Notes under the pieces: generated by a model | What the model saw: the letters and a program-made list of their open reading frames with translations, nothing else | The model's database searches: none | Told to the model about the DNA's origin: nothing | Virus record (IMG/VR): IMGVR_UViG_3300020204_000079 | Coordinates: 1-56,367 of that record | Reading direction: 5' to 3' (one strand) | DNA length: 56,367 nucleotides | Source of the DNA: a virus | Taxonomy: Duplodnaviria; Caudoviricetes | Made by a program: the position numbers and the translations under genes | Shown: in pieces, positions 1-56,367 of the stretch | Position numbering within the stretch: the stretch's first letter is position 1 | Layout of the letters: the number at the start of each line of letters is the position of its first letter

Positions 1-241
1 AATCCCCATGAAGAAGTACGCAGCCGGTGGCGCAGTAGGCAAGTTCAAGCCATGCGCTGCATGCAAGAACGTCGCAGCCTGCGCCAAGGCAGGCAAGTGC
101 ATGGCGCAAGGCATGAGGCGCGGCGGCATGGTCAAGGGCAAGAAGTGCTGAGTCATGGCTAAGGCTAAGTCCACGGTCAACAGCGCTGGGAACTACACCA
201 AACCCGGCATGCGTAAGGCGCTGTTCGAGTCCATCAAGGGC
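1..241 (+). repeat. Terminal direct repeat, copy 1 (assembly overlap or terminal redundancy)
   Basis: 1-241 matches 56127-56367 except at positions 61, 64 and 187. Confidence 0.95.
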
Positions 242-337
242 AGGGCAGTGCAGGGCACCGCCGCGGGGCAGTGGAGCGCCCGTAAGGCGCAGTTGCTGGC
301 GAAGCAGTACAAGGCGAAGGGCGGGGGCTACAAGTGA
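155..337 (+). CDS. Small basic phage protein resembling the N-half of the DUF5872-type family
   Basis: NYTKP..RK, GQWSARKAQLL and GGGY motifs. Confidence 0.75.
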   Translation: MAKAKSTVNSAGNYTKPGMRKALFESIKGRAVQGTAAGQWSARKAQLLAKQYKAKGGGYK

Positions 338-567
338 GAGCGCCCCAGAAGAGCCTGAAGGACTGGGGCGACCAGAAGTGGCGGACCAAGTCAGGCAAGC
401 CGAGCAGCAAGACTGGGGAGCGGTATCTGCCGGAGGCGGCGATCAAGGCGCTGACCCCGGCTGAGTACGCCGCCACGACCAGGGCGAAGCGTGAGGGCAA
501 AGCAAAGGGCAAACAGTTCGTCGCCCAACCGAAGAGTGTGGCAAAAAAGACCGCGGGGTATCGCTGA
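334..567 (+). CDS. Small basic phage protein resembling the C-half of the DUF5872-type family
   Basis: QKSLKDW..QKWRT and GERYLPEAAI motifs; GTGA overlap with the upstream ORF. Confidence 0.75.
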   Translation: MRAPQKSLKDWGDQKWRTKSGKPSSKTGERYLPEAAIKALTPAEYAATTRAKREGKAKGKQFVAQPKSVAKKTAGYR

Positions 568-776
568 TGATCTGGTCGACACTGAAGCGCTGGTGGGGGA
601 TGCTCACCAAGCCAAAAGGCACCACTGAGAGCGTACAGATAGAGCAGCGCAGCGCCGAGAATTCAAAAGCGCTCGACAGCGTTGTGATCAGCCTATCTCA
701 ACAGGTAATACCGCAAAACAAGCCCCCAGCGAAGAAACCCGCAGCTAAGCGGCGCAGGGCAGGGAAGAAGCAATGA
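567..776 (+). CDS. Hypothetical protein
   Basis: Stop/start overlaps with both neighbours. Confidence 0.55.
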   Translation: MIWSTLKRWWGMLTKPKGTTESVQIEQRSAENSKALDSVVISLSQQVIPQNKPPAKKPAAKRRRAGKKQ

Positions 777-1498
777 ACAGCGACAACAGCACCGAACAGC
801 AGGAACAGCAAGAGCGCGCCCGGAAGCGGGAACAGGCAGCAGAGCGTCGTCGCCAGCGCAAGGAACAGGTGCAAGCCGAGGTACTGGCGGAAATCGTCCG
901 CGGTGATGAAAACGCCCACCAACAGCTTAGGCTGGCACAACAGTTGGCAACAGCTGTCATAAATGGCAAGACAGAGGCTGTAGGGCAAAAACAAACCCAA
1001 AATCAACAGCCAAGCTTAGCACTGGCTAACAGCGCATCAACAGTTGTGCAGGGTAGGGGTAGACCCAGCGATTACACCGATGAAGAAGCAGACGTTATTT
1101 GCGCATGGATAGCAGAAGGCAGATCACTGCGCAGTTACTGTCGCCTGGAGCATCGTGGAATGGATACGGTATATCGATGGCTACGGGAAAGAAGAGATTT
1201 TCGAGAGCGCTACGCGCGCGCCCACGAAGACAGGGCAGATTCTCTGGCAGATGAGATCACTGATATTGCCGATGAGGTAGCCAGCGCCAGCATGGAGGAA
1301 ATCCAGGCAGCGCGGCTGCGCGTGGACGCCAGGAAGTGGGTTGCCGCGAAGCTCAAGCCCACGAAATGGGGCGATTACCAAACCGACACCGCCAAAACAA
1401 ACGTGGTATTCAACATCGGCATCGGTCGCACCCACGCCATCGCACCCACACCCCCGTCTAACCCATTGAAAGTATTAGAAAGTAGTTCCGACATATAG
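773..1498 (+). CDS. terS: Terminase small subunit
   Basis: GRPSDYT..ICAWIAEGRSLR HTH and ARLRVDARKW.AAKL motif typical of terminase small subunits. Confidence 0.8.
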   Translation: MNSDNSTEQQEQQERARKREQAAERRRQRKEQVQAEVLAEIVRGDENAHQQLRLAQQLATAVINGKTEAVGQKQTQNQQPSLALANSASTVVQGRGRPSDYTDEEADVICAWIAEGRSLRSYCRLEHRGMDTVYRWLRERRDFRERYARAHEDRADSLADEITDIADEVASASMEEIQAARLRVDARKWVAAKLKPTKWGDYQTDTAKTNVVFNIGIGRTHAIAPTPPSNPLKVLESSSDI

Positions 1499-1786
1499 TC
1501 CGGTCTTCTATTTTGCAGCACGTCAGGCAGAACAGCCCCAGGACAGCTGTCCGACAGGGCGTAAACGCGCACGACGACGCATGCGGTGTCGCGGGCACCC
1601 CCGTGCGGACCCGCGGGCGCGCGACGCCGGGGCGCTGGGACCCCTATATATCCCCCTTCACACGCACTGGTCGCTTTTTTCAGTGCTTGGACACCCCCCG
1701 CATGGACCAAGACCCCCCCTGGTGGGTGGGGCATATGCTGTTCTGGCTATATTTTTGGGCTGATGCGCGGGAAACGGAGAATAAAT

Positions 1787-2053
1787 ATGCTTGATCGAGA
1801 GCTTGAAGGCTATTTGCGACAGTTCCCACCACTGTCTGAGGTGACGGTGTGCTACAGCAGCCCCGAAGCTCAGGCTATTGCCCCGTTTCTGGTGGTTATT
1901 TCTGGGTATGTGAGCCTGTATGGTGAGACTCACTACTATGAAACTGACTTTGATCTGCGCACTCTGGGGTCACATAAGGATTTAGAGCGTTTAGCATTGG
2001 TTTTAATGCGCTCAATTGAAGAGGCTGGCGAACATGTGTCGACTGTTCACTAA
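1787..2053 (+). CDS. Hypothetical protein
   Basis: GGAG RBS before ATG 1787; coupled to the next gene. Confidence 0.65.
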   Translation: MLDRELEGYLRQFPPLSEVTVCYSSPEAQAIAPFLVVISGYVSLYGETHYYETDFDLRTLGSHKDLERLALVLMRSIEEAGEHVSTVH

Positions 2054-2481
2054 TGAATGACCCAATTGGCGCTGTAAATTTCACGCCAGCCCTGGTTTCT
2101 AAAGATGGTGACCCGCATTTGGCGATGGCTTCAGTCAGGAACGTCTATATCAAGCAGATGTATTTCGTTAAACCTGGCGATAAGTTAGATGGACATAAGC
2201 ATGTCCATGACCACGCGACGCTTTTGGCGTCCGGAGCCGTCGAAGTTACCGTTAATGGGGTAACAACGCCGTTCCGAGCGCCCAAAATAATTTGGATTGC
2301 CGCGGATTGCGAGCATATGATCGTAGCCACCAAAGCCCATACCGTTGCGTATTGCGTTCACGCAATTAGAAATGGTGATGGGGTGGACGACATCATCGAC
2401 CCCGAGTCAATTCCTAATGGGACCCTCGGCTTTCACATGCCAGCCAATGCTAAATCTTTGTTGCGCAGCGACAAAGCATAG
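2053..2481 (+). CDS. Cupin-fold protein
   Basis: GHKHVHDH...G.VEV and EH cupin metal motifs. Confidence 0.75.
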   Translation: MNDPIGAVNFTPALVSKDGDPHLAMASVRNVYIKQMYFVKPGDKLDGHKHVHDHATLLASGAVEVTVNGVTTPFRAPKIIWIAADCEHMIVATKAHTVAYCVHAIRNGDGVDDIIDPESIPNGTLGFHMPANAKSLLRSDKA

Positions 2482-2489
2482 GAGGAAGC

Positions 2490-2984
2490 ATGCTTGATAT
2501 TCTCGGCGGCGGTTTGCTTGGCTCAATTTTTGGCGGATTTTTCCGCCTTGCCCCAGAAGTTCTGAAATGGCTGGACAAGAAAAGCGAGCGGGAACACGAA
2601 CTGTCGATGTTCAAGTTCCAGTGCGAACTAGAGGCTCAGCGCGGACAACAGAAACTTGCTGAGATCGGCGCCATGCACGACGCCGCCATAGACTCTGGTG
2701 TGTTGCAAGCTCTGAACTCAGCCATCAAGCAACAGTCTGAAATGGTCAAGGTTGCTGGTGGGTGGGTTGCAAGCTTGTCAGCCAGCGTCCGCCCAGTAGT
2801 TACTTACTGGGTCTTGTTCGTCTGGTCTCTCGCCCACCTATGGTTTTGCTGGATGTCCTACCGCGTCGGCATGGACCCCATTGACGTATTCAAACTGATT
2901 ATGTCGGCTGACTTTGCAGCCTTGGTATCAGGGACACTTAACTACTGGTTCCTGGATCGCACCCTCGCAAGAAGGGGGCTTTGA
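2490..2984 (+). CDS. Holin-like membrane protein
   Basis: Hydrophobic segments, SVRPVVTY motif, directly upstream of the lysozyme, AGGAGG RBS. Confidence 0.7.
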   Translation: MLDILGGGLLGSIFGGFFRLAPEVLKWLDKKSEREHELSMFKFQCELEAQRGQQKLAEIGAMHDAAIDSGVLQALNSAIKQQSEMVKVAGGWVASLSASVRPVVTYWVLFVWSLAHLWFCWMSYRVGMDPIDVFKLIMSADFAALVSGTLNYWFLDRTLARRGL

Positions 2985-3433
2985 TGCTAGAGGCGATCAG
3001 TATCACTGCTGATCTGTGCAAGAAATTTGAGGGCTTCAGAGCCAAGCCATACCTGTGTCCCGCTGGTGTGCCCACCATCGGGTTCGGCTCCACATACTAC
3101 GAGAACGGTAACAAGGTTGAACTCAGTCATGCGCCGATGTCCGAAGACAGGGCAGAACAGCTTCTTTTATTTGAGTTGAACCACACTTACTTTCCCGGAG
3201 TAATTCGTCAATGTCCCAGCATCCTTACAGAGTCCCAAGGTCGGATAGCGGCAATAGTGGACTTTGCCTACAACCTGGGGATCGGAAGACTTCAAAGCTC
3301 GACGCTGCGCCGCAAGGTGAATTCAAAAGACTGGGACGGGGTCAAGGAGCAGCTGATGCTCTGGACCAGAGGAGGCGGGAAAGTTCTGCCGGGTCTTATA
3401 AAGCGGAGGTCCGCAGAGGTGCGCCTAATTTAA
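2981..3433 (+). CDS. Endolysin, GH24 lysozyme
   Basis: FEG..YLCPAGVPTIGFG, FAYNLG and GLIKRR..E motifs. Confidence 0.93.
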   Translation: MMLEAISITADLCKKFEGFRAKPYLCPAGVPTIGFGSTYYENGNKVELSHAPMSEDRAEQLLLFELNHTYFPGVIRQCPSILTESQGRIAAIVDFAYNLGIGRLQSSTLRRKVNSKDWDGVKEQLMLWTRGGGKVLPGLIKRRSAEVRLI

Positions 3434-3593
3434 AACAGGCAAGGTATCCCGAATACAACTCGGCAACCGACGGAAACATTTTTGTATGGATTCAATCTGC
3501 TGTAGCCCAGTATCGTGCGCAGCAAGAAAATGAACTGTCTATGAGACCAAAAAGGAAAATAATTGCGCCGGAAATCTTTGACCCCCGAGCCAA

Positions 3594-5039
3594 ATGAATG
3601 TTAATTACATAGCCCCAGGTCCGGTGTGTGAACAGTTCCACCAGGACAATTCGTTTGTCCGTGGACTCATGGGACCAGTTGGCTCTGGAAAATCCACGGC
3701 TTGTTGCTTTGAGATTCTTAGCCGAGCCATAGAGCAGCAGCCAGGAAGCGATGGGGTGCGCCGTTCGCGCTGGGCTGTCTGTCGCAATACCTACCCTGAA
3801 CTCAAGTCCACCACGATCAAAACCTGGATGGACTGGTATCAGGACCTGGCGGTAATGAAGTGGGATACACCAATTACCAGCAACATCAATATCGCCAACA
3901 TTGGCGACGGCACGGGACTTGAGCTTGAGGTCATATTCATGGCGCTTGATCGCTCTGATGATGTCGGCAAGCTGAGGTCCTTAGAGCTAACGGGCGGCTG
4001 GATGAACGAGGCGTCCGAAATGGAAAAAGCTGTTCTCGACATGCTGACTCAGCGTGTTGGTCGGTTCCCGTCAAAGCGCAATGGCGGTCCTACTTGGACT
4101 GGTGTCATTATGGATACCAACCCGCCTGACGACGATAGCTGGTGGTACAAGCTGGCTGAAGAAGAGCGCCCAGAAATCTTCCGGTTCTTTAAACAGCCCG
4201 GTGGTCTTGTTCAAGATATAGACCCCAAGTCGCCCACGCATTTGAAGTATGTGCCCAACCCAGAGGCTGAGAACATTGTTAATCACAGCCTGGGCTATCA
4301 GTACTATCTGAATCAGCTGTACGGAAAAAACGAAGACTGGATCAGAGTATTTCTGCTGGGTCGGTATGGCACAACGATGGACGGCAAGGCTGTCTATCCA
4401 GAATGGTCCGAGAAGATTCATCTCTCAGAGTATGAGCTAACCCCGGTTCAGGGCATGCCGATACTGGCTGCATTTGATTTCGGGCTGACCCCGGCTTGCG
4501 CGTTCCTGCAAATGAACAGTCGAGGACAGCTGTTGGTTCTTAAAGAGTTTGTCTCCGAAGACATGGGCATCCGGCAGTTCTACTCAGAAGTCGTTCGCCC
4601 GGTTATCCGCGGCGAGTACAGCAAGCATCGAGTTGAAGCTGTTGGCGATCCGGCTGGGAATATGCGCAGCCAGACCGATGAGAAGACCTGTATGCAGGAA
4701 CTGATGGAGCTAGGGATTCTTTGCGAGCCAGCCCCAACGAATGAGTTTGTTGCTCGGCGCGAATCGGTTGCGTTCTTCTTACAAAGACTATCCGGTGGCG
4801 AACCAGGTTTCGTTGTTGACCCTAGTTGCAAAATGCTCAGGAAAGGTTTTAACGGCGGGTACAGATATGAGCGCTTGCGTGTTTCTGGCGGTGCGCGATT
4901 CAAAGATCGCCCAGTAAAAGATAAGTTTTCACACATTCACGATGCCTTGCAATACGGCTGTCTCCAAATGAGGTCCGAACTGAACCCAGTCAGAGCCAAG
5001 ACGATTGCGCATAGCCCGATGGCTGCTGGCTACGTTTAA
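3594..5039 (+). CDS. terL: Terminase large subunit
   Basis: Walker A GPVGSGKS, WMNEASE, DTNPP and nuclease DFG...HDALQY motifs. Confidence 0.95.
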   Translation: MNVNYIAPGPVCEQFHQDNSFVRGLMGPVGSGKSTACCFEILSRAIEQQPGSDGVRRSRWAVCRNTYPELKSTTIKTWMDWYQDLAVMKWDTPITSNINIANIGDGTGLELEVIFMALDRSDDVGKLRSLELTGGWMNEASEMEKAVLDMLTQRVGRFPSKRNGGPTWTGVIMDTNPPDDDSWWYKLAEEERPEIFRFFKQPGGLVQDIDPKSPTHLKYVPNPEAENIVNHSLGYQYYLNQLYGKNEDWIRVFLLGRYGTTMDGKAVYPEWSEKIHLSEYELTPVQGMPILAAFDFGLTPACAFLQMNSRGQLLVLKEFVSEDMGIRQFYSEVVRPVIRGEYSKHRVEAVGDPAGNMRSQTDEKTCMQELMELGILCEPAPTNEFVARRESVAFFLQRLSGGEPGFVVDPSCKMLRKGFNGGYRYERLRVSGGARFKDRPVKDKFSHIHDALQYGCLQMRSELNPVRAKTIAHSPMAAGYV

Positions 5040-5047
5040 GGATCACT

Positions 5048-6997
5048 ATGGCACTTGAATCATTACGACTTAAAAATGCCGCCGAGGCAGAACAAATAAA
5101 GCCTGAGCCAGCAATTCTTTCTTTGTCAGCCTATCTTGATCGCTGCTATTCAGAAGCCAAGTCAGCGAAGACTGATATATCAGAACGTCTGCTGGCTTGT
5201 GAGCGTCAACGTCGTGGCGAATACGATCCAGAAAAGTTGGCTTTGATTCGACAAACCGGCGGATCAGACATTTTTATGATGCTGACTGATGTCAAGTGTC
5301 GTGCGTCGGAGTCGTGGATTAAGGATGTCATGCTTGCGTCTGGTGGACAGACGTGGTCGCTCCAAGCTACTCCAGAACCATCTTTGCCAAGCGATGTACG
5401 CGAGGGCATTATCGAGACCGTGGTTATGGAAGCCGATCAGGTTTCTCAGCGCGGCATGGCTATTGATCCCAGAGCCATTGATATGCGCATGACTGAGTTA
5501 TACGACTCAGTGCAGAAGGCGATTTCTAAAAAGGCGAACGACGCAGCAATGCGCATGGAACGCCGGATGAATGACAAGCTGGTGGAAGCTGGCTGGCAAG
5601 AAACCTTGAGTGAGGTCATCTATGACTTTGTGACCTTTCCTTGCGCCATTGTTAAAGGTCCGGTCATCAAACGTAAAAAGGCGATGACTTGGGGCAAGGG
5701 TTGGAAGCCCGAGGTTACCGAGGACATCAAAGAATGTTTTGAGCGGGTTTCCCCTTATGACATTTTCCCGTCCCCGAACGCTGTTACTACTCAGGACGGC
5801 TACATCATCCAGCGTCATCAGCTAACTAGGGCTGATCTGTCCAAGATGATTGGCGCTCCCGGTTACCGCGATGACCAGATCGAGCAAGCCCTTGACGCCT
5901 ACGGCAATGGCGGGCTGCGCAATCTTGAGCAGTCAGATACCGAGCGCAACACACTTGAGGGTCGAGCCAACGTGCTGGTTGGCACCGAGATCATTGAAGC
6001 TATTGAGTTCTGGGGTTCGGTCTCTGGATACATGCTCAAGGACTGGGGCGTTACTGACGTTGAGGAAAACAAGGAATATGAAGTCAACTGCTGGAAGGTC
6101 GGTAGCTACACCATCAAAGCAATAAAAAACCCAGACCCACTGGGTCGACGCCCCTACAGTAAGGCATGCTGGGAAAGCATCCCTGGGGCATTTTGGGGCG
6201 TAGCTTTAGCAGAGGTGATGCGCGATACCCAGACGATCTGTAACGGTGCGGCGCGCGCCTTATCAAACAACATGGGTATCGCTTCTGGTCCACAGGTGGA
6301 GGTCACGGTTGATCGATTGCCAGCCGGTGAAGATTTAACCAGCATGTATCCCTGGAAGATATGGCAAACAACCAGTGATCGAACGGGGGGCGGTCAGCCA
6401 GCAGTTAGGTTCTATCAGCCAAACATGAATGCAGATACGTTAATGAACGTAATGCAATATTTCCAAAAAGTTGCAGACGAAGTCACTGGAGTCCCAAACT
6501 ATGTCTACGGTAGTTCTAATGTTTCTGGCGCTGGGCGTACTGCTTCTGGACTTTCTATGCTTATGGAGAATGCGTCAAAGGGAATCAAGCAAGCAATTCT
6601 GAGCCTGGATAAAGCCACCAGTGAAATGCTTAAACGCTTTTACGATCACTTGATGATTTACGACGACGACAATAGCATCAAGGGTGATATGCAAATCATA
6701 GCGTCAGGTGTTGTTGGGACTCTGCTGAAAGAAACCCAGCAGCAGCGTCGCAATGAGTTTATGCAGCTAACTGCAAACGCAATTGACATGCAGATCATTG
6801 GACCGGCTGGTCGTGCAGAACTGCTGCGCGAAACTGCTAAGTCCTTGAACATGGACGTAGACAAAATTGTTCCAAAGCCTGAAGAAATTCTGATGGCTCA
6901 ACGTGCTTCCCAGGAAGCCGAGGCGGCTGCTCAGCAAGTGCCAGCAGAAATGCAAGCACCAGACCCTGCACAAATGCAGCCCCAGCAACCACAGTAA
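5048..6997 (+). CDS. Portal protein
   Basis: 649 aa after terL; VSPYDIFP, FWG, RTASGLSML; Q/P-rich C-tail. Confidence 0.88.
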   Translation: MALESLRLKNAAEAEQIKPEPAILSLSAYLDRCYSEAKSAKTDISERLLACERQRRGEYDPEKLALIRQTGGSDIFMMLTDVKCRASESWIKDVMLASGGQTWSLQATPEPSLPSDVREGIIETVVMEADQVSQRGMAIDPRAIDMRMTELYDSVQKAISKKANDAAMRMERRMNDKLVEAGWQETLSEVIYDFVTFPCAIVKGPVIKRKKAMTWGKGWKPEVTEDIKECFERVSPYDIFPSPNAVTTQDGYIIQRHQLTRADLSKMIGAPGYRDDQIEQALDAYGNGGLRNLEQSDTERNTLEGRANVLVGTEIIEAIEFWGSVSGYMLKDWGVTDVEENKEYEVNCWKVGSYTIKAIKNPDPLGRRPYSKACWESIPGAFWGVALAEVMRDTQTICNGAARALSNNMGIASGPQVEVTVDRLPAGEDLTSMYPWKIWQTTSDRTGGGQPAVRFYQPNMNADTLMNVMQYFQKVADEVTGVPNYVYGSSNVSGAGRTASGLSMLMENASKGIKQAILSLDKATSEMLKRFYDHLMIYDDDNSIKGDMQIIASGVVGTLLKETQQQRRNEFMQLTANAIDMQIIGPAGRAELLRETAKSLNMDVDKIVPKPEEILMAQRASQEAEAAAQQVPAEMQAPDPAQMQPQQPQ

Positions 6998-7009
6998 CCG
7001 GAGAAAAAA

Positions 7010-7357
7010 ATGGCAAAACTTACATCGTTTGCAACAGGCGTTGGTTCTGGCTACCTGGCTGGTGAGCGGTTAAAGAAAACCGAGGCGCGTCAGAAGCGCC
7101 AGGACGACATCCTGGAAAAGTATCTGACCAGCGGCGATGCGTCGATGAAGAAAGACCCGATGTCCAGCACCACGTTCGACCCCGAGACGGGTGGCACGAT
7201 GGATATGCTAACGGGCAAGGTCACCTATTACCCAGACGACCTTCAAGCCCTGGAAGAACGAAAGCGTATTCGCGGTATGGCAAACGGCGGCATGGTCCAG
7301 CCGATGCCCCAGCACTTGGACAAAATGTCTTGGCAGCGCCAAACATTTAAGAAGTGA
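7010..7357 (+). CDS. Hypothetical virion-region protein
   Basis: GGAG RBS; contains MANGGMV motif. Confidence 0.7.
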   Translation: MAKLTSFATGVGSGYLAGERLKKTEARQKRQDDILEKYLTSGDASMKKDPMSSTTFDPETGGTMDMLTGKVTYYPDDLQALEERKRIRGMANGGMVQPMPQHLDKMSWQRQTFKK

Positions 7358-7560
7358 CAGATCAAAAAACTCTCGAAGTGCTTGATCGTCTGAAGCGGGA
7401 ATCAGACTTTCAAAAGTTCGTGGAGTATCTATTCAGGGAACGCGAAGCAAAGCGTGAAGACTTGGAGTCGGCTACTGCCGCAGTGCAAAGCCACAAGCTC
7501 CAGGGCTACTGCTTAGCCTTATCGGACCTGATAAAGCTGTGTTCACCTGAACACAAGTAA
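7354..7560 (+). CDS. Small helical protein between portal and scaffold
   Basis: GTGA overlap; KLQG motif; conserved position in the head module. Confidence 0.65.
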   Translation: MTDQKTLEVLDRLKRESDFQKFVEYLFREREAKREDLESATAAVQSHKLQGYCLALSDLIKLCSPEHK

Positions 7561-7663
7561 CCGCCGGGAAACCGGCATCAACCCGCCCTGAATTCCAGTC
7601 GAGTAGGCAGAGACTCCTAAGAGGCTCTCTTGCGCGCGGGACATGGCTCAGAGGAATATTTAA

Positions 7664-8623
7664 ATGCCAAGACTACCTAAAGCAGTGGAGAAGCAAGCCG
7701 AGCTTGCGGATCAAATCTACCAACAAGTCTATGGGACACCGGATACCACAACCCCGGCTCCCGCTCCGTCGCAACCAGCAACAGCTGAACAAGCGGACCC
7801 ACAACCGGAAGCAGCACCAGCAAGCGCTCCTGAACAGGAACTCGCTAAGCCGGAAGAGCAACCGCAAACCCAAGAGAAACCACCCGATGAAGGCGGCGAT
7901 CTGGATCACTGGCGTCAACGCGCCAAGGTCGCAGAAGGTCGTCTTACCAAAGAGCAGCCGCGCATGGCGCAGACAATCCGAGAACTCAAGGATCAACTGT
8001 CTGATGCCAATTCTAAAATCGCAGCGCTTGAGGCGGCTCAGTCTAGCCCAGCACCCTCGCCCATTAAGCCGGAAGAGGTTGAGCAGTATGGCGCTGAGTT
8101 CATCGACATGGTTAAGCGCGTAGCCCGCGCTGAGTCTCCTGGCATCGATGGGAACGTGAAAAAACAGCTTGAGCAAGTTACGGCGCAGCAGCGTCAGGTA
8201 GCGCGTCAACAGTTCTTTGAAACCCTGAACAGAGACGCTCCGCAGTGGGAACAGCTAAACACCGATCAAAACTTCCTTGACCACCTAAGTGGGCTTGATC
8301 CGTACACGGGTCGACCCCGCCAGGAAATTTTTGACGACGCTTACGAGAAGCTCGATGCATGGCGCATCGCCAACTTCTTCAATGCTTATGAACAGTCGCG
8401 GCAAAAAAACCCCGAGCCAGACAAAGCCCCTAGCAGGGCGGATCAGGTGGTGCCAAACGTAAGTCGTGCAGGCACACCGCCACCCCCTGCAAAAAAGATG
8501 TGGACTACGAATGAAGTCGCCCGTTTTTATGCGGATGTCCGTCGTGGTGCTATCAACGAGGCTGATGCGGCTCGGATTGAACAGGACATATTTGCCGCTC
8601 AATCTGAAGGACGTTTGCGTTAA
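7664..8623 (+). CDS. Capsid scaffolding protein
   Basis: P/Q/E-rich N-terminus, coiled coil, C-terminal IFAAQSEGRLR; directly precedes the capsid gene. Confidence 0.75.
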   Translation: MPRLPKAVEKQAELADQIYQQVYGTPDTTTPAPAPSQPATAEQADPQPEAAPASAPEQELAKPEEQPQTQEKPPDEGGDLDHWRQRAKVAEGRLTKEQPRMAQTIRELKDQLSDANSKIAALEAAQSSPAPSPIKPEEVEQYGAEFIDMVKRVARAESPGIDGNVKKQLEQVTAQQRQVARQQFFETLNRDAPQWEQLNTDQNFLDHLSGLDPYTGRPRQEIFDDAYEKLDAWRIANFFNAYEQSRQKNPEPDKAPSRADQVVPNVSRAGTPPPPAKKMWTTNEVARFYADVRRGAINEADAARIEQDIFAAQSEGRLR

Positions 8624-8692
8624 AACAATACCGTTTGACGCTAATCATCATCAATCAGGAGGGCGGCAAGACATTTAACTAAGGAAATTAAA

Positions 8693-9673
8693 ATGTCTAT
8701 TACCGTCAATTCTGGCTACTACGGTAGCGGTACTACCGATCAATACACTGGAAAGTTCATTCCCCAGATTTGGTCGGGCAAGCTCCAGGTCAAGTTTTAC
8801 GCTTCGACCGTTTTGTCTTCCATCACCAACAACAGCTGGGAAGGCGAAATCAAAGACCAAGGCGACAAGGTCGAGATTCGCACCATCCCGTCGATCACCA
8901 TCTCTTCTTACTCTAAGGGTCAGAGCCTGAGTTCTCAGGTTCCTACCGGCGGCGTGGTGGAGTTGCTGATCGATCAGGGCAAGTACTTCCAAGTTGTGGT
9001 TGACGATGTGGATGATGTCCAGTCTGACCTCAAGCTGATGGACATCTTTACCAACGATGCTGCACAGCAAATGAAGATTGCCGTTGACACTGACGTGTTG
9101 GCTGGCATGAAGAACGCTGCTGCTGCCTCTAACCAAGGTGCTGCTGCTGGCGCTCTGTCCGGCAACATCAACCTAGGTGACGGCAACGCCACTGGTGGTC
9201 TGACCGGCGTGAAGCTGACTAAGAACAACGTCATCGACAAGATTGTCGAAATGAACCAAGTTCTGAACGAAGCCAACGTGCCTGAGCAAGGTCGCTGGAT
9301 GGTCATCCCTGCATGGATGGGTTCCCTGATCAAGACCTCTGATCTGAAGGACGCTTCCATCACTGGTGACCAGGCATCGCCCCTGCGCAACGGTCGTATC
9401 GGTACCGTTGACAACACCACCTTGTTCGTGTCGAACCTGTTGCCCAGCGCAACTGGGGCAGCGCGCGAGTCTGGTGACGCTGGTGCTGGCACTGTTAAGG
9501 GTACCTACGTCTACATGGGCACCTCTGACGCCGTGACCTTTGCTTCGCAAATTACCAAGGTTGAGTCGCTGCGTTCACAAACCACGTTCGGTAATCTCGT
9601 CCGTGGCTTGAATGTATTCGGCTTTAAGGTAATCAAGCCTGAAGCTCTGGTGGAAGGCTTTTTCTACAACTGA
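8693..9673 (+). CDS. Major capsid protein (HK97 fold, P22/T7-like)
   Basis: FIPQIWSGKL, EGEIKDQGDKV, VRGLNVFG.KVIKPEAL; strong RBS and downstream terminator. Confidence 0.9.
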   Translation: MSITVNSGYYGSGTTDQYTGKFIPQIWSGKLQVKFYASTVLSSITNNSWEGEIKDQGDKVEIRTIPSITISSYSKGQSLSSQVPTGGVVELLIDQGKYFQVVVDDVDDVQSDLKLMDIFTNDAAQQMKIAVDTDVLAGMKNAAAASNQGAAAGALSGNINLGDGNATGGLTGVKLTKNNVIDKIVEMNQVLNEANVPEQGRWMVIPAWMGSLIKTSDLKDASITGDQASPLRNGRIGTVDNTTLFVSNLLPSATGAARESGDAGAGTVKGTYVYMGTSDAVTFASQITKVESLRSQTTFGNLVRGLNVFGFKVIKPEALVEGFFYN

Positions 9674-9681
9674 TGAGGTTG

Positions 9682-9711
9682 GGGCGGGTCGGGCAACCGG
9701 CTCGCCTTTTT
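9682..9711 (+). terminator. Rho-independent terminator after the capsid gene
   Basis: GGGCGGGTCGG-GCAA-CCGGCTCGCC stem followed by a T run. Confidence 0.8.
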
Positions 9712-9713
9712 CA

Positions 9714-9902
9714 ATGCTGCTAAGACACAAACGAAACGGCAACATTTATGCGTATGCCAAGGTCCTTATGGACAGTGGCGATTACGAAATCTTTGAAGAG
9801 CCAAAGCCAATAAAGGCTCAGCCTAAGCTCGCAAAGGTTGTGCGTCGCACAAGAGAATCTACCTCAAAAATCGGAGAGCCACATGGCACAGACACCCAAT
9901 GA
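9714..9902 (+). CDS. Hypothetical protein
   Basis: Short ORF after the capsid terminator. Confidence 0.55.
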   Translation: MLLRHKRNGNIYAYAKVLMDSGDYEIFEEPKPIKAQPKLAKVVRRTRESTSKIGEPHGTDTQ

Positions 9903-10581
9903 CATACTCATTCGGGCTGGAGACATTCTTCAGGACCAGACCAACGTCCGTTGGGTACAAGCCGAGTTGCTCCGCTATTTAAATGACGGGCGGCGTGAAC
10001 TTGCGATTCATCGACCTGATATTTATTCGTCTACCTTTGTACATACATTGATCGCCGGGTCTTATCAAAGCATCCCGACGGATGGAAATCGATTCTTAGA
10101 TGCGGTTCGCAACATATCCGCCACTAATGTGGTGGGTCGAGCAGTGCGTGTGGTTGAGAGAGAAATTCTCGATGCGCAATCTCCCGATTGGCATACTGAG
10201 GCTGCGTCTACTGCTATCAGGCACTTCATGTTTGATGAGCGCAGCCCGAAGACGTTTTATGTTTATCCGCCAGCGGCTGCTGGGCACAAGCTTGAGATCG
10301 TGTACTCAAGGTCTCCAGTAGATATTGCTACTTCAGACTTGTCATCGACATCAATCTTGGCGAGCGAAGACATTTATTCTGGTGTGCTGTTGGACTACAT
10401 ACTCTATCGCGCCTTCTCGAAGGACAGTGAATACGCGGGCAACATGCAGCGCGCCAGTCTTCATTACCAAATGTTTACCACTTCTCTTGGTATTGGCAAC
10501 CGTAAGCGTTACGCAACTTCGCCCAACACCGCCAACAACGATGGCGTTCCGTCTCGTGCTACCTCACTCGATACGGTTTAA
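9883..10581 (+). CDS. Head-tail adaptor-like virion protein
   Basis: LQD..NVRW...ELLRYLNDG, FYVYPP, LDYILYRAFSKD; start at MAQT after GGAG. Confidence 0.7.
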   Translation: MAQTPNDILIRAGDILQDQTNVRWVQAELLRYLNDGRRELAIHRPDIYSSTFVHTLIAGSYQSIPTDGNRFLDAVRNISATNVVGRAVRVVEREILDAQSPDWHTEAASTAIRHFMFDERSPKTFYVYPPAAAGHKLEIVYSRSPVDIATSDLSSTSILASEDIYSGVLLDYILYRAFSKDSEYAGNMQRASLHYQMFTTSLGIGNRKRYATSPNTANNDGVPSRATSLDTV

Positions 10582-10583
10582 TC

Positions 10584-11234
10584 ATGGCGACGATTAGCGA
10601 TTTTTATCCCTACATCTTTCCTGAAGTTCCTGGCTGTCCTGACTTCTCAGTAGATGTCGCGGTACGCGCTGCGTTGGTTGAGTTTTGTGAGAAGTCGCTG
10701 ATCATTCAGCGCGACCACGATCCAATCACCGTGGTCAAAGGAATCATTGATTACGACTTAGAGCCACCAAACAATCAGCTTGTTTCTAAGGTGATGAAGG
10801 CTTGGTACAAAAATGTTGAGCTAGAGGCGATTTCGCCTGACAACGTAGACCAGTCTTTAATCTATAACTCTATGTTCACCGGCGCGAGCGTTCCATATGC
10901 CGAACCTAGAGCGTATCTACAGAAGGATGAAAGGACTATAACCATTTATCCGTTCCCTAAAGACGCTGCTGCTAACGCGCTGACACTTCGGGTGGCGCTG
11001 AAGCCAACTCGTAAAGCAGACGTTGTAGAAGATGTCCTGTACGAAGACTATGCAGAAATCGTAGCCAATGGAGCCAAGGTGCGCTTGTTCAGCATGTCAG
11101 GCAAGAGTTGGACCAATGGACCCGCCGCGGCGTTTTCCCTGACTCGATTTAATGAGGGAATAAATCTGGCTCGAACAAGAGCCATGACTGGCGGCACCCG
11201 AGGCGAAGTTCGTGTACGGCTAACTGGAGTGTGA
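10584..11234 (+). CDS. Second adaptor / head-completion-like protein
   Basis: PEVPGCP..A..EFCEKS motif; position in the module. Confidence 0.65.
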   Translation: MATISDFYPYIFPEVPGCPDFSVDVAVRAALVEFCEKSLIIQRDHDPITVVKGIIDYDLEPPNNQLVSKVMKAWYKNVELEAISPDNVDQSLIYNSMFTGASVPYAEPRAYLQKDERTITIYPFPKDAAANALTLRVALKPTRKADVVEDVLYEDYAEIVANGAKVRLFSMSGKSWTNGPAAAFSLTRFNEGINLARTRAMTGGTRGEVRVRLTGV

Positions 11235-11238
11235 CGAT

Positions 11239-11529
11239 ATGGCTGAGTCAAAGAAAGACCCAAGGCTGGCTCGCGCTGGTGTTTCTGGATTTAATCAGCC
11301 CAAACGTACACCTGGTCACCCGACTAAGAGCCATGTTGTTGTTGCAAAAAGTGGGGATCAAGTTAAGACGATCCGGTTCGGGCAGCAGGGTGTGTCCGGT
11401 AGCCCAAAGAAGAGCGGTGAGTCTGACGCCTACCGCAACCGACGCGAATCATTTCAAGCTCGACATGCTTCAAATATTGCAAAGGGAAAACTAAGTGCTG
11501 CCTACTGGGCAAATAAAGTCAAGTGGTGA
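11239..11529 (+). CDS. Small basic conserved viral protein
   Basis: KSHVV.AK.GD.VK.IRFGQQG...RR.SF.ARH...AAYWA..VKW motif. Confidence 0.75.
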   Translation: MAESKKDPRLARAGVSGFNQPKRTPGHPTKSHVVVAKSGDQVKTIRFGQQGVSGSPKKSGESDAYRNRRESFQARHASNIAKGKLSAAYWANKVKW

Positions 11530-11532
11530 ATC

Positions 11533-11928
11533 ATGGCAACAAAAATTAAATTAGTTCAGGGCGACACCAAGCCACAAATCAAATGCGTGATCACCGATGA
11601 GAACACCGGCTCGATCATCAACCTTGCTGGCTCAACTGTTCTTCTGAAGTTTAGAGCCGCCGGTTCTTCAGCTATCTTGTTTAACCTCACAGGATTTCTT
11701 CAGGCTGGCTTAGAGGCTGCTGATGGCAGCATTACGCTGGCTGCGCCTGGGGAGCAATATGAAGTTGCCGGTAGTGGTGGTCGCGTAGCTTTTCAATTCA
11801 ACACCGGCAACCTGAACGTCGATCCAGGGTTGTATGAAGGCGAGATTGAAATTACTTTTACTGGACCCGCTGGGGGCGTACAAACTGTTTTTACACCCCT
11901 GAAGTTTCAAGTGAGAGCGCAGTTCTAA
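11533..11928 (+). CDS. BppU-N-like Ig-fold tail protein
   Basis: LVQGDT.P, NLAG.TV, G.YEGEIEITF, FQVR pattern. Confidence 0.65.
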   Translation: MATKIKLVQGDTKPQIKCVITDENTGSIINLAGSTVLLKFRAAGSSAILFNLTGFLQAGLEAADGSITLAAPGEQYEVAGSGGRVAFQFNTGNLNVDPGLYEGEIEITFTGPAGGVQTVFTPLKFQVRAQF

Positions 11929-13746
11929 ATGGCGCGCGACCCTAAAGCCCAGCGCCTGAAGGCTTTAGCGACTTACCAAGTTCTTAAAGCTCAGGCAAAA
12001 GCCGCTCTTGGTGAAGCTGCTGTCGCGCAGCAAAGCGTTATTGATGCAATTGCCAGGACTGCTGTACTTGCATCTGCAAGCAAGCAAAACGCAATAACAG
12101 CGTCAATAAAGTCAACGCTGCTTGAGGCGACAGCTGTTGAAACAGGGATGTTCTTTTTCCTGTTCCAGTTGGATGACCAGGCATTAACGTCGGACGCTCA
12201 GTTTCTGGACGTGTCGAAAGGAATTCTCGACAAGGAAGTTTTGGCTGTCGACCTTGCCTTGCGATCTTTTGGCAAGACCCTGGCGGATCAGTTCCTGATT
12301 TCTGACCAGTCGCTCAACTCTTTCGGCAAGAGCCTCAACGATCCCGTTGGAGCCTCTGAAGAATCCGTAACGGCTTTTTCCAAGCGATCTTTGGACATCG
12401 CAGCAACCAGCGACAACAGGCTGTTTGATGTTGCCAAACCTGTCGAGGATCAGTTTGATATTGCTGACTTAACCATCCTTGGGTTTGGAAAGCGCATTGA
12501 GAACTATTCTCAGGTCGTGGATGCTTTCGACAGGGTAGTGTCATACGTCCGGTTCTTTACAGATAGTGCTGATGCAACGGACGAAGTCAACGCTTTATTG
12601 TTGACCGACGACGGTCAGGTGATGGCGATTAACAAAGGTGTAATCGACTACACGTCGACGAGCGATGGGTTAATCACGTTTGCGCTGTCCAAGTCGTTAT
12701 CTGACCAGTCTCTGGCTACAGACTTAAAAGTTTTCAGCTTGGACAAGCCTTTTGCTGACTTGGCATCGACTAACGATCAGTCAGTGTCCAGCATCGAGAA
12801 GTCCCGCGACGATGTTTTTGTTGCCCAAGATCAGCGTCAGGCGTTTGTTGAGAAGTCCCTAACCGACTCAACGACAGCAACAGAATTACTGTTAAACAGC
12901 GTTGATAAGCTGTTGACGGAAAACGCCTCATTCGACGACAGTCAAGTTTTTGACTTTGATAGTCAACAATTTTCGGTTGCCCAGTCTTTAGACAGCACGG
13001 TACAACAGCTTGATAAACAGCTGTCCGATAGCGTTGACGCCACAGACGATATTAGCCACACGGTTGGAGCAGATGACCAGCAAGTTGCTGACTTCACAAA
13101 AGATCGGGCTGATCTGTTTTCCGCAAGTGACGTAGCGGTATCGGCGTTTAACAAACAGTCTTCAGACCTGGCTGTTTCTTCTGACAGCAAGTTTTACAAC
13201 CTGTCTACTGTTAAAACAGATACCGCCATATCTGTTGACTTTAGGTTCTACTTTTTGGCACGATTAGTCGTCGATCATCTTAACAGCCAAGATGTCAGAA
13301 CAAATAGTTTTACTAAGACAATTAACGATACCGTTTCAGTTTCTGATTCGGCTTTGCTTTCATCGATTCTGTCTCGGATCGATTCAATTTCAGCAACAGA
13401 TATTGTTGACGTTGTTCGGATTGCTGCTGGCGGTATTCCGGCTCAGTTCGAGAATCTTAGTATTGCTGATATTGCTGCCGTACTTGCGTTCAAAAATCTA
13501 TCAGAAACAATATCTACAACAGACGACTTTCTACAAGAAGCCAATGTTGATGATGATCAATTCAATGCCCTCGACAAGAACATTGTTGAGCTACTGAATG
13601 TAAGCGAGCAGCGCGCTGTTAGCTTGCAGCGCACCAATACGGAAACGTTTGGTGCAAATGACAGCGGACAGCTGTTCTTGACGGACTACTGTGATAGCAC
13701 TTACTTCACACAGTCCTATGTTGGAACCGAAAGAACCTTCACCTAA
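11929..13746 (+). CDS. Repetitive acidic virion/fibre protein
   Basis: Degenerate repeats of about 19-20 aa (K-x-L-x-D-x4-[ST]D); C-terminal YCDSTYF..YVG. Confidence 0.75.
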   Translation: MARDPKAQRLKALATYQVLKAQAKAALGEAAVAQQSVIDAIARTAVLASASKQNAITASIKSTLLEATAVETGMFFFLFQLDDQALTSDAQFLDVSKGILDKEVLAVDLALRSFGKTLADQFLISDQSLNSFGKSLNDPVGASEESVTAFSKRSLDIAATSDNRLFDVAKPVEDQFDIADLTILGFGKRIENYSQVVDAFDRVVSYVRFFTDSADATDEVNALLLTDDGQVMAINKGVIDYTSTSDGLITFALSKSLSDQSLATDLKVFSLDKPFADLASTNDQSVSSIEKSRDDVFVAQDQRQAFVEKSLTDSTTATELLLNSVDKLLTENASFDDSQVFDFDSQQFSVAQSLDSTVQQLDKQLSDSVDATDDISHTVGADDQQVADFTKDRADLFSASDVAVSAFNKQSSDLAVSSDSKFYNLSTVKTDTAISVDFRFYFLARLVVDHLNSQDVRTNSFTKTINDTVSVSDSALLSSILSRIDSISATDIVDVVRIAAGGIPAQFENLSIADIAAVLAFKNLSETISTTDDFLQEANVDDDQFNALDKNIVELLNVSEQRAVSLQRTNTETFGANDSGQLFLTDYCDSTYFTQSYVGTERTFT

Positions 13747-13757
13747 AGGAACCTTAA

Positions 13758-14207
13758 ATGCAAAATATTGAGAATCTCAAAATCACAGGCGCTCTTCGCG
13801 TCGTTGTGACTGGACCTGATGGTCAGGTTAAAGACCAGCGAGACCTAAAGAATCTGGTTGTCGATACAGGCTTGAATTTCATTGTCAAGCGCATGAAAGA
13901 TGCGGTGACTGATGTCATGTCACACATGAGCCTTGGCACTGGGACTACGGCTGCTGCTGCTGCCGACACCACCCTGGAAACAGAAATCGCTGGAAGCCGC
14001 GTAGTTCTGACTTCTACAACAGTGGTCGCAAATGCGATTACTTACATCGCCTCTTTTGCTGCTGGCGTTGGCACTGGTGCTGTAACTGAGTCCGGCATTT
14101 TCAACAACATTACTGGTGGAACGATGCTTTGCCGCACCGTGTTCCCAGTGGTGAACAAGCAGGCTGGTGACTCGATGACTGTTACTTGGACAATTACTGT
14201 TCAGTAA
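13758..14207 (+). CDS. Tail-fibre-associated structural protein
   Basis: NLVVDTG, GTGTTAAA.DT.L, TE.GIFN..GTMLCR..F.V.NK motifs. Confidence 0.75.
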   Translation: MQNIENLKITGALRVVVTGPDGQVKDQRDLKNLVVDTGLNFIVKRMKDAVTDVMSHMSLGTGTTAAAAADTTLETEIAGSRVVLTSTTVVANAITYIASFAAGVGTGAVTESGIFNNITGGTMLCRTVFPVVNKQAGDSMTVTWTITVQ

Positions 14208-14217
14208 GGGGTAAGTC

Positions 14218-14397
14218 ATGCCTGAAGCGCAAATTGTAACCAGGGTCACAGGGCAGACTGCTAAGGGATCGCCCCTCACGAATGTTGAGGTTGACGACAA
14301 CTTCATCAATTTGCGCGACCGCATTGAAGAAGCAAAATCTGAGGCACAGACTCAAGCAGAATCTGACGCCCTGGTTCTTGCGATTGCGTTGGGGTAA
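14218..14397 (+). CDS. Small tail-fibre-type protein, 59 aa (absent from the ORF track)
   Basis: Translated by hand: KGSPLTNVEVDDNFINL fibre N-terminal motif and C-terminal AIALG. Confidence 0.75.
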   Translation: MPEAQIVTRVTGQTAKGSPLTNVEVDDNFINLRDRIEEAKSEAQTQAESDALVLAIALG

Positions 14398-14400
14398 TTC

Positions 14401-14760
14401 ATGGCGGCTCAATTCATAAATGCAAGAGCGTCGGTTGACTCAACCAATACGACCATTTACAGCATCCCAGGCAATGGCGAGAAATCTATTGTTATTGGAT
14501 TGAATGTCTCCAATATTTTTGGATCAACACTTCCGGTCAGCATCAAGCACACGCAAGGCGGCGTGACTGTTTACGTTGCCAAAAACAAGCGCATTGCTTC
14601 TGGCAAGACTGAAGAGTTTATGAAGGGCAACAAGCTGGTTCTGCTTCCTGGCGACACAGTCACCGCTCAGGTTGAGGCTGATTACAGACTTAATGTTACC
14701 GATACGTCGGTCCCAAAAGCATTTGACGTGGTTGCATCAATCTTGAAAGGAGTGTCGTGA
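14401..14760 (+). CDS. Tail-fibre-associated protein
   Basis: IYSIP...IVIGLNVSN, GNKLVL.PGD pattern. Confidence 0.7.
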   Translation: MAAQFINARASVDSTNTTIYSIPGNGEKSIVIGLNVSNIFGSTLPVSIKHTQGGVTVYVAKNKRIASGKTEEFMKGNKLVLLPGDTVTAQVEADYRLNVTDTSVPKAFDVVASILKGVS

Positions 14761-14996
14761 TGGACGGCTTCTATGAAGGTGCGGACTTAGCAGATAAAAC
14801 ATTCTATGGTTTTCGTCTGGACCCTATCACAAGCGCTTTAAAGGTTGAGGTGATCGACCCCAATGACGGCAGTCCTGTTGAGTTGCCGTCAGAGAACATC
14901 ATTGACAGCAACGACTACAAAACTTGGGTGTGGAGCGAAAACACTATGCGCTTCATTTGGGGTAACAAAGGTCATCTACAGGTGAAATTTCTATGA
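14757..14996 (+). CDS. Hypothetical tail-module protein
   Basis: Overlapping start/stop with neighbours; FYGFR motif. Confidence 0.65.
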   Translation: MMDGFYEGADLADKTFYGFRLDPITSALKVEVIDPNDGSPVELPSENIIDSNDYKTWVWSENTMRFIWGNKGHLQVKFL

Positions 14997-17900
14997 CTCA
15001 ACTAATTGATCTCGGCAAGCTTCGGTTTCACTTCGCTGGTGACTGGAGCGCAACAACTCAGTATGAATTAAATGACATCGTTAAGTACGGTGGCAACGTC
15101 TACGTCTACACCTATGCACTGAAGCGCATCGGCGATCTGCCCACAGATACTAATTACTGGGCATTGATGGTTGAGGGCATCAAGTTCAAGGGTGCATTCA
15201 GCACCAGCATCGCATATAAGGTTGGTGATGGTGTTGCTCACGGCGGTAAGGTCTACATCGCTATCAAAGATGGCACTGGCTTCACCCCTCCAAACGCTAC
15301 TTATTGGTCACAGTTTGCTGACGGTATTCAATACGAGGGTGTGTACTCAAACACTGCTCAGTACCAGCGAAACGACATCGTGTCGTATGGCTCTTCTGGT
15401 TACATTGCTCTCCAGGATACAAGCGGTAACTTGCCAACTAATACAACCTTCTGGGCAAAACTTATTGAGGGTATTTCGGCAAGCGGCGCTTGGAATCCTG
15501 CAACGGCTTATGTGCCAAACGATCTTGTTGCTTACGGGGCGAATCAATACAAATCAGTTTCAAACAATACCAATCAACTACCGATTGACAGCGCTGGCAC
15601 TCTGAACAGCGCTCACTGGATTCTGTTGACTGAAAGCATTCGCAACCGAGGGGCTTGGGACACTGGTGTTGAATACTACATCAACGATGTAGTCTTTCAT
15701 GGCGGCACTTCTTATATCTGTGTTGTGCGCCATGCCTCAACAGATTTTGAAACTAACTTAGTTACGAACGTCTATTGGACAAAGTACAACTCTGGCATTC
15801 GTTGGCGCGGCGCCTGGGCTGCAACTACGGTGTACTTCAGAGACGATGTTGTTAAGGATGCTGTTGGTTCAGCCTACATTGCAACGTCAGGTCATACTGC
15901 TGGCGCGAATTTCCAGACTGATTACACCACGGGTAAGTGGCAGCAGTTTGTGGTTGGCGGTACAGATATTTATCCCCCAATACTTGCTACCGATACTGGT
16001 CAGTCTCTTACGGTCAAAGACGATGGTGCATCGTTTGACTGGATTGGCGCGACTCAATCAATAAATGTTTTTTATGTAGCTCCACATGGGGTTGACCAAG
16101 TACATTCTGGCAAGAATCTTTCTGCTCCGTTTGCCTCGATTAAATACGCTTGTAGTCAAGCTCCTGCTGGATCAACTATTTTTGTCAAGACCGGCACATA
16201 CCTTGAGCAGCTTCCGATTGTTGTCCCTGTCAATGTAGCTATTGTCGGCGATAACCAGCGCACCGTAATCGTGCAACCGGCAACCGGCTTGAGCGATGAT
16301 GGTGTCACGCCGAACAATGAGTCAACGATGTTCAGAATGAGCAATGGCTCTATCCTGAACAAGATGACGTTCGTCGGCATGACTGGTTGGGTTGCCGGTA
16401 CAACTACGGAAGACATCACAACCTCGACGATCAAGGGCGTGGTTGTTGGGTTTAACCCCGCCAGCCCCGTAACAACAAAGTCGCCATATGTGCTGGAGTG
16501 TTCTGCAATCTGCACAGGCGCTATTGGTGCGCTAGTTGATGGCACGATTCACAGTACTGGCGCAAAGTCGATGATCTTCCACGGCTATACCGTGATCAGC
16601 GACAACGGTGTCGGCTACTGGGTCAAGGACGGCGGCAAGGCTGAAATTGTTTCTTGCTTTACTTACTACTGTTACTTTGGCTACGCCTCAACTGGCGGCG
16701 GTCACATCCGCGCACTCAATGGCAACAACAGCTACGGAACATGGGGAGCCATTTCTCGCGGTTTCGATGTAACAGAGTCGCCGGTCACAGGCACATTGGT
16801 TGGTCGGGTGCTGCCGTTTACCTATACTGGAGGAACGATCAATGTAGGCGACACGGTGACTTCAGACGGTGGCGCTACTGCCATCGTCACTAATGTCCAG
16901 TACTCCGGAGACAAGGTATACGTTAAGGACATTACCGGCACCTTCGTAACCAACCAGACGCTGACATTTAGCGGTGGAGGCACTGGCACGGTAAAGTCCT
17001 CTGTTGAGGATCAAAAAGGTTTTGTGCTGGTTGCGACCGGGTTCAGCGCCTTACCCAAACCCGGCGCAAGCATCTCGCTTGCTGACGACACCTATTCGTA
17101 TGTGGTGCAAAGTACGACCGGCACATGGACAAGTTCAGCGAGCGAAATTACGCTGCTGCTGGCGCAGGAAAAGCCTACAGGCTCAGCTGCCGGAACAGCG
17201 GTGGTCATCAGGTATAAGTATTCTCAGATTCGTCTTACTGGTCACGACTTCTTGTCTATTGGAACTGGCGGCTTTACAACCACCAACTACCCCGGAACGC
17301 CAACCCAGCCTGCTGCTCAAGGCAATGAGACGGACGAAGCATTCCCAGGTCGAGTTTATTATGTATCGACCGATCAGGATGGCAACTTTAGGGTTGGCGA
17401 ATACTTCCGAATTGATCAAGCAACCGGCAAGGCGACCCTGAACGCAAGTGCGTTTGACCTGTCAGGCTTGTCGTCTTTGCGCCTAGGCTCGATTGGTGCG
17501 CAGCTTGGCGAGACCATCAACGAGTTCTCCTCTGATGCAACTCTGTCTGGCAACAGCAATACTGCTGTTCCAACAGAGTACGCTGTTAAAACTTATGTTG
17601 ATAACAAATCAGGCTCTGGCAGTGGTGGCTTACTGTCTACTGATTCAACATTGCAAACTGGGGGTAGCGTTAAAGCACCAACGGTTACAGCTGCAAAAAC
17701 TTACATTGATGACGCAATCGCTAGTTCTGAAAAGAACTGGTCAATCAAAACCGCAGCCTACACAGTGGTTTCTGGAGACCGCCTTGCGCTCGACACAACA
17801 TCTGCTGCATTTAACGTAACTCTTCCGGCTAACCCGGGTGCCGGAGATTACGTTGAGTTCTTGGATGCTGCTGGCAAATTTGATGTCAACAAACCAACCA

Positions 17901-18016
17901 TTCTTAGAAATGGAAACTTAATTTTTGGTCAGGCTGATGACATGACTGTTGACATTAAAAATGCCGCATTTCGTCTTGTTTTTCTTAACACCACATTTGG
18001 TTGGAGGATCGTGTAA
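14993..18016 (+). CDS. Tail fibre / receptor-binding protein
   Basis: About 6 N-terminal G-x-W-x4-Y-x2-[NDG]D-x-V carbohydrate-binding-like repeats; beta-helix-like FYVAP.G.D...PFASIKYA...IFVKTGTY; C-terminal TLPA.P..GD fibre motif. Confidence 0.8.
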   Translation: MTQLIDLGKLRFHFAGDWSATTQYELNDIVKYGGNVYVYTYALKRIGDLPTDTNYWALMVEGIKFKGAFSTSIAYKVGDGVAHGGKVYIAIKDGTGFTPPNATYWSQFADGIQYEGVYSNTAQYQRNDIVSYGSSGYIALQDTSGNLPTNTTFWAKLIEGISASGAWNPATAYVPNDLVAYGANQYKSVSNNTNQLPIDSAGTLNSAHWILLTESIRNRGAWDTGVEYYINDVVFHGGTSYICVVRHASTDFETNLVTNVYWTKYNSGIRWRGAWAATTVYFRDDVVKDAVGSAYIATSGHTAGANFQTDYTTGKWQQFVVGGTDIYPPILATDTGQSLTVKDDGASFDWIGATQSINVFYVAPHGVDQVHSGKNLSAPFASIKYACSQAPAGSTIFVKTGTYLEQLPIVVPVNVAIVGDNQRTVIVQPATGLSDDGVTPNNESTMFRMSNGSILNKMTFVGMTGWVAGTTTEDITTSTIKGVVVGFNPASPVTTKSPYVLECSAICTGAIGALVDGTIHSTGAKSMIFHGYTVISDNGVGYWVKDGGKAEIVSCFTYYCYFGYASTGGGHIRALNGNNSYGTWGAISRGFDVTESPVTGTLVGRVLPFTYTGGTINVGDTVTSDGGATAIVTNVQYSGDKVYVKDITGTFVTNQTLTFSGGGTGTVKSSVEDQKGFVLVATGFSALPKPGASISLADDTYSYVVQSTTGTWTSSASEITLLLAQEKPTGSAAGTAVVIRYKYSQIRLTGHDFLSIGTGGFTTTNYPGTPTQPAAQGNETDEAFPGRVYYVSTDQDGNFRVGEYFRIDQATGKATLNASAFDLSGLSSLRLGSIGAQLGETINEFSSDATLSGNSNTAVPTEYAVKTYVDNKSGSGSGGLLSTDSTLQTGGSVKAPTVTAAKTYIDDAIASSEKNWSIKTAAYTVVSGDRLALDTTSAAFNVTLPANPGAGDYVEFLDAAGKFDVNKPTILRNGNLIFGQADDMTVDIKNAAFRLVFLNTTFGWRIV

Positions 18017-19278
18017 TGGCTTTCTTGCTCTCATCTCAACTTGGCGGCAGCACTGCTTCAGCTGACAAACGTATTTACAAAAACTATCAGGAGTATATTA
18101 CCCCCGGGTCTTATACCTTCACTGTACCGGCTGGCGTTTCGTCGGTTCGAGCAATAGTAATCGGCGCAGGCGGTAGCGGTGCCAACGGTGAATATAACAA
18201 TGGCGGGGGTGGCGGTGGGGGCTTCGCTATGGGCGTTTATGCCGTGACCCCTGGTCAAAGTATTACCGTTACCGTCGGAACGGGGGGACACAATAATACC
18301 TCCGGTACTGGATATAACAGCAGCGGTGGAACCGCGGGGACGGCTGGCGGTAGCTCCTCTTTCGGTGCTTTTTGCTCTGCCACCGGCGGCTCGGGCGGAC
18401 AAAATAACAGCGGTGGCACTCGCGTCAGCGGCGGCTCCGGCTCCGGCGGCACCATTATTAACAGTACCGGCGGTCAAGGCGGCGGTGGGCGCGGTTACGG
18501 CGGCTGTAACTGGTGCAGTCAAAGCGAGGGGTACGGCGGTGGTGGCGGTGGCGCCCCCGGAAACTTCAACGTCACTACTGGGTTCAGAGGCGGGGATGGC
18601 GGGCAGAAATCTTATGGCTGGTCTGGGTGCGGCGGAGGCGGCGGAGGCATTGGAGGCAATGGAGGGGATGGCGGCACCTGGCCTGACAGTAGCAGCAACA
18701 TACAGGGATTTGGCGCTGGCGGTGGCGGATATGGCGGTGCCGGACAAAACGGGCAATCGTCAACCACAGACCGCAACAACTTCGGCGGCGGCGGATTAAG
18801 TTCACTCAATGTACGCGCATTGGGCGCAAACAACAGCGATGCGTCTGGACCGGGTCAAGCTGCGGCTGCTATTGCTGACTTTGGCGGCGTTGCCGCTGCT
18901 GCTTATGTAGCGCTCCCTGCCGGTAGCGGTTCTAGCTTCACCGTTAGTGAACAGTCATTTGCAACCCCCAGACTGTTGAACGCTAATGAAGGCGGTGGCG
19001 GCGGCGGCGGTTCTTACAGCGGCACCCAGTCCTCTGGAACAGGTGGTGCTGGCGGTGCTGGCGGCGGTGGCGGCGGCGGTGCCTCCTATTCCACCAACAG
19101 CGGGTTTGGCGGTGCTGGCGGCTTTATGGGCGGTGGTGGCGGCGGCTACGGCTCCTCGGGGCGCGGCGCTCAAGGAGGCGCAGGCGGCGGTGGTGGCGGC
19201 AATGGCGGGGCTTACGCCTGGTACTACGCCGGTGGTGGTGGTGGCGGCAACGGCTATGTTGCAATCGAGTGGGCTTAA
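18016..19278 (+). CDS. Glycine-rich tail/fibre protein
   Basis: PGSYTFTVPAGV..IGAGG, poly-G tracts, C-terminal G.VAIEW. Confidence 0.8.
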   Translation: MAFLLSSQLGGSTASADKRIYKNYQEYITPGSYTFTVPAGVSSVRAIVIGAGGSGANGEYNNGGGGGGGFAMGVYAVTPGQSITVTVGTGGHNNTSGTGYNSSGGTAGTAGGSSSFGAFCSATGGSGGQNNSGGTRVSGGSGSGGTIINSTGGQGGGGRGYGGCNWCSQSEGYGGGGGGAPGNFNVTTGFRGGDGGQKSYGWSGCGGGGGGIGGNGGDGGTWPDSSSNIQGFGAGGGGYGGAGQNGQSSTTDRNNFGGGGLSSLNVRALGANNSDASGPGQAAAAIADFGGVAAAAYVALPAGSGSSFTVSEQSFATPRLLNANEGGGGGGGSYSGTQSSGTGGAGGAGGGGGGGASYSTNSGFGGAGGFMGGGGGGYGSSGRGAQGGAGGGGGGNGGAYAWYYAGGGGGGNGYVAIEWA

Positions 19279-19291
19279 TAAGGAGTAAGAA

Positions 19292-19588
19292 ATGAAAAAT
19301 TGGGCAAGAATTGAAAACGAAATTGTTTGTGAAACAACAAACATCGATCCTGTCGGTCGCTTCCACCCTTCTCTTGTTTGGACTAAGTGTCCCGCAGAAG
19401 TTCAGGGTGGCTGGACTCATAACAACGGCACTTTTACCGCACCGGCTCGGCATCAAACTACAGCGCAAGATTTAGCTCCGGGTCGAAATCTTGAGGGCTT
19501 GACTGCCGCCGAGATCGCGGCGTTCCAGGAACTGGCGGACATTCTTAACTCCAACGCTGACAGTTTGCGCGTAGCAATCGAGGCTTAA
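19292..19588 (+). CDS. Tail-fibre chaperone-like protein
   Basis: WARIEN..V, V.GGW....F.AP; follows the Gly-rich gene. Confidence 0.65.
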   Translation: MKNWARIENEIVCETTNIDPVGRFHPSLVWTKCPAEVQGGWTHNNGTFTAPARHQTTAQDLAPGRNLEGLTAAEIAAFQELADILNSNADSLRVAIEA

Positions 19589-19589
19589 T

Positions 19590-19775
19590 ATGAATCAAAA
19601 AACAAATACCCCAATCCTTGCACCGAAAGACGTGCGATCTGCAAGAAAGTCTGTTTGCGACTCTTGCGAGTTCAAGCACCAGACTGTCCCGGTTTGCACT
19701 CAATGCAAATGCGTAATCATTGCAAAGGTTATGCTTGCATCTGCCGAGTGTCCAAAGGATAAGTGGACCGCATGA
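19590..19775 (+). CDS. Small Cys-rich metal-binding protein
   Basis: CxxC-x7-CxxCxC...CP..KW. Confidence 0.7.
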   Translation: MNQKTNTPILAPKDVRSARKSVCDSCEFKHQTVPVCTQCKCVIIAKVMLASAECPKDKWTA

Positions 19776-20320
19776 GTTTGCGTGATGCCATTAAAGAGCA
19801 GCATGAGGAGGCTGAGCGCCATCCTCTGACGACTGTTATGATGGCTGGGTCTTTGACGCCGCAAGCTTATGCAGAACTTTTGGCAAACCAATTGATTGTT
19901 TATCAAGCAATTGAAAGCAGAGCTTCGTATTTTGGAATTTCTCAATCCCTGCCTGGGGTCGAGCGATCCGGCTTGATAATGGAAGACCTTATTGAGCTTT
20001 CAGATATGTGTGGCGGTCTTGAATTCTTTGCGTCCAAAGCAACCGCTACTCAACGAGAAAGAATCAATGATCTTGACGTTGATGGCGTAATTGCCAACAT
20101 GTATGTTCACCATATGGCTGACATGTACGGCGGTCAGATTCTGAAAAGCAAGTTGCCCGGGAAGTGTCGGCGTTATGACTTCGACGACAGAAGCGCTCTT
20201 GTTTCTGGTATTAGAGCAATGCTGAAAGATGAGATGGCTTCAGAGGCTAATCTTGCGTTTGAGTTCACCCTTCAGCTTTTTGACGATGTCGCAGACAAGC
20301 ACGGTCTTCTCGCAGCTTGA
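19772..20320 (+). CDS. hemO: Heme oxygenase
   Basis: Proximal His in EQHEEAE, YVHHMADMYGGQ distal helix, EANLAFE. Confidence 0.9.
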   Translation: MSLRDAIKEQHEEAERHPLTTVMMAGSLTPQAYAELLANQLIVYQAIESRASYFGISQSLPGVERSGLIMEDLIELSDMCGGLEFFASKATATQRERINDLDVDGVIANMYVHHMADMYGGQILKSKLPGKCRRYDFDDRSALVSGIRAMLKDEMASEANLAFEFTLQLFDDVADKHGLLAA

Positions 20321-20954
20321 AATATTTAAAGATGAGCTTGTAAAAGTTCTTGATACTTACCCGCCTGTAGACGAAGGTCACGATTTCCCGTGGGAAAACC
20401 ACGTTTGGACTTCGCCCACATTTAGGCGCGCACATCTTGACGTTGTTGACGCAAGACACACAAAGCGCCTATACATGTTGCACTTGACTGTTTTTCCGAA
20501 CACGTCTAGCGGTGCGCCCATATTTGGTTTTGACCTAATCGCTGGTCCCAACAAAGTTACTGGCGCTTTCCACGACTTCAGCCCAATCGACCGAAGCCAC
20601 CCTATGGTTGCTTGGTTCGCTTGTCGTGTTTCTGAAATGGCTTGGAGTAAAAGGCGGCAGCTTCCCCCGTGGGCTGAAGAAATTTTTAGCGCCAGTATGG
20701 TAGCTGCTGGAAACATCACTGATGAGTCAGAACTAAGGGCAGTATTAAATCTTGCCTACGATAACCTCCGCTACTATATTAACAATGTAGATGTTGGCAG
20801 CGGCATGTTTATCAAGAAGCAAAATAAATATTGTCAAAATCAAAAGATGAATCCACATACTCCAAAAGTAATGGCTTCGCTCGGCTTTGAAGAGGATTTG
20901 ATCTATGAGTTTATTCAAAAGTGTCTTTTCCCAGAGCTTCCAGAGTCTGGTTGA
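20286..20954 (+). CDS. pcyX: Ferredoxin-dependent bilin reductase, PcyX-like
   Basis: FRRAHLD, LHLTVFP, PIFGFDL, HDFSP, LPPWA.IFS, YC.NQK.NPHT motifs; overlaps hemO. Confidence 0.85.
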   Translation: MSQTSTVFSQLEIFKDELVKVLDTYPPVDEGHDFPWENHVWTSPTFRRAHLDVVDARHTKRLYMLHLTVFPNTSSGAPIFGFDLIAGPNKVTGAFHDFSPIDRSHPMVAWFACRVSEMAWSKRRQLPPWAEEIFSASMVAAGNITDESELRAVLNLAYDNLRYYINNVDVGSGMFIKKQNKYCQNQKMNPHTPKVMASLGFEEDLIYEFIQKCLFPELPESG

Positions 20955-21040
20955 TTTTTTTGTTACGCACCAGGAAGATTTTTATAAAGCGCTTGCATCT
21001 ATGGCTTGTGGATGGGTCGCTATAAAAGATTGGGAAAAAG

Positions 21041-21304
21041 ATGGATCAGACAGTTTTTAATTGGGTTGTTGCTTGTTGCGGCGCGCTAGGAGGCTGGATT
21101 TTGAAAGTCATCTGGGAAGCAATCAAAGACCTGAAAGACGACATTAGAACCGTAGACAAAAACGTCAACGATCATTATGTCAGACGCGATGATTTTAAAG
21201 ATGCCGTGAAAGAGATTAAAGAAGATATGCGCGACGGTTTCAACAAGGTGGATACTACACTTGCGCTTCTTTTCAAGAGGCTCGAACACAAAGAAGACAA
21301 GTGA
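21041..21304 (+). CDS. Membrane-anchored coiled-coil protein
   Basis: N-terminal TM helix, YVRRDDF coiled coil. Confidence 0.7.
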   Translation: MDQTVFNWVVACCGALGGWILKVIWEAIKDLKDDIRTVDKNVNDHYVRRDDFKDAVKEIKEDMRDGFNKVDTTLALLFKRLEHKEDK

Positions 21305-21311
21305 GAACGTA

Positions 21312-23939
21312 ATGGCAATCTTCACCATCAAAGGCTTCTCCGGAATGAAGCCAATACTGGACCCAAGATTGCTTCAGCCAGGTGAAGCGCAGCTTTCAAA
21401 GAACGTGCGCATCCAGTCAGGGTCAATCGTTCCTTACAAACAAAACGGCATAACTGCTTTTTCAATCAACCGCAATCCGTTATCTAGCGTCCGCACTATT
21501 TACCCAGTACTTCCTGCCGGAAGCGCGTCTAGTGCCAATACCAAATGGTTGTCCTGGACTACTGATGTGTATGTAATCGAGTCTCCGGTAATGAGCGACC
21601 AGTGGAATCGGTTGTACTGGAGCGGTGAGAACGAGCCGAGGTACGGACCCAAAGAGTTCATCACTTCTGGCGCAGCGCCATATCCGTCGCAATACTACGA
21701 GCTTGGCATTCCGAAGCCAGCTGGTAAACCTGTTGCTACTGGCGCTCCAATTACTGAAGTCACAAGCAACACCAGGGAATACGCGGTCACTTATTACACT
21801 GGCTCACAAGAATCAAGCCTTGGCACCACAGCAAGCACGTCGTGCATCAAGAATCATTTTGACTATGGTCTTTATGACCTTACTCTGTCGGTGAACAATG
21901 CTGTCGCAACAGCTGTCTTTGTTAACTCGCACGACTTCAGCGTTGACGACTTCGTCAAACTAACAAATGTGGCGACCGCCTTTAAGGTCACAGAGGTTGT
22001 TAACTCAAAAACGATTCTCTTCAATGTTGGGGGGACTGTTGTTCCTGGTGGGGTTACCACTGCTTCCCGTCGTGTTATGGCGAAGGTGGCGCTTACTGCG
22101 TTGCCTAACACTGGCAACTTCCAGCAGTCTGTTACCCAAAAACGAATTTATAGGAAGAAAGACGGAACCTGGACGCTGCTCGCCACAGTTCCGCTCGCAC
22201 AGCAAACATACGAAGACTTACTGCAAGATTCTGAATTTAATGGCTCGGCGATCAGTAACGCAGTGTTGTACACGCCAGCCAAGCCCACGACTCCTCCAAC
22301 CGCGGGGTATGGCATCGGTGACACATCTCTGGCAGATAACGCTGCATCTGGATCACCAGTGGCTACATCTATCAGGGTTTATGCTTATAGCTGGGTACAC
22401 GATGCTGGCTTTGAAAGCCCTCTTTCCGATTCCAGCGGCATGGTTCAAGTTGTCGATGCCCTGACCCGAGTCAAGGTGACGATGTCTGACAGCATCCCAG
22501 ATGGCTGCTCGAAGAAACGTATCTATCGACAGGATGTTGCTCAGTCTGGCAGCGGACTGCTCACCATACCCAGCGCAAACTACAAGCTGGTAAGCGAAGT
22601 ACCAGCCTCACAAATTTCTTACGAAGACACTTTGCCACAGTCTGGGCTGAGCAGCCGTGCTGCGCCGACGAATCCATCCGGGATCACACCCCCAGAAGAA
22701 TTTTTTGGTGCTGTTGGAACAGCGCAGCCTGTTCGGAATTCTGAGACAAGAGTTTATGTATACACATACGTCTCTGAGTATGGTGAAGAGGGTCCGCCCA
22801 GTGATCCGTCTGAAGCAATTGATATTGATCCAGACTTTCCCGTCACCATTACTGGTTTTTCTGGGGCGCCAACTGGCAATTACAACGTCGCTAAGATTTA
22901 TATCTACCGCACGTCAACCGCAGCCGCGGGCGCAACCAACTATCAGTTGGTCAATACTGTAGAGAACGGCACCCCCGTTGGGCAGTCGACTTATACCGAC
23001 AAGGTTCTTCAGTCAGCCCTTGGCGAGGTAATCCCATCCATTGGGTGGGTAGCTCCGCCATCTGACCTACAAGGGCTAAGCCTGATGGCGAACGGCATTG
23101 CGGTTGGCTGGAGCGATAACAGAACGCTTTGCTTTTCTGAGCCTTACCAGCCGCATGCCTTCCCGACCAAGTATCAAATTACGGTTGACTTTGATGTAGT
23201 CGGCATCGCCGTCATGGGTCAGTCAGCGGTCATATTGACCCAAGGCTTTCCATACATTGTTAGCGGTGTTGATCCGGCGTCTATGACGCTTACAAAGCTG
23301 GCGCTTGAACAAGCGTGTGTATCGCGTCGGTCAATTGTCGAGATGGGTCCGGGCATTATGTATGCGTCTCCGGACGGTCTGGTAATGGTTTCTCAAAGTG
23401 GGGCAGATGTTGTCACTAAGAAAATCCTCAGCCAAGCCCAGTGGCAAGCTTATAGCCCATCAAGTATTCACGCTTACTGGTTTGAGAACCGATACCACGG
23501 TTTTTATTTGAGCGGCGATTCTTACAAGATGTTTGTCTTTGATCCGTCCAGCGAAACCGCAACATGGACAGAAACAGACTTGTCTGGTTTTGCTGCCCAC
23601 AAGATTGTTCAGGAAGACAAGCTGTACGTTCTTGACAGCATTGGGTTAAAAACACTGTTTGGCGGTACTGGTAACTTAACCTACGCTTGGAAGAGCAAGA
23701 TTGCTGAGCTACCTTCTCCTGGCACATTTTCTTTTGGTCAGGTGCAAGCAGATGCATACCCTGTCAACGTAAAGATCACCGCTGACGGCAGCGAGTATAG
23801 CTATGTAGCTACAAGCATTTCGCCGTTCCGCTTGCAGTCTGGGTTTATGGCGCGAGAGTGGGTTATTGAAGTTTCTGGTACATCTCAAATTAACACTATA
23901 GCTATTGCCCAAAGCGCATGGGAGCTTAAATCAGCATGA
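21312..23939 (+). CDS. Tail tube/nozzle-like virion protein
   Basis: F.GM.P..DPRLL, YVYTYVSEYGEEGPPS, FSEPYQPHAFP, YASPDGLV, WKSK. Confidence 0.75.
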   Translation: MAIFTIKGFSGMKPILDPRLLQPGEAQLSKNVRIQSGSIVPYKQNGITAFSINRNPLSSVRTIYPVLPAGSASSANTKWLSWTTDVYVIESPVMSDQWNRLYWSGENEPRYGPKEFITSGAAPYPSQYYELGIPKPAGKPVATGAPITEVTSNTREYAVTYYTGSQESSLGTTASTSCIKNHFDYGLYDLTLSVNNAVATAVFVNSHDFSVDDFVKLTNVATAFKVTEVVNSKTILFNVGGTVVPGGVTTASRRVMAKVALTALPNTGNFQQSVTQKRIYRKKDGTWTLLATVPLAQQTYEDLLQDSEFNGSAISNAVLYTPAKPTTPPTAGYGIGDTSLADNAASGSPVATSIRVYAYSWVHDAGFESPLSDSSGMVQVVDALTRVKVTMSDSIPDGCSKKRIYRQDVAQSGSGLLTIPSANYKLVSEVPASQISYEDTLPQSGLSSRAAPTNPSGITPPEEFFGAVGTAQPVRNSETRVYVYTYVSEYGEEGPPSDPSEAIDIDPDFPVTITGFSGAPTGNYNVAKIYIYRTSTAAAGATNYQLVNTVENGTPVGQSTYTDKVLQSALGEVIPSIGWVAPPSDLQGLSLMANGIAVGWSDNRTLCFSEPYQPHAFPTKYQITVDFDVVGIAVMGQSAVILTQGFPYIVSGVDPASMTLTKLALEQACVSRRSIVEMGPGIMYASPDGLVMVSQSGADVVTKKILSQAQWQAYSPSSIHAYWFENRYHGFYLSGDSYKMFVFDPSSETATWTETDLSGFAAHKIVQEDKLYVLDSIGLKTLFGGTGNLTYAWKSKIAELPSPGTFSFGQVQADAYPVNVKITADGSEYSYVATSISPFRLQSGFMAREWVIEVSGTSQINTIAIAQSAWELKSA

Positions 23940-25690
23940 CTACCAAGCTTCCTTCAATCCCTGACTTTGATGGTAGCAATATCAAAGAAGTTTTAAACGC
24001 GCTCAAAGAAACAAGCGAAATTCGAGTCGGTCATCGAGGAGACAAGAAAGATGCTGGCGTTACGTTCCGAGATTTAGAGGCGCTCAAGCTGGTTCAGCCC
24101 GAGGAGGATGCTGTAACAACAGAGGGCGGCTCCGTATCTAGGACATCCGCATCGACGCTTGGCGGTAGGTATGCTGTTCCAGCCATAAGAGTTCCAACGT
24201 ATAACCCAGGAACCGATTTTACGCAGCCGCCGCCAGCAACTCAGCTTTTTGGAACAGCTGTTTTTGACACTGTTCTTTTGACTTGGAATGTTGTTGGATT
24301 TCCTAACCCTAGCTTCTGGGAAATTTACAGAGCTTTTGTTGATGATGTTGCTCAAGCCCAGCGGATCGGTACAAGTACATCTCAAAACTTTACCGATAAA
24401 ACGGGCGGCGAAGCTAAAACTTATTACTACTGGGTAAAGACCGTATCTGCGGCTGGTGTCAGGTCTGCTTGGAATAGCTCAAAAGGAACAGCTGTTACGA
24501 CAGGGGTTCCTGTTGCTGTAGTTTTGAAAGCTCTGGAGAATCAAATCCTGGAGTCTTCCTTAAACAGGGTGCTTGCTGAAAGGCTCAACGATGCCGAGGC
24601 TGGCAGTGGTCTTGCTAACGCCAGGATTACAGCCGAAGCAAAAACACGGGCGCAACAAATTCTTGCTGAGGCGGTAGCCCGCGGCGCTGCGATTACTCAA
24701 GAAGCCAACACCCGCCAAACCGCTGACCAGTCGCTGTCTCAACAGATCACAACAGTAACAGCCGCTGTTAACTCAAACGCAGCAGCCATTCAGACTGAAA
24801 CAACTGCCAGGATCGCGGGTGATTCGACTGTAGCTGAGCAAGTTACTACTCTTGCATCTCAAGTGCAGAACGCCGGTTACGCGACAACCGTCGCAGTTCA
24901 GCAGAACTTCTACGCCAAGGCGAGCGGTCAGTCGCTTGAGGGTCAGTACACTGTCAAGATCGACTTAAACGGTCATGTGTCCGGTTTTGGTCTGGCATCC
25001 TCTGCTGTCAACGATACGCCCACATCAGCCTTCATTGTTAGAGCCGACAAGTTTGCAATCGTAGAGCCTGGTAGCAGCGGAAACAGCTTAAACAACAATC
25101 CGCTGTCTTACTCAATTCCGTTCTTTGTTACTGGCGGCAGCACTTTCATTAAGTCTGCCTTCATTCAAAACGCCAGTATTGACGATGCAAAGATAGGGAG
25201 CGTCAGCGCCAAGAAGATTACCGCGGGTTACGTCAACGCGACCATTGGATTCAACGGCGCACAGGTATACGGCGCTCAGCTTTATGCTGGCGGATCGGTT
25301 AGTGTCAGCTATGACGGTCAGGGCTTTGCGACTGGATTTTCCGCCAACAACCCTACGTTCAAAGTTGAGAACGGCGACGTAGAGGTGGTCGCTGCGAACT
25401 TCAGAATCAAAACGCAAGCATTCAGCAGTACAACGATTACTCCATTCGAGGTGGTTAATGGCGTTGTAAGAATTACGAATGCTGCCATAGGCGTGGGCAC
25501 CATCACTATGGCAAACATTGCTGAAGTCATTCAGTCCGACGGTTACTACAGCGGTAGTAGCAGCGGCTGGCAGATTACAAAGAGTGGCGCTGCTACTTTT
25601 AATGACGCAACTATTCGTGGTGTTCTAAAGTCTAGCGACAACAACTTTATCATTGATCTCAAAAACAAATTCATTTCCATTTCTGTATGA
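23936..25690 (+). CDS. Tail tip / host-specificity (J-like) protein with FN3 domain and coiled coil
   Basis: EIYRA..YYYWVK, YTVKID.NG.VSGFGL, F.V.ADKFAI, FIKSAFI. Confidence 0.75.
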   Translation: MTTKLPSIPDFDGSNIKEVLNALKETSEIRVGHRGDKKDAGVTFRDLEALKLVQPEEDAVTTEGGSVSRTSASTLGGRYAVPAIRVPTYNPGTDFTQPPPATQLFGTAVFDTVLLTWNVVGFPNPSFWEIYRAFVDDVAQAQRIGTSTSQNFTDKTGGEAKTYYYWVKTVSAAGVRSAWNSSKGTAVTTGVPVAVVLKALENQILESSLNRVLAERLNDAEAGSGLANARITAEAKTRAQQILAEAVARGAAITQEANTRQTADQSLSQQITTVTAAVNSNAAAIQTETTARIAGDSTVAEQVTTLASQVQNAGYATTVAVQQNFYAKASGQSLEGQYTVKIDLNGHVSGFGLASSAVNDTPTSAFIVRADKFAIVEPGSSGNSLNNNPLSYSIPFFVTGGSTFIKSAFIQNASIDDAKIGSVSAKKITAGYVNATIGFNGAQVYGAQLYAGGSVSVSYDGQGFATGFSANNPTFKVENGDVEVVAANFRIKTQAFSSTTITPFEVVNGVVRITNAAIGVGTITMANIAEVIQSDGYYSGSSSGWQITKSGAATFNDATIRGVLKSSDNNFIIDLKNKFISISV

Positions 25691-26229
25691 AAATTGACGA
25701 GTTGATCCTTGCCGCTGATGCTGGAGATAGGCTGGACATAGTAATGGGTGAGCTTGTTCGTAAGGATAATGGGTTTTTGCTTGCCTCTAAATCTCTTGGG
25801 CAGAATGTTGTGTATGTGGACAAGATTCAAAGGACATACGCTTTAATTACACCAAAGACAGAATACAGGGGGCGGAACTACAAACTCAAGCAATCTGACT
25901 GCGTCCGCCTGGTGCTTGAGTGGCTTGCCCGTGAGCGAAATATTACATCCAAGGTTGATGGAACAAATCTGCTAGAGTTTTATGCCCGCCTTGACAACAG
26001 ATTGTTTGTTGATGCATATAAGCGCGGAGCTATTGCTATCTCTAAAGATTTTGGATTTAATGAAGTCGAAGTCTCTAATATAAATGTTGGTGATGTTATT
26101 GGTATTCACAATCATATTGGTGTAGTCGTTTCTGAAGGCATGATGCTTCATCACTTGCCACAAAAGTTATCGAGCATAGACCCAATTAACTTTGCCTCCA
26201 TTACTCAGGTGTTTAGGTATGCCAACTAA
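25687..26229 (+). CDS. NlpC/P60-like tail protein
   Basis: YRGR.Y....DC.RLV and HIGV...MLHH motifs. Confidence 0.6.
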   Translation: MKIDELILAADAGDRLDIVMGELVRKDNGFLLASKSLGQNVVYVDKIQRTYALITPKTEYRGRNYKLKQSDCVRLVLEWLARERNITSKVDGTNLLEFYARLDNRLFVDAYKRGAIAISKDFGFNEVEVSNINVGDVIGIHNHIGVVVSEGMMLHHLPQKLSSIDPINFASITQVFRYAN

Positions 26230-26815
26230 GAGTCTGTATATCGACGGCTTGAATGGGGTTGTTGCCATCATCCGCTATTCCTCCTGGTCCAATGTTCCAA
26301 GCGAAACAAATCGAGGCTTTAGCGCTGCTTTGACTTCACCAACTTCATATCCGGAAGATGTTTTCTTTCATACATCCTTGCCGTACATGGAGCCTGATCC
26401 GGTGACATCATCTCCACAGTCAATTTTCTTGGCTTCAACTCCGGTTGCGTATTTCACTTGGAGTAGCGGGGGCTGTGGGTTTTGTTTTATTACGACTGCC
26501 GTTTGTGAATACATGGGTGAGCCTGACGACGGAGATACCTTAACTACCCTGCGGAATTTTAGAGACAACCATATGCTTGCTACAAAGGGCGGGCGCAAAA
26601 AGGTTGAGTGGTACTACCAACACGCTCCGGGAATCGTGGCTAAGTTAAAGAACAGATCGGACGCTGAATCTGTGTTTATGCACATGTACTCAAAGTTTAT
26701 CGTCCCATCGGTTCTGGCTTGCAAAGATGGGCGGCTCGATGATGCTGAGAAAATTTATAGTATTGGCTTGCGATATGCCGCAAGAATGGCTGGTGTTCAA
26801 TGCCATCAGCAGTAA
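26219..26815 (+). CDS. Protein with CFI-box-CTERM-like domain
   Basis: CFITTAVC...LRNFRD..L...G...V.WYY..AP.IV. Confidence 0.75.
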   Translation: MPTKSLYIDGLNGVVAIIRYSSWSNVPSETNRGFSAALTSPTSYPEDVFFHTSLPYMEPDPVTSSPQSIFLASTPVAYFTWSSGGCGFCFITTAVCEYMGEPDDGDTLTTLRNFRDNHMLATKGGRKKVEWYYQHAPGIVAKLKNRSDAESVFMHMYSKFIVPSVLACKDGRLDDAEKIYSIGLRYAARMAGVQCHQQ

Positions 26816-27060
26816 TCCCGGGCGGTAATGTCCAAACTACGACCATTGGATTTACATCTCAACAAAACCCTGTCGTTTTTTTTAGTTTGGATGGCATTAT
26901 GTATTCTTCTTCAGTGGAATACTTTGCCGCAGGGGGCAGTCGCAGATTTCTATACCCTACTGTAAACAACGGCGTGGTAACTCTTGTGGCATTTGATTTG
27001 GTTTTTGGGACTGCAATACCGCAACAGAACCCTGTTGTTCAAATCTTTGTAGCGTCATAA
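26800..27060 (+). CDS. Hypothetical tail-module protein
   Basis: Tightly packed ORF. Confidence 0.6.
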   Translation: MPSAVIPGGNVQTTTIGFTSQQNPVVFFSLDGIMYSSSVEYFAAGGSRRFLYPTVNNGVVTLVAFDLVFGTAIPQQNPVVQIFVAS

Positions 27061-27803
27061 TGGTTGAAAGAGTAAAAATAACTGGTAGCAGGTTTTTAAC
27101 TCAGGACCAGTCTGGAAATGTTACTTTTGACAGTAACAAGAGATACATACGAACGAACGGCAGTGGTGTTGCTTTTCAGTTAACGCGCCCTGGATTTGCA
27201 TGCACAAACCCGGCTCGACAGGATGGCGACTGGGATTTCGTTGCTGGTAATTATGCTGGTTTTGTTGGCGCTACCTTGCCAATTACAAACCCAAGCTCAG
27301 TTGGGGAAAGAACCCTTCCGGCGTTTCCTGTAAATGGCTTCTGGTATCTCAAGGGCACTCAGTGTAGTCAGCTGATATATGAGCCTCCACAGCAGATCAT
27401 GTCTATTAACCCGGTGCGGTTGTTTACTCCGTGGCAAGTGTATAGAGTTTATCCGTGGGGCGGGGAGACATTTGCTGCCAACTTGAGCGCCACATGGGGC
27501 ACCAATACTGATGGTGTGGGAGATGGATACAACCCACCGCCTCCTCAGCAAGTCGTTTGGATTGGCGCCAATCATCCAAGTGGGTCTAATATTGCTTACG
27601 ACGTAATTGTTACCGTGTCTGCTGGCGTCAGGCTACGCCTCAAGCCGTTCCAGAATTTAAATCAATTTGGTATTAGCTATGATGACGGTTACGGTAATAT
27701 AACTTACATACCTCATCCAGCGGATGGCTTAATTCCCGGCAATCAGTTTGCTTGTATTTGGGTTTCTGATCCAGCGTTTTTGCCCTTGGAAATTACCCAA
27801 TGA
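27060..27803 (+). CDS. Hypothetical tail-module protein
   Basis: Coupled ORF; TFDS motif of tip accessory proteins. Confidence 0.65.
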   Translation: MVERVKITGSRFLTQDQSGNVTFDSNKRYIRTNGSGVAFQLTRPGFACTNPARQDGDWDFVAGNYAGFVGATLPITNPSSVGERTLPAFPVNGFWYLKGTQCSQLIYEPPQQIMSINPVRLFTPWQVYRVYPWGGETFAANLSATWGTNTDGVGDGYNPPPPQQVVWIGANHPSGSNIAYDVIVTVSAGVRLRLKPFQNLNQFGISYDDGYGNITYIPHPADGLIPGNQFACIWVSDPAFLPLEITQ

Positions 27804-28273
27804 CCTTGCTGGCTTCCGGTTCTCAGATTGTTATAAGAAATGCTTTTGGCACAACGAAGTTCACTAGCGACGATAAGCTAGTCTATCAGCGCGCTGTGTT
27901 TACAGGCTTTTTAACAGTTGGTCCTGGCAGTCCTGTTAGTGTCGCGCTTCTTCCGGGGTTAAATTTAACTAGTAACGATTTCCCTTACGTTCAAATTGCC
28001 GTAACCTCGACGGACGGCAACAGGTTTCCATACAACCAATTTAATTCTCAAATTACATTGAACTTCGGTCTTCCGCTTCAATTTGATCATGCGCAAAACG
28101 AATTCAAAATTCACTCTTACGAAGTTTTGACTGCTTCCATCGGGACCCCTGACAATACCAACTGGTATGTTGGGTTCTCATATTACAACTGGGCGCGCAG
28201 ACAATGGTGGATTAACAATCCGTCCTCTTTCGTCGGGTTCCAGTGGCGGGTAGTAATCCTTAGCTACAGGTAA
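27800..28273 (+). CDS. Hypothetical tail-module protein
   Basis: ATGA overlap. Confidence 0.65.
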   Translation: MTLLASGSQIVIRNAFGTTKFTSDDKLVYQRAVFTGFLTVGPGSPVSVALLPGLNLTSNDFPYVQIAVTSTDGNRFPYNQFNSQITLNFGLPLQFDHAQNEFKIHSYEVLTASIGTPDNTNWYVGFSYYNWARRQWWINNPSSFVGFQWRVVILSYR

Positions 28274-28276
28274 AAC

Positions 28277-28489
28277 ATGGATATAACTAACAAGCAAATT
28301 GTTGTTATGAGAATGTCATCTGACAGCATGGCTAACAGCACAGTTGTTTTAGCTGAACTGTATGTCCCAATTGCGGACGACGCCAGAAGAATGACTGATC
28401 AGATTGAGCTTCGTGTGCCGGGTAGTTTTATGTATCCGCAAGACCCAGAGTTACTTCAAGCGATTGCACAGAGACTGTTGGAGATTTAA
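28277..28489 (+). CDS. Hypothetical protein
   Basis: Coupled ORF. Confidence 0.6.
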   Translation: MDITNKQIVVMRMSSDSMANSTVVLAELYVPIADDARRMTDQIELRVPGSFMYPQDPELLQAIAQRLLEI

Positions 28490-29103
28490 TGAACTTACAA
28501 GCTCTTGAAGTTGCTTTAGCCGAAAACATTGGGAATAAGCTGACGCCCGAGCTTGCTATTGGACTTTTACATGCATTAAAACAAACGGTGGTTGCTCGCA
28601 TTGACATTGCATCTATCGATCCTTGTGAATACGTTGATTACTCAATGCAGTGCGAATATCTTGAAGACATCCTTCAACAAGTGATACCGCTGCACCAGAT
28701 GCACTGGCAGGAGACCGAGAAGTATCGGCACAGCATTCCGCTCAAGCCGAACTATGACTACATGATTAACGCAGAGCGCAACGGCAGATTCATGCTGTTC
28801 ACCCTGCGCTGCCGCGATTCCGGCGTTATCGGAAATTGCATGATGTACATCAGCCAATCAACCCACACCCAAGAGTGGGTGGCTGAAGAGGACACCATCT
28901 TTATTGATCCAGCCCACCGCAAAGGCAGGGTCGGGATCAAATTTATTAAATATGTTGAGGACGTTCTTGGTTCCGTCGGCATCAAAGAAATCCGAGTCAC
29001 CGTCAAGTCTGTGAATCGCGTTGGCGATTTGCTGCTGGCACTCGGCTATTCACATACAGCCAACCAGTTGACTAAGATTTTGGGAGAAGAACATGTGCAG
29101 TGA
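28489..29103 (+). CDS. GNAT acetyltransferase-like protein
   Basis: EDTIFIDPAHRKGRVG acetyl-CoA motif, LGY; precedes the internal virion genes. Confidence 0.75.
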   Translation: MNLQALEVALAENIGNKLTPELAIGLLHALKQTVVARIDIASIDPCEYVDYSMQCEYLEDILQQVIPLHQMHWQETEKYRHSIPLKPNYDYMINAERNGRFMLFTLRCRDSGVIGNCMMYISQSTHTQEWVAEEDTIFIDPAHRKGRVGIKFIKYVEDVLGSVGIKEIRVTVKSVNRVGDLLLALGYSHTANQLTKILGEEHVQ

Positions 29104-30403
29104 CGCACCGCCGCCACCGGATTTCACGCCAATCGCTAACGCGATGAAAGAAATTGGCGGTCGAATGGAGTCGCTTGGAAATCGCCAAATGGCTTTTGCC
29201 CAGCAGCGATACGAAGAGACCATGCCTTTCTATCAGCGTATGGTTGCCTCCAACCTGGAAGGGCAGAGGCTTGCAATGCAGATAGCTAGAGAAAATGCTC
29301 AGGACAGGCAGGGCTACCGAGCGCTTGAAAATCAAATGCTGTCCGAGGCAATGAACCAGGACAGAAGTCAGATGCGCAACCTGTACGCGGGTCGAGCCGC
29401 CTCTGATGTTGAGCAAGCGATGTCAACAGCGCGTTCAACAGCTGTTCGCAATCTGTCGCGCATGGGTATCAACCCGAACGCCGCACGGTTTGCAGACCTG
29501 AACAATCAGATTGCCTTGCAGGGAGCAGCCATGAAGGCTGGTGCAATGACCAACGCCCGAATGGGCGCAGATCAGATGTATGAGGCTAAGCGTATTAACG
29601 CTCTGAACATTGGGAGAAACATGCCAGCCACGCAACTCAGCGCCATCGGCACTGGAGCAAACGTAGGCGGCAGCACCTCAGCTATGTTCAACAACCAGAG
29701 CGCCCCAATGTTCCAGGGTTACCAGGGTGCAATGCAAGGCATGCAGGGCAGCCTCGCCGCACAGGCGGGAATCGGTAACATGATGAATCAGGGCTACCAA
29801 AATCAAGTTGCTGCTTACAACGCAGAGAACGCTGGTATGGCTGGTTTAGGTCAGCTTGTCGGCGCTGGCATGTCGTTCTTTTCGTCCGAAGACATGAAGA
29901 AAGACAAGGCTTCAATCGGTCGCGGCAAAGCCCTAGATGCCGTTCGCAATATGCCCGTCGAATCCTGGCGCTACAAAGAGGGCGTAGCAGACGGCGGTCA
30001 GCATGTTGGTCCCTACGCTGAAGACTTTAAACGGGAAACTGGCTTGGGCACTGGCAAACAAATCCAAGCCCAGGACGCTATTGGCATCGCACTCGGAGCC
30101 ATTAAAGACTTGGACGCAAAGATTGATGCGTTGCGCGACGGCAAGCGGATGGCTGGCGGTGGCTCAGTGCGCGGCAAGAAGAACAAGGACGGGCGTGGTG
30201 GCGCTATTCGTGGACCGGGCACTGGCACTTCTGACGAAGTGCAAGCCAAGAACAAAGACACAGGCGAGCCGATCAGGCTTAGCAATGGCGAGTACATCTT
30301 GCCAGCAGACACTGTTCGCAAGGTTGGCAAAGCTGCGCTCGATAAGCTGGTTGAAGATACACATAAGCCAGTGCGCAAGTCAGCAATCGGAAAGGGTAAA
30401 TGA
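29093..30403 (+). CDS. Internal virion (ejection) protein with peptidase S74-like domain
   Basis: APPPPD N-terminus; A/Q/M/G-rich; SSEDMKK..WRYK..HVGPYAEDF; GPGTGTSD..LSNGEY. Confidence 0.7.
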   Translation: MCSDAPPPPDFTPIANAMKEIGGRMESLGNRQMAFAQQRYEETMPFYQRMVASNLEGQRLAMQIARENAQDRQGYRALENQMLSEAMNQDRSQMRNLYAGRAASDVEQAMSTARSTAVRNLSRMGINPNAARFADLNNQIALQGAAMKAGAMTNARMGADQMYEAKRINALNIGRNMPATQLSAIGTGANVGGSTSAMFNNQSAPMFQGYQGAMQGMQGSLAAQAGIGNMMNQGYQNQVAAYNAENAGMAGLGQLVGAGMSFFSSEDMKKDKASIGRGKALDAVRNMPVESWRYKEGVADGGQHVGPYAEDFKRETGLGTGKQIQAQDAIGIALGAIKDLDAKIDALRDGKRMAGGGSVRGKKNKDGRGGAIRGPGTGTSDEVQAKNKDTGEPIRLSNGEYILPADTVRKVGKAALDKLVEDTHKPVRKSAIGKGK

Positions 30404-31797
30404 TGCGAACAATGGCTATGCAGATGCCGCCTCAGCGTGGGATTGCTGACGTACTGAACGAGCAAGCCGACGCTAACGAACGCGGTCTTGAGGGCGACCG
30501 CCGATCAGCCCTGACCGTAAGTCAGCTGCAAGGCGAGCAACAGCGGCGCGAGCTTGCGACAAATGCAGACAGGCGCGCCAATGAAGCCGCACAGCGCGAT
30601 CAGATTCGATTTGGGTTTGAGACGGATCGTGCTGAGTTTGATAAACGCGAGCGTGAGCGCGTGGAAGAAATGCTGACGAGCTTCAGGGCTTCAGCAGATC
30701 GACATCTTTTTAAGAATGTGCCAGACGAGACAAAAGCCGCTATGGTGTTTGACGGAACTCCGGGAACTCTTGCGCAACCTCAGCCGACGAAGCGTGTTCC
30801 AGTCGACCTGTCTACCTCTGAAGGCTTAAAAGCAATTGCCAACTTTCAACAAGAAGTTTTTTCGGCTCGCGTTAAGGCTGGCAAGGTTGACCAGGGCGAG
30901 ATGACGCAACTGCTGACGTTTAGCAATATGCTGGAGCAGCGCGGCAACAGGGATATGTTTCGCAAAGCGCTGTCCGGCGATTCGGACGCCACGGCTCAAA
31001 TCGCCAAACTGGCAAACCTGGACCCTACCAGTCTAAAGATTGTTGGCGGGGTGAATAAGGATGGATTCCCAGATATTTTTGCGCTTTCATCAAAAACTGA
31101 GAACGGTAAAACGACTAACACAACAACACCAATCGGTCATCTGGCTGCTATTTATGCACCAGATATTTACGACGCAGTTGTTACTAAACCGCTTGGCACC
31201 AAGAAGGATCAGACTGTTATTTCGACTAGCCTGACGAACGCCGCAGCCAATACAACAAGCGCTAACGCAGCAATGATAAATGCCCTGACAAACAAGTCAA
31301 GGGCTAACAACAAGACCGCCAACGCTGATGCATTTAGCCAGCTGTCTAGCCTCGAACGGGGCTATGCCAAGAACAACTTTGCACCTGGGTTCACCCAGCG
31401 CGGACCCGACGGCAAAGCTCAGTCTGTTATTGATGACGAAGCAAGCAACATTGTTACTCGCATTGGTAGCGCACTCATTGACGGCACCGACGCAACAGGC
31501 GGTCAAGCTCATACTCGCGCGCGCGCTCTGCTTGGGAACTTTAATACACAAGCGCGACAAGACTACGACAAGCAGTATGCTCAGGCACAAACAATCTTTA
31601 ACACGGTTGTTAAGCAGGGCAAATCAATGGAAGTCACAAAGTCTGACGGAACAAAAGTCAAGCTCGATCCGAAGAACAAAGAGCAAGTCAGACTCATCCG
31701 CGAGCAGTTCAATAACATGGAGGAAAACGGGATTCAGATTTGGCAGGGAATTCGTAATGGCTACGCCAACGATTGGCTCAAACAAAATACAAGGTAA
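30400..31797 (+). CDS. Putative internal virion protein
   Basis: Helical, A/Q/N-rich; lies between the ejection gene and the giant gene. Confidence 0.65.
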   Translation: MMRTMAMQMPPQRGIADVLNEQADANERGLEGDRRSALTVSQLQGEQQRRELATNADRRANEAAQRDQIRFGFETDRAEFDKRERERVEEMLTSFRASADRHLFKNVPDETKAAMVFDGTPGTLAQPQPTKRVPVDLSTSEGLKAIANFQQEVFSARVKAGKVDQGEMTQLLTFSNMLEQRGNRDMFRKALSGDSDATAQIAKLANLDPTSLKIVGGVNKDGFPDIFALSSKTENGKTTNTTTPIGHLAAIYAPDIYDAVVTKPLGTKKDQTVISTSLTNAAANTTSANAAMINALTNKSRANNKTANADAFSQLSSLERGYAKNNFAPGFTQRGPDGKAQSVIDDEASNIVTRIGSALIDGTDATGGQAHTRARALLGNFNTQARQDYDKQYAQAQTIFNTVVKQGKSMEVTKSDGTKVKLDPKNKEQVRLIREQFNNMEENGIQIWQGIRNGYANDWLKQNTR

Positions 31798-31800
31798 GTT

Positions 31801-34800
31801 GTGTCTTACTCATTCGTAGACAGCATCACGAATCCTGGCGGTTCTAGCGAGGCTACTGCTAGACGGGCAGAAGCTATTAGGGATCGCATTGAAGACCAAG
31901 ATCGCGCTCGCATGGGCGGATATAACTTTGTCGACAACATCTCTGAAATTCAACAGCCACAGGCATTGCTGCGCGCGTCAGCAATACCAAATGACGTTGA
32001 ACAACCCCAAGAGGTAAAGACTCGCAATCCATTTAAGCAAGTTATCCCCAGGTCGCAAGAGGTTGTCGGCAACTTGGCAGAGGGTTACACCCGAGTGGCT
32101 AAGCCGTTCGGTGTTATTGATCAGACCATCAGTAAGGCATCGCCATTCCTGGGCAGCTTAAACTTGTTGCGCCGCACTATGCAGGGGCAAGAGGGGCTGG
32201 AGCAAGAAAAGCGCGGCTTAGATGAGCTACAAGCTTGGGCGCAAACACAAAAGGACGTAACCAAAGATGTTGGTTATGCCCCAACAAAGCAGCTTGGTGA
32301 CCTCGCAACCAACCCGCTAAATGTTGTACCGTTCGTTGCTGAGCGCGTTATTACCTCACTGCCTGACATGGCGGCTGCGGTCGTTGCGCCAAAGGCATAC
32401 ATTGCGGCACGAACCAATGAACTGCTGAACGAGCGCCTAAAGAACGACAACAAAACGCTGGAACAGGCAACTTTTGCCGATGTGGCGGCTGCTGCTACTG
32501 GCGCTGTCATAGAAACTACGCTGGAGCGGTTTGCCACAAAGAGCTTGCTTAAAGGCGGCGTGGGACAGGGTTCATCAGTTGGTGGGCGCATTGGTAGAGC
32601 AACCGCGCTCCAGTCTGGGACCGAGGGTCTTGAAGAAGGCGCAGCCAATCTTGCGGCAACCCTAGGGACAGAGCGGGGTGTCGACCTCAAAGAGCTTGGC
32701 GCTCAAATGCTTGAGGGCGCTATTGTTGGCGGCGGTCTAGGCGCTACCGTACAAAGCGGTAAAGAGGCTTACGTTAAAGCTACGCCTCAAAAAGACGCCG
32801 ACCGCAGATTCGCTGCTCTTGCGAGCGCGATTGATCAGGATGTCAACCAGACCACATTTGCGCAGTCTGGAATGGATGCCCAGGCGCGAATGGCTCTTGA
32901 CCCCAGTCTGACCCAAGAGCAACGCCGAGAAGTTTCTAATGTGCGTCTTCAAGACCTGGCGGACATTGCTGCTGCGGAGCGGGAAGCAGACGCTTCAGGT
33001 ACTACAACAGCTGTTATTAACAGTCAAACAGGCAATGAACCAGATAAAAATGTTGTGGGTAGCTCACCAGGTGAGCCTATCAACAACTTATCCACGTCCC
33101 CCGCGGCAGTAAACTTATCAACTACTGGGGACGCGGCAACAGATGTGGTTGCCCAGAGCGAGCAGAAATTCCTGGACGACCTGGACTTAGCCAGCCAACA
33201 GCAAAAACAAGCTGTTGAACAGCCCGAAACCCTAGCTGTTGCACTGAACGGTATTGCTGCTGACTTGCAACTTCAACCTAACGAAACGCTGAACGTAACC
33301 GAAGTCACTACCGACAAGCGGTTGAATAAGTTTGCAGAAGCGCTGAGCCAAGCGTTCGGCGTAAACGTACATTGGGTTGATTTTGGCGAACAAGGCATGA
33401 CGACCAGCACTGGTCGCAACCTTGGCGGCTTCAACGGCTATCGCCTGGACAACACGATCCTTGTGTCGCCGAATGCCGACTTTATGGACACGACGTGGCA
33501 TGAGTTAACGCACACGCTTGAAACCAAGTACCCAGAAATCTATGCACGGCTGCGCGACATCATAGTCAGCACTGCTGACCCAGTCGTAAAGCAACGTCTT
33601 TATGACGCACTAAATACCCGTCGCATGCAGGAGGTGGGTCAGCCCATGTCCGCAGCCCAACTTGAGTCTGAGTTGGTCGCTGTGGTTGTTGGACAGCAAT
33701 CAACAGACCCAGCCTTGCTTGGACAGCTGTTTGACAGCTTCCAGGACAAGACCCTGGCTCAGCAGTTCCGCGATGTTCTGACTGAAATCTTAGACCGCTT
33801 GTCCGCGGCGCTGCGTGGTCCTCAGTACATCAAAGACCGCCAGCGTGTTAATCAAGCCAGGGACGCAATCAAGACCGCGTTTGCTGAGTACCAAAAGCGT
33901 GAGGCTGCGAGGGTTGGCGGGACAGCACAAACAGCTGTTGCTACTGGTCAGCAGACGATAGCTGTTGCGACACAGCCCGCAACGCAGACCGTAGCACAGC
34001 CCGCCGCGCCGATTACCCAGACAGCCGCTCCGCCAGTTAAGCCTGAGAAGCAGGGCAAGTTTTCGCGTGAGGAATTGCTTGGTGCGCTGGTCAATGGTGA
34101 TGCGATAAGCGTTACTGATTTGATTGCTCACCCTGACATCTTTGCTGTTTATCAGCAGACCCGCGCTGTACTGCGTCGCGCACCGCCAGTCAAAAAAGTT
34201 TTTGATGACCGTGCGAAAGTCCTTGCTGACCGAGAAGGGATGACTCTTAAAAGCGGTCCAATTAAGAGCTTTGATCGCTCCTTCTCCAAGATTTGGTTCG
34301 ACTACAGCGGCGATCACACCAAGATCGGTGACGTGGTTCGATCAACCCTGGTGGTCAATGACTTGCGTGATTTGCAGGACATGATTAAAGCGACGACCAG
34401 TTTCTTTGATGGCGTAAGCATCAAGCGAAATGGCTGGGACCCAAATGCGCCAGTTCACCCCAGCGGCTACCGCGATGTCTTCTTCAGGGGCGCATCCTTC
34501 CTGAACTTCTCTGTCGAGTTACAGATGAACTTTGCCCCGATGATGGAGGCAAAAGAGATTGCGCATGGTTTCTACAAGATAGAGGATCAACTGCGCCGCG
34601 ACATCCTGAGCCAGGACAAACCCATGTCCCCTGGCGACATCTCAGCGGCTCAAGACCAAATCAGAGAATTGCAGCTTAAACAATTCCAGCTGTATAGCGT
34701 GGCGGCTCAGCGAGTCTTCGACGGGGCGAATGCGCCACGCCAAGCAGCTTCGGTCATAGGTACGCCCTCGGATGTCCAGGTGGACAAGCCGAACGAGCGC

Positions 34801-37800
34801 GGCGCTACCTCGCCGGTGCCCGGGTTGTCGTCCCAAGCCGACAATGTGCCGTCGGGCGCGCGGGTAACTGGTACACCCATAACCTCGAAGAAGGTGGTCC
34901 CTTCCGGGAACGAAGCCGGAATTTCCATATCTTTACCTCCTGTAACAATACCTAATAGTAATATACCACAGCAAGTTGATACTGTGCAAGAGCAGACCGA
35001 CGCTCCCAAAAAGGGTGTTAGTCAGTATTCGCGCTCAACCGTGTTGCTCATGCAGATGTCTGATGCAGATGCTCGACGCGCGATTGGCATGGACGCCAAG
35101 TCTAATAAGGTGCGCGATGTTGGCGCAGCCCTGAACGCCAAGACTCTCAAAGAGGACGGCGAAATTTCTGACAAGAACACCACCGAAGAGGCAATGAAAG
35201 AGATTGCCGACATCCTGGTGGGCGAGATTTCTTATCAACTGGGCACATCCGCAGACACCGGCACGGGCTTAGGCTGGTATTCAGCCAACTACCCCAACGC
35301 AGTTAAGCGATTGGCTCGCGTCTACCCAGAGTTGGACGAAGACGCGGGCGCGCGCAACGTGTTCACCGCCATTGTTGCCATCACCTCTAACGGTGAAAAG
35401 GTCTCGACCAACATCAGCAACGCCCTGAAGATTTACGACGGCTTCCGTGATGGCGGCGCTCTTCAGCCGGTTGGCACTCGCCGTGGCTCGATGAGCGCAA
35501 CCCTTGACCGACTGCAAGCACTGATTGATCAGTTCGGCATGGACGGTTTCAGCGACCATCTGTTGGAAGAGCTTACCGTTGGTCAAATCAACGCAAGCCT
35601 GCGAGCAGCCGGGAAGAAAGCTAACTCTAGCTACACAGCAGACACGGTGATGCCACGAGCCGCACTGTACTTTGGTCCCAAGCTGGGGGCTTTCTATGCC
35701 AACCTCATGGGGTCCGAGGGCTACCTCACTATGGATTTGTGGTGGAGCCGCACATTCAACCGCATTCGTGGGACGCTGATCCCTGAACCTACCAAGTCGA
35801 GTGTTGAGTCTGTTCGACAGCTGTTGGGCTTGCCAGAGAATGTGGACGACGAGGTCGTCGCACTGAGCGCCATCCCGTACCAAGAATCGTACAAGCAGAA
35901 GAAGTACAAGGGCGGTACAGAGCTTGAGAAGAAAGCGAACACACTGGTTAAAACGACGTTCCTTGAACTCAACGAGGCGCCGTTCCGGGCGAGCGACCGT
36001 AGCTTTATGATTGGCACCACGCTGATGGCTCAAGAGAAGCTATCCGATAACGGCGTCAAGCTGACCCTTGCTGACATTCAGGCGGCACTGTGGTACTACG
36101 AGAAACGGCTTTACGCGAAACTGACCGGAAGGAAAACAGATGACATCGGATACGAAGAAGCAATCATCGCCGCAGCAGAGGGTGATCGACCCCAGCGATC
36201 CCCTGCACGATTTAATCGAGGGGGAACTGGCGGGACTGTCGGGACAACAGTCGGTCGAGATGTTGCAACAGATGTTCCCGTCAACCAGCCAGAAGCCAGA
36301 ACCGAACCAACAGAAGTAGAAACTGTTGGACAGTACAGCCGACCGCTGGTGCTTGATGCCATCAACGGCAAGGCAACCGCGCCTGACCTGTTCATCATCA
36401 ACGAGAACCCCCGTGTTCTGACAGCTGTTGGTGCGCCGGAGGAGCCGCTTGTTATTAGCAAGCGCACGGTGATGAAAGTGTCTAATCCAGAGGGCGCTGG
36501 CAAATTCACCGAAGACTTCCGCGGCTACAACTCTGCTGGCTTCCAGGTGCAGCGCGCCAAGCGCATTGCCCTGACTGTTGATGAGTTGCGTTCAGTGCCT
36601 CGAATGATCGGCAATCCTGTTGCAATCATCAAGGTGATGCCTAACGCACAGCTAAACCGCCGTGAGTCGTACAAAGTGGTTCTCGACATGGTGAAAGAAG
36701 GCAACCCTGTTATCGCCATCGTCCAGCCTGGTGTGCCGCAGCGCAGTAAAGAAACTGGCGTCACCATGCGAGCCAGCGAGATCGCCTCGATCTACCCCGT
36801 AAACCAAGAGTCGTCGCTGCGTGAGACCAACAGCGAGATTGCTGCTCAACAGCTGTTGTACTTCAACAAAGGTAAAGCTACCGTCCTGGCAAGCAAAATT
36901 GGAAGCAAGCTTTCTGCACTAACAAGCGGGGCAACTGGTCTGCGCAGCAAGAAGCCCGGTGACTTCCGAAGCCTGGAGTATGACCTCCACCCGAAGAGCA
37001 ACTTCAGCCGCAGCATGGCGGAGGATATAGCGCTTCAGGAAGAGTTCTTGATAGAGCGAGCCAAAGAGTCTGGCTTTGAAAATGTAGACGCCTGGATCGA
37101 CGCTGACTACAACGGGTTTGTTAAGTCTGCTGCTGAGTGGCGCTCGCAAAATCCTGTCAACGAAGGATTCTTCTCTCGCCGCGTCGCATTGCAAGGCAAC
37201 AAGTTCACCCTACCGGCGCGCACGGTTCGTGAGAAGTATCTTGAGAACCTGTTTCAGAACCGCATGTCCAGGGTGGAAGACATCCAACAGGCTGTTCAAC
37301 AGCAGGGTGGAACGCTCGACATCAAGGACAGCGCAGGCAATGTACTTGGCAGCACAGACATTACGGCTGCTTCTCAGCGGATGCGGGGTGCTGTTCGTGG
37401 TCGTTTAGATCGATTCAAGAAAGAGGTCGAGATTCCACTGATTGAGGACGCAGCTAAGGCTGGCGTTGACTTGGATGAAGCCGCTCAGTACCTCTACGCC
37501 ATGTATGCACCAGAGCGCAACCTGATCATTCAGACTAGGAACCCCTCACAGTTCCCAACTGACGGTGGCTCGGGTATGACTAACGCAGAAGCAGCAAAGA
37601 TTGTTGCTGACTTCCGTAAGCGCGCGGACTTCCCCGTGTTCCAAGCGATTGCTAAGCGATTCCAGGACATCACCAATATGACCCAGAGTATCTTGGTGAA
37701 TGAAGGCTTGGTTGACGCAGCGACCGTGAATCAGTGGAAGGCTGAGAATCCAAACTATGTACCTCTGCGAGGCTTTGAGAGCGTGGACGAAGAGACTGGC

Positions 37801-39984
37801 AGCAGTTTGGGTGTCGGCTCTCCTGGTCGATTAGACCCACGCAATCCGTTTGTCCGTATCGCTAAGGGTCGTGAGTCCAGGGCTGGCAACATCGTTGAGA
37901 ACATCCTCAAGGACTACACCGACGCCGTTGTTGTCGCCGAAAAGAACAAGGTCTACCGATTGTTGGGACAGTTTGTCCGCGACAACCCAGACCGCAATCT
38001 CTGGGAAATCAACGCGCCATCAATCAAGCGTTCGTACATTCGCAACCAGCTGCAATCACCGCTCGGTTTTATAAGCGGCGAGGTGCGCATTGCTTTTGAG
38101 ACCAATCAGAACCCGAACGAAACCATCGCCTATCGCGTCAAAGGTCGCCCAGTATTCATTAAGGTTGCAGACCCAGGCATGCTAGATGACCTGAAGATGA
38201 CTGGCGCAATCGGTAGCGGCGATCAGGCGAAGCTGTACTTCAGGGTTTGGGCTGGCGCAATGTCTACACTAGCGAAGGTTCGTACTACTCTGTCCCCTGC
38301 ATTCGTTGCGATTGACGCGGTTAGAAACGCAGAGACCGGCGGGTTCTACAACCTTGTTAAGTACGGTCCATCGCAAGCCATCAAAGCTTATGGAAGACTG
38401 TATCAGGCGGCGCGAGTTGCTTGGAAAGCTGAGCGTGACAACAACTGGACCGGAAGTGCCAACCAGACAGTCACAATCAACCCCCCTGGTCAGCCTTCAC
38501 AAACCTTGACGCTCAAGCAGCTGTACGACATGTATCGTGCAGACGGCGGCAAGGTTGGATACCTGGACATCAAAGAGATCGAAGACATCCAGAAGGATAT
38601 TCAGACTCGATTCAAGGCTGCTCAAGTTGCTGGCTCTTTGAACCCAAAGACATACCTGACCCAAAGCCTGAACGCCCTCAGTAAGGTTGAAGACCTAATG
38701 CTGGATGCGGCTGGCTCAATTGAATCAGCGATGCGCTTTGCAACATACATGACTCGCCTCGAAGCTGGCGCAAACAGAATGGATGCGACCAACGCAGCCA
38801 AGAATGTAACCGTCAACTTTGACGCAAAGGGCAAGTGGACTCCGTACCTGGGGCTAGGGTACATGTTCGCTAACGCCAATATCCAGGGCGCAAAGCAAAC
38901 CACCAGCATCGTCTTTAAGTCTGGCAAGGCTGGCGCAGCCGTGGGCGGTGGGTTAATCGCCCTGGGCTACGGTCTTGCTCAACTTGGTGCGCTGTCGCTG
39001 GGTGATGATGATCAGCCGTATTGGGATAAAGAGGTTTATCGTCAAAGCAAGTTCAAGAGCTTGGTGTTCTTTGATGCGATAGGCAATTCGACAACCGTTC
39101 CGATGGCATACGGTCTGGGCTTTTTTGTAAACATGGGCTACGCACTGAGCGACTTGCAGCGCGGAGTTCCGCTGGCGAAGGTCGGTGCGTTTTTGCGAGA
39201 CAGTTTCTTTACTCACTTCTCGCCGTTTGGTTCAATGGAAAACCTGGCTACGTTCTTCTCACCAACGCTGCTTGATCCGATTGCAGTAGTTGCCATGAAC
39301 AAGACTGAACAGGGCTTACCGTTGATGCCTGACTCAGCCTACGATAAAGGCAAACCCGACAGCGAAAAGTTCTGGACTTCAACTCGCGGCACGATGTTCC
39401 AACAGCTGTCGCAGTACCTGAACGAAGCCACCGGCGGAACTCAGGGCATGAGCGGAGCCGTTGATGTCAGCCCAGAAACCATGCGTTATTGGGTTGGCTG
39501 GTTCACCGGCGGTGTGGGTGGCGCAATCCGAGATGCGGCGGAAAGCATTTATTTAACATCAGAGATTGGCGCTGATGCTGCTTTCGAGAAGAACAAGGTG
39601 CCGATCCTCAAGGCGTTCTACCAATCCAACACCGGCAAGGCTGATCAGATCGAGTTCTATCGGAACGCTGAGAAGGCGGAGCGCGCGATCAATGAATGGA
39701 AGCTCTTGTACGGTACAGAGCAAGCGAAGAAGCCAGAGGTTGCTGACCGACTTCGTGAAGAGCGCAAGCTACAGGCACTTGGCGCTGCTGTTGATGACTA
39801 CAAGAAAGCTTTGTCTGGTTTGCGCAGACAAGAAGTTGATGTAATTGACAAGCGCACCTCTGGTCGATACGACGCAGCTGAAGCCGAAGCCAAGCTAAAG
39901 AACATCGCCGAGGACAAGGCAAGACTGTACAAGCGCTTTAACAAAGCCTTTTACAAAGCTGACCCCAACACACCCGGCAACTAA
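31801..39984 (+). CDS. Giant polyvalent internal virion protein (metallopeptidase-like, RelA/SpoT-like, glycosylase-like, MuF-C-like and LPD38-like domains)
   Basis: 2727 aa; HELTH, GYRD..ELQ, MDLWWSR, NPVAII..IASIY, YVPLRG, TVNFD.KG, VSPE...W.TGGVG motifs. Confidence 0.85.
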   Translation: MSYSFVDSITNPGGSSEATARRAEAIRDRIEDQDRARMGGYNFVDNISEIQQPQALLRASAIPNDVEQPQEVKTRNPFKQVIPRSQEVVGNLAEGYTRVAKPFGVIDQTISKASPFLGSLNLLRRTMQGQEGLEQEKRGLDELQAWAQTQKDVTKDVGYAPTKQLGDLATNPLNVVPFVAERVITSLPDMAAAVVAPKAYIAARTNELLNERLKNDNKTLEQATFADVAAAATGAVIETTLERFATKSLLKGGVGQGSSVGGRIGRATALQSGTEGLEEGAANLAATLGTERGVDLKELGAQMLEGAIVGGGLGATVQSGKEAYVKATPQKDADRRFAALASAIDQDVNQTTFAQSGMDAQARMALDPSLTQEQRREVSNVRLQDLADIAAAEREADASGTTTAVINSQTGNEPDKNVVGSSPGEPINNLSTSPAAVNLSTTGDAATDVVAQSEQKFLDDLDLASQQQKQAVEQPETLAVALNGIAADLQLQPNETLNVTEVTTDKRLNKFAEALSQAFGVNVHWVDFGEQGMTTSTGRNLGGFNGYRLDNTILVSPNADFMDTTWHELTHTLETKYPEIYARLRDIIVSTADPVVKQRLYDALNTRRMQEVGQPMSAAQLESELVAVVVGQQSTDPALLGQLFDSFQDKTLAQQFRDVLTEILDRLSAALRGPQYIKDRQRVNQARDAIKTAFAEYQKREAARVGGTAQTAVATGQQTIAVATQPATQTVAQPAAPITQTAAPPVKPEKQGKFSREELLGALVNGDAISVTDLIAHPDIFAVYQQTRAVLRRAPPVKKVFDDRAKVLADREGMTLKSGPIKSFDRSFSKIWFDYSGDHTKIGDVVRSTLVVNDLRDLQDMIKATTSFFDGVSIKRNGWDPNAPVHPSGYRDVFFRGASFLNFSVELQMNFAPMMEAKEIAHGFYKIEDQLRRDILSQDKPMSPGDISAAQDQIRELQLKQFQLYSVAAQRVFDGANAPRQAASVIGTPSDVQVDKPNERGATSPVPGLSSQADNVPSGARVTGTPITSKKVVPSGNEAGISISLPPVTIPNSNIPQQVDTVQEQTDAPKKGVSQYSRSTVLLMQMSDADARRAIGMDAKSNKVRDVGAALNAKTLKEDGEISDKNTTEEAMKEIADILVGEISYQLGTSADTGTGLGWYSANYPNAVKRLARVYPELDEDAGARNVFTAIVAITSNGEKVSTNISNALKIYDGFRDGGALQPVGTRRGSMSATLDRLQALIDQFGMDGFSDHLLEELTVGQINASLRAAGKKANSSYTADTVMPRAALYFGPKLGAFYANLMGSEGYLTMDLWWSRTFNRIRGTLIPEPTKSSVESVRQLLGLPENVDDEVVALSAIPYQESYKQKKYKGGTELEKKANTLVKTTFLELNEAPFRASDRSFMIGTTLMAQEKLSDNGVKLTLADIQAALWYYEKRLYAKLTGRKTDDIGYEEAIIAAAEGDRPQRSPARFNRGGTGGTVGTTVGRDVATDVPVNQPEARTEPTEVETVGQYSRPLVLDAINGKATAPDLFIINENPRVLTAVGAPEEPLVISKRTVMKVSNPEGAGKFTEDFRGYNSAGFQVQRAKRIALTVDELRSVPRMIGNPVAIIKVMPNAQLNRRESYKVVLDMVKEGNPVIAIVQPGVPQRSKETGVTMRASEIASIYPVNQESSLRETNSEIAAQQLLYFNKGKATVLASKIGSKLSALTSGATGLRSKKPGDFRSLEYDLHPKSNFSRSMAEDIALQEEFLIERAKESGFENVDAWIDADYNGFVKSAAEWRSQNPVNEGFFSRRVALQGNKFTLPARTVREKYLENLFQNRMSRVEDIQQAVQQQGGTLDIKDSAGNVLGSTDITAASQRMRGAVRGRLDRFKKEVEIPLIEDAAKAGVDLDEAAQYLYAMYAPERNLIIQTRNPSQFPTDGGSGMTNAEAAKIVADFRKRADFPVFQAIAKRFQDITNMTQSILVNEGLVDAATVNQWKAENPNYVPLRGFESVDEETGSSLGVGSPGRLDPRNPFVRIAKGRESRAGNIVENILKDYTDAVVVAEKNKVYRLLGQFVRDNPDRNLWEINAPSIKRSYIRNQLQSPLGFISGEVRIAFETNQNPNETIAYRVKGRPVFIKVADPGMLDDLKMTGAIGSGDQAKLYFRVWAGAMSTLAKVRTTLSPAFVAIDAVRNAETGGFYNLVKYGPSQAIKAYGRLYQAARVAWKAERDNNWTGSANQTVTINPPGQPSQTLTLKQLYDMYRADGGKVGYLDIKEIEDIQKDIQTRFKAAQVAGSLNPKTYLTQSLNALSKVEDLMLDAAGSIESAMRFATYMTRLEAGANRMDATNAAKNVTVNFDAKGKWTPYLGLGYMFANANIQGAKQTTSIVFKSGKAGAAVGGGLIALGYGLAQLGALSLGDDDQPYWDKEVYRQSKFKSLVFFDAIGNSTTVPMAYGLGFFVNMGYALSDLQRGVPLAKVGAFLRDSFFTHFSPFGSMENLATFFSPTLLDPIAVVAMNKTEQGLPLMPDSAYDKGKPDSEKFWTSTRGTMFQQLSQYLNEATGGTQGMSGAVDVSPETMRYWVGWFTGGVGGAIRDAAESIYLTSEIGADAAFEKNKVPILKAFYQSNTGKADQIEFYRNAEKAERAINEWKLLYGTEQAKKPEVADRLREERKLQALGAAVDDYKKALSGLRRQEVDVIDKRTSGRYDAAEAEAKLKNIAEDKARLYKRFNKAFYKADPNTPGN
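34201..34620 (+). other. RelA/SpoT synthetase-like domain within the giant protein
   Basis: PIKSFDRSFSK, GDVVRST, SGYRDV, VELQM, AHGFYK in canonical order. Confidence 0.75.
34707..34928 (-). CDS. Nested antisense small protein, 73 aa (MEIPASFPEGTTFFEV...), candidate immunity protein
   Basis: AGGAGGT 6 nt upstream of ATG; own promoter; globular-looking sequence opposite an S/P/T-rich linker. Confidence 0.75.
   Translation of the reverse strand: MEIPASFPEGTTFFEVMGVPVTRAPDGTLSAWDDNPGTGEVAPRSFGLSTWTSEGVPMTEAAWRGAFAPSKTR
34960..34989 (-). promoter_or_regulatory. Sigma70-type promoter for the nested antisense gene
   Basis: TTGCAC-18-TATATT with extended -10 TG, in a locally AT-rich patch of a coding region. 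Confidence 0.65.
36140..36319 (+). CDS. Overprinted +1-frame ORF, 59 aa (MTSDTKK...DPLHDLIEGELAGL...)
   Basis: Translated by hand; GGAAGG upstream; spans the R/G/T-rich linker after the glycosylase-like domain. Confidence 0.45.
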   Translation: MTSDTKKQSSPQQRVIDPSDPLHDLIEGELAGLSGQQSVEMLQQMFPSTSQKPEPNQQK

Positions 39985-40053
39985 CAGTTACTGCATCAAC
40001 TCTGTGGGTCAACGAATGCTGCAAGCATTTGATTTACAGAGCATGATGTAGTA

Positions 40054-40098
40054 CTGTCACGCCGGGGGTCGCGGGTTCGAGTCCCGTCCACTCCGCCA
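40054..40098 (+). other. attP core: 3' half of tRNA-Asp(GTC)
   Basis: Anticodon loop CTGTCAC, T-arm GCGGG-TTCGAGT-CCCGT, acceptor strand ending GCCA; no 5' half; adjacent to the integrase. Confidence 0.9.
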
Positions 40099-40105
40099 AC
40101 TTCTC

Positions 40106-40135
40106 AGAGGGGACTTCGGTTCCCTCTTCTTTTTT
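40106..40135 (+). terminator. Rho-independent terminator after the attP/tRNA fragment
   Basis: AGAGGGGAC-TTCG-GTTCCCTCT followed by a T run. Confidence 0.85.
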
Positions 40136-40143
40136 GTGGGCTG

Positions 40144-41169
40144 TTACTGTGGGTTAGAAGCGCCCACGTTCCCCACATTTTGCGCACAGCCACCCACAGC
40201 TGTTGGCATGCTGTTGTTGGCGTACTGTCTGGAGCCTTCAGCCGACAGGTGAGCGTACCTGTTGACCATCTCCAGGGTTTGCCAACCGCCCAGCGCCTTG
40301 AGTGTGAGCAGCGGTGTGCCGTTCATGGCGTGATAGCTGGCGAAGGTGTGACGGAGGTCGTGCCACCTGAAGTTAGAGATGCCAGCCCTGCCCAGTGCTT
40401 TCTTCCAGGCTGCTGTGTTTGTGTTCTGTACTGGGTAGCCGCAGTATGTGAACACATGTGTAGCGCTTTGGTTTCTTTCACCTTCAAGAATCTGGATCGC
40501 TCTATCCCCTAGAGGGATGCCGTGATTTCGACCCGACTTGTACTCAGTCGATTCAATCCACAGCAAACGACGCTGCATGTCAACCCGGTCCCACCGAAGT
40601 CCAGTCACATTGGACATCCGAAGACCTGTCAATACGCTGAACTCAGCCATCACCCGCAAGTGGTGCGGCAGTTCACGCATCAACCTGGACAGTTCATCCT
40701 CAGATAGAAACCGCAGACGCGCTTTGGGCGCGGGGTAGGTCTTCATCTTGACGGGCGACACATCCATCCATCCCCATTCGACCGACTTATTAAAGAGCGC
40801 CTTCACGAACTTTAGGTAGTGGTTTGCATTTGAGTCCGTAGTCTCAATACGCTTTTGCTCCACTGCCTTGCGAACATCGCCATCAGTGATCGTCGAGAAC
40901 ACTCGACCAGACCAGTGCTGATCAAGCCATCGCGCAATCGATACGTCACGGTCCAGCGACCGCTTGTCTGTGCGCTCAGCAAACCACCGCTTAGTGGCGT
41001 CGTCCCAAGTTAGAGGTTTGGCTTGACCCCTTGTGATTTCAGCCAAACGTCTGTCGTGGTACGCCTTTGCTGTTAACTGGTTACCAGACCCAGTTGATTC
41101 ACGATGTCTGGTGCCATCTGGACCGCGCACTTCAATCCAGTAAATGCTGCCGCGCTTGTAAATACTCAT
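40144..41169 (-). CDS. int: Tyrosine integrase
   Basis: TGLR, HDLRHT, LGGW, RYAH catalytic motifs. Confidence 0.95.
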   Translation of the reverse strand: MSIYKRGSIYWIEVRGPDGTRHRESTGSGNQLTAKAYHDRRLAEITRGQAKPLTWDDATKRWFAERTDKRSLDRDVSIARWLDQHWSGRVFSTITDGDVRKAVEQKRIETTDSNANHYLKFVKALFNKSVEWGWMDVSPVKMKTYPAPKARLRFLSEDELSRLMRELPHHLRVMAEFSVLTGLRMSNVTGLRWDRVDMQRRLLWIESTEYKSGRNHGIPLGDRAIQILEGERNQSATHVFTYCGYPVQNTNTAAWKKALGRAGISNFRWHDLRHTFASYHAMNGTPLLTLKALGGWQTLEMVNRYAHLSAEGSRQYANNSMPTAVGGCAQNVGNVGASNPQ

Positions 41170-41217
41170 GTTAAGTCTCCTATTGCAGCAGCATTCGCAG
41201 ACCCGGACAGAACTTTA

Positions 41218-41430
41218 TCATTTGATATTGCTGTCAGTCAAAGTGTGATCATAAATGTGCTTGAATTTTGTTTCAGTTGGCGGCACCCATCCAAACTTGC
41301 GCCAAGTTTTTTGAACGTCAGAGCCGCGCGCCCACTTAAATTCTGGATCAAAAATATGTGGTGGTTTATTTTCTTCTTCGACTTTGTTGCTTACAACAGC
41401 TAATTTCGTTTTCGTTTTAGAGATTGCCAT
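41218..41430 (-). CDS. Hypothetical protein
   Basis: GAGGG RBS; DVQKTWRKFGWVPP. Confidence 0.65.
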   Translation of the reverse strand: MAISKTKTKLAVVSNKVEEENKPPHIFDPEFKWARGSDVQKTWRKFGWVPPTETKFKHIYDHTLTDSNIK

Positions 41431-41770
41431 GATTTTTTCCCTCCAAGTGTTGAATTAAACGGTGTATGTACCAGTGTGCTTTTTTGTAGTCCTGAAGTGC
41501 ATCATCTTTATGACCAACACGACTTAAATACTTGATAGCTGTTAAACGCAAGTGACCCGTAAATTCTTCAGTAGTTGATTTGGCGCGCATGAAGTCAATC
41601 GTTTCAATTCCACCAACTTTGTAATGACTTGGGTTGATTGGGTCTTTGATCTGGCTCTGCTTTCCAAGTGCTTCCCACGCCTCATCTTCTTCAATGGTTG
41701 GTTTATCTCCTTCCTTGATAAAGCGATTCATCGCATCTCCGATTGTTGGGCTTGTTGAAAGACGGGGCAA
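41417..41770 (-). CDS. DUF3310-like protein
   Basis: INPSHYKVGGIETIDF, KY..R.GHK, D.KKA.WY; true start uncertain. Confidence 0.8.
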   Translation of the reverse strand: MPRLSTSPTIGDAMNRFIKEGDKPTIEEDEAWEALGKQSQIKDPINPSHYKVGGIETIDFMRAKSTTEEFTGHLRLTAIKYLSRVGHKDDALQDYKKAHWYIHRLIQHLEGKNHGNL

Positions 41771-42567
41771 CCGTGCGCGACGTTGCAGTAACTGGTGCAG
41801 CGCCGATACTCGCCGGGTCTAAATTCGACAAAGTGGTCTTTGCCGCCAGTCGCTGCCGCAGCCTCAGCTTCATCGCGTGACTCGTAGAGCTTGACTGCCG
41901 TCTTGCGTCCGTTCTTCTTGAGGGCGAAGACAGGGGGCTGCATCCAGCGCTCCTCGTCTGTGCAGGGCGGAGGGGCTGCGTTCTGGTGAGCCTTAACCCG
42001 CTCAAGCATGAACTCCTCCGCCTTGACGATGTCCCACATGGGGATGTCGACCGCGGCAATCGGCAACTGTGGGTACTCGGAATCGCGCTTAGCTTGCGTC
42101 ATCTGGTGATCACGAAGTAAGGCAATGACTCGCAGTGCTTTGACATCCATGCCGTTTCGTAGCGCCAACACGCGAAGCAAGTTCAGCTGTTGCACCCACT
42201 CGACCTTTGGCTCATCACCTTTGACCGACCAGAAGGTCGTGAACTTGTAGTCCATCAGAACGCCATCCTCAAAGAGGTCGTACTGACCGGACACGGTCCA
42301 GTTGTGGAACTGAGCAAAGAGCCTGTTCTCGACATCGGACCCAAGCCTGAGACCGGCTCGCTCCAGGATGCCATGACCAATCTGACCGTAAAGGCTGAAC
42401 AGTCGCTCTGCCACATCCTCAACAGGCTCAACAGTTGTTTTAAGCTGTCGCTGATAGGGTGGGGTGATTAGCTGGGTGACGCTGATGTCGGAGTTGCCCC
42501 GTGTGTAAGGGTCGTTTTGCACCGCGAGGACCACAGCTTGGGGTAGATTAAGCTTATTAGTTAGCAT
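41728..42567 (-). CDS. PD-(D/E)XK exonuclease (Cas4-like)
   Basis: SVTQL, G.YD..DYK, QLNL, C-terminal Cys cluster. Confidence 0.8.
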   Translation of the reverse strand: MLTNKLNLPQAVVLAVQNDPYTRGNSDISVTQLITPPYQRQLKTTVEPVEDVAERLFSLYGQIGHGILERAGLRLGSDVENRLFAQFHNWTVSGQYDLFEDGVLMDYKFTTFWSVKGDEPKVEWVQQLNLLRVLALRNGMDVKALRVIALLRDHQMTQAKRDSEYPQLPIAAVDIPMWDIVKAEEFMLERVKAHQNAAPPPCTDEERWMQPPVFALKKNGRKTAVKLYESRDEAEAAAATGGKDHFVEFRPGEYRRCTSYCNVAHGCPVFQQAQQSEMR

Positions 42568-43106
42568 ATGCGTTCTCCAACTTGGACTCCGTAAGGTTCT
42601 TGCGCCGCGGCGATAAGCGCGCTCATGTTCAACAGCTGTTTGGAATGAACAGCCAGCCGCTCGCCATAGCCAAAGTTTTTGACTTCTGATTTCTGAATGA
42701 AGTCCTGGCGGTCGATGATGCCGCGCACGGTGACCGTGGTTTCGTAGTCATCGATGTTGCACAGGATTCCGTAGTGGCAGTACGGGCTGAACGCTTGTTC
42801 ATTGTTGACGTACAGCCAGTCTTTGGTTTGCGGTGAGATGGTCGTTTTGATTTGCAGTCTGCGACCGGCGAAGACAAGGTCTGTTCCCCCGTCCCCGCCA
42901 ACCAACACACGCTCGTCAGGCTCAATGCACAGCATCCGTGCAACAGCTACCTCACCGAAGAATCCTAAGTAAGCAATCCCAAAGTCATCGCGCTTTACAT
43001 CGTGCTTTTTTGTGCGCACATAATGCCGACGCTTTTTGTCTTGCCTAGCAAAGGTGATCCTCTGCACCATCTCAATGTCCCTGTCAGACAGTCTAAGGCG
43101 CCACAT
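42561..43106 (-). CDS. PD-(D/E)XK-like nuclease
   Basis: G.FGEVAV, DGG.DL, QIKT. Confidence 0.65.
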   Translation of the reverse strand: MWRLRLSDRDIEMVQRITFARQDKKRRHYVRTKKHDVKRDDFGIAYLGFFGEVAVARMLCIEPDERVLVGGDGGTDLVFAGRRLQIKTTISPQTKDWLYVNNEQAFSPYCHYGILCNIDDYETTVTVRGIIDRQDFIQKSEVKNFGYGERLAVHSKQLLNMSALIAAAQEPYGVQVGERIC

Positions 43107-43533
43107 TGCGCAGGACTCGCTCTAGTACCCGAGCCACAGACTTTGCTTCTTGGATGGACAAGGTGATGTCCCTGTCTTCCAAGCAGATTGTGATCCGATC
43201 AACTGTTGCCGTTGGATTTTGTTCAACGACCGCGTTGGCGTTCTGCAAAGCCAAAGCCTGTCTTTTACGCTGAGCCTTGGATATTGGTAAGCAGCCAGGG
43301 CGCAGATAGAACCCCTCTAGGTTCATGTTTCGAGAGACGTACTGGTACTTGTTGCGCCCACTGTTGTCTTGCTTACGCTTGACTTCTTTGGCGCGAAACA
43401 ACTTGAAAAGCGACAGGCTTACCGCCTCAATGCTTTTGCCAAGCGTCATCGAAATTTCACTACTGCTGACTGGATTCGGCGAAGCCTGAATCACTGACAG
43501 CACCTGGGATCGCAATTCTTTTTCAGTGGACAT
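43093..43533 (-). CDS. Winged-helix DNA-binding protein
   Basis: VSSSEIS..LGKS..AVS..L.KL...EVKR. Confidence 0.6.
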   Translation of the reverse strand: MSTEKELRSQVLSVIQASPNPVSSSEISMTLGKSIEAVSLSLFKLFRAKEVKRKQDNSGRNKYQYVSRNMNLEGFYLRPGCLPISKAQRKRQALALQNANAVVEQNPTATVDRITICLEDRDITLSIQEAKSVARVLERVLRNVAP

Positions 43534-43543
43534 GATGTTTCCT

Positions 43544-44143
43544 TCAAAATGGTATGTCTTCGTCGTCTTGGTCGGATGCGCCAGGGTTAGAGCCAACAGC
43601 ATCAAGCTGCTGAAACTCAGGACTTTTTCGGATCAGTTCTTGGTAGTACTTGGGCGTCTTCTCGAAATCAGCAACCGAGTAGTTGTCAAGATCAAAGATG
43701 TGGATTTCGTTGACCATTTTCGGACTGGGCAAGCCCTCCGGCATCGCCATCACCGAAGCCACGTTTGCGTAAGTCCTGTCGTTTTTAGTCGTGTGAACGA
43801 TGTTGAGAAAGCACACCTTGCCGACGAGTTCTCGGCAGTTAAAGCCCTGCTTCTCAACCTCGGTGAATTTCTTGCCGCGCCAAGACTCCAGCATTAAGCA
43901 AAGCCGAGCCTTGTCGTTAAGGCTTACTGTGTACTTCTCGGAGATTTGGAACGGCTTGCCGTTTTCCATGTTCTTGCTGATCTCCCATGTGATGACACAT
44001 TGGTGCGCCCTCTTGGTCTCACCCTTGACGTTAAACGTCTGGGTACCCAGGTCTATCACCCGGTAGCACCGCGCCGCAAACGCTCCGGCTGGTGCAATTT
44101 CATACGAACTTTCGACAGCTTTGTCACGCGCTATAAGTCCCAT
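43544..44143 (-). CDS. Putative phage ssDNA-binding / replication protein
   Basis: ARCYRVIDLGTQ, YTVSL.DKA.L..LESWRG, acidic C-terminal DEDIPF. Confidence 0.8.
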   Translation of the reverse strand: MGLIARDKAVESSYEIAPAGAFAARCYRVIDLGTQTFNVKGETKRAHQCVITWEISKNMENGKPFQISEKYTVSLNDKARLCLMLESWRGKKFTEVEKQGFNCRELVGKVCFLNIVHTTKNDRTYANVASVMAMPEGLPSPKMVNEIHIFDLDNYSVADFEKTPKYYQELIRKSPEFQQLDAVGSNPGASDQDDEDIPF

Positions 44144-44288
44144 GTTAGTCTTCCTTTCAGTGTGATTGATTACTAGACGGTATTGTTGTTCGCAACAAAG
44201 CTGCTCAGCTTGCTGCACTTGCACGAACCACGCTTGACCACCGTCCTCATCGTCTTGCGGGTCGTAGGCTTCTTTATCCATAGAGCAG

Positions 44289-44332
44289 AGCTTAGCTAAG
44301 AAAAAACGACCTGTCAATACCTTCTGGTATTG
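44289..44332 (-). promoter_or_regulatory. Leftward promoter overlapped by an operator
   Basis: TTGACA-17-TAAGCT; CAATACC-N4-GGTATTG at 44315-44332. Confidence 0.7.
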
Positions 44333-44429
44333 TCTATACGATCTGTTGCGAAGTGATCGCTGCAGCCATACAGTCGGGGTGCGGGGTTCTGTCTCCTTCC
44401 TCCGCCAACGCTTTTGCGTTGCCATTTTG

Positions 44430-44457
44430 AGGGGTGCCTTGCGCACCCCTTTTTTTC
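44430..44457 (+). terminator. Terminator-like hairpin
   Basis: AGGGGTGC-CTTGC-GCACCCCT followed by a T run on the + strand. Confidence 0.6.
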
Positions 44458-44463
44458 GGCGGC

Positions 44464-45114
44464 TTAGACCACCTGAGACCTTGCGTAGCAGAAGACCTTG
44501 CCCACTACCGCAGGAACAACTGAGAACAGCTGTTGCTCTGGCAGTACAACAGGCTCAAACATTCGGTCGTCCTTGCTCAGGCGGATGTTGGAGCCAATCC
44601 TCTGCACCCTGCGCACCTCGGTTCTTTCGCTGAAGCGCATGATGTAAAGACCGTCGCCCTCAATAGACTTGATGCCCAGGTCAATGTAGAGACAGTCCTC
44701 TGGAACGATGGTCGGCTGCATCCCAGCATCTTCAAACACCGAGGCTACGATGTTCTTAGTGGCTGTCACCCGGCTGAACCTTGGGTATGCTGTTGGCAGC
44801 ACCATAAAGTAGTCGTAACGCTCTGGTGCAACGTCAGGAATTTGGCTGTAGTCCACAATGGGAATGGTCAGCACACGCTTGACCCCGACGCCGCGGGGCG
44901 TGTCGAGCCAGCCCCTGCTAATACCAAGCCGCTGCTCGATGTCCCGTGCCAGCTTCTCGCCGAAGCCCCGCCTGTAGTCTTCGTTCTCTGTCAGCACCAG
45001 GTTGATAAGGTTTGGGTTCTTGCCAGTAGCACGGCAGAATGCCGCGCGGTTGCCCTTGTAATGGTCTTTGATGTAGGTAACTAGGTTAATTCGTCTCGAC
45101 TGCTGTAAGTCCAC
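44464..45114 (-). CDS. cI: CI-like repressor (HTH plus S24-like domain)
   Basis: RGFGEKLARDIE..LG...GWLD; S24-like C-domain; divergent from a cro-like gene. Confidence 0.8.
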   Translation of the reverse strand: MDLQQSRRINLVTYIKDHYKGNRAAFCRATGKNPNLINLVLTENEDYRRGFGEKLARDIEQRLGISRGWLDTPRGVGVKRVLTIPIVDYSQIPDVAPERYDYFMVLPTAYPRFSRVTATKNIVASVFEDAGMQPTIVPEDCLYIDLGIKSIEGDGLYIMRFSERTEVRRVQRIGSNIRLSKDDRMFEPVVLPEQQLFSVVPAVVGKVFCYARSQVV

Positions 45115-45152
45115 TGAGATCGCTCCCTAAAATGACTTGTACGTTACAAGTT

Positions 45153-45236
45153 AGTAATACCATAAAGCATTGCTGATTGCAAGAGTGACGTGCTTGTCAG
45201 CGCAAAAGAATTAGGGCACACTACCGCATGGTATTG
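45153..45236. promoter_or_regulatory. Divergent cI/cro promoters with two operators
   Basis: + strand TTGTCA-17-CACACT; - strand TTGCAA-17-TATTAC; operators at 45155-45172 and 45219-45236. Confidence 0.6.
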
Positions 45237-45252
45237 TTAACAGGGGTACAGC

Positions 45253-45555
45253 ATGAACACAGAAGCAGCAGACATCCAAGTGGCAGACGACATCGGTGAC
45301 AACTCGCCGCACAAGATTTTCATCCGCAGCTTGTCGCATGTGGAGCGCGACCGTCTCGGCGCAATAGCTGGAGTCAGCGGTGCTTACATCACGACGCTTG
45401 TGTACCGGAAGGCAAGCACTTGTAGCTTGCCCATTGCGGTTGCAATTGATCAATTTTCCAAAGGCAAGTACGATTTCCGCGAGCTTGTGCAACAGGATCG
45501 GTCAGTCGACTGGAACTACGTTCGTAACAAACTGAACGAATCGCCAACGGCATAA
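45253..45555 (+). CDS. Cro-like regulator
   Basis: LGAIAGVSGAYI HTH, AVAIDQFS.G; divergent from cI. Confidence 0.75.
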   Translation: MNTEAADIQVADDIGDNSPHKIFIRSLSHVERDRLGAIAGVSGAYITTLVYRKASTCSLPIAVAIDQFSKGKYDFRELVQQDRSVDWNYVRNKLNESPTA

Positions 45556-45795
45556 GCAGCAACGCTGCCCAGTCGGAATTGAGACGACAGGGCTGGGCGG
45601 CGATACCCCTACTGGGCGTCAGCGGTGAGACAGGGGACACATGGGCGGCGAGGATAGCACCCATTCCGCGAAAAGGCTGTCGGGTCGAAGTGGCTCCGAG
45701 TGTGAGTGCTTTGTGAAGGACTTAGTCTTAGGCTAAGTCCGTCCACCAAGTGTGAGTAAAGGTTAGCCTTGGGAAAAGATTCTTAGCAAAAAGTA

Positions 45796-45823
45796 TTGTT
45801 ATAAAGAATTACTGTGGTATAGT
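45796..45823 (+). promoter_or_regulatory. Promoter for the replication genes
   Basis: TTGTTA-16-TATAGT with extended -10 TG. Confidence 0.5.
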
Positions 45824-45859
45824 GTCGGGAACAACAACCCTGCCCAGGACGAACAAGCC

Positions 45860-46300
45860 ATGATGACCGCGCCGCACTTGCACCACCTCCCACTCCACAT
45901 CGAAGAAGAAGACGGCGTCTTCACGATCCACCAAACAGTTGGCGCAACAGCCGACGACGTGATCACAATCAAGATCACCCAGGATCAGGCACAACAGGTC
46001 GCCAAGTTCCTAACCAAGCCCAAGCAATCAACAGCAGAAGACGCCGCCCTGGTTGATGGGTTCGCAGACTTTTGGTCAGCGTATCCGCGCAAAGAAGGCA
46101 AGGCACGGGCGCTCCAGCTTTGGAAAACGCACCGGCTGCACAGCCAGCAAGCCCTGGTCATGCGCCACCTCAACTCGGTCAAGCACGAAGACCAGTGGAC
46201 GGAACACGGTGGTCGATTCGTTCCCCACGCAGCCACCTACCTGAGCCAGCGTCGCTATCTCGACGAAGTTGTTCAGGCAGACAACAGCCAATTCTTATGA
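45860..46300 (+). CDS. Replication initiator-like protein
   Basis: FADFWSAYPRKEGK..A...W and FVPHAATYL.QRRY.DE motifs. Confidence 0.75.
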   Translation: MMTAPHLHHLPLHIEEEDGVFTIHQTVGATADDVITIKITQDQAQQVAKFLTKPKQSTAEDAALVDGFADFWSAYPRKEGKARALQLWKTHRLHSQQALVMRHLNSVKHEDQWTEHGGRFVPHAATYLSQRRYLDEVVQADNSQFL

Positions 46301-46755
46301 TCGACCGATCCAAACTTCCATTTGGCGGCGAGTCCATTCTGGTTAGTCGCATGCGCAAGGTGAAGCCTGAGAAGGTGTTCGTGTCCTTGCTGCCAGCGTC
46401 GGTTCGCCTAAACGTCGAGCCGTTTGCTCTGGTGCGCGCGATCCCAACCAAGACATACGACTGGCGGTTTCTGCATCAGGTGGATACGGTCATTGTCTGC
46501 AATCAAGAACAGCAGTCGGTACAGCTGTTCGATCAGCTGGCGCAGCAGTGCAAACCGCTCGCCGTTTGGTTCCTGGATGAAAAGATTGGCTACGACATTT
46601 ATCGTTTGCCGGACCCCGACTCAATTGAAGGTCGAAGCCCAGAAGACTGGAAGTGGACGCTCGATTTAACCCCCTGGCATCGTTCCATGAATACGGAGTG
46701 GTTGGACTGGATGGAACAGACTGTAGAGGGGTCTTATGTACAACACATTGCCTGA
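46297..46755 (+). CDS. Hypothetical protein
   Basis: ATGA overlap; DWRFL motif. Confidence 0.65.
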   Translation: MIDRSKLPFGGESILVSRMRKVKPEKVFVSLLPASVRLNVEPFALVRAIPTKTYDWRFLHQVDTVIVCNQEQQSVQLFDQLAQQCKPLAVWFLDEKIGYDIYRLPDPDSIEGRSPEDWKWTLDLTPWHRSMNTEWLDWMEQTVEGSYVQHIA

Positions 46756-47731
46756 CTCAATTGATTTTGAGGCGTACTTAAAAAGGACTGAGACCAAGAA
46801 CCACAAGATGCGGAAGCCCTCGCATTACATGTCTGAGACCATTGAGCGGATGTTCGGTGATGCGCAGAGCAACCACGCCAAGCTGCCGTTTGGTCAGGCT
46901 GATATGCAGTTCAGACCCGGCGAGGTCAGCATCTGGGCTGGCACGAATGGGCACGGAAAATCGATGGTGATCAGTCAGGTCATGTTTGGCTTTATGCAGC
47001 AAGCGTACAAGTGCGGAGTCGCATCATTCGAGCTTCAGCCCGAGGCACTCAACAAGCGCATGATTTTGCAAGCTGCCGGTGGCATTCCATCAGTCGAGTA
47101 TGTGCGCGATTTTTTGTTCTGGGCTGACAACAAAATCTGGTATGCCGATGTGCGCGGCAGCGCCAGCATGAACGACATCCTCGGTATGGTCCGCTATGCC
47201 GCCCAGGAAGAGGGTGTCCAGCATTTCTGCATTGACAACTTGATGTGCTGCGTTCCCGGCGAAGAACAGTACGACGCGCAGAAAGAATTTGTGTTTGAGT
47301 TGTGCGGCATGGCGCGCGAGCTTGAGATTCACGTTCACGTTGTTCACCACATCCGCAAGCTGATGGATGAGAAGACTGTGCCCAACAAGTTCGACATCAA
47401 GGGCAGTGGCTCGATTACTGACCGGGTGGACAACGTCATCATCGTCTACCGGAACAAGACCAAGGAAGCCAACTTGATGAAGGGTGAGTCTGAGTTCACG
47501 CCTGAGAAGTGGCAACTCTGGAAGGACGCCTACGATGCCAAGCTGATCATTGCTAAACAGCGTGACGGTGGCGAAGAGACTGAAGTCAGGCTCTGGTATC
47601 ACAAAGAGTCGATGTCCTACACCGACCACAAGCTGCACGGCAGTAGACCATCTGGCTTCAGCGTTCCGAAAACCCGGTCGGCTGGGTTGGTTGCAAAAGA
47701 GACGCCGTTCCTTGTCGAGGAGCAGTTGTGA
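46736..47731 (+). CDS. DnaB-like (SF4) replicative helicase
   Basis: GEVSIWAG.NGHGKS, SFE, IDNL, HVVHHIRK, DIKGSGSI, KQRDG. Confidence 0.9.
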   Translation: MYNTLPDSIDFEAYLKRTETKNHKMRKPSHYMSETIERMFGDAQSNHAKLPFGQADMQFRPGEVSIWAGTNGHGKSMVISQVMFGFMQQAYKCGVASFELQPEALNKRMILQAAGGIPSVEYVRDFLFWADNKIWYADVRGSASMNDILGMVRYAAQEEGVQHFCIDNLMCCVPGEEQYDAQKEFVFELCGMARELEIHVHVVHHIRKLMDEKTVPNKFDIKGSGSITDRVDNVIIVYRNKTKEANLMKGESEFTPEKWQLWKDAYDAKLIIAKQRDGGEETEVRLWYHKESMSYTDHKLHGSRPSGFSVPKTRSAGLVAKETPFLVEEQL

Positions 47732-48099
47732 TAACAAACAGCTGTCCGCCTTGCAACAACGACTGCAACCAGGGTCGCAACTGTCCCGCAAGAAGTAGGA
47801 AAGCAACTATGAAGTTTACTCAAGCAGATAAAGAATTTTTTGCGGCTGTTCGCCAAGAGAAACCAGAGGTTGATCATCTGTTCAAAGACTTACGCTCATT
47901 GATGACCCAGTTTCCAGGCAGCAGTATTACTTATCTGAAGATTGGTGAATTTGAGTGGGGCGAGAAGTCGCCGGAAGGCGTGGTCCCTTGCTTAGCGACA
48001 ATATCAAACAGCACAAAACAGCAGCAAAAGGTTTCGACTCGGGATGCTCGGCGTCGATTGATAACTCGTTACGCAGGGGACACGCATGGATCAAAATAA
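47728..48099 (+). CDS. Hypothetical protein
   Basis: N-terminal CPPCNNDCNQGRNCP; alternative start at 47809. Confidence 0.55.
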   Translation: MITNSCPPCNNDCNQGRNCPARSRKATMKFTQADKEFFAAVRQEKPEVDHLFKDLRSLMTQFPGSSITYLKIGEFEWGEKSPEGVVPCLATISNSTKQQQKVSTRDARRRLITRYAGDTHGSK

Positions 48100-48541
48100 G
48101 ATTGCTTTCAATGGTGAAATGATGCTGCTTCAATGGGCGGAGTCATCCACCCGCGGCAGGACCGTGACGTTTCTGCTCGGCGACGATGGCGAGTCGCATC
48201 CTTTTAGAGACTTCACCATTCGCCAGGGCAAGCGGGCGGGGCAGCGGTTCATGGCTGTGCTGGTTCAGATCGGCGACGATGAACAGCCTGTTGAACAGCG
48301 CAGGACGCTGTCGCAACAAGCATTTATCCTTTGCCGTAATTCTGATTTCTGGAATTGGGCGCAGTCACGTTCGTTTGACAACATCGACAACGAAGCAGCA
48401 GCGCGCAACTACATCTGCAGTACGCTCGGCATTCAGAGTCGAAGTGAAATCGATTCAAACCAGGACGCTGCTGACGGTTTCCAGCGATTGATCCTAGCCC
48501 CCTTTAATTCGTACCAGGCTTACATGAACCCGCTGACATGA
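48086..48541 (+). CDS. Hypothetical phage protein
   Basis: AGQRFMAVLV, LC...F, IC...GI.SRSE.D motifs. Confidence 0.7.
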   Translation: MDQNKIAFNGEMMLLQWAESSTRGRTVTFLLGDDGESHPFRDFTIRQGKRAGQRFMAVLVQIGDDEQPVEQRRTLSQQAFILCRNSDFWNWAQSRSFDNIDNEAAARNYICSTLGIQSRSEIDSNQDAADGFQRLILAPFNSYQAYMNPLT

Positions 48542-48840
48542 CTTGGCGCAACAGAAAACTTCTCAACCACATTCACGATGCACCCTTTTGCTTTTGCTGC
48601 CATTGCCAGGGAGACGGAGACAACATCGTCCCAGCCCACTCGAACCAGCTGCGGGACGGCAAAGGCAAGGCGATCAAAGCAGATGATTATCGAGTCGCTG
48701 CTCTCTGTCACAAGTGCCACATGGAACTTGACCAGGGACGCAACTGGAGCAAAGAAGAGCGGCATCGGGTTTGGGAAGAGGCGCACAGAGCAACCATTGG
48801 ATGGCTAATCGAATCAGGTAGGTTGGTTGTTCGTGACTAA
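48538..48840 (+). CDS. Zn-binding HNH-like nuclease (DUF1364/YbcO-like)
   Basis: CxxC..AHSN..GKG..KA.D...LCHKCH..LD. Confidence 0.75.
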   Translation: MTWRNRKLLNHIHDAPFCFCCHCQGDGDNIVPAHSNQLRDGKGKAIKADDYRVAALCHKCHMELDQGRNWSKEERHRVWEEAHRATIGWLIESGRLVVRD

Positions 48841-49210
48841 TTGCGTGAGTCTTAAACTACCATACCCACCATCGGTCAACGTGTACTGGCGCAAGCGCGG
48901 GAACATAACTTATCTCAGCAAGAAAGGGCGACAGTTCAAAACAGCTGTTGCTGAATACGTTAGCGAACACAACGTGCGCAAATTCGGATCGAAAGCTGTC
49001 GAGGTCTGCATCATTCTGAACCCTCGCAGTCGATCCGGGTTTATGGACATCGACAACTGTTGCAAAGCTGTTCTTGACAGCTGTCAGGACGCTGGCGTGT
49101 TCGATGATGACAACCAGGTCGTCCGGCTAGTGGTGGAGCGCGGCGTTTACACAAAGGGTGGCGCTTGTCTGGTGTTTGTCAATGAAAGGACAAATCATGG
49201 CGAGCAATGA
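48833..49210 (+). CDS. rusA: Holliday junction resolvase RusA
   Basis: LPYPPSVN.YWR and DIDN..K..LD.....G.FDDD.QV. Confidence 0.9.
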   Translation: MTNCVSLKLPYPPSVNVYWRKRGNITYLSKKGRQFKTAVAEYVSEHNVRKFGSKAVEVCIILNPRSRSGFMDIDNCCKAVLDSCQDAGVFDDDNQVVRLVVERGVYTKGGACLVFVNERTNHGEQ

Positions 49211-49766
49211 GCGAATCGGACGCGCACTGAACAGTAATAATCTGCGACAGGATGAGTTGCACTCTGACGTTGATGTCATCGCGGCTCTTGCTTTTGCGTC
49301 TAGGCTTGGTTCTTCGCTTCAATCTTTAAAGTCTGGCGGTCACCTGAACCAACTACCTGACAGCGTTTATCTGCTGTCGCTGGCTTTGATCCGAAGTGGT
49401 AGACGTAAGCGAATAGGCATAAGCCGCGACAAGGCAGAGATCGTTTCTCGGCAAGCCTTGCTTGAATGGTTGATTCAAATTTGCCGCAGTTGCAATGGCA
49501 CTGGGCACAGGCTGAGCGACTATACGGTCAAGCCCATAAGGCATCTGAGAAAAAAGAACAGTGATGATATGTGTCCGCACTGCAATGGGACCGGAAAATT
49601 TATGCCGACCTGGGCTTGGCGCAGACAAATGATGAGTTTGGATGGCGAAGAGTCAAAGGCTTGGTGGGAAAAAAGAATTGAGTTCGCAAAAGAAATCGCA
49701 GACGACGCTTACCACGGCGCTAAACGCAAAGTGACGGTCCAGTTAACAGATTTGCTCAGCCCATAA
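49197..49766 (+). CDS. Antiterminator Q-like protein
   Basis: Two CxxCxGxG motifs; last gene of the replication/nin block. Confidence 0.6.
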   Translation: MASNERIGRALNSNNLRQDELHSDVDVIAALAFASRLGSSLQSLKSGGHLNQLPDSVYLLSLALIRSGRRKRIGISRDKAEIVSRQALLEWLIQICRSCNGTGHRLSDYTVKPIRHLRKKNSDDMCPHCNGTGKFMPTWAWRRQMMSLDGEESKAWWEKRIEFAKEIADDAYHGAKRKVTVQLTDLLSP

Positions 49767-49771
49767 TAGGG

Positions 49772-49820
49772 AAAGCCCCCATAGCAACAAATGTGAGACA
49801 AGTGTTGCTACAGGGGCTTT
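49772..49820. terminator. Inverted repeat between convergent operons
   Basis: AAAGCCCC..TAGCAACA / TGTTGCTA..GGGGCTTT. Confidence 0.5.
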
Positions 49821-49930
49821 AAGGTAGGTACAATGTTGGCAGGGCTTCCCAACTACCAAATTTAAATTAGCCCTGACTGCAAAGGCACAGCCACCCTCTG
49901 AAAATAACTCAAGGGTGTTACTACAAGCAC

Positions 49931-50539
49931 TTACTGTTTGACAGAACTAGTGTATGCATAGTGTGCAACTAGAGGGTTGGCAGCATACAGGTCAAACAGC
50001 TTCTCAAGCATCCACAACCCTTGCCAGTGGCAGTTGTGGCGATCCACAGTGAGCGCGGTACGCTGTTCAACCAGCCTCTGGTAGTACCGCTTCTGCCTTT
50101 CGGCAGACCACGTTGTGGCATTCGGAAGGTCGCGCATGTTGACGACGATGTCAGCCAGCTTTATCAACCTGGAGTGAATATCCAGCTTTGGCAAAGCTTC
50201 AAGCATAAGCTCCCTGCGGTTGGGCGCATTCGGGAACGTCACCTTCTTGACCTGAGCCGCGATCTCCGGACAGGTCAGGTCGGCAATCTCGGATAACGTC
50301 AACGACGTGTCCTCGACTGTGTCGTGCAGCCAAGCGGCTGCAACTGTTTCAAATCTGCCGCCGCAAGTTGTGACTAACTGCGCGACCGCTCGCGGGTGTT
50401 CGATGTACGGCGTTTTGCCGTCGCCTCTCGTCGTCCCAGAGTGTGCCGCGGTGGCTAACTCGATTGCCCGTGGAATGTAGCAATTTTCGTAGATTTCGAT
50501 TTTTTGGGGACTGGGATTCACACTTGGTGGACGGATCAT
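49931..50539 (-). CDS. HD-domain small alarmone hydrolase-like protein (SpoT-HD/Mesh1 type)
   Basis: AH.G..R....PYI.HP..V, LHDTVEDT, IKLAD...N..DL. Confidence 0.85.
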   Translation of the reverse strand: MIRPPSVNPSPQKIEIYENCYIPRAIELATAAHSGTTRGDGKTPYIEHPRAVAQLVTTCGGRFETVAAAWLHDTVEDTSLTLSEIADLTCPEIAAQVKKVTFPNAPNRRELMLEALPKLDIHSRLIKLADIVVNMRDLPNATTWSAERQKRYYQRLVEQRTALTVDRHNCHWQGLWMLEKLFDLYAANPLVAHYAYTSSVKQ

Positions 50540-50606
50540 GCTGTTGCTCCAGGTTGGTTTAAAGCCGGGTCGAGGGAGGGCTGCCGCCCCTTTGTTGAAC
50601 AGCTGT

Positions 50607-50834
50607 TCATATCAACCCCCCGCCGCAATGAAAGTTCAGAAACTTTAGAACATCTGTTTTGTTTAATTTAATTTGATATTCTTTAATGTGCGGTGGCCGA
50701 ATACCATCCTCACCTAATTCTTCCCATTGTTTTGTGAAGTGCGTTAGATATTGTTGTGCTTCCCGTTTATTTGAAAGCCAAACAATTGTTTCGGTTTCTA
50801 AATAATGATAATAAGTAACTTTATAAATATTCAT
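50607..50834 (-). CDS. Hypothetical protein (AT-rich)
   Basis: AAGGAG RBS before ATG 50834. Confidence 0.6.
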   Translation of the reverse strand: MNIYKVTYYHYLETETIVWLSNKREAQQYLTHFTKQWEELGEDGIRPPHIKEYQIKLNKTDVLKFLNFHCGGGLI

Positions 50835-50974
50835 TTTCGTTCTCCTTTCACCGTCTGCTGTGGGACGCGCCCGATTGCCCAGGCATAGGCTGCCTAGTAC
50901 CTCTGACCAAACCGCTTGTTGTAGTTGGTGTAGAACGCGATGATGAAGTCCTCGACCTTGTTGGTGTCGAGGGT

Positions 50975-51418
50975 TCATGCTGTTGCTCCTTGTTGTGTTG
51001 CATCGCGCAATAGCTCCGACGTGGTCGGCTCGTGCATCCCTGTGAACCTGACTGGCGCGGCTCTGAACATCTCGTCATTGATTTGCTGGCACAACTCCAG
51101 CCAAAGGCACTCGATACCGCTCAATTGCTCAAGTACTGCCGCAGAAAACCGGCTTTTCACCCCATCTAACGGAACGGCGTGGCGCTCTTTTCGCTCTTGA
51201 ATTGCCCGGTTGATGACCTGAACAAACCTTTTCCACTGCTCGCTGGTGAACGCGCCATCTCGAGCGACCGCCCCAAGTACCCGCCGGTCGATTATTGAGA
51301 CTGTTAGGTCGGTCTCAAGCATAAGCATAGACACGGTGTCCCGCAGTTTTTGGCGAGCGAGCGAGTCAAAGCTGCTGTCTTGACTCAGCACGAATGTGCT
51401 TTTGATTTCGACTTTCAT
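50975..51418 (-). CDS. Hypothetical protein
   Basis: AGGAG RBS. Confidence 0.6.
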   Translation of the reverse strand: MKVEIKSTFVLSQDSSFDSLARQKLRDTVSMLMLETDLTVSIIDRRVLGAVARDGAFTSEQWKRFVQVINRAIQERKERHAVPLDGVKSRFSAAVLEQLSGIECLWLELCQQINDEMFRAAPVRFTGMHEPTTSELLRDATQQGATA

Positions 51419-51440
51419 TTCGCTTCTCCTGTTGATTAAA

Positions 51441-51683
51441 TCAAACCTTGGCTGGATCAGCTTCCAAGCCGAACAGTTCAAAGTACTTCTCGGGGCTGAC
51501 TTTGGTCACCCTTACACATTCCTCACCGCCAAGCCGCATGCTCCGACAATGGTCGGGGTAGCACATGTCAGCGATTTCCCAGGCGCGCTTGGCGCTGGTG
51601 TAGCTGTAGGGTTTGCCGGTGGTTGGGCGAAGGACGACCCAGTCGTCGTCCAGGGTTTTGATGTGGATGATGAATAGTTCCAT
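51441..51683 (-). CDS. Hypothetical protein
   Basis: AAGGAG RBS; MCYPD motif. Confidence 0.6.
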   Translation of the reverse strand: MELFIIHIKTLDDDWVVLRPTTGKPYSYTSAKRAWEIADMCYPDHCRSMRLGGEECVRVTKVSPEKYFELFGLEADPAKV

Positions 51684-51719
51684 TTGATGCTCCTTAATGG
51701 GGGCTTGCGCCCCCTGGGT

Positions 51720-53789
51720 TTACATGACACGGCGCGTGTCGCGCTGTTCCAGCTGTTTGATTACTGTTTTCAGCGAAGACTTGTGCATGTCGTCCAGCGT
51801 GACCGGGCAACCGACTGCGTAGGCTTGCGAGAATTGCCAAGCGTTGGTGTATATGCCAAAGCCGACGACATCGACGCCGTACAACTTGTAGGCAGCGCTG
51901 GTAAGCTGCTGCATAGAGTTGATTTCGCCGAACCCGTCCGTAATGACCACTACTACCTTGCGCTGGTGGGGCATGGCGGACAGCTGTTCGCAGGCTGTTT
52001 TGACGCCCTGGTAGTCCGGTGTTCCGTAGTTCGGCAGCCGCTTCATAAGGTCGAAGTGGTGCGGAACATTGGCGCATTTGTCAGCAAAGCGCTTAGCAAC
52101 TACCAGGGTGCAGTTGCCGCTGTCCATCATGGTGGAATGGTAGACGCCAGCCAAGTCAGTGTTTGTACCGCCACCCATGCCGTACCGTGCGTTTTGGAAG
52201 CCGACAACTTCAACGTCAGCACCCGACGCCTCGCAAGCTGTTGCAACAGCCCAGCCAAGATCAACAGCGCTGTTGATGGACGAACCTTTCATCGAGGCAG
52301 ACAGGTCGATGACAACCGAGACCGCAGTATCGATGCCATCGGCAAACCACCGGCGCTTGAACACTTGCTCGGAGCCAGCCAACATGCGGGGCGCGCGCTT
52401 GCCGTCGAAGCGACCGCCCATCGCGCCACCGTCCCAGCCGCAGCGCTCCGGAGCGTTAAGAATCCGGAACAGCTGAGCCTTGAGGGCGGGGAGCGAGGAG
52501 CCGTTTAGCTTTTTAAGCTTGTTGCGCACGGTGCGCTCGGTTACATCCTGCAACTGCGACCACTTGCGCATGTCACTGCGCATTGCGGGAGCGATGGCGG
52601 GAAGGTTGATGGCACCCTTGGTGCGCTGGGCAATACCCTGGAAGACATCGTCCACGTTTGGCTCGGGGGCAATGACCGCCTCCTCGCTAAAGGTGTCCGA
52701 CTCAGGGGCGATGAACGGGTCGCCGACCTCGGTGCCGCCGGTTTCATCAGCACCATCGTCGGCGTCACCGGCGCTGTCGAAGAGCGTGTCGCCCGACTCG
52801 GGTGCAGCCTCGGCGTTGGCAGAAGCTTCCTCAGACAGTGCGTCAGCCTCAGCCTGGGCAGCAGCTTTGGCAGCAGCGTCGGGGTCGTCATCACCGAAGT
52901 TGTCATTGGCATCGTCCTCCGCGAAACGCGAGGGGGGATTCCAATGCCCGCTAGGTCCATCGGTGTCGGTGTCAGCATCAGCATCAGCATCAGCACCAGC
53001 ACCGAATAAGTCGTCGTCGGCAGCGTCCTGCGGCTCGGCGTCGTCGCCTTGCTGCTGGGGCATTGACTGCGGACCCTGAAGCTTGGTGAACGTATCGGGG
53101 AACTGCTGTTTCCAGCTGTCCACAAACTGTTCGGCGATCACCAGGGCACCAGCGCTGCCCTTGCGATCAAGCGGCAGGAGCTTGACTGCGTCGGCTGCTG
53201 CTGCATACAGCGCGCGGTGCGGTTCAGGGATGCGCCCCAGAAGCTGCTTAGCAAAACCGTTACCGTCACCCATTGCAGCGCGGCAAACCAGCGCCAGAGC
53301 GAAGGGTGCCGAGTTGATGCTGCAAGGGTTGAATTCGCCGTCAGCAATGATTTTGCTGGTGAACTTGCTCATCAACTTTTTGAACATCGAACGGGCACCG
53401 CGAGCCTTGCCGCTGGTAATGACCGCATGCTCGATCCGGGCGTCCTCGATGCCGTTCCAGCAGTGGTGAATCAGCGCACCCTTGTGGCGCGTCACGCCAG
53501 ACTGGGTGTAGGCGACGTGCCCGAGTTCATGCAGCGTATAGGCGCTGATGAAGTCCGCCTCCTGGCGGTTGATCATGGCGTTGTCAGGCAGCGCTGGGTA
53601 GTTGATCCGGAAGGAATTGACCCAGTCGGTGTCGGTGTTGTTCACGCTCCACGATGCAAACGCCACGTCACCCTCGAAAGTGGCGACGCCGGTGCCGACC
53701 TTGAAGCGAAAGCCAAGGTTTGCCAACTGCTTGTTGGCGTGGGAGAGGGCGGCAGCTTTGACGCGCGCCCCTTGTATGCGGTTTGTCAT
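51720..53789 (-). CDS. CobT-like vWA-domain protein
   Basis: HELGH, NGIEDARIE, acidic linker, MIDAS DLSASM, GTP, VITDG. Confidence 0.85.
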   Translation of the reverse strand: MTNRIQGARVKAAALSHANKQLANLGFRFKVGTGVATFEGDVAFASWSVNNTDTDWVNSFRINYPALPDNAMINRQEADFISAYTLHELGHVAYTQSGVTRHKGALIHHCWNGIEDARIEHAVITSGKARGARSMFKKLMSKFTSKIIADGEFNPCSINSAPFALALVCRAAMGDGNGFAKQLLGRIPEPHRALYAAAADAVKLLPLDRKGSAGALVIAEQFVDSWKQQFPDTFTKLQGPQSMPQQQGDDAEPQDAADDDLFGAGADADADADTDTDGPSGHWNPPSRFAEDDANDNFGDDDPDAAAKAAAQAEADALSEEASANAEAAPESGDTLFDSAGDADDGADETGGTEVGDPFIAPESDTFSEEAVIAPEPNVDDVFQGIAQRTKGAINLPAIAPAMRSDMRKWSQLQDVTERTVRNKLKKLNGSSLPALKAQLFRILNAPERCGWDGGAMGGRFDGKRAPRMLAGSEQVFKRRWFADGIDTAVSVVIDLSASMKGSSINSAVDLGWAVATACEASGADVEVVGFQNARYGMGGGTNTDLAGVYHSTMMDSGNCTLVVAKRFADKCANVPHHFDLMKRLPNYGTPDYQGVKTACEQLSAMPHQRKVVVVITDGFGEINSMQQLTSAAYKLYGVDVVGFGIYTNAWQFSQAYAVGCPVTLDDMHKSSLKTVIKQLEQRDTRRVM

Positions 53790-53800
53790 GCGTTGTCCTT

Positions 53801-55021
53801 TCAGGCAGCAACTTCCATTTCACTGTCGCTGGTCGTAATTGCCAGCACGGGGTCGAAACTCACTAGTGCAGTGCCCAGTGCAGCGCGCAGCGCGTCGTCG
53901 GAGACGTTGGCTTTCCAAAGCTGTTGAAGAACCTCGGCTGACTCGGGAGACGCACGGTTGACCATTGTTTCCTCGAAGGCACCCCGGAAGTCCTGACCAT
54001 CAGTCAGCGCCTCGGCGAGGTAGAACGCCTCGCGCAGCGTTGGGATATGGTCAAGCTGGGCAGAATCACCGGCTTGGCGGCAGACGGTCAGGAAGGCGAC
54101 GATTACCTCAGCGAGCGGCAGCTTGACGCCAGCGCGCATCGAGATGACCTTGGCTTCCATTTCAGGCTTGAGGTAGCTGAAGTTCAGCGTTTTAGCGAAG
54201 CGGTTGACGAAGGCGACGTTTTGCTCACGCACCCCGACGTACATGCCGGTGAAATCACCGCGACCGTTAGAGTTGTCAGCAGCCATGAACACGACGCCGG
54301 GAGCCTTGCGGATCACCTGTCCGGTTTCGGGAATGGTGACCACGCCTTCAGGTTCCAGCGGAGCGTGGAGCGCCGACAAGTACTCAGGACGGGCAAAGCT
54401 GACCTCATCGAGCAGGATGATTGCACCCGGGCGCTGCATGCCGCGTAGGATGACGCCTTGCTGGTAGACCGTGCTGCCGTTTTTGACGCGCTCACCGCCA
54501 ATGAATTCGTAACGCTCAGCACCGGAGTCGAAGCTGACCCGGATAAAGGCGCGACCAAGACCGGCGGCGACGTTTTTGACAAACTCGGTTTTGCCGGTGC
54601 CAGCGGGACCAGCCAGCCAGACGTTGCGTCCGCGCTTAATGGCAACGACAGCGGAAAACAGCAGTTCGGCGTCGAACTTGTACATCGGGTCAAGTATCGG
54701 GGCGGCGGGGTCGTTCCAGACCTCGACCTCGGTGCCAGCGTATTTGCCGCGGATGCCAAACACCTGACCCAGGGTGGCGGTTTTGACAACAGCAACGTCA
54801 GGCTGTTCGACCGGCTGTTCAACAGCAGCGGGGGCAGCAGCGCCCCAGACGCCAGCGATCAGACCGACCTGGGGAAGCGCAGCAGCCACAACCTCACCGG
54901 GCAGCGCAGAGACAGCGGCGACCATTTCCTCCTTGGAGGCACGGGCGAGATCGCGTCCTTTGCCGGTTACCCGGCGCAGCACGTCATTGAGTTGGGGTTT
55001 GGAGAGTATGTCAAGGTTCAT
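53801..55021 (-). CDS. MoxR/CobS-family AAA+ ATPase
   Basis: GPAGTGKT, LLDE, AADNSNGRGD, N.AF.NRF. Confidence 0.9.
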   Translation of the reverse strand: MNLDILSKPQLNDVLRRVTGKGRDLARASKEEMVAAVSALPGEVVAAALPQVGLIAGVWGAAAPAAVEQPVEQPDVAVVKTATLGQVFGIRGKYAGTEVEVWNDPAAPILDPMYKFDAELLFSAVVAIKRGRNVWLAGPAGTGKTEFVKNVAAGLGRAFIRVSFDSGAERYEFIGGERVKNGSTVYQQGVILRGMQRPGAIILLDEVSFARPEYLSALHAPLEPEGVVTIPETGQVIRKAPGVVFMAADNSNGRGDFTGMYVGVREQNVAFVNRFAKTLNFSYLKPEMEAKVISMRAGVKLPLAEVIVAFLTVCRQAGDSAQLDHIPTLREAFYLAEALTDGQDFRGAFEETMVNRASPESAEVLQQLWKANVSDDALRAALGTALVSFDPVLAITTSDSEMEVAA

Positions 55022-55030
55022 GGTTACCTT

Positions 55031-55183
55031 TCAGAGAACAAGACCGAAAACCAGCAGCGCGTAAACCAGCGCAGCGGCAGCGAAGAACTGAAGAACAGCA
55101 AGTAACTGCTTAGCAAGGAAACATACCGTTCGGTATTGTTCCCGTCGACGCAGGGTGCGCGTAATTTCCTGGGCGGCGTTCAT
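55031..55183 (-). CDS. Small membrane protein, 50 aa (absent from the ORF track)
   Basis: Translated by hand: MNAAQEITRTLRRREQ...LLAVLQFFAAAALVYALLVFGLVL; GGAGG RBS. Confidence 0.65.
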   Translation of the reverse strand: MNAAQEITRTLRRREQYRTVCFLAKQLLAVLQFFAAAALVYALLVFGLVL

Positions 55184-55386
55184 CGAGCCTCCATTGCAAA
55201 CTGGAGATTTGCGTAACTAGAAGCCAACGACACCGTGTAGCCGAGTTTGCGGATGGTCGCCAGAGCCTGGGGCGTAAGGGTTTTGGTACCCGCAAGCTCG
55301 CATAAAAGCTTGGCTGTGTCATTAACCGGGTAAGCGGTCGGGCGACCGTAGACTTCGCGGATTTGGACAACGCATTCCATGATCAA
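55180..55386 (-). CDS. Conserved small phage protein
   Basis: VYG....YPVN..A......AGTKTLT......I..LGY. Confidence 0.7.
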   Translation of the reverse strand: MIMECVVQIREVYGRPTAYPVNDTAKLLCELAGTKTLTPQALATIRKLGYTVSLASSYANLQFAMEAR

Positions 55387-55658
55387 ACCTCGGCGTAGGG
55401 AAGGTTGTTAAACAGGTCAAGGTCAACGTCGAGCGAGACCCTTTCGGTCGGGCTGAGGGCGACGATGGCGCGAACGTGCGGGTCGGCAAGCTTCCCGGCA
55501 ATATGCTCATGGAGCATCGAGAAGGTCACCGGGAAGCGAAGGTCACTGGGCAGGCTGCGAACAAAAGCTTCGCTGAGCATCCGGTTGTAGTTGCGCTTGA
55601 TGCCGGTGATAGTTGCGGCAAGAAGCAATGGCTGGGTGAAATACTTGATTTTGCTCAT
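55383..55658 (-). CDS. Hypothetical protein, first gene of the leftward early operon
   Basis: Overlaps the next gene; RNYNR motif. Confidence 0.6.
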   Translation of the reverse strand: MSKIKYFTQPLLLAATITGIKRNYNRMLSEAFVRSLPSDLRFPVTFSMLHEHIAGKLADPHVRAIVALSPTERVSLDVDLDLFNNLPYAEV

Positions 55659-55970
55659 GGTTCAGTCGGGAACTTTCATTGCGCCAAGTACCGTCAGCGC
55701 AGCGGTAGGACAGGGCGTCCGCACTTGCCCATCACGATGGGCAAGGTCTGAAACCCTGTTGCAGCCGGGTCAGAAGATCGGCTGGGTCCGGTGGATTCCG
55801 CTCGGGCAGGTCGTGCGCACTTTACGGTCGCGTTAGCACCCGGACTCTGGCGGCTTGGTCCGACCATCAGACCTATCGCCCACCAGGACATTCATCGGTC
55901 GCCTGGAACCTATCTCCCGGTCGTGTCGGTCGTGGGAGAGAACTACTAAAGAACGGAACCGACAGGAGAG

Positions 55971-56000
55971 AGTGTAGGGAGTAGTAATACTCTGAGTCAA
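55971..56000 (-). promoter_or_regulatory. Leftward early promoter
   Basis: TTGACT-18-TACACT with operator-like half sites GGTATTG and AGTATTA. Confidence 0.6.
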
Positions 56001-56115
56001 TACCTTGTGATAAGAATTGTTGTCAGAATGTTGTTTTTTTACGATTCCTGAATGCTGACAATGACTTACAAGTCCCCACACTTTGTAGGGTTTTTCAAAA
56101 CTGAAAGGTGAAAAG

Positions 56116-56277
56116 ATGAAAAAAGTAATCCCCATGAAGAAGTACGCAGCCGGTGGCGCAGTAGGCAAGTTCAAGCCATGCGCTGCGTGTAAGAACGTCG
56201 CAGCCTGCGCCAAGGCAGGCAAGTGCATGGCGCAAGGCATGAGGCGCGGCGGCATGGTCAAGGGCAAGAAGTGCTGA
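56116..56277 (+). CDS. Small basic Cys-rich protein, 53 aa (MKKVIPMKKYAAGGAV...CAAC...KKC); 5'-truncated copy at 1-151
   Basis: Translated by hand; GAAAGGTG RBS upstream; the two repeat-copy differences within it are synonymous. Confidence 0.7.
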   Translation: MKKVIPMKKYAAGGAVGKFKPCAACKNVAACAKAGKCMAQGMRRGGMVKGKKC

Positions 56278-56367
56278 GTCATGGCTAAGGCTAAGTCCAC
56301 GGTCAACAGCGCCGGGAACTACACCAAACCCGGCATGCGTAAGGCGCTGTTCGAGTCCATCAAGGGC
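56127..56367 (+). repeat. Terminal direct repeat, copy 2
   Basis: Matches 1-241 with 3 substitutions; implies a circular unit of 56126 bp. Confidence 0.95.

Follow-up and report, generated by a model that had tools for sequence, protein, structure and literature searches.

A dispersed palindromic octamer as a candidate DNA address word of temperate freshwater phages

The palindromic octamer ACAGCTGT is found 26 times in the window, that is, the whole stretch of DNA analyzed here, which is the entire 56.4-kb genome of a temperate phage. The word is enriched above codon-aware expectation, recurs at non-orthologous places in relatives, is conserved in position between the window and its relative G001, occurs in either orientation, and is recoded where the hexamer CAGCTG is lacking. 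These features point to a previously undescribed DNA "address word" with a putative reader protein. On sequence comparisons, the reading tentatively favored here is that of a selected word belonging to a single freshwater (lake-water) lineage of temperate phages with 55-65-kb genomes, one that a dimeric protein would recognize on double-stranded DNA. The full form is roughly S-R-ACAGCTGT-Y-S, with half-sites RACAG and CTGTY; the variants ACAACTGT and ACAGTTGT carry one central transition (ACARYTGT). The window encodes an integrase, a CI-like repressor, an exonuclease and a RusA-like resolvase, and has an attP that shares sequence with the 3' 47 nt of a tRNA-Asp.

Occurrence in the phage genome

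Every one of the 26 coordinates listed in the original prediction was an exact match, and zero further copies were present in the window, for a density of 4.6 per 10 kb. The described flanks were also recovered: a purine precedes 24 copies (A 15, G 9; the exceptions are C at 40196 and T at 46521), and a pyrimidine follows all 26 (T 19, C 7). The copy-free stretches at 13.7-21.9 kb and 24.5-29.4 kb were confirmed. A tail-fibre block that has no homologue in the relatives contains no copy.

Twenty-four copies lie inside genes; by frame, 11 are read as T-A-V, 11 as x-Q-L-x and two as N/D-S-C, with two intergenic. The T-A-V frame is used at 950..957 in the small-terminase gene, at 12130..12137, 21909..21916, 24254..24261 and 24488..24495, and at 29438..29445, where the copy is kept in G001. 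In TerL, the copy at 4526..4533 (G-Q-L-L) is kept in the 88-90% TerL clade and is ACAGTTGT in the G003 clade. Other Q-L copies are located at 13017..13024 (K-Q-L-S), 13668..13675 (G-Q-L-F) and, in a minus-strand frame, 42632..42639 (K-Q-L-L). The gene for a 2727-aa polyvalent protein carries the word at 33007..33014, 33723..33730, 33931..33938, 35817..35824, 36421..36428, 36849..36856 and 39402..39409, the last kept in G002. The integrase gene carries, at its 3' end, a copy (40196..40203) that is kept in both G001 and G002. Further copies were located within the CI-like repressor gene (44526..44533), in ORF 46072-46755, which overlaps a replication-initiator-like ORF (46521..46528), at 47738..47745 (N-S-C), and in the RusA-like gene (48941..48948 and, as D-S-C, 49077..49084). 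The copy in the CobT-like gene (51980..51987) is kept in G001 and is ACAACTGT in G003. The intergenic copies are at 1543..1550 (kept in G001) and 50599..50606. Variants with one transition (ACARYTGT) were present at 1040..1047, 28340..28347, 49053..49060 and 50782..50789; that at 42431..42438 is ACAGTTGT, and the aligned position in G001 has ACAGCTGT.

Enrichment against null models

Dinucleotide shuffles of the window yielded 1.17 ± 1.16 copies (maximum 5 in 100 shuffles), and Markov models of orders 1-4 had means of 1.2-2.5. The order-5 model yielded 10.6 ± 3.0 copies (maximum 18 in 100 runs). When synonymous codons were shuffled with all proteins kept, 5.59 ± 1.73 copies resulted (maximum 11 in 500 shuffles), a mean that contains the 2 intergenic copies, held fixed; shuffling of codon order resulted in 3.20 ± 1.09 (maximum 7). 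The loss of enrichment under a codon-aware null that the original prediction had named as counting against it was not seen (26 vs. 5.59). The runner-up palindromic octamer in the window has 6 copies. Half-words are each common (ACAGC 140, GCTGT 123), an A..T context is found in 26 of the 47 CAGCTG copies, and the window avoids 26 hexamer palindromes.

Codon choice is skewed toward the word. Of 17 T-A-V tripeptides in the window, 11 are spelled as the word (19 of 24 in G001), as are 11 of 24 xQL[FLSYCW] tetrapeptides (19 of 31 in G001). The TAV tripeptide is itself in excess: 17 vs. 8.1 expected in the window and 24 vs. 9.4 in G001.

Recurrence, conservation and recoding in relatives

Seven diverged relatives carry 14-43 copies, compared to 4-8 under the codon-aware null, mostly in non-orthologous places. 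The counts and null means were 43 vs. 6.6 in G001, 22 vs. 6.2 in G002, 34 vs. 4.8 in G407, 40 vs. 7.9 in G409, 14 vs. 4.4 in G004 and, for the variant word, 26 vs. 5.6 in G003. The alignment of the window with G001 covers 42% of the window only, at 72% identity, and G407 and G409 have zero aligned copies in common with the window; most copies are therefore independent.

Conservation in relatives, whose absence the original prediction had also named as counting against it, held for aligned copies, compared to other 8-mers, in some pairs of genomes. Of six copies in DNA alignable between the window and G001, five were conserved; for all other 8-mers the share was 11.8% (Fisher p = 1e-4). The comparison with G002 was borderline (2 of 5 copies vs. 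7.6%; p = 0.05), and that of G001 with G002 was not significant (2 of 13). Many single copies are thus dispensable.

Dyad-symmetric flanks surround the word in every genome examined. G003 has 0 CAGCTG, yet 26 copies of ACAACTGT or ACAGTTGT; these asymmetric variants occur in both orientations relative to the sense strand (13:10), and those in frame 0 encode TVV or TTV, not TAV. G004 does not avoid GGCC (266 copies), yet the variant word is present. Because the word is dyad-symmetric, orientation-independent and tolerant of a central transition, selection appears to act at the level of double-stranded DNA. The word-bearing phages span 52-66% G+C, and the sets of restriction-type hexamers they avoid differ (Jaccard 0.18-0.59 among six clear ACAGCTGT/variant genomes); diverse hosts are therefore suggested. 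The sister phages G005, G410 and G411 were classed as word-less, the five copies in G005 all being clustered within 5.7 kb. In G408, which has the cobS/cobT-like pair described below, the word is weak and one-sided (CACAGCC 53 vs. 20.8).

Rejected identities

An identity as a CI/Cro operator was rejected; the cI-cro intergenic region (45115-45252) contains no ACAGCTGT. That region has its own 17-bp palindrome, ACTTGTACGTTACAAGT, at 45135-45151, with ACTTGTA-N3-TACAAGT as the candidate operator. A strict CAGCTG methyltransferase or restriction target was likewise rejected, given the constrained flanks (26 of 47 in A..T context) and the 26 variants that G003 carries with 0 CAGCTG. Searches of 52 ORFs of the window with PHROGs and/or Pfam returned no match to methyltransferase families; 13 small ORFs were outside the scan.

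A third candidate was the "stoperator". The stoperators of Cluster A mycobacteriophages are dozens of dispersed short sites read by a phage protein (PMC9283540, PMC6550527). The present word is similar in having dozens of copies of a short site across a temperate phage genome. Stoperators are asymmetric 13-bp sites, the same as the immunity operator, and orientation-dependent, whereas ACAGCTGT is palindromic, lies within genes in 24 of 26 cases and has no copy in the control region between cI and cro. With a palindromic word, and an asymmetric G003 variant found on either strand, an oriented site of this type was dismissed.

Discussion

The proposed mechanism is as follows. A two-fold-symmetric protein would read the word on double-stranded DNA, touching the two abutting half-sites RACAG and CTGTY and contacting mainly the outer ACA/TGT bases. 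If the benefit rose with copy number, selection could put the word at most places that the proteins permit, and might even favor the tripeptide Thr-Ala-Val, bending protein sequence. Genomes purged of CAGCTG would keep the word in its least-changed form, ACAACTGT or ACAGTTGT. We infer the binding by a protein, the dimeric nature of the reader and the additive benefit from this pattern. The original prediction had offered a dispersed site for a DNA-organizing protein; the dyad symmetry, orientation independence and tolerance of a central transition fit that idea, while binding itself is putative. The winged-helix protein (43093-43605) that it had put forward for binding assays is a poor candidate for the reader: of the five relatives with the word that were searched, just G001 has a homologue (30% identity). 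For helix-turn-helix dimers, 5-bp half-sites that abut would be atypical, which counts against the reader model. The MetJ met-box, AGACGTCT, is an 8-bp palindrome with abutting half-sites that is bound by a ribbon-helix-helix dimer; a small dimer of the MetJ type is, by analogy, a plausible structural model for the putative reader. No ribbon-helix-helix protein was identified here. Met-boxes form tandem arrays confined to a few operators, whereas ACAGCTGT is dispersed through genes.

A doubtful but serious alternative, also raised in the original prediction, is that the word is imposed by the host, as a HIP1-type palindrome maintained by a methyltransferase-repair system or a nucleoid protein, with prophages drifting to it; the cobS/cobT-like genes and the word would then both merely mark one host clade. 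The precedent is the cyanobacterial highly iterated palindrome HIP1 (GCGATCGC), a selected octamer (PMC5861425). The two words are alike: each is a many-fold over-represented octamer that turns up in genes, in several frames, and in the spaces between them, is conserved above codon expectation, and has variants substituting in some lineages. Judged as a HIP1-type word, ACAGCTGT lies many-fold above composition- and codon-aware nulls, occupies several reading frames as well as intergenic DNA and, between the window and G001, is conserved above its surroundings. The phage is temperate, and in a cultured Microcystis phage a mild HIP1 excess was seen (GCGATCGC 17 vs. 5.0); phages can therefore carry a host's word. 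Elhai reportedly tied alternate HIPs to cognate methyltransferases in 2015. Viral cobST is also regarded as a host-directed auxiliary gene (PMC8651126).

The two words differ in that ACAGCTGT belongs to a phage lineage with 55-65-kb genomes and HIP1 to a bacterial phylum; the sequences are not the same (0 CGATCG in the window), no cognate methyltransferase match for ACAGCTGT was found in the 52 scanned ORFs, and in genomes purged of CAGCTG a single central transition recodes ACAGCTGT. The ACAACTGT form would be no substrate for a CAGCTG-specific methyltransferase. The sampled bacterial sequences also speak against imposition: none of 401 genomes, all Pseudomonadota and one of them (G389) unpublished, exceeded ca. 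0.41 ACAGCTGT per 10 kb (4.6 in the window), and 826 kb of metagenome contigs sharing the tRNA-Asp 3' end of attP held 1 copy. So do the diversity of the word-bearing phages in G+C and hexamer avoidance, the word-less state of the three sister phages and the lack of copies in the window's unshared tail-fibre block.

Very unlikely, in our estimation, is a Chi-like or anti-nuclease role, in which copies would modulate a recombination nuclease of host or phage and shield replicating or injected phage DNA. Chi, DUS/USS and KOPS are short words densely kept by selection and read by DNA-handling machines, and Chi words of the host reportedly occur in temperate phages. The benefit of such a role would add up per copy, and the window encodes both an exonuclease and a RusA-like resolvase. 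The likeness extends to a dense short word; Chi and uptake words (with KOPS) are asymmetric, oriented, host-enriched words of cellular genomes, whereas ACAGCTGT is palindromic and phage-borne, its asymmetric variant lacks an orientation bias (13:10), and none of the 401 sampled Pseudomonadota genomes is enriched.

A packaging tag, marginally less probable again, would have an Sf6-type small terminase recognize the word, many pac-like sites favoring phage over host DNA. Sites do lie near terS, at 950, 1040 (a variant) and 1543 in the window, with four within ca. 1.3 kb of terS in G001 and four within ca. 1 kb in G002. Against this, TerS homologues are found in word-less G005 and G410 too, TerS of the window's type was not found in G409 despite 40 copies, and one pac site suffices for headful packaging. 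A functionless side effect of codon or dipeptide choice, or of strong avoidance of restriction sites, is extremely improbable: common half-words, the order-5 Markov expectation taken alone and the 26 avoided hexamers favor it, but it is refuted by the codon-aware nulls for the window and seven relatives, and is opposed by the use of one codon triple for 11 of 17 TAV and by the variant word in G004, where GGCC is not avoided.

Returning to the preferred reading of a selected address word, a lead toward its machinery is a pair of genes on the minus strand. One (53801..55021) encodes a CobS-like AAA+ ATPase of the MoxR class, whose N-terminal domain is SAP-like and comprises three helices in 50 residues; the other (51720..53789) encodes a CobT-like protein with an N-terminal region bearing HExxH (HELGH), an acidic linker and a C-terminal VWA domain. 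The pair matches PF07728 and CobT_C, a MoxR-class ATPase adjoining a VWA partner in a cobaltochelatase-like layout. The SAP-like domain had its best Z of 5.7 to the PIAS1 SAP domain, a weak match (all Z < 8). These are the sole genes of the window found in all six clearly word-bearing whole genomes and in none of the three word-less genomes searched. A second group of phages, reached solely by way of the CobS-like ATPase, has a different lineage-specific palindrome: 56 of its 57 loci contain GTTTAAAC. The SprT-like family PF10263 had no match above its cut-off in the window, in five ACAGCTGT relatives or in five of the GTTTAAAC records.

That the pair is linked to reading of the word is an association and is improbable on present evidence. 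Well-supported branches of the TerL tree provided 1 independent contrast, and all branches 4 (sign test p = 1); among cultured phages, four that bear cobST lack any comparable palindrome. Because of these few contrasts and the cultured phages, the pair is treated as a lead only. Other points count against it: the CobS-like fold is nearest the NorQ/CbbQ protein remodellers, the VWA part of the CobT-like protein matches solved CobT (E = 1.5e-6), and G408 has cobST and a weak word. Viral cobST has, moreover, been interpreted as a cobalamin auxiliary gene (PMC8651126).

Slightly less probable than the link itself is that the pair is the motor of a DNA-word system, instead of, or in addition to, being a cobalamin auxiliary gene. 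The MoxR-type ATPase, tethered by its SAP-like domain, and its zincin/VWA partner would then act on palindrome-marked phage DNA. If so, ACAGCTGT would mark one CobS clade and GTTTAAAC its sister clade, and words and machine would be co-inherited across otherwise unrelated phages.

Enrichment of the palindrome

The original prediction listed 26 copies of the palindrome ACAGCTGT (core CAGCTG, wider form RACAGCTGTY; hereafter "the word") in this temperate phage, the whole record of which comprises 56,367 bases. Each of the 26 coordinates was an exact match, and the flanks, counted by hand, were as described (a purine before 24 of 26 copies, a pyrimidine after all 26). The expected number of copies was 1.2 in dinucleotide shuffles, 1.2–2.5 under Markov models of orders 1–4, 10.6 under order 5, and 3.2 when codon order was shuffled. 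The enrichment also survived a codon-aware null, in which synonymous codons were shuffled such that every protein was preserved (26 versus 5.6 ± 1.7 copies, with a maximum of 11 in 500 shuffles). The flanks A..T surrounded 26 of the 47 CAGCTG cores, and no other palindromic octamer exceeded 6 copies. As had been claimed, the copies occupied several reading frames as well as intergenic DNA: 11 encoded Thr-Ala-Val, 11 x-Gln-Leu-x, and 2 Asn/Asp-Ser-Cys, while 2 were intergenic. The contrast with a general avoidance of palindromes was genuine; 26 of the 64 palindromic hexamers were strongly avoided (each at 15% of expectation or less), and GGCC occurred just twice, yet the word was present in 26 copies. 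Hexamer avoidance was also seen in ten relatives (7–23 hexamers each), with differing sets (Jaccard 0.09–0.59 over all genome pairs).

The choice of codons was strongly affected. Eleven of the 17 Thr-Ala-Val tripeptides were spelled ACA-GCT-GTN, and 11 of 24 suitable x-Gln-Leu-x places were spelled as the word. Thr-Ala-Val itself was about twofold more frequent than predicted from amino-acid frequencies (17 versus 8.1). In the nearest relative fetched (G001), the corresponding values were 19/24, 19/31, and 24 versus 9.4. The early/replication arm and the gene of the giant ejected protein showed the highest density of the word; in the head and tail modules its density was low. The portal-to-head genes (5–12 kb) contained no peptides able to encode the word; the tail-fibre block offered few coding opportunities, none of which was taken up.

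Gene content and provenance

A tyrosine integrase (40144-41169, minus strand) and a CI-like HTH/S24 repressor (44464-45114, minus strand) were identified, together with an exonuclease, a replication initiator, a DnaB-type helicase, an HNH endonuclease, and a RusA-like resolvase. An Sf6-type small terminase, a lysozyme, TerL, and tail fibres were also encoded, and a polyvalent protein of 2727 aa carried MuF_C and LPD38 domains. No tRNA genes were found in the genome. At 40054-40100, flanked by the giant gene on one side and the integrase gene on the other, a stretch exactly matches the last 47 nt (3′ end) of tRNA-Asp(GTC); it is probably the attP core. The matching 30-mer of the tRNA-Asp end was too common across metagenomes for host assignment. 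Amid the tail-fibre genes, a ferredoxin-dependent bilin reductase gene was located (20229-20954, plus strand; PF05996, E = 7e-20). Its top deposited match was 42% (Pelagibacter phage Mosig), and no homologue was present in the relatives examined.

Near-identical DNA was encountered only in sequencing runs labelled lake water metagenome. None of the 50,697 deposited phage records in INPHARED closely matched the phage, and its closest cultured TerL relatives were 45% identical. Among GTDB genomes, there was a single distant prophage match (TerL 44%; G006, listed as a Steroidobacteraceae MAG), and a sample of 401 genomes from the class around it yielded five matches (42–48%).

Distribution and recoding among relatives

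TerL relatives were surveyed at 80 IMG/VR loci, in many of which the leading octamer was AACAGCTG, and ten relatives were taken as whole genomes. Compared with the codon-aware null, the word was enriched in G001 (43 versus 6.6 copies), G002 (22 versus 6.2), G407 (34 versus 4.8), and G409 (40 versus 7.9). Lower counts were obtained for G005 (5 versus 0.8), G411 (5 versus 2.2), and G410 (0 versus 0.2). The enrichment is thus a trait of the phage lineage. In G005 (loci L094-L096, without the word), an asymmetric word, ACGTGTAC(G), was modestly enriched (10 versus 0.8).

These genomes are widely diverged; G001 was alignable to 42% of the phage at 72% identity. The expectation that individual sites would be conserved in relatives was borne out in part. 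Between the phage and G001, 5 of 6 copies were conserved, versus 11.8% of other 8-mers (p = 1e-4), and 2 of 5 were conserved with G002 (versus 7.6% of other 8-mers in alignable DNA); between G001 and G002, however, conservation (2 of 13) was not significant. No aligned copies were common to the phage and G407 or G409. Orthologous copies were those at 4526, 29438, 39402, 40196, and 51980, and many others had been gained or lost. The TerL peptide Gly-Gln-Leu-Leu was widespread, with the spelling GGA CAG CTG TTG limited to some clades.

In G003, CAGCTG was absent, being one of 14 avoided palindromic hexamers. This genome instead carried 26 copies of ACAACTGT/ACAGTTGT (5.6 expected), in which the outer flanks AACA..TGTT were unchanged. 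Two of these variants coincided exactly with ACAGCTGT positions of the phage, both orientations relative to the sense strand were used (13:10), and frame-0 copies encoded Thr-Val-Val or Thr-Thr-Val in place of Thr-Ala-Val. The same variant was found in G004 and its kin (14 versus 4.4). This recoding argues that the word is read on duplex DNA rather than RNA and that its outer bases are the most important, and it makes a restriction or methylation enzyme needing intact CAGCTG an unlikely reader. In G408 (L129-L132), also devoid of CAGCTG, a weaker, one-sided CACAGCC was observed (53 versus 20.8; strand bias 17:36).

Host relationships

The bacterial sample comprised 401 Pseudomonadota genomes, including G389 (unpublished). 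In the two densest, the word occurred 181 times (4.6 Mb) and 126 times (3.1 Mb), or ca. 0.4 per 10 kb; the comparable densities were 4.6 in the phage and 7.3 in G001. A single copy was present in 120 metagenome loci sharing the tRNA-Asp end (826 kb in total). Word-bearing phages ranged from 52 to 66% G+C and differed in their sets of avoided hexamers. The tail-fibre block of the phage (13.7-21.3 kb), which is without homologue in the relatives, had no copies, and all five copies in G005 were confined to 5.7 kb. Taken together, these observations indicate that the word tracks DNA ancestry, not the cell, and they suggest that it did not come from the host, as far as Pseudomonadota and contigs with the tRNA-Asp end are concerned. 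A host-imposed, HIP-like process is considered less likely than the main reading but more likely than the other alternatives. In Microcystis phage Mae-Yong1326-1 (L149; 72% G+C), the HIP1 palindrome GCGATCGC occurred 17 times (5.0 expected).

Candidate readers

The winged-helix protein at 43093-43605, named in the original prediction as a candidate for binding assays, had a relative in just one of five word-bearing genomes and was set aside. CI and Cro were rejected because the cI-cro control region is without the word and holds a different palindrome: the 17-bp ACTTGTACGTTACAAGT (45135-45151), located between the CI-like and Cro-position genes, is the likely immunity operator and bears no relation to the iterated word. 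A 202-aa Zn-ribbon protein (49158-49766), which lacked an HExxH motif, occurred in 4 of 6 word-bearing genomes, all of the core clade, and the distribution of TerS across genomes did not correspond to that of the word. No methyltransferase families were detected among 52 scanned ORFs of the phage. A drive by very-short-patch-type repair was discounted, as one-transition neighbours of the word were undepleted (4 copies).

The cobS/cobT-like gene pair

Every frame of the phage of at least 35 aa was compared with the ten genomes. Genes for a CobS-like AAA+ ATPase (53801-55021, minus strand) and a CobT-like protein (51720-53789, minus strand), plus overlapping frames, were the only ones present in 6 of 6 clearly word-bearing and 0 of 3 word-less genomes. 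Around TerL, all 15 loci with the ATPase had 6–14 upstream copies of the word; of 7 loci without it, 6 had 0–2 copies and one (L034) had 5. Mosaic contig L073 (7 copies within 7.2 kb) shares with the phage terL (in all loci), terS (in 2 of 6 word-less loci), and the ATPase gene, the last being the sole one common to 15/15 word-bearing and 0/6 word-less loci. When the ATPase served as query, further phages were reached at 44–49% identity (G407 and G409), whose complete records contain 34 and 40 copies.

An ATPase profile search retrieved 57 loci (L272-L328) from an otherwise unrelated phage group, with CobS-like proteins at a median of 42% identity to that of the phage; clustering at 90% identity divided them into 30 groups. 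Besides the CobS/CobT-like proteins, the phage had homologues there of only an exonuclease (21/57) and a 151-aa ORF (48086-48541; 4/57). In 56 of the 57 loci, a second octameric palindrome (GTTTAAAC; YGTTTAAACR) was present at no fewer than 5 copies per 10 kb (overall, 672 copies in 704 kb, or ca. 9.5 per 10 kb); ACAGCTGT-type words numbered only 12. By crude ORF calls, 260 copies of YGTTTAAACR were intergenic, and the remainder encoded Arg-Leu-Asn or x-Phe-Lys. The CobS-like genes of these loci had N-terminal extensions of ca. 75 to more than 90 residues.

The fold of the phage's ATPase was nearest to NorQ/CbbQ, with an additional N-terminal three-helix domain of 50 residues whose best structural matches were SAP domains (PIAS1, Z 5.7, rmsd 2.5 over 52 residues; also SF3B2, FAN1, and Rho-N). 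The SAP-like match is weak because all Z values were under 8, and Foldseek returned nothing at E ≤ 0.001 for the 60-residue N-terminal domain. The CobT-like protein featured a conserved N-terminal HExxH motif (HELGH; INYP...AYTLHELGHVAYT), a long acidic linker, and a VWA domain. The N-terminal parts of both proteins had no Pfam matches, and no usable match came from the protein atlas. The SprT-like protease family PF10263 gave nothing over the cut-off in the phage, 5 ACAGCTGT relatives, and 5 GTTTAAAC records (below it, one 12-bit score in G002 and two of 11–15 bits in GTTTAAAC records). No small conserved ORFs were found next to cobT; neighbours of ca. 165 aa were an HD hydrolase or unrelated ORFs. 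In passages of PMC8651126, viral cobT is described as frequently annotated as a peptidase.

The association of this pair with iterated palindromes is regarded as a lead only, for several reasons. On the TerL tree, the trait changed 3–4 times, with one contrast on well-supported branches (sign test, p = 1). No comparable palindrome was found in four of four cultured cobST phages (CRP-810, Zobellviridae T5S1, RHph_TM3_14A, and Mae-Yong1326-1). SAP domains are not known for sequence specificity. A common host clade could yield such a correlation, and viral cobST is interpreted as a cobalamin auxiliary gene in passages of PMC8651126. In the first 50 kb of Rhizobium phage RHph_TM3_14A (L331), the asymmetric AAGGTAACC was strongly enriched, and GAGGTAAC occurred 23 times (1.9 expected).

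Discussion

The word is tentatively interpreted, at somewhat under even chances, as a DNA address word that is read by a protein and selected in the phage lineage. A dimeric protein would read RACAG/CTGTY half-sites on duplex DNA, and the benefit to the phage would rise with copy number; binding might result in silencing, compaction, self-recognition in replication or recombination, or protection. Chi-like, packaging, and by-product models share the probability left by this reading and the host-imposed one. A literature search that covered articles apart from their supplements found neither ACAGCTGT nor GTTTAAAC as phage words, and no such words were described in connection with CAGCTG and prophages or with over-represented palindromes of phage genomes.

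HIP1-type iterated palindromes have gone unexplained for decades, partly owing to the large cellular genomes in which they occur. A HIP1-like phenomenon is now available in phage genomes of 55–65 kb with unusually clear natural controls: word-bearing and wordless sister phages, a clade in which a single transition recoded every copy once CAGCTG was forbidden, and a second group with another word. Such small genomes and natural experiments should make the reader findable by pull-down (with the duplex forms AACAGCTGTT and AACAACTGTT, as opposed to scrambled duplexes), DAP-seq, or synthetic recoding. Should the link to cobST prove true, reinterpretation would be due for an "auxiliary metabolic gene" that is annotated in many viruses. 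A short DNA word can influence codon choice, and even the choice of amino acids, throughout a virus.

Follow-up and report, generated by a model that had tools for sequence, protein, structure and literature searches.

A small gene apparently overprinted in the +1 frame of the spacer behind a DUF7178-like domain of a phage polyvalent virion protein

The locus examined here raises the question of whether a 59-codon ORF, which lies in the +1 frame inside a giant virion gene and directly behind an effector-like domain, is a gene in its own right and, if so, what its product may do. The window, i.e. the entire 56,367-nucleotide stretch of viral DNA that was analysed, includes a gene for a 2727-aa protein with genes for terminase, portal/adaptor, major head protein, tail fibre and internal virion protein, as well as an integrase gene, around it. 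Pfam searches of the giant protein identified MuF_C (aa 1589–1694, E 7.4e-10, 39.3 bits; cut-off 27.6) and LPD38 (aa 2418–2600, E 1.4e-20, 74.7 bits; cut-off 27), PHROG 14770, 616 and 10691 cover aa 1813–2720, and an HExxH motif is located at aa 567. The two above-cut-off Pfam domains, the HExxH motif and the DUF7178-like domain described below place the protein among the polyvalent proteins, which, according to Iyer et al. 2017 (PMC5512222), combine many unrelated domains in one polypeptide and occur in phages and conjugative elements. The features relevant to the locus are as follows.

31801..39984, + strand: host gene, phage 'large polyvalent protein' of 2727 aa, closing the virion module (ORF list, translation).
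35035..36168, + strand: DUF7178-like domain (aa 1079–1456); its conserved C-terminal tail, DDIGYEEAII, shares its nucleotides with about ten codons at the start of the +1 ORF.
36122..36124, + strand: TGA codon by which the +1 frame is closed 15 nt ahead of the ATG (sequence).
36127..36132, + strand: Shine-Dalgarno (SD)-like GGAAGG, 7 nt before the ATG, built from main-frame Gly GGA and Arg AGG.
36140..36319, + strand: putative overprinted +1-frame ORF of 59 aa, ATG to TAG, containing DPSDPLHDLIEGELAGLSGQQSVEMLQQMF (sequence).
36182..36277, + strand: conserved core V15–F46 of the predicted small protein, VIDPSDPLH...GLS...MLQQMF (pN/pS, codon positions, hhalign).
36334..36342, + strand: YSR, start of the next module; the +1 ORF stops 15 nt before it.

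The layout given in the initial annotation, with its ATG, upstream GGAAGG, R/G/T-rich main-frame spacer and following YSR, was found exactly as described, and the main-frame motifs GWY, AITSNG, GPKLGAFYANL, TMDLWWSR and QAALWYYEK were likewise confirmed. The pattern [YF]SR occurs five times in the giant protein (aa 754, 1076, 1512, 1735 and 1791), and many homologues carry [KR]-[LYF]-S-L-[RK] at the YSR position. The +1-frame TGA at 36122–36124 leaves the ATG at 36140 as the sole start. When the window sequence is taken alone, the nested ORF is within chance: two ATG ORFs of at least 59 aa were observed in the +1 and +2 frames of the giant gene against a mean of 2.2 after synonymous-codon shuffling, and the probability that the +1 frame is open over these 59 codons, given the main-frame protein, is 0.29. 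Support for the ORF comes only from comparison with homologues.

Relatives of the upstream domain were confirmed at 100 places in viral contigs, of which 80 loci (identity 38–83%) were kept; 66 distinct loci and the window constitute 67 distinct sequences. A +1-frame ATG ORF of at least 40 aa beginning between −60 and +120 nt from the domain end was present in 73 of the 80 viral loci (at least 59 aa in 50 of the 80), while the same placement and length criterion applied to the +2 frame returned none in 80. Expressed as distinct sequences, the ORF was found in 63 of 67 (62 of 66 loci plus the window). Between +31 and +166, 62 of the 67 distinct sequences had no stop in the +1 frame, where other positions in the same genes would predict 15.3 such sequences and resampling 30.4 of 66, the probability of an open +1 frame given the main peptide averaging 0.46. 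The main frame was itself open in all 64 sequences assessed (19.2 expected upon synonymous resampling of the +1 codons), while the +2 frame was open in 2 against 2.2 expected. In almost every locus the main frame extends over 1 kb further, and since it is thus also kept open the stretch is dual-coding. The loci are related and their counts are therefore not independent, a problem which the test on disjoint pairs given below and the variability of neighbouring synonymous sites (pS 0.32) lessen but do not remove. Three distinct loci (L048, L062 and L053) lack a usable ORF while all 48 invariant residues of the domain are intact, and the spacers of L048 and L062 are shorter; in L047 the ORF has just 43 aa and begins at a later ATG. 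Some lineages would thus do without the small protein, which makes it less likely to be an obligatory antidote.

The codons from which the start region is built were found to be strongly biased. Where the main frame reads 'DD', the first Asp is GAT, which creates the ATG, in 33 of 34 sequences (47.8% overall) and the second is GAC in 32 of 34, while the Gly and Arg codons forming the SD element are GGR in 31 of 32 (26.6% overall) and AGR in 28 of 29 (22.9% overall), respectively. The other clade carries at least one TAT-G, which likewise makes an ATG, in 28 of 33 sequences, TAT being used at 31% overall. In the window the SD element matches the anti-SD over 5 nt, a value reached by only four of the 63 internal out-of-frame ATGs of the gene. 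Additionally, a +1 stop lies within 30 nt upstream of the used ATG in 32 of the 67 distinct sequences, and in eight of these just 3 nt before it. Such synonymous choices make it likely that the nested ORF possesses its own translation start.

Substitution patterns were assessed at fixed offsets, without alignment, in 29 distinct loci. The main frame displayed pN/pS values of 0.05–0.4 up to +45 (about 36168); its conservation thus extends to this position, so that the first ~10 codons of the +1 frame overlap the conserved domain tail and the first ~10 residues of the nested peptide are dictated by the main frame. Between +60 and +165 the relationship was inverted, with pN/pS of 1.3–2.05 in the main frame versus 0.44–0.56 in the +1 frame, and alignment-based values were in agreement with this result. 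Positive selection on the spacer was considered and rejected, because main-frame third positions are the second positions of the constrained +1 frame and a main-frame ratio above one is the expected artefact. The +1 values themselves denote moderate constraint only. In 14 disjoint sister pairs, the differences at the three main codon positions changed from 156, 108 and 426 in the domain to 97, 60 and 42 in the overlap (chi-square p 5e-23), and the amino-acid differences per 490 amounted to 88 in the +1 frame versus 126 in the main and 131 in the +2 frame; +1 differences were below those of the main frame in 11 pairs and above in one (sign test). Furthermore, along the ~2,380 codons compared between the window and its relative L001, the segment 36142–36262 was the only 40-codon window in which main position 3 was the least variable (11, 8 and 4 differences), and the nested ORF was unique among 11 alternative-frame ORFs of the gene in showing a higher identity to L001 in its own frame (0.64) than in the main frame (0.54). 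These patterns indicate that, beginning at about codon 15, constraint at the protein level lies on the +1 frame. All 10 remaining alternative-frame ORFs with a length of 40 aa or more lacked this signature. The giant gene was consequently judged to hold no second overprinted gene, and the suggestion that effector plus overprinted partner is a repeated design in this gene was not borne out.

The predicted small proteins (59 aa in the window, 43–127 aa in relatives) share the family motif [VI]D-x-x-DP-[LV]-[WH] ... G-[LM]-S-P-x-E-R ... L, and long forms carry the added modules NLPFDP and ...LTRE.A.EMA..FGF. Comparison by hhalign of the 'IGY' clade (37 sequences) with the '[IV]SY' clade (25 sequences) over the same nucleotides yielded E 3.9e-8 and a probability of 95% for the +1 frame, versus E 0.75 for the main and 0.3 for the +2 frame. 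The isolated Limnohabitans phage DC33 encodes a domain that is 29% identical, followed by a +1 ORF of 71 aa which begins more than 100 nt past the domain end with AAGGAG 7 nt before its ATG, and the C-terminus of which shares 59% identity, over 27 aa, with the long +1 ORFs found in L021 and L025. Seven of eight usable loci in bacterial genomes also hold the nested ORF, and the genome of a Polynucleobacter strain (L086) contains a copy. Behind the most distant relatives of the domain, in ctQRb9 and the Octadecabacter virus BD1, a homologous +1 peptide was unrecognisable. Clustering by BLAST divided the 250 aa downstream of the spacer into 13 groups across 63 loci, and the nested ORF was retained throughout, which indicates that it is inherited together with the upstream domain, whichever domain follows.

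Among 1.84 billion representative proteins, the peptide profile recovered 60 small proteins at E of at most 1e-3, and a set of 5.8 billion proteins gave three matches; the nested CDS is not included in the GenBank record of DC33. This near-absence from protein databases and from the DC33 annotation is attributable to gene callers, which skip same-strand nested genes. PDB sequence searches with the peptide profile and with the long form P0016 gave nothing better than E 0.19, while Pfam and PHROGs searches with ten long peptide forms returned chance-level matches only. A CUE match of the window peptide (E 0.1) was rejected as chance, and a hit to the ankyrin protein P0030 was a spurious motif match through GMSEEQR repeats. 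Loci related to the long or fused forms P0016 and P0057 were sought in viral contigs and none was confirmed. The nested peptide thus matches no described family. Literature searches on polyvalent proteins combined with overlapping, nested, embedded or overprinted genes returned no description of this ORF; the word 'overlapping' is absent from the DC33 paper (PMC12195039), the supplementary ORF tables of which may include ORFs beyond those in GenBank. Taken together, the comparisons suggest that the nested small gene is almost certainly real, unannotated and kept in dozens of distantly related lake phages.

The initial annotation had likened the upstream domain to HhH-GPD DNA glycosylases, an assignment which the profile comparisons did not support. 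PF00730 was absent from the window domain at E of up to 10 and from the 56 members of the family alignment (A1, 48 invariant residues) at E of up to 0.01, the best PDB chain obtained with the domain profile was unrelated (E 0.19), and hhalign of A1 against nine PF00730 proteins (A3) gave a probability of 0.06% and E 0.73. The likeness to this family (PF00730; endonuclease III, MutY, AlkA) consists only of the short spacing K-x17-D-x4-R-x2-N-R, which the window domain (GPKLGAFYANLMGSEGYLTMDLWWSRTFNR) has in common with the endonuclease III of locus L096; its residues (K216, D234, R239, N242 and R243) are invariant in A1, and the stretch was not aligned by hhalign. Unlike the family, which has G-h-G, the window domain displays G-P-K-L-G at the hairpin. 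PF23802 (DUF7178), in turn, matched the window domain with 21.2 bits and E 3e-4, under the 27-bit gathering cut-off, and 33 of the 56 family members at E of at most 0.01 (best 3e-5); the domain is thus probably a distant DUF7178 relative, hence the label 'DUF7178-like'. NCBIfam gave no match for the domain, the nested peptide, P0016 or the whole giant protein, the 11 matches of the domain profile to proteins of similar length were not informatively named, and blastn of 35000–36500 against the phage collection found nothing, while tblastn retrieved four distant records. The literature search found no paper on DUF7178.

Based on the above, we regard it as highly probable that the nested ORF is protein-coding, and very likely, albeit with slightly less confidence, that 36140–36319 represents a genuine same-strand +1 overprinted gene in the spacer behind the DUF7178-like domain of a polyvalent virion protein. 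The overprinted ORF proposed in the initial annotation, with its own ribosome-binding site and its position exactly between the domain and the next module, is therefore upheld by the open frame, selection, start codons and cross-clade homology. The outcome that was to refute this proposal, homologues lacking a conserved +1 ORF, did not occur: ORF, ATG and SD are all conserved, with selection acting on the +1 frame. It is conceivable that the open +1 frame has no coding function and is a by-product of how the spacer is composed or of some element acting at the nucleotide level, for instance an RNA structure, considering that the window ORF alone is within chance and that G/A-rich spacers are often poor in +1 stops, as the average probability of 0.46 illustrates. 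Neither origin sits well with a three-base substitution periodicity in +1 phase, with +1 peptides that are homologous between clades while the main-frame spacers are not, with an ATG and SD created by synonymous choices, with the excess of open +1 frames over both expectations (62 of 67 sequences), or with a +2 frame that remains at the chance level, and we consider this explanation very improbable. Somewhat less remote, though still improbable, is a programmed +1 frameshift, whereby the +1 frame would supply an alternative tail of ~45 aa to a giant protein cut short after about aa 1447 and made alongside the full-length form. A nearby upstream SD-like element and a rare Arg codon favour +1 shifts, as in prfB and the rare-Arg cases, and the locus presents both, the rare codon being AGG, with the +1 frame directly following a translated frame; moreover, the database protein P0026 consists of the domain end fused to the +1 peptide, and past the last +1 stop the comparative data alone cannot tell initiation from shifting. 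P0026 is a single case, however, and could reflect an indel or sequencing error, almost every locus keeps the ATG through a biased choice among synonymous codons (GAT in 33 of 34), the 7-nt spacing between SD and ATG suits initiation, and the +1 stops just before the ATG in 32 of the 67 sequences (3 nt away in eight) leave very little room for a shift. Furthermore, no shared slippery site was seen in the codon table of the 67 sequences, the two clades differing at this point, and the ORF of DC33 starts well past the domain end behind its own AAGGAG. Under independent initiation, ribosomes would start at the ATG, guided by the GGAAGG that rare main-frame Gly and Arg codons provide, and initiation on the late structural mRNA would yield a hydrophilic small protein without cysteine or membrane segment, probably comprising two short helices that flank the G-[LM]-S-P-x-E-R turn.

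What such a protein may do is a more tentative matter. It may partner the upstream domain, either as an inhibitor or safety catch or as a folding or packaging helper, which we hold to be a possible, though doubtful, role; this functional idea draws on position and co-inheritance only. A partner made in the producing cell beside the giant protein would let domain and partner stay linked during module shuffling. Slightly more doubtful still is the specific form of a two-frame effector-antidote cassette, in which an injected enzyme domain would be accompanied by a nested cognate inhibitor or chaperone present in the producing cell only and left unpackaged; recombination between polyvalent proteins could then never split domain and peptide, because the same DNA encodes both, and, if true, this would be a new way to hold an effector and its safety catch together. 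To the same doubtful degree as the partner role, the small protein may be real and yet unrelated to the domain, representing an independent effector or regulator (host takeover, anti-defence or exclusion) overprinted in a tolerant spacer and linked to the domain in a purely physical manner. Overprinting is typical of weakly constrained regions, as is generally known and as stated in a review (PMC8227390), the ORF was lost in three loci with an intact domain, and the NLPFDP and ...LTRE.A.EMA..FGF modules resemble motifs for an outside partner; co-inheritance, in addition, is forced by the overlap, as the start of the ORF lies over the domain tail and the ORF is necessarily inherited with it. 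What opposes this reading is indirect: the ORF has stayed with a single domain in no fewer than 13 downstream contexts and in both deep clades, which physical linkage predicts as well.

Known systems resemble the locus in part. The lambda Rz/Rz1 spanins, in which Rz1 is embedded in the +1 frame of Rz and the two products work together, provide a model for the partner hypothesis, in that both cases have a larger phage gene enclosing, in its +1 frame and on its own strand, a complete small gene that has a separate start (here predicted from sequence). As a lipoprotein, Rz1 carries a signal sequence and the cysteine of a lipobox, while the 62 nested peptides contain no Cys in 4003 residues and no hydrophobic run longer than 7 residues; an Rz1-like embedded o-spanin was therefore rejected. 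The host gene also differs, being a 2727-aa virion polyvalent protein rather than a lysis gene, with the ORF in an inter-domain spacer. Classical overprinted phage genes, such as phiX174 E in D, K and B in A, and MS2 L, belong to tiny genomes under size pressure. The present case is akin to them in that a de novo-looking, compositionally biased small protein is encoded out of frame within a gene of greater age, whose own frame dominates where it is conserved and gives way to the new frame elsewhere. It differs in residing in a phage whose sequence reaches 56 kb or more, within a spacer of a giant gene built of modules, and in travelling as a cassette together with a single domain. Overprinted genes are treated in two reviews (PMC8227390, PMC7017920). 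The giant multi-domain host protein with LPD38 and MuF_C in a virion-module context conforms to the polyvalent proteins of Iyer et al. 2017 (PMC5512222), while a gene nested in a polyvalent spacer is not described in the main text of that account, where 'frameshift' and 'overlapping' occur zero times. With regard to toxins, the small gene sits right behind an effector-like domain and appears to be co-inherited whatever follows (13 downstream contexts). Polymorphic-toxin cassettes similarly place the immunity gene directly after the toxin domain; the present gene differs from these in overlapping the same DNA in another frame and in its loss from three loci with an intact domain.

If genuine, the nested gene implies that giant phage proteins of modular build can harbour hidden, conserved genes in their spacers, and the switch of the constrained frame combined with start signals made by synonymous codon choice offers a signature for finding more. 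The domain and nested ORF would act as a cassette that moves between polyvalent proteins, and the nested protein may give a handle on the widespread DUF7178-like domain, because its binding target likely points to the role of that injected part. The isolated pair of phage DC33 and its host Limnohabitans sp. DCL3 (PMC12195039) and the Polynucleobacter strain carrying L086 make the question testable.

A scan of 35700–36500 for promoters and terminators found no terminator and two weak promoter-like sites, one of them at 35814–35841, to which no weight was given as evidence. All 20 entries from sequencing runs that contain this DNA were lake-water metagenome contigs, with no RNA data set listed among them. 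A comparison with four runs gave one variant strain and, as the contigs are single and of low depth, the variant strain of run X15 is a weak hint at most and was not used as evidence: 14 of its 16 listed differences are located in main-frame third positions, and none lies within 36140–36319.

The 59-codon open reading frame (ORF) nested in the +1 frame of the giant gene, at the end of a DUF7178-like domain (35035-36168, aa 1079-1456) encoded in the main frame, is very probably a real overprinted gene. Judged from sequence comparison, ribosomes would start at the nested ATG by means of its own SD, on the late mRNA. The features concerned are:

31801-39984, + strand: giant gene, ORF of 2727 aa
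36122-36124, + strand: +1-frame TGA upstream of the ATG at 36140
36127-36132, + strand: SD-like GGAAGG, 7 nt before the ATG at 36140
36140-36319, + strand: nested ORF, 59 codons, +1 frame, stop TAG at 36317-36319
36334-36342, + strand: YSR at the start of the next module, after the nested-ORF stop

The domain motifs, GGAAGG, ATG, 59-codon ORF and next YSR described in the initial annotation were all found in the sequence, and the upstream TGA leaves the ATG at 36140 as the sole possible start. If the window sequence is taken alone, the nested ORF is unremarkable: two ATG ORFs of at least 59 aa were observed in the +1 and +2 frames versus 2.2 expected from synonymous shuffles of the giant gene, and the probability that the +1 frame is open over the nested-ORF codons, given the main-frame protein, is 0.29.

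A domain-based scan of viral contigs confirmed 100 relatives, of which 80 (38-83% identity) were kept; these loci are mutually related and, together with the window, represent 67 distinct sequences. In 73 of the 80 loci, a +1-frame ORF that opens with an ATG between -60 and +120 nt from the domain end encodes at least 40 aa (at least 59 aa in 50); the +2 frame has such an ORF in none of the 80. The initial annotation had named the lack of a conserved +1 ORF in homologues as grounds for refutation; the ORF is present in 62 of the 66 distinct loci as well as in the window, the exceptions being L047 (whose ORF begins at a later ATG and spans 43 aa), L048, L053 and L062. Furthermore, the +1 frame is stop-free from +31 to +166 in 62 of 67 distinct sequences, where 15.3 would be expected from other positions in the same genes and 30.4 of 66 from resampled main-frame codons. 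Among bacterial genome contigs, seven of eight usable loci carry the nested ORF, including that of Polynucleobacter sp. UB-Piko-W3. The peptide profile matched only three proteins in a set of 5.8 billion and 60 among 1.84 billion representatives (most of these 60 being 44-195 aa long), and most such matches are occasional calls of the nested ORF. No recognisable related +1 peptide follows the domain in its two most distant relatives, ctQRb9 and Octadecabacter virus BD1.

The frame under selection was assessed without alignment, by calculating pN/pS in 29 distinct loci at constant distances from the end of the domain. In the main frame this ratio is 0.05-0.4 up to +45 and 1.3-2.05 from +60 to +165, where the +1 frame gives 0.44-0.56 and the +2 frame lies near 1; a frame-wise count on the alignment agrees. 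Positive selection on the spacer was rejected as an explanation of the main-frame values above 1, which are an expected artefact because each third position of the main frame falls on a second position of the +1 frame. Across 14 disjoint sister pairs, main codon positions 1, 2 and 3 differed 156, 108 and 426 times in the domain versus 97, 60 and 42 times within the overlap (chi-square p 5e-23). Amino-acid differences in the overlap of these pairs amounted to 88 of 490 in the +1 frame, 126 in the main frame and 131 in the +2 frame, the +1 count being below the main-frame count in 11 pairs and above it in one. When the window was aligned with L001, its closest relative, over ~2,380 codons, a single 40-codon stretch (36142-36262) had main position 3 as the least variable (11, 8 and 4 differences). 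The first ~10 codons of the nested ORF overlap the conserved domain tail DDIGYEEAI, and there the main frame dominates (pN/pS 0.034). When synonymous codons of the +1 frame were resampled, the main frame was expected to be open over the nested ORF in 19.2 of 64 loci and is open in all 64, which means that the stretch is truly dual-coding; the +2 frame is open in two loci versus 2.2 expected. The main-frame product of this stretch is a variable G/R/D/E-rich spacer. One sequencing run (X15, a 2025 lake metagenome) holds a close strain, seen in single low-depth contigs, with 16 listed differences over 35600-36600, 14 of them at main-frame third positions and none inside 36140-36319, which only hints that the dual-coding stretch varies less.

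Profiles of one and the same stretch, translated in each frame, were compared between the 'IGY' (37 sequences) and '[IV]SY' (25 sequences) clades, and matched in the +1 frame (E 3.9e-8, probability 95%, 40 columns), with no comparable match in the main (E 0.75) or +2 (E 0.3) frame. The +1 peptides of both clades share the motif [VI]D-x-x-DP-[LV]-[WHF] ... [ST]-P-x-[EQ]-[RH] ... L. At some loci the +1 ORF is longer and includes a second module that ends in ...YDPIEDAM..P.LTRE.A.EMA..FGF and a stop. In the isolate DC33, a Limnohabitans phage with a domain only 29% identical to that of the window, this long-form C-terminus stands in the +1 frame after the domain; the nested ORF of DC33 (4073-4285 of locus L081) encodes 71 aa, is preceded by AAGGAG 7 nt before the ATG, shows 59% identity over 27 aa to loci L021 and L025, and has no nested CDS annotated in the GenBank record. 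Long forms (89-168 aa) were seen in the +1 frame after the domain at L014, L018, L021, L023, L025, L034 and L040, as well as at L081 and in database proteins P0016 and P0023, and gain an NLPFDP stretch together with a second module (...YDPIE.AM...LTRE.A.EMA..FGF). This module resembles the first (DP-[LI] ... [ST]-[PR]-x-E-[RK] ... L/M ... F), as though one helical unit had been repeated to form the long protein. The small protein is 43-127 aa long (median 59), with a net charge near +1, no membrane segment, no Cys in 4003 residues and no match in Pfam, PHROG, NCBIfam or PDB; an Rz1-like spanin was rejected on these grounds.

The sole family signal of the upstream domain is DUF7178 (21.2 bits, below the Pfam cut-off), matched at E<=0.01 in 33 of 56 domain members and not mentioned in the literature searched. 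The HhH-GPD-type glycosylase identity suggested by the initial annotation was not borne out: neither the domain nor its members matched PF00730 in Pfam, no PDB chain reached an E-value below 0.19 against the domain profile, and hhalign against nine PF00730 proteins from three genomes gave a probability of 0.06%. One likeness remains, namely that invariant K216, D234, R239, N242 and R243 are spaced like the K..D..R..NR of an endonuclease III (L096).

That the nested frame is instead a frameshift tail of the giant protein appears highly improbable, given how its start signals are made. In the 'DD' sequences, the first Asp, which with the following G provides the ATG, is GAT in 33 of 34 (47.8% of Asp codons in these genes) and the second GAC in 32 of 34, while the SD-making Gly is GGR in 31 of 32 (26.6% overall) and the SD-making Arg AGR in 28 of 29 (22.9% overall). 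In the other clade the ATG is made from TAT-G at one of two tyrosines, with at least one such site in 28 of 33 sequences (TAT, 31% overall). Additionally, a +1 stop lies within 30 nt upstream of the ATG in 32 of 67 sequences, and only four of 63 internal out-of-frame ATGs in the window's giant gene have an SD match as long as that of the nested ORF. These synonymous choices, upstream stops and scarce SD matches favour independent initiation. Two records relevant to the frameshift reading switch from the main to the +1 frame near the domain end: at locus L053 a stop closes the main frame 51 nt past the end of the domain and the +1 frame then runs 881 codons, continuing the giant gene, and in database protein P0026 the domain end is fused to the nested peptide. 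Each switch reflects an indel, a sequencing error or an uncommon natural fusion.

Across 63 loci, BLAST sorts the 250 aa beyond the spacer into 13 clusters, yet the nested ORF persists, and its +1 stop is usually just before the [YFL]-S-[LR] motif opening the next module; the domain and its nested ORF thus travel as a single cassette. Such behaviour fits a tentative role of the small protein as a partner of the domain, whether inhibitor, safety catch or chaperone. It is about equally possible that an unrelated small effector merely arose in a permissive spacer. The small protein is not indispensable, since the ORF is absent in L048 and L062 (shorter spacers) and L053 (broken main frame), all of which keep the 48 invariant domain residues. 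In L048 and L062 (=L064) the next domain (EVAPDPxD) follows ~50 aa after the domain end, and in L022 and L067 the same domain is reached after ~62-95 aa; thus, extra spacer length goes with the nested gene. A comparison with L001 did not support the proposal that such overprinting is a repeated design in this gene: for none of the 10 further alternative-frame ORFs of at least 40 aa does identity in the alternative frame exceed that in the main frame (lower for nine, 0.17-0.44 versus 0.30-0.83; no aligned codons for two), compared with 0.64 versus 0.54 for 36140-36319.

In this podovirus-like temperate phage, the giant ORF is the last gene of the virion module. Nearby lie genes for terminase, portal/adaptor, major head, tail fibre and internal virion protein, and an integrase is encoded on the opposite strand. 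As LPD38 and MuF_C both score above Pfam cut-offs, the product of the giant ORF is a 'large polyvalent protein' as defined by Iyer et al. 2017 (PMC5512222). The motif [YF]-S-R occurs five times in the giant protein, each copy at the apparent start of a new module:

34060-34068, 35026-35034, 36334-36342, 37003-37011 and 37171-37179: [YF]-S-R sites (aa 754, 1076, 1512, 1735 and 1791)

Homologues have [KR]-[LYF]-S-L-[RK] at these junctions, and L-S codons of the form CTA/TTA or CTG/TTG plus AGY, where present, create the +1 stop that terminates the nested ORF. The motif could mark where a maturation protease cleaves, or where modules are joined by recombination. The module upstream of the domain (34100-35020, aa ~770-1075; ...SGYRDVFFRG...FSVELQMNF..MMEAKE.AHGFYK) resembles the G-Y-R...E-h-Q-h-R-T...H..YK core of RelA/SpoT-type nucleotidyltransferases, a lead only; 33700-35049 has no Pfam match at E<=10. 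An HExxH motif (33499-33513, aa 567-571, WHELTHTLE), in a stretch with no Pfam match, is possibly part of a zincin-like peptidase module, common in polyvalent proteins. The window, a virus record of 56,367 bases, holds both a T7-like structural module and a tyrosine integrase (40144-41169, - strand) and recurs across many lake-water metagenomes. Among its relatives are a phage of Limnohabitans and a copy carried in the genome of a Polynucleobacter. The virus is probably temperate, a podovirus infecting a freshwater betaproteobacterium. Finally, PHROG 17276 and 249, a CobT-like subunit and a family of porphyrin-biosynthesis or AAA ATPase proteins, are matched by two adjoining genes at 51720-55021 (- strand), which look like a cobaltochelatase-like auxiliary pair in the phage.
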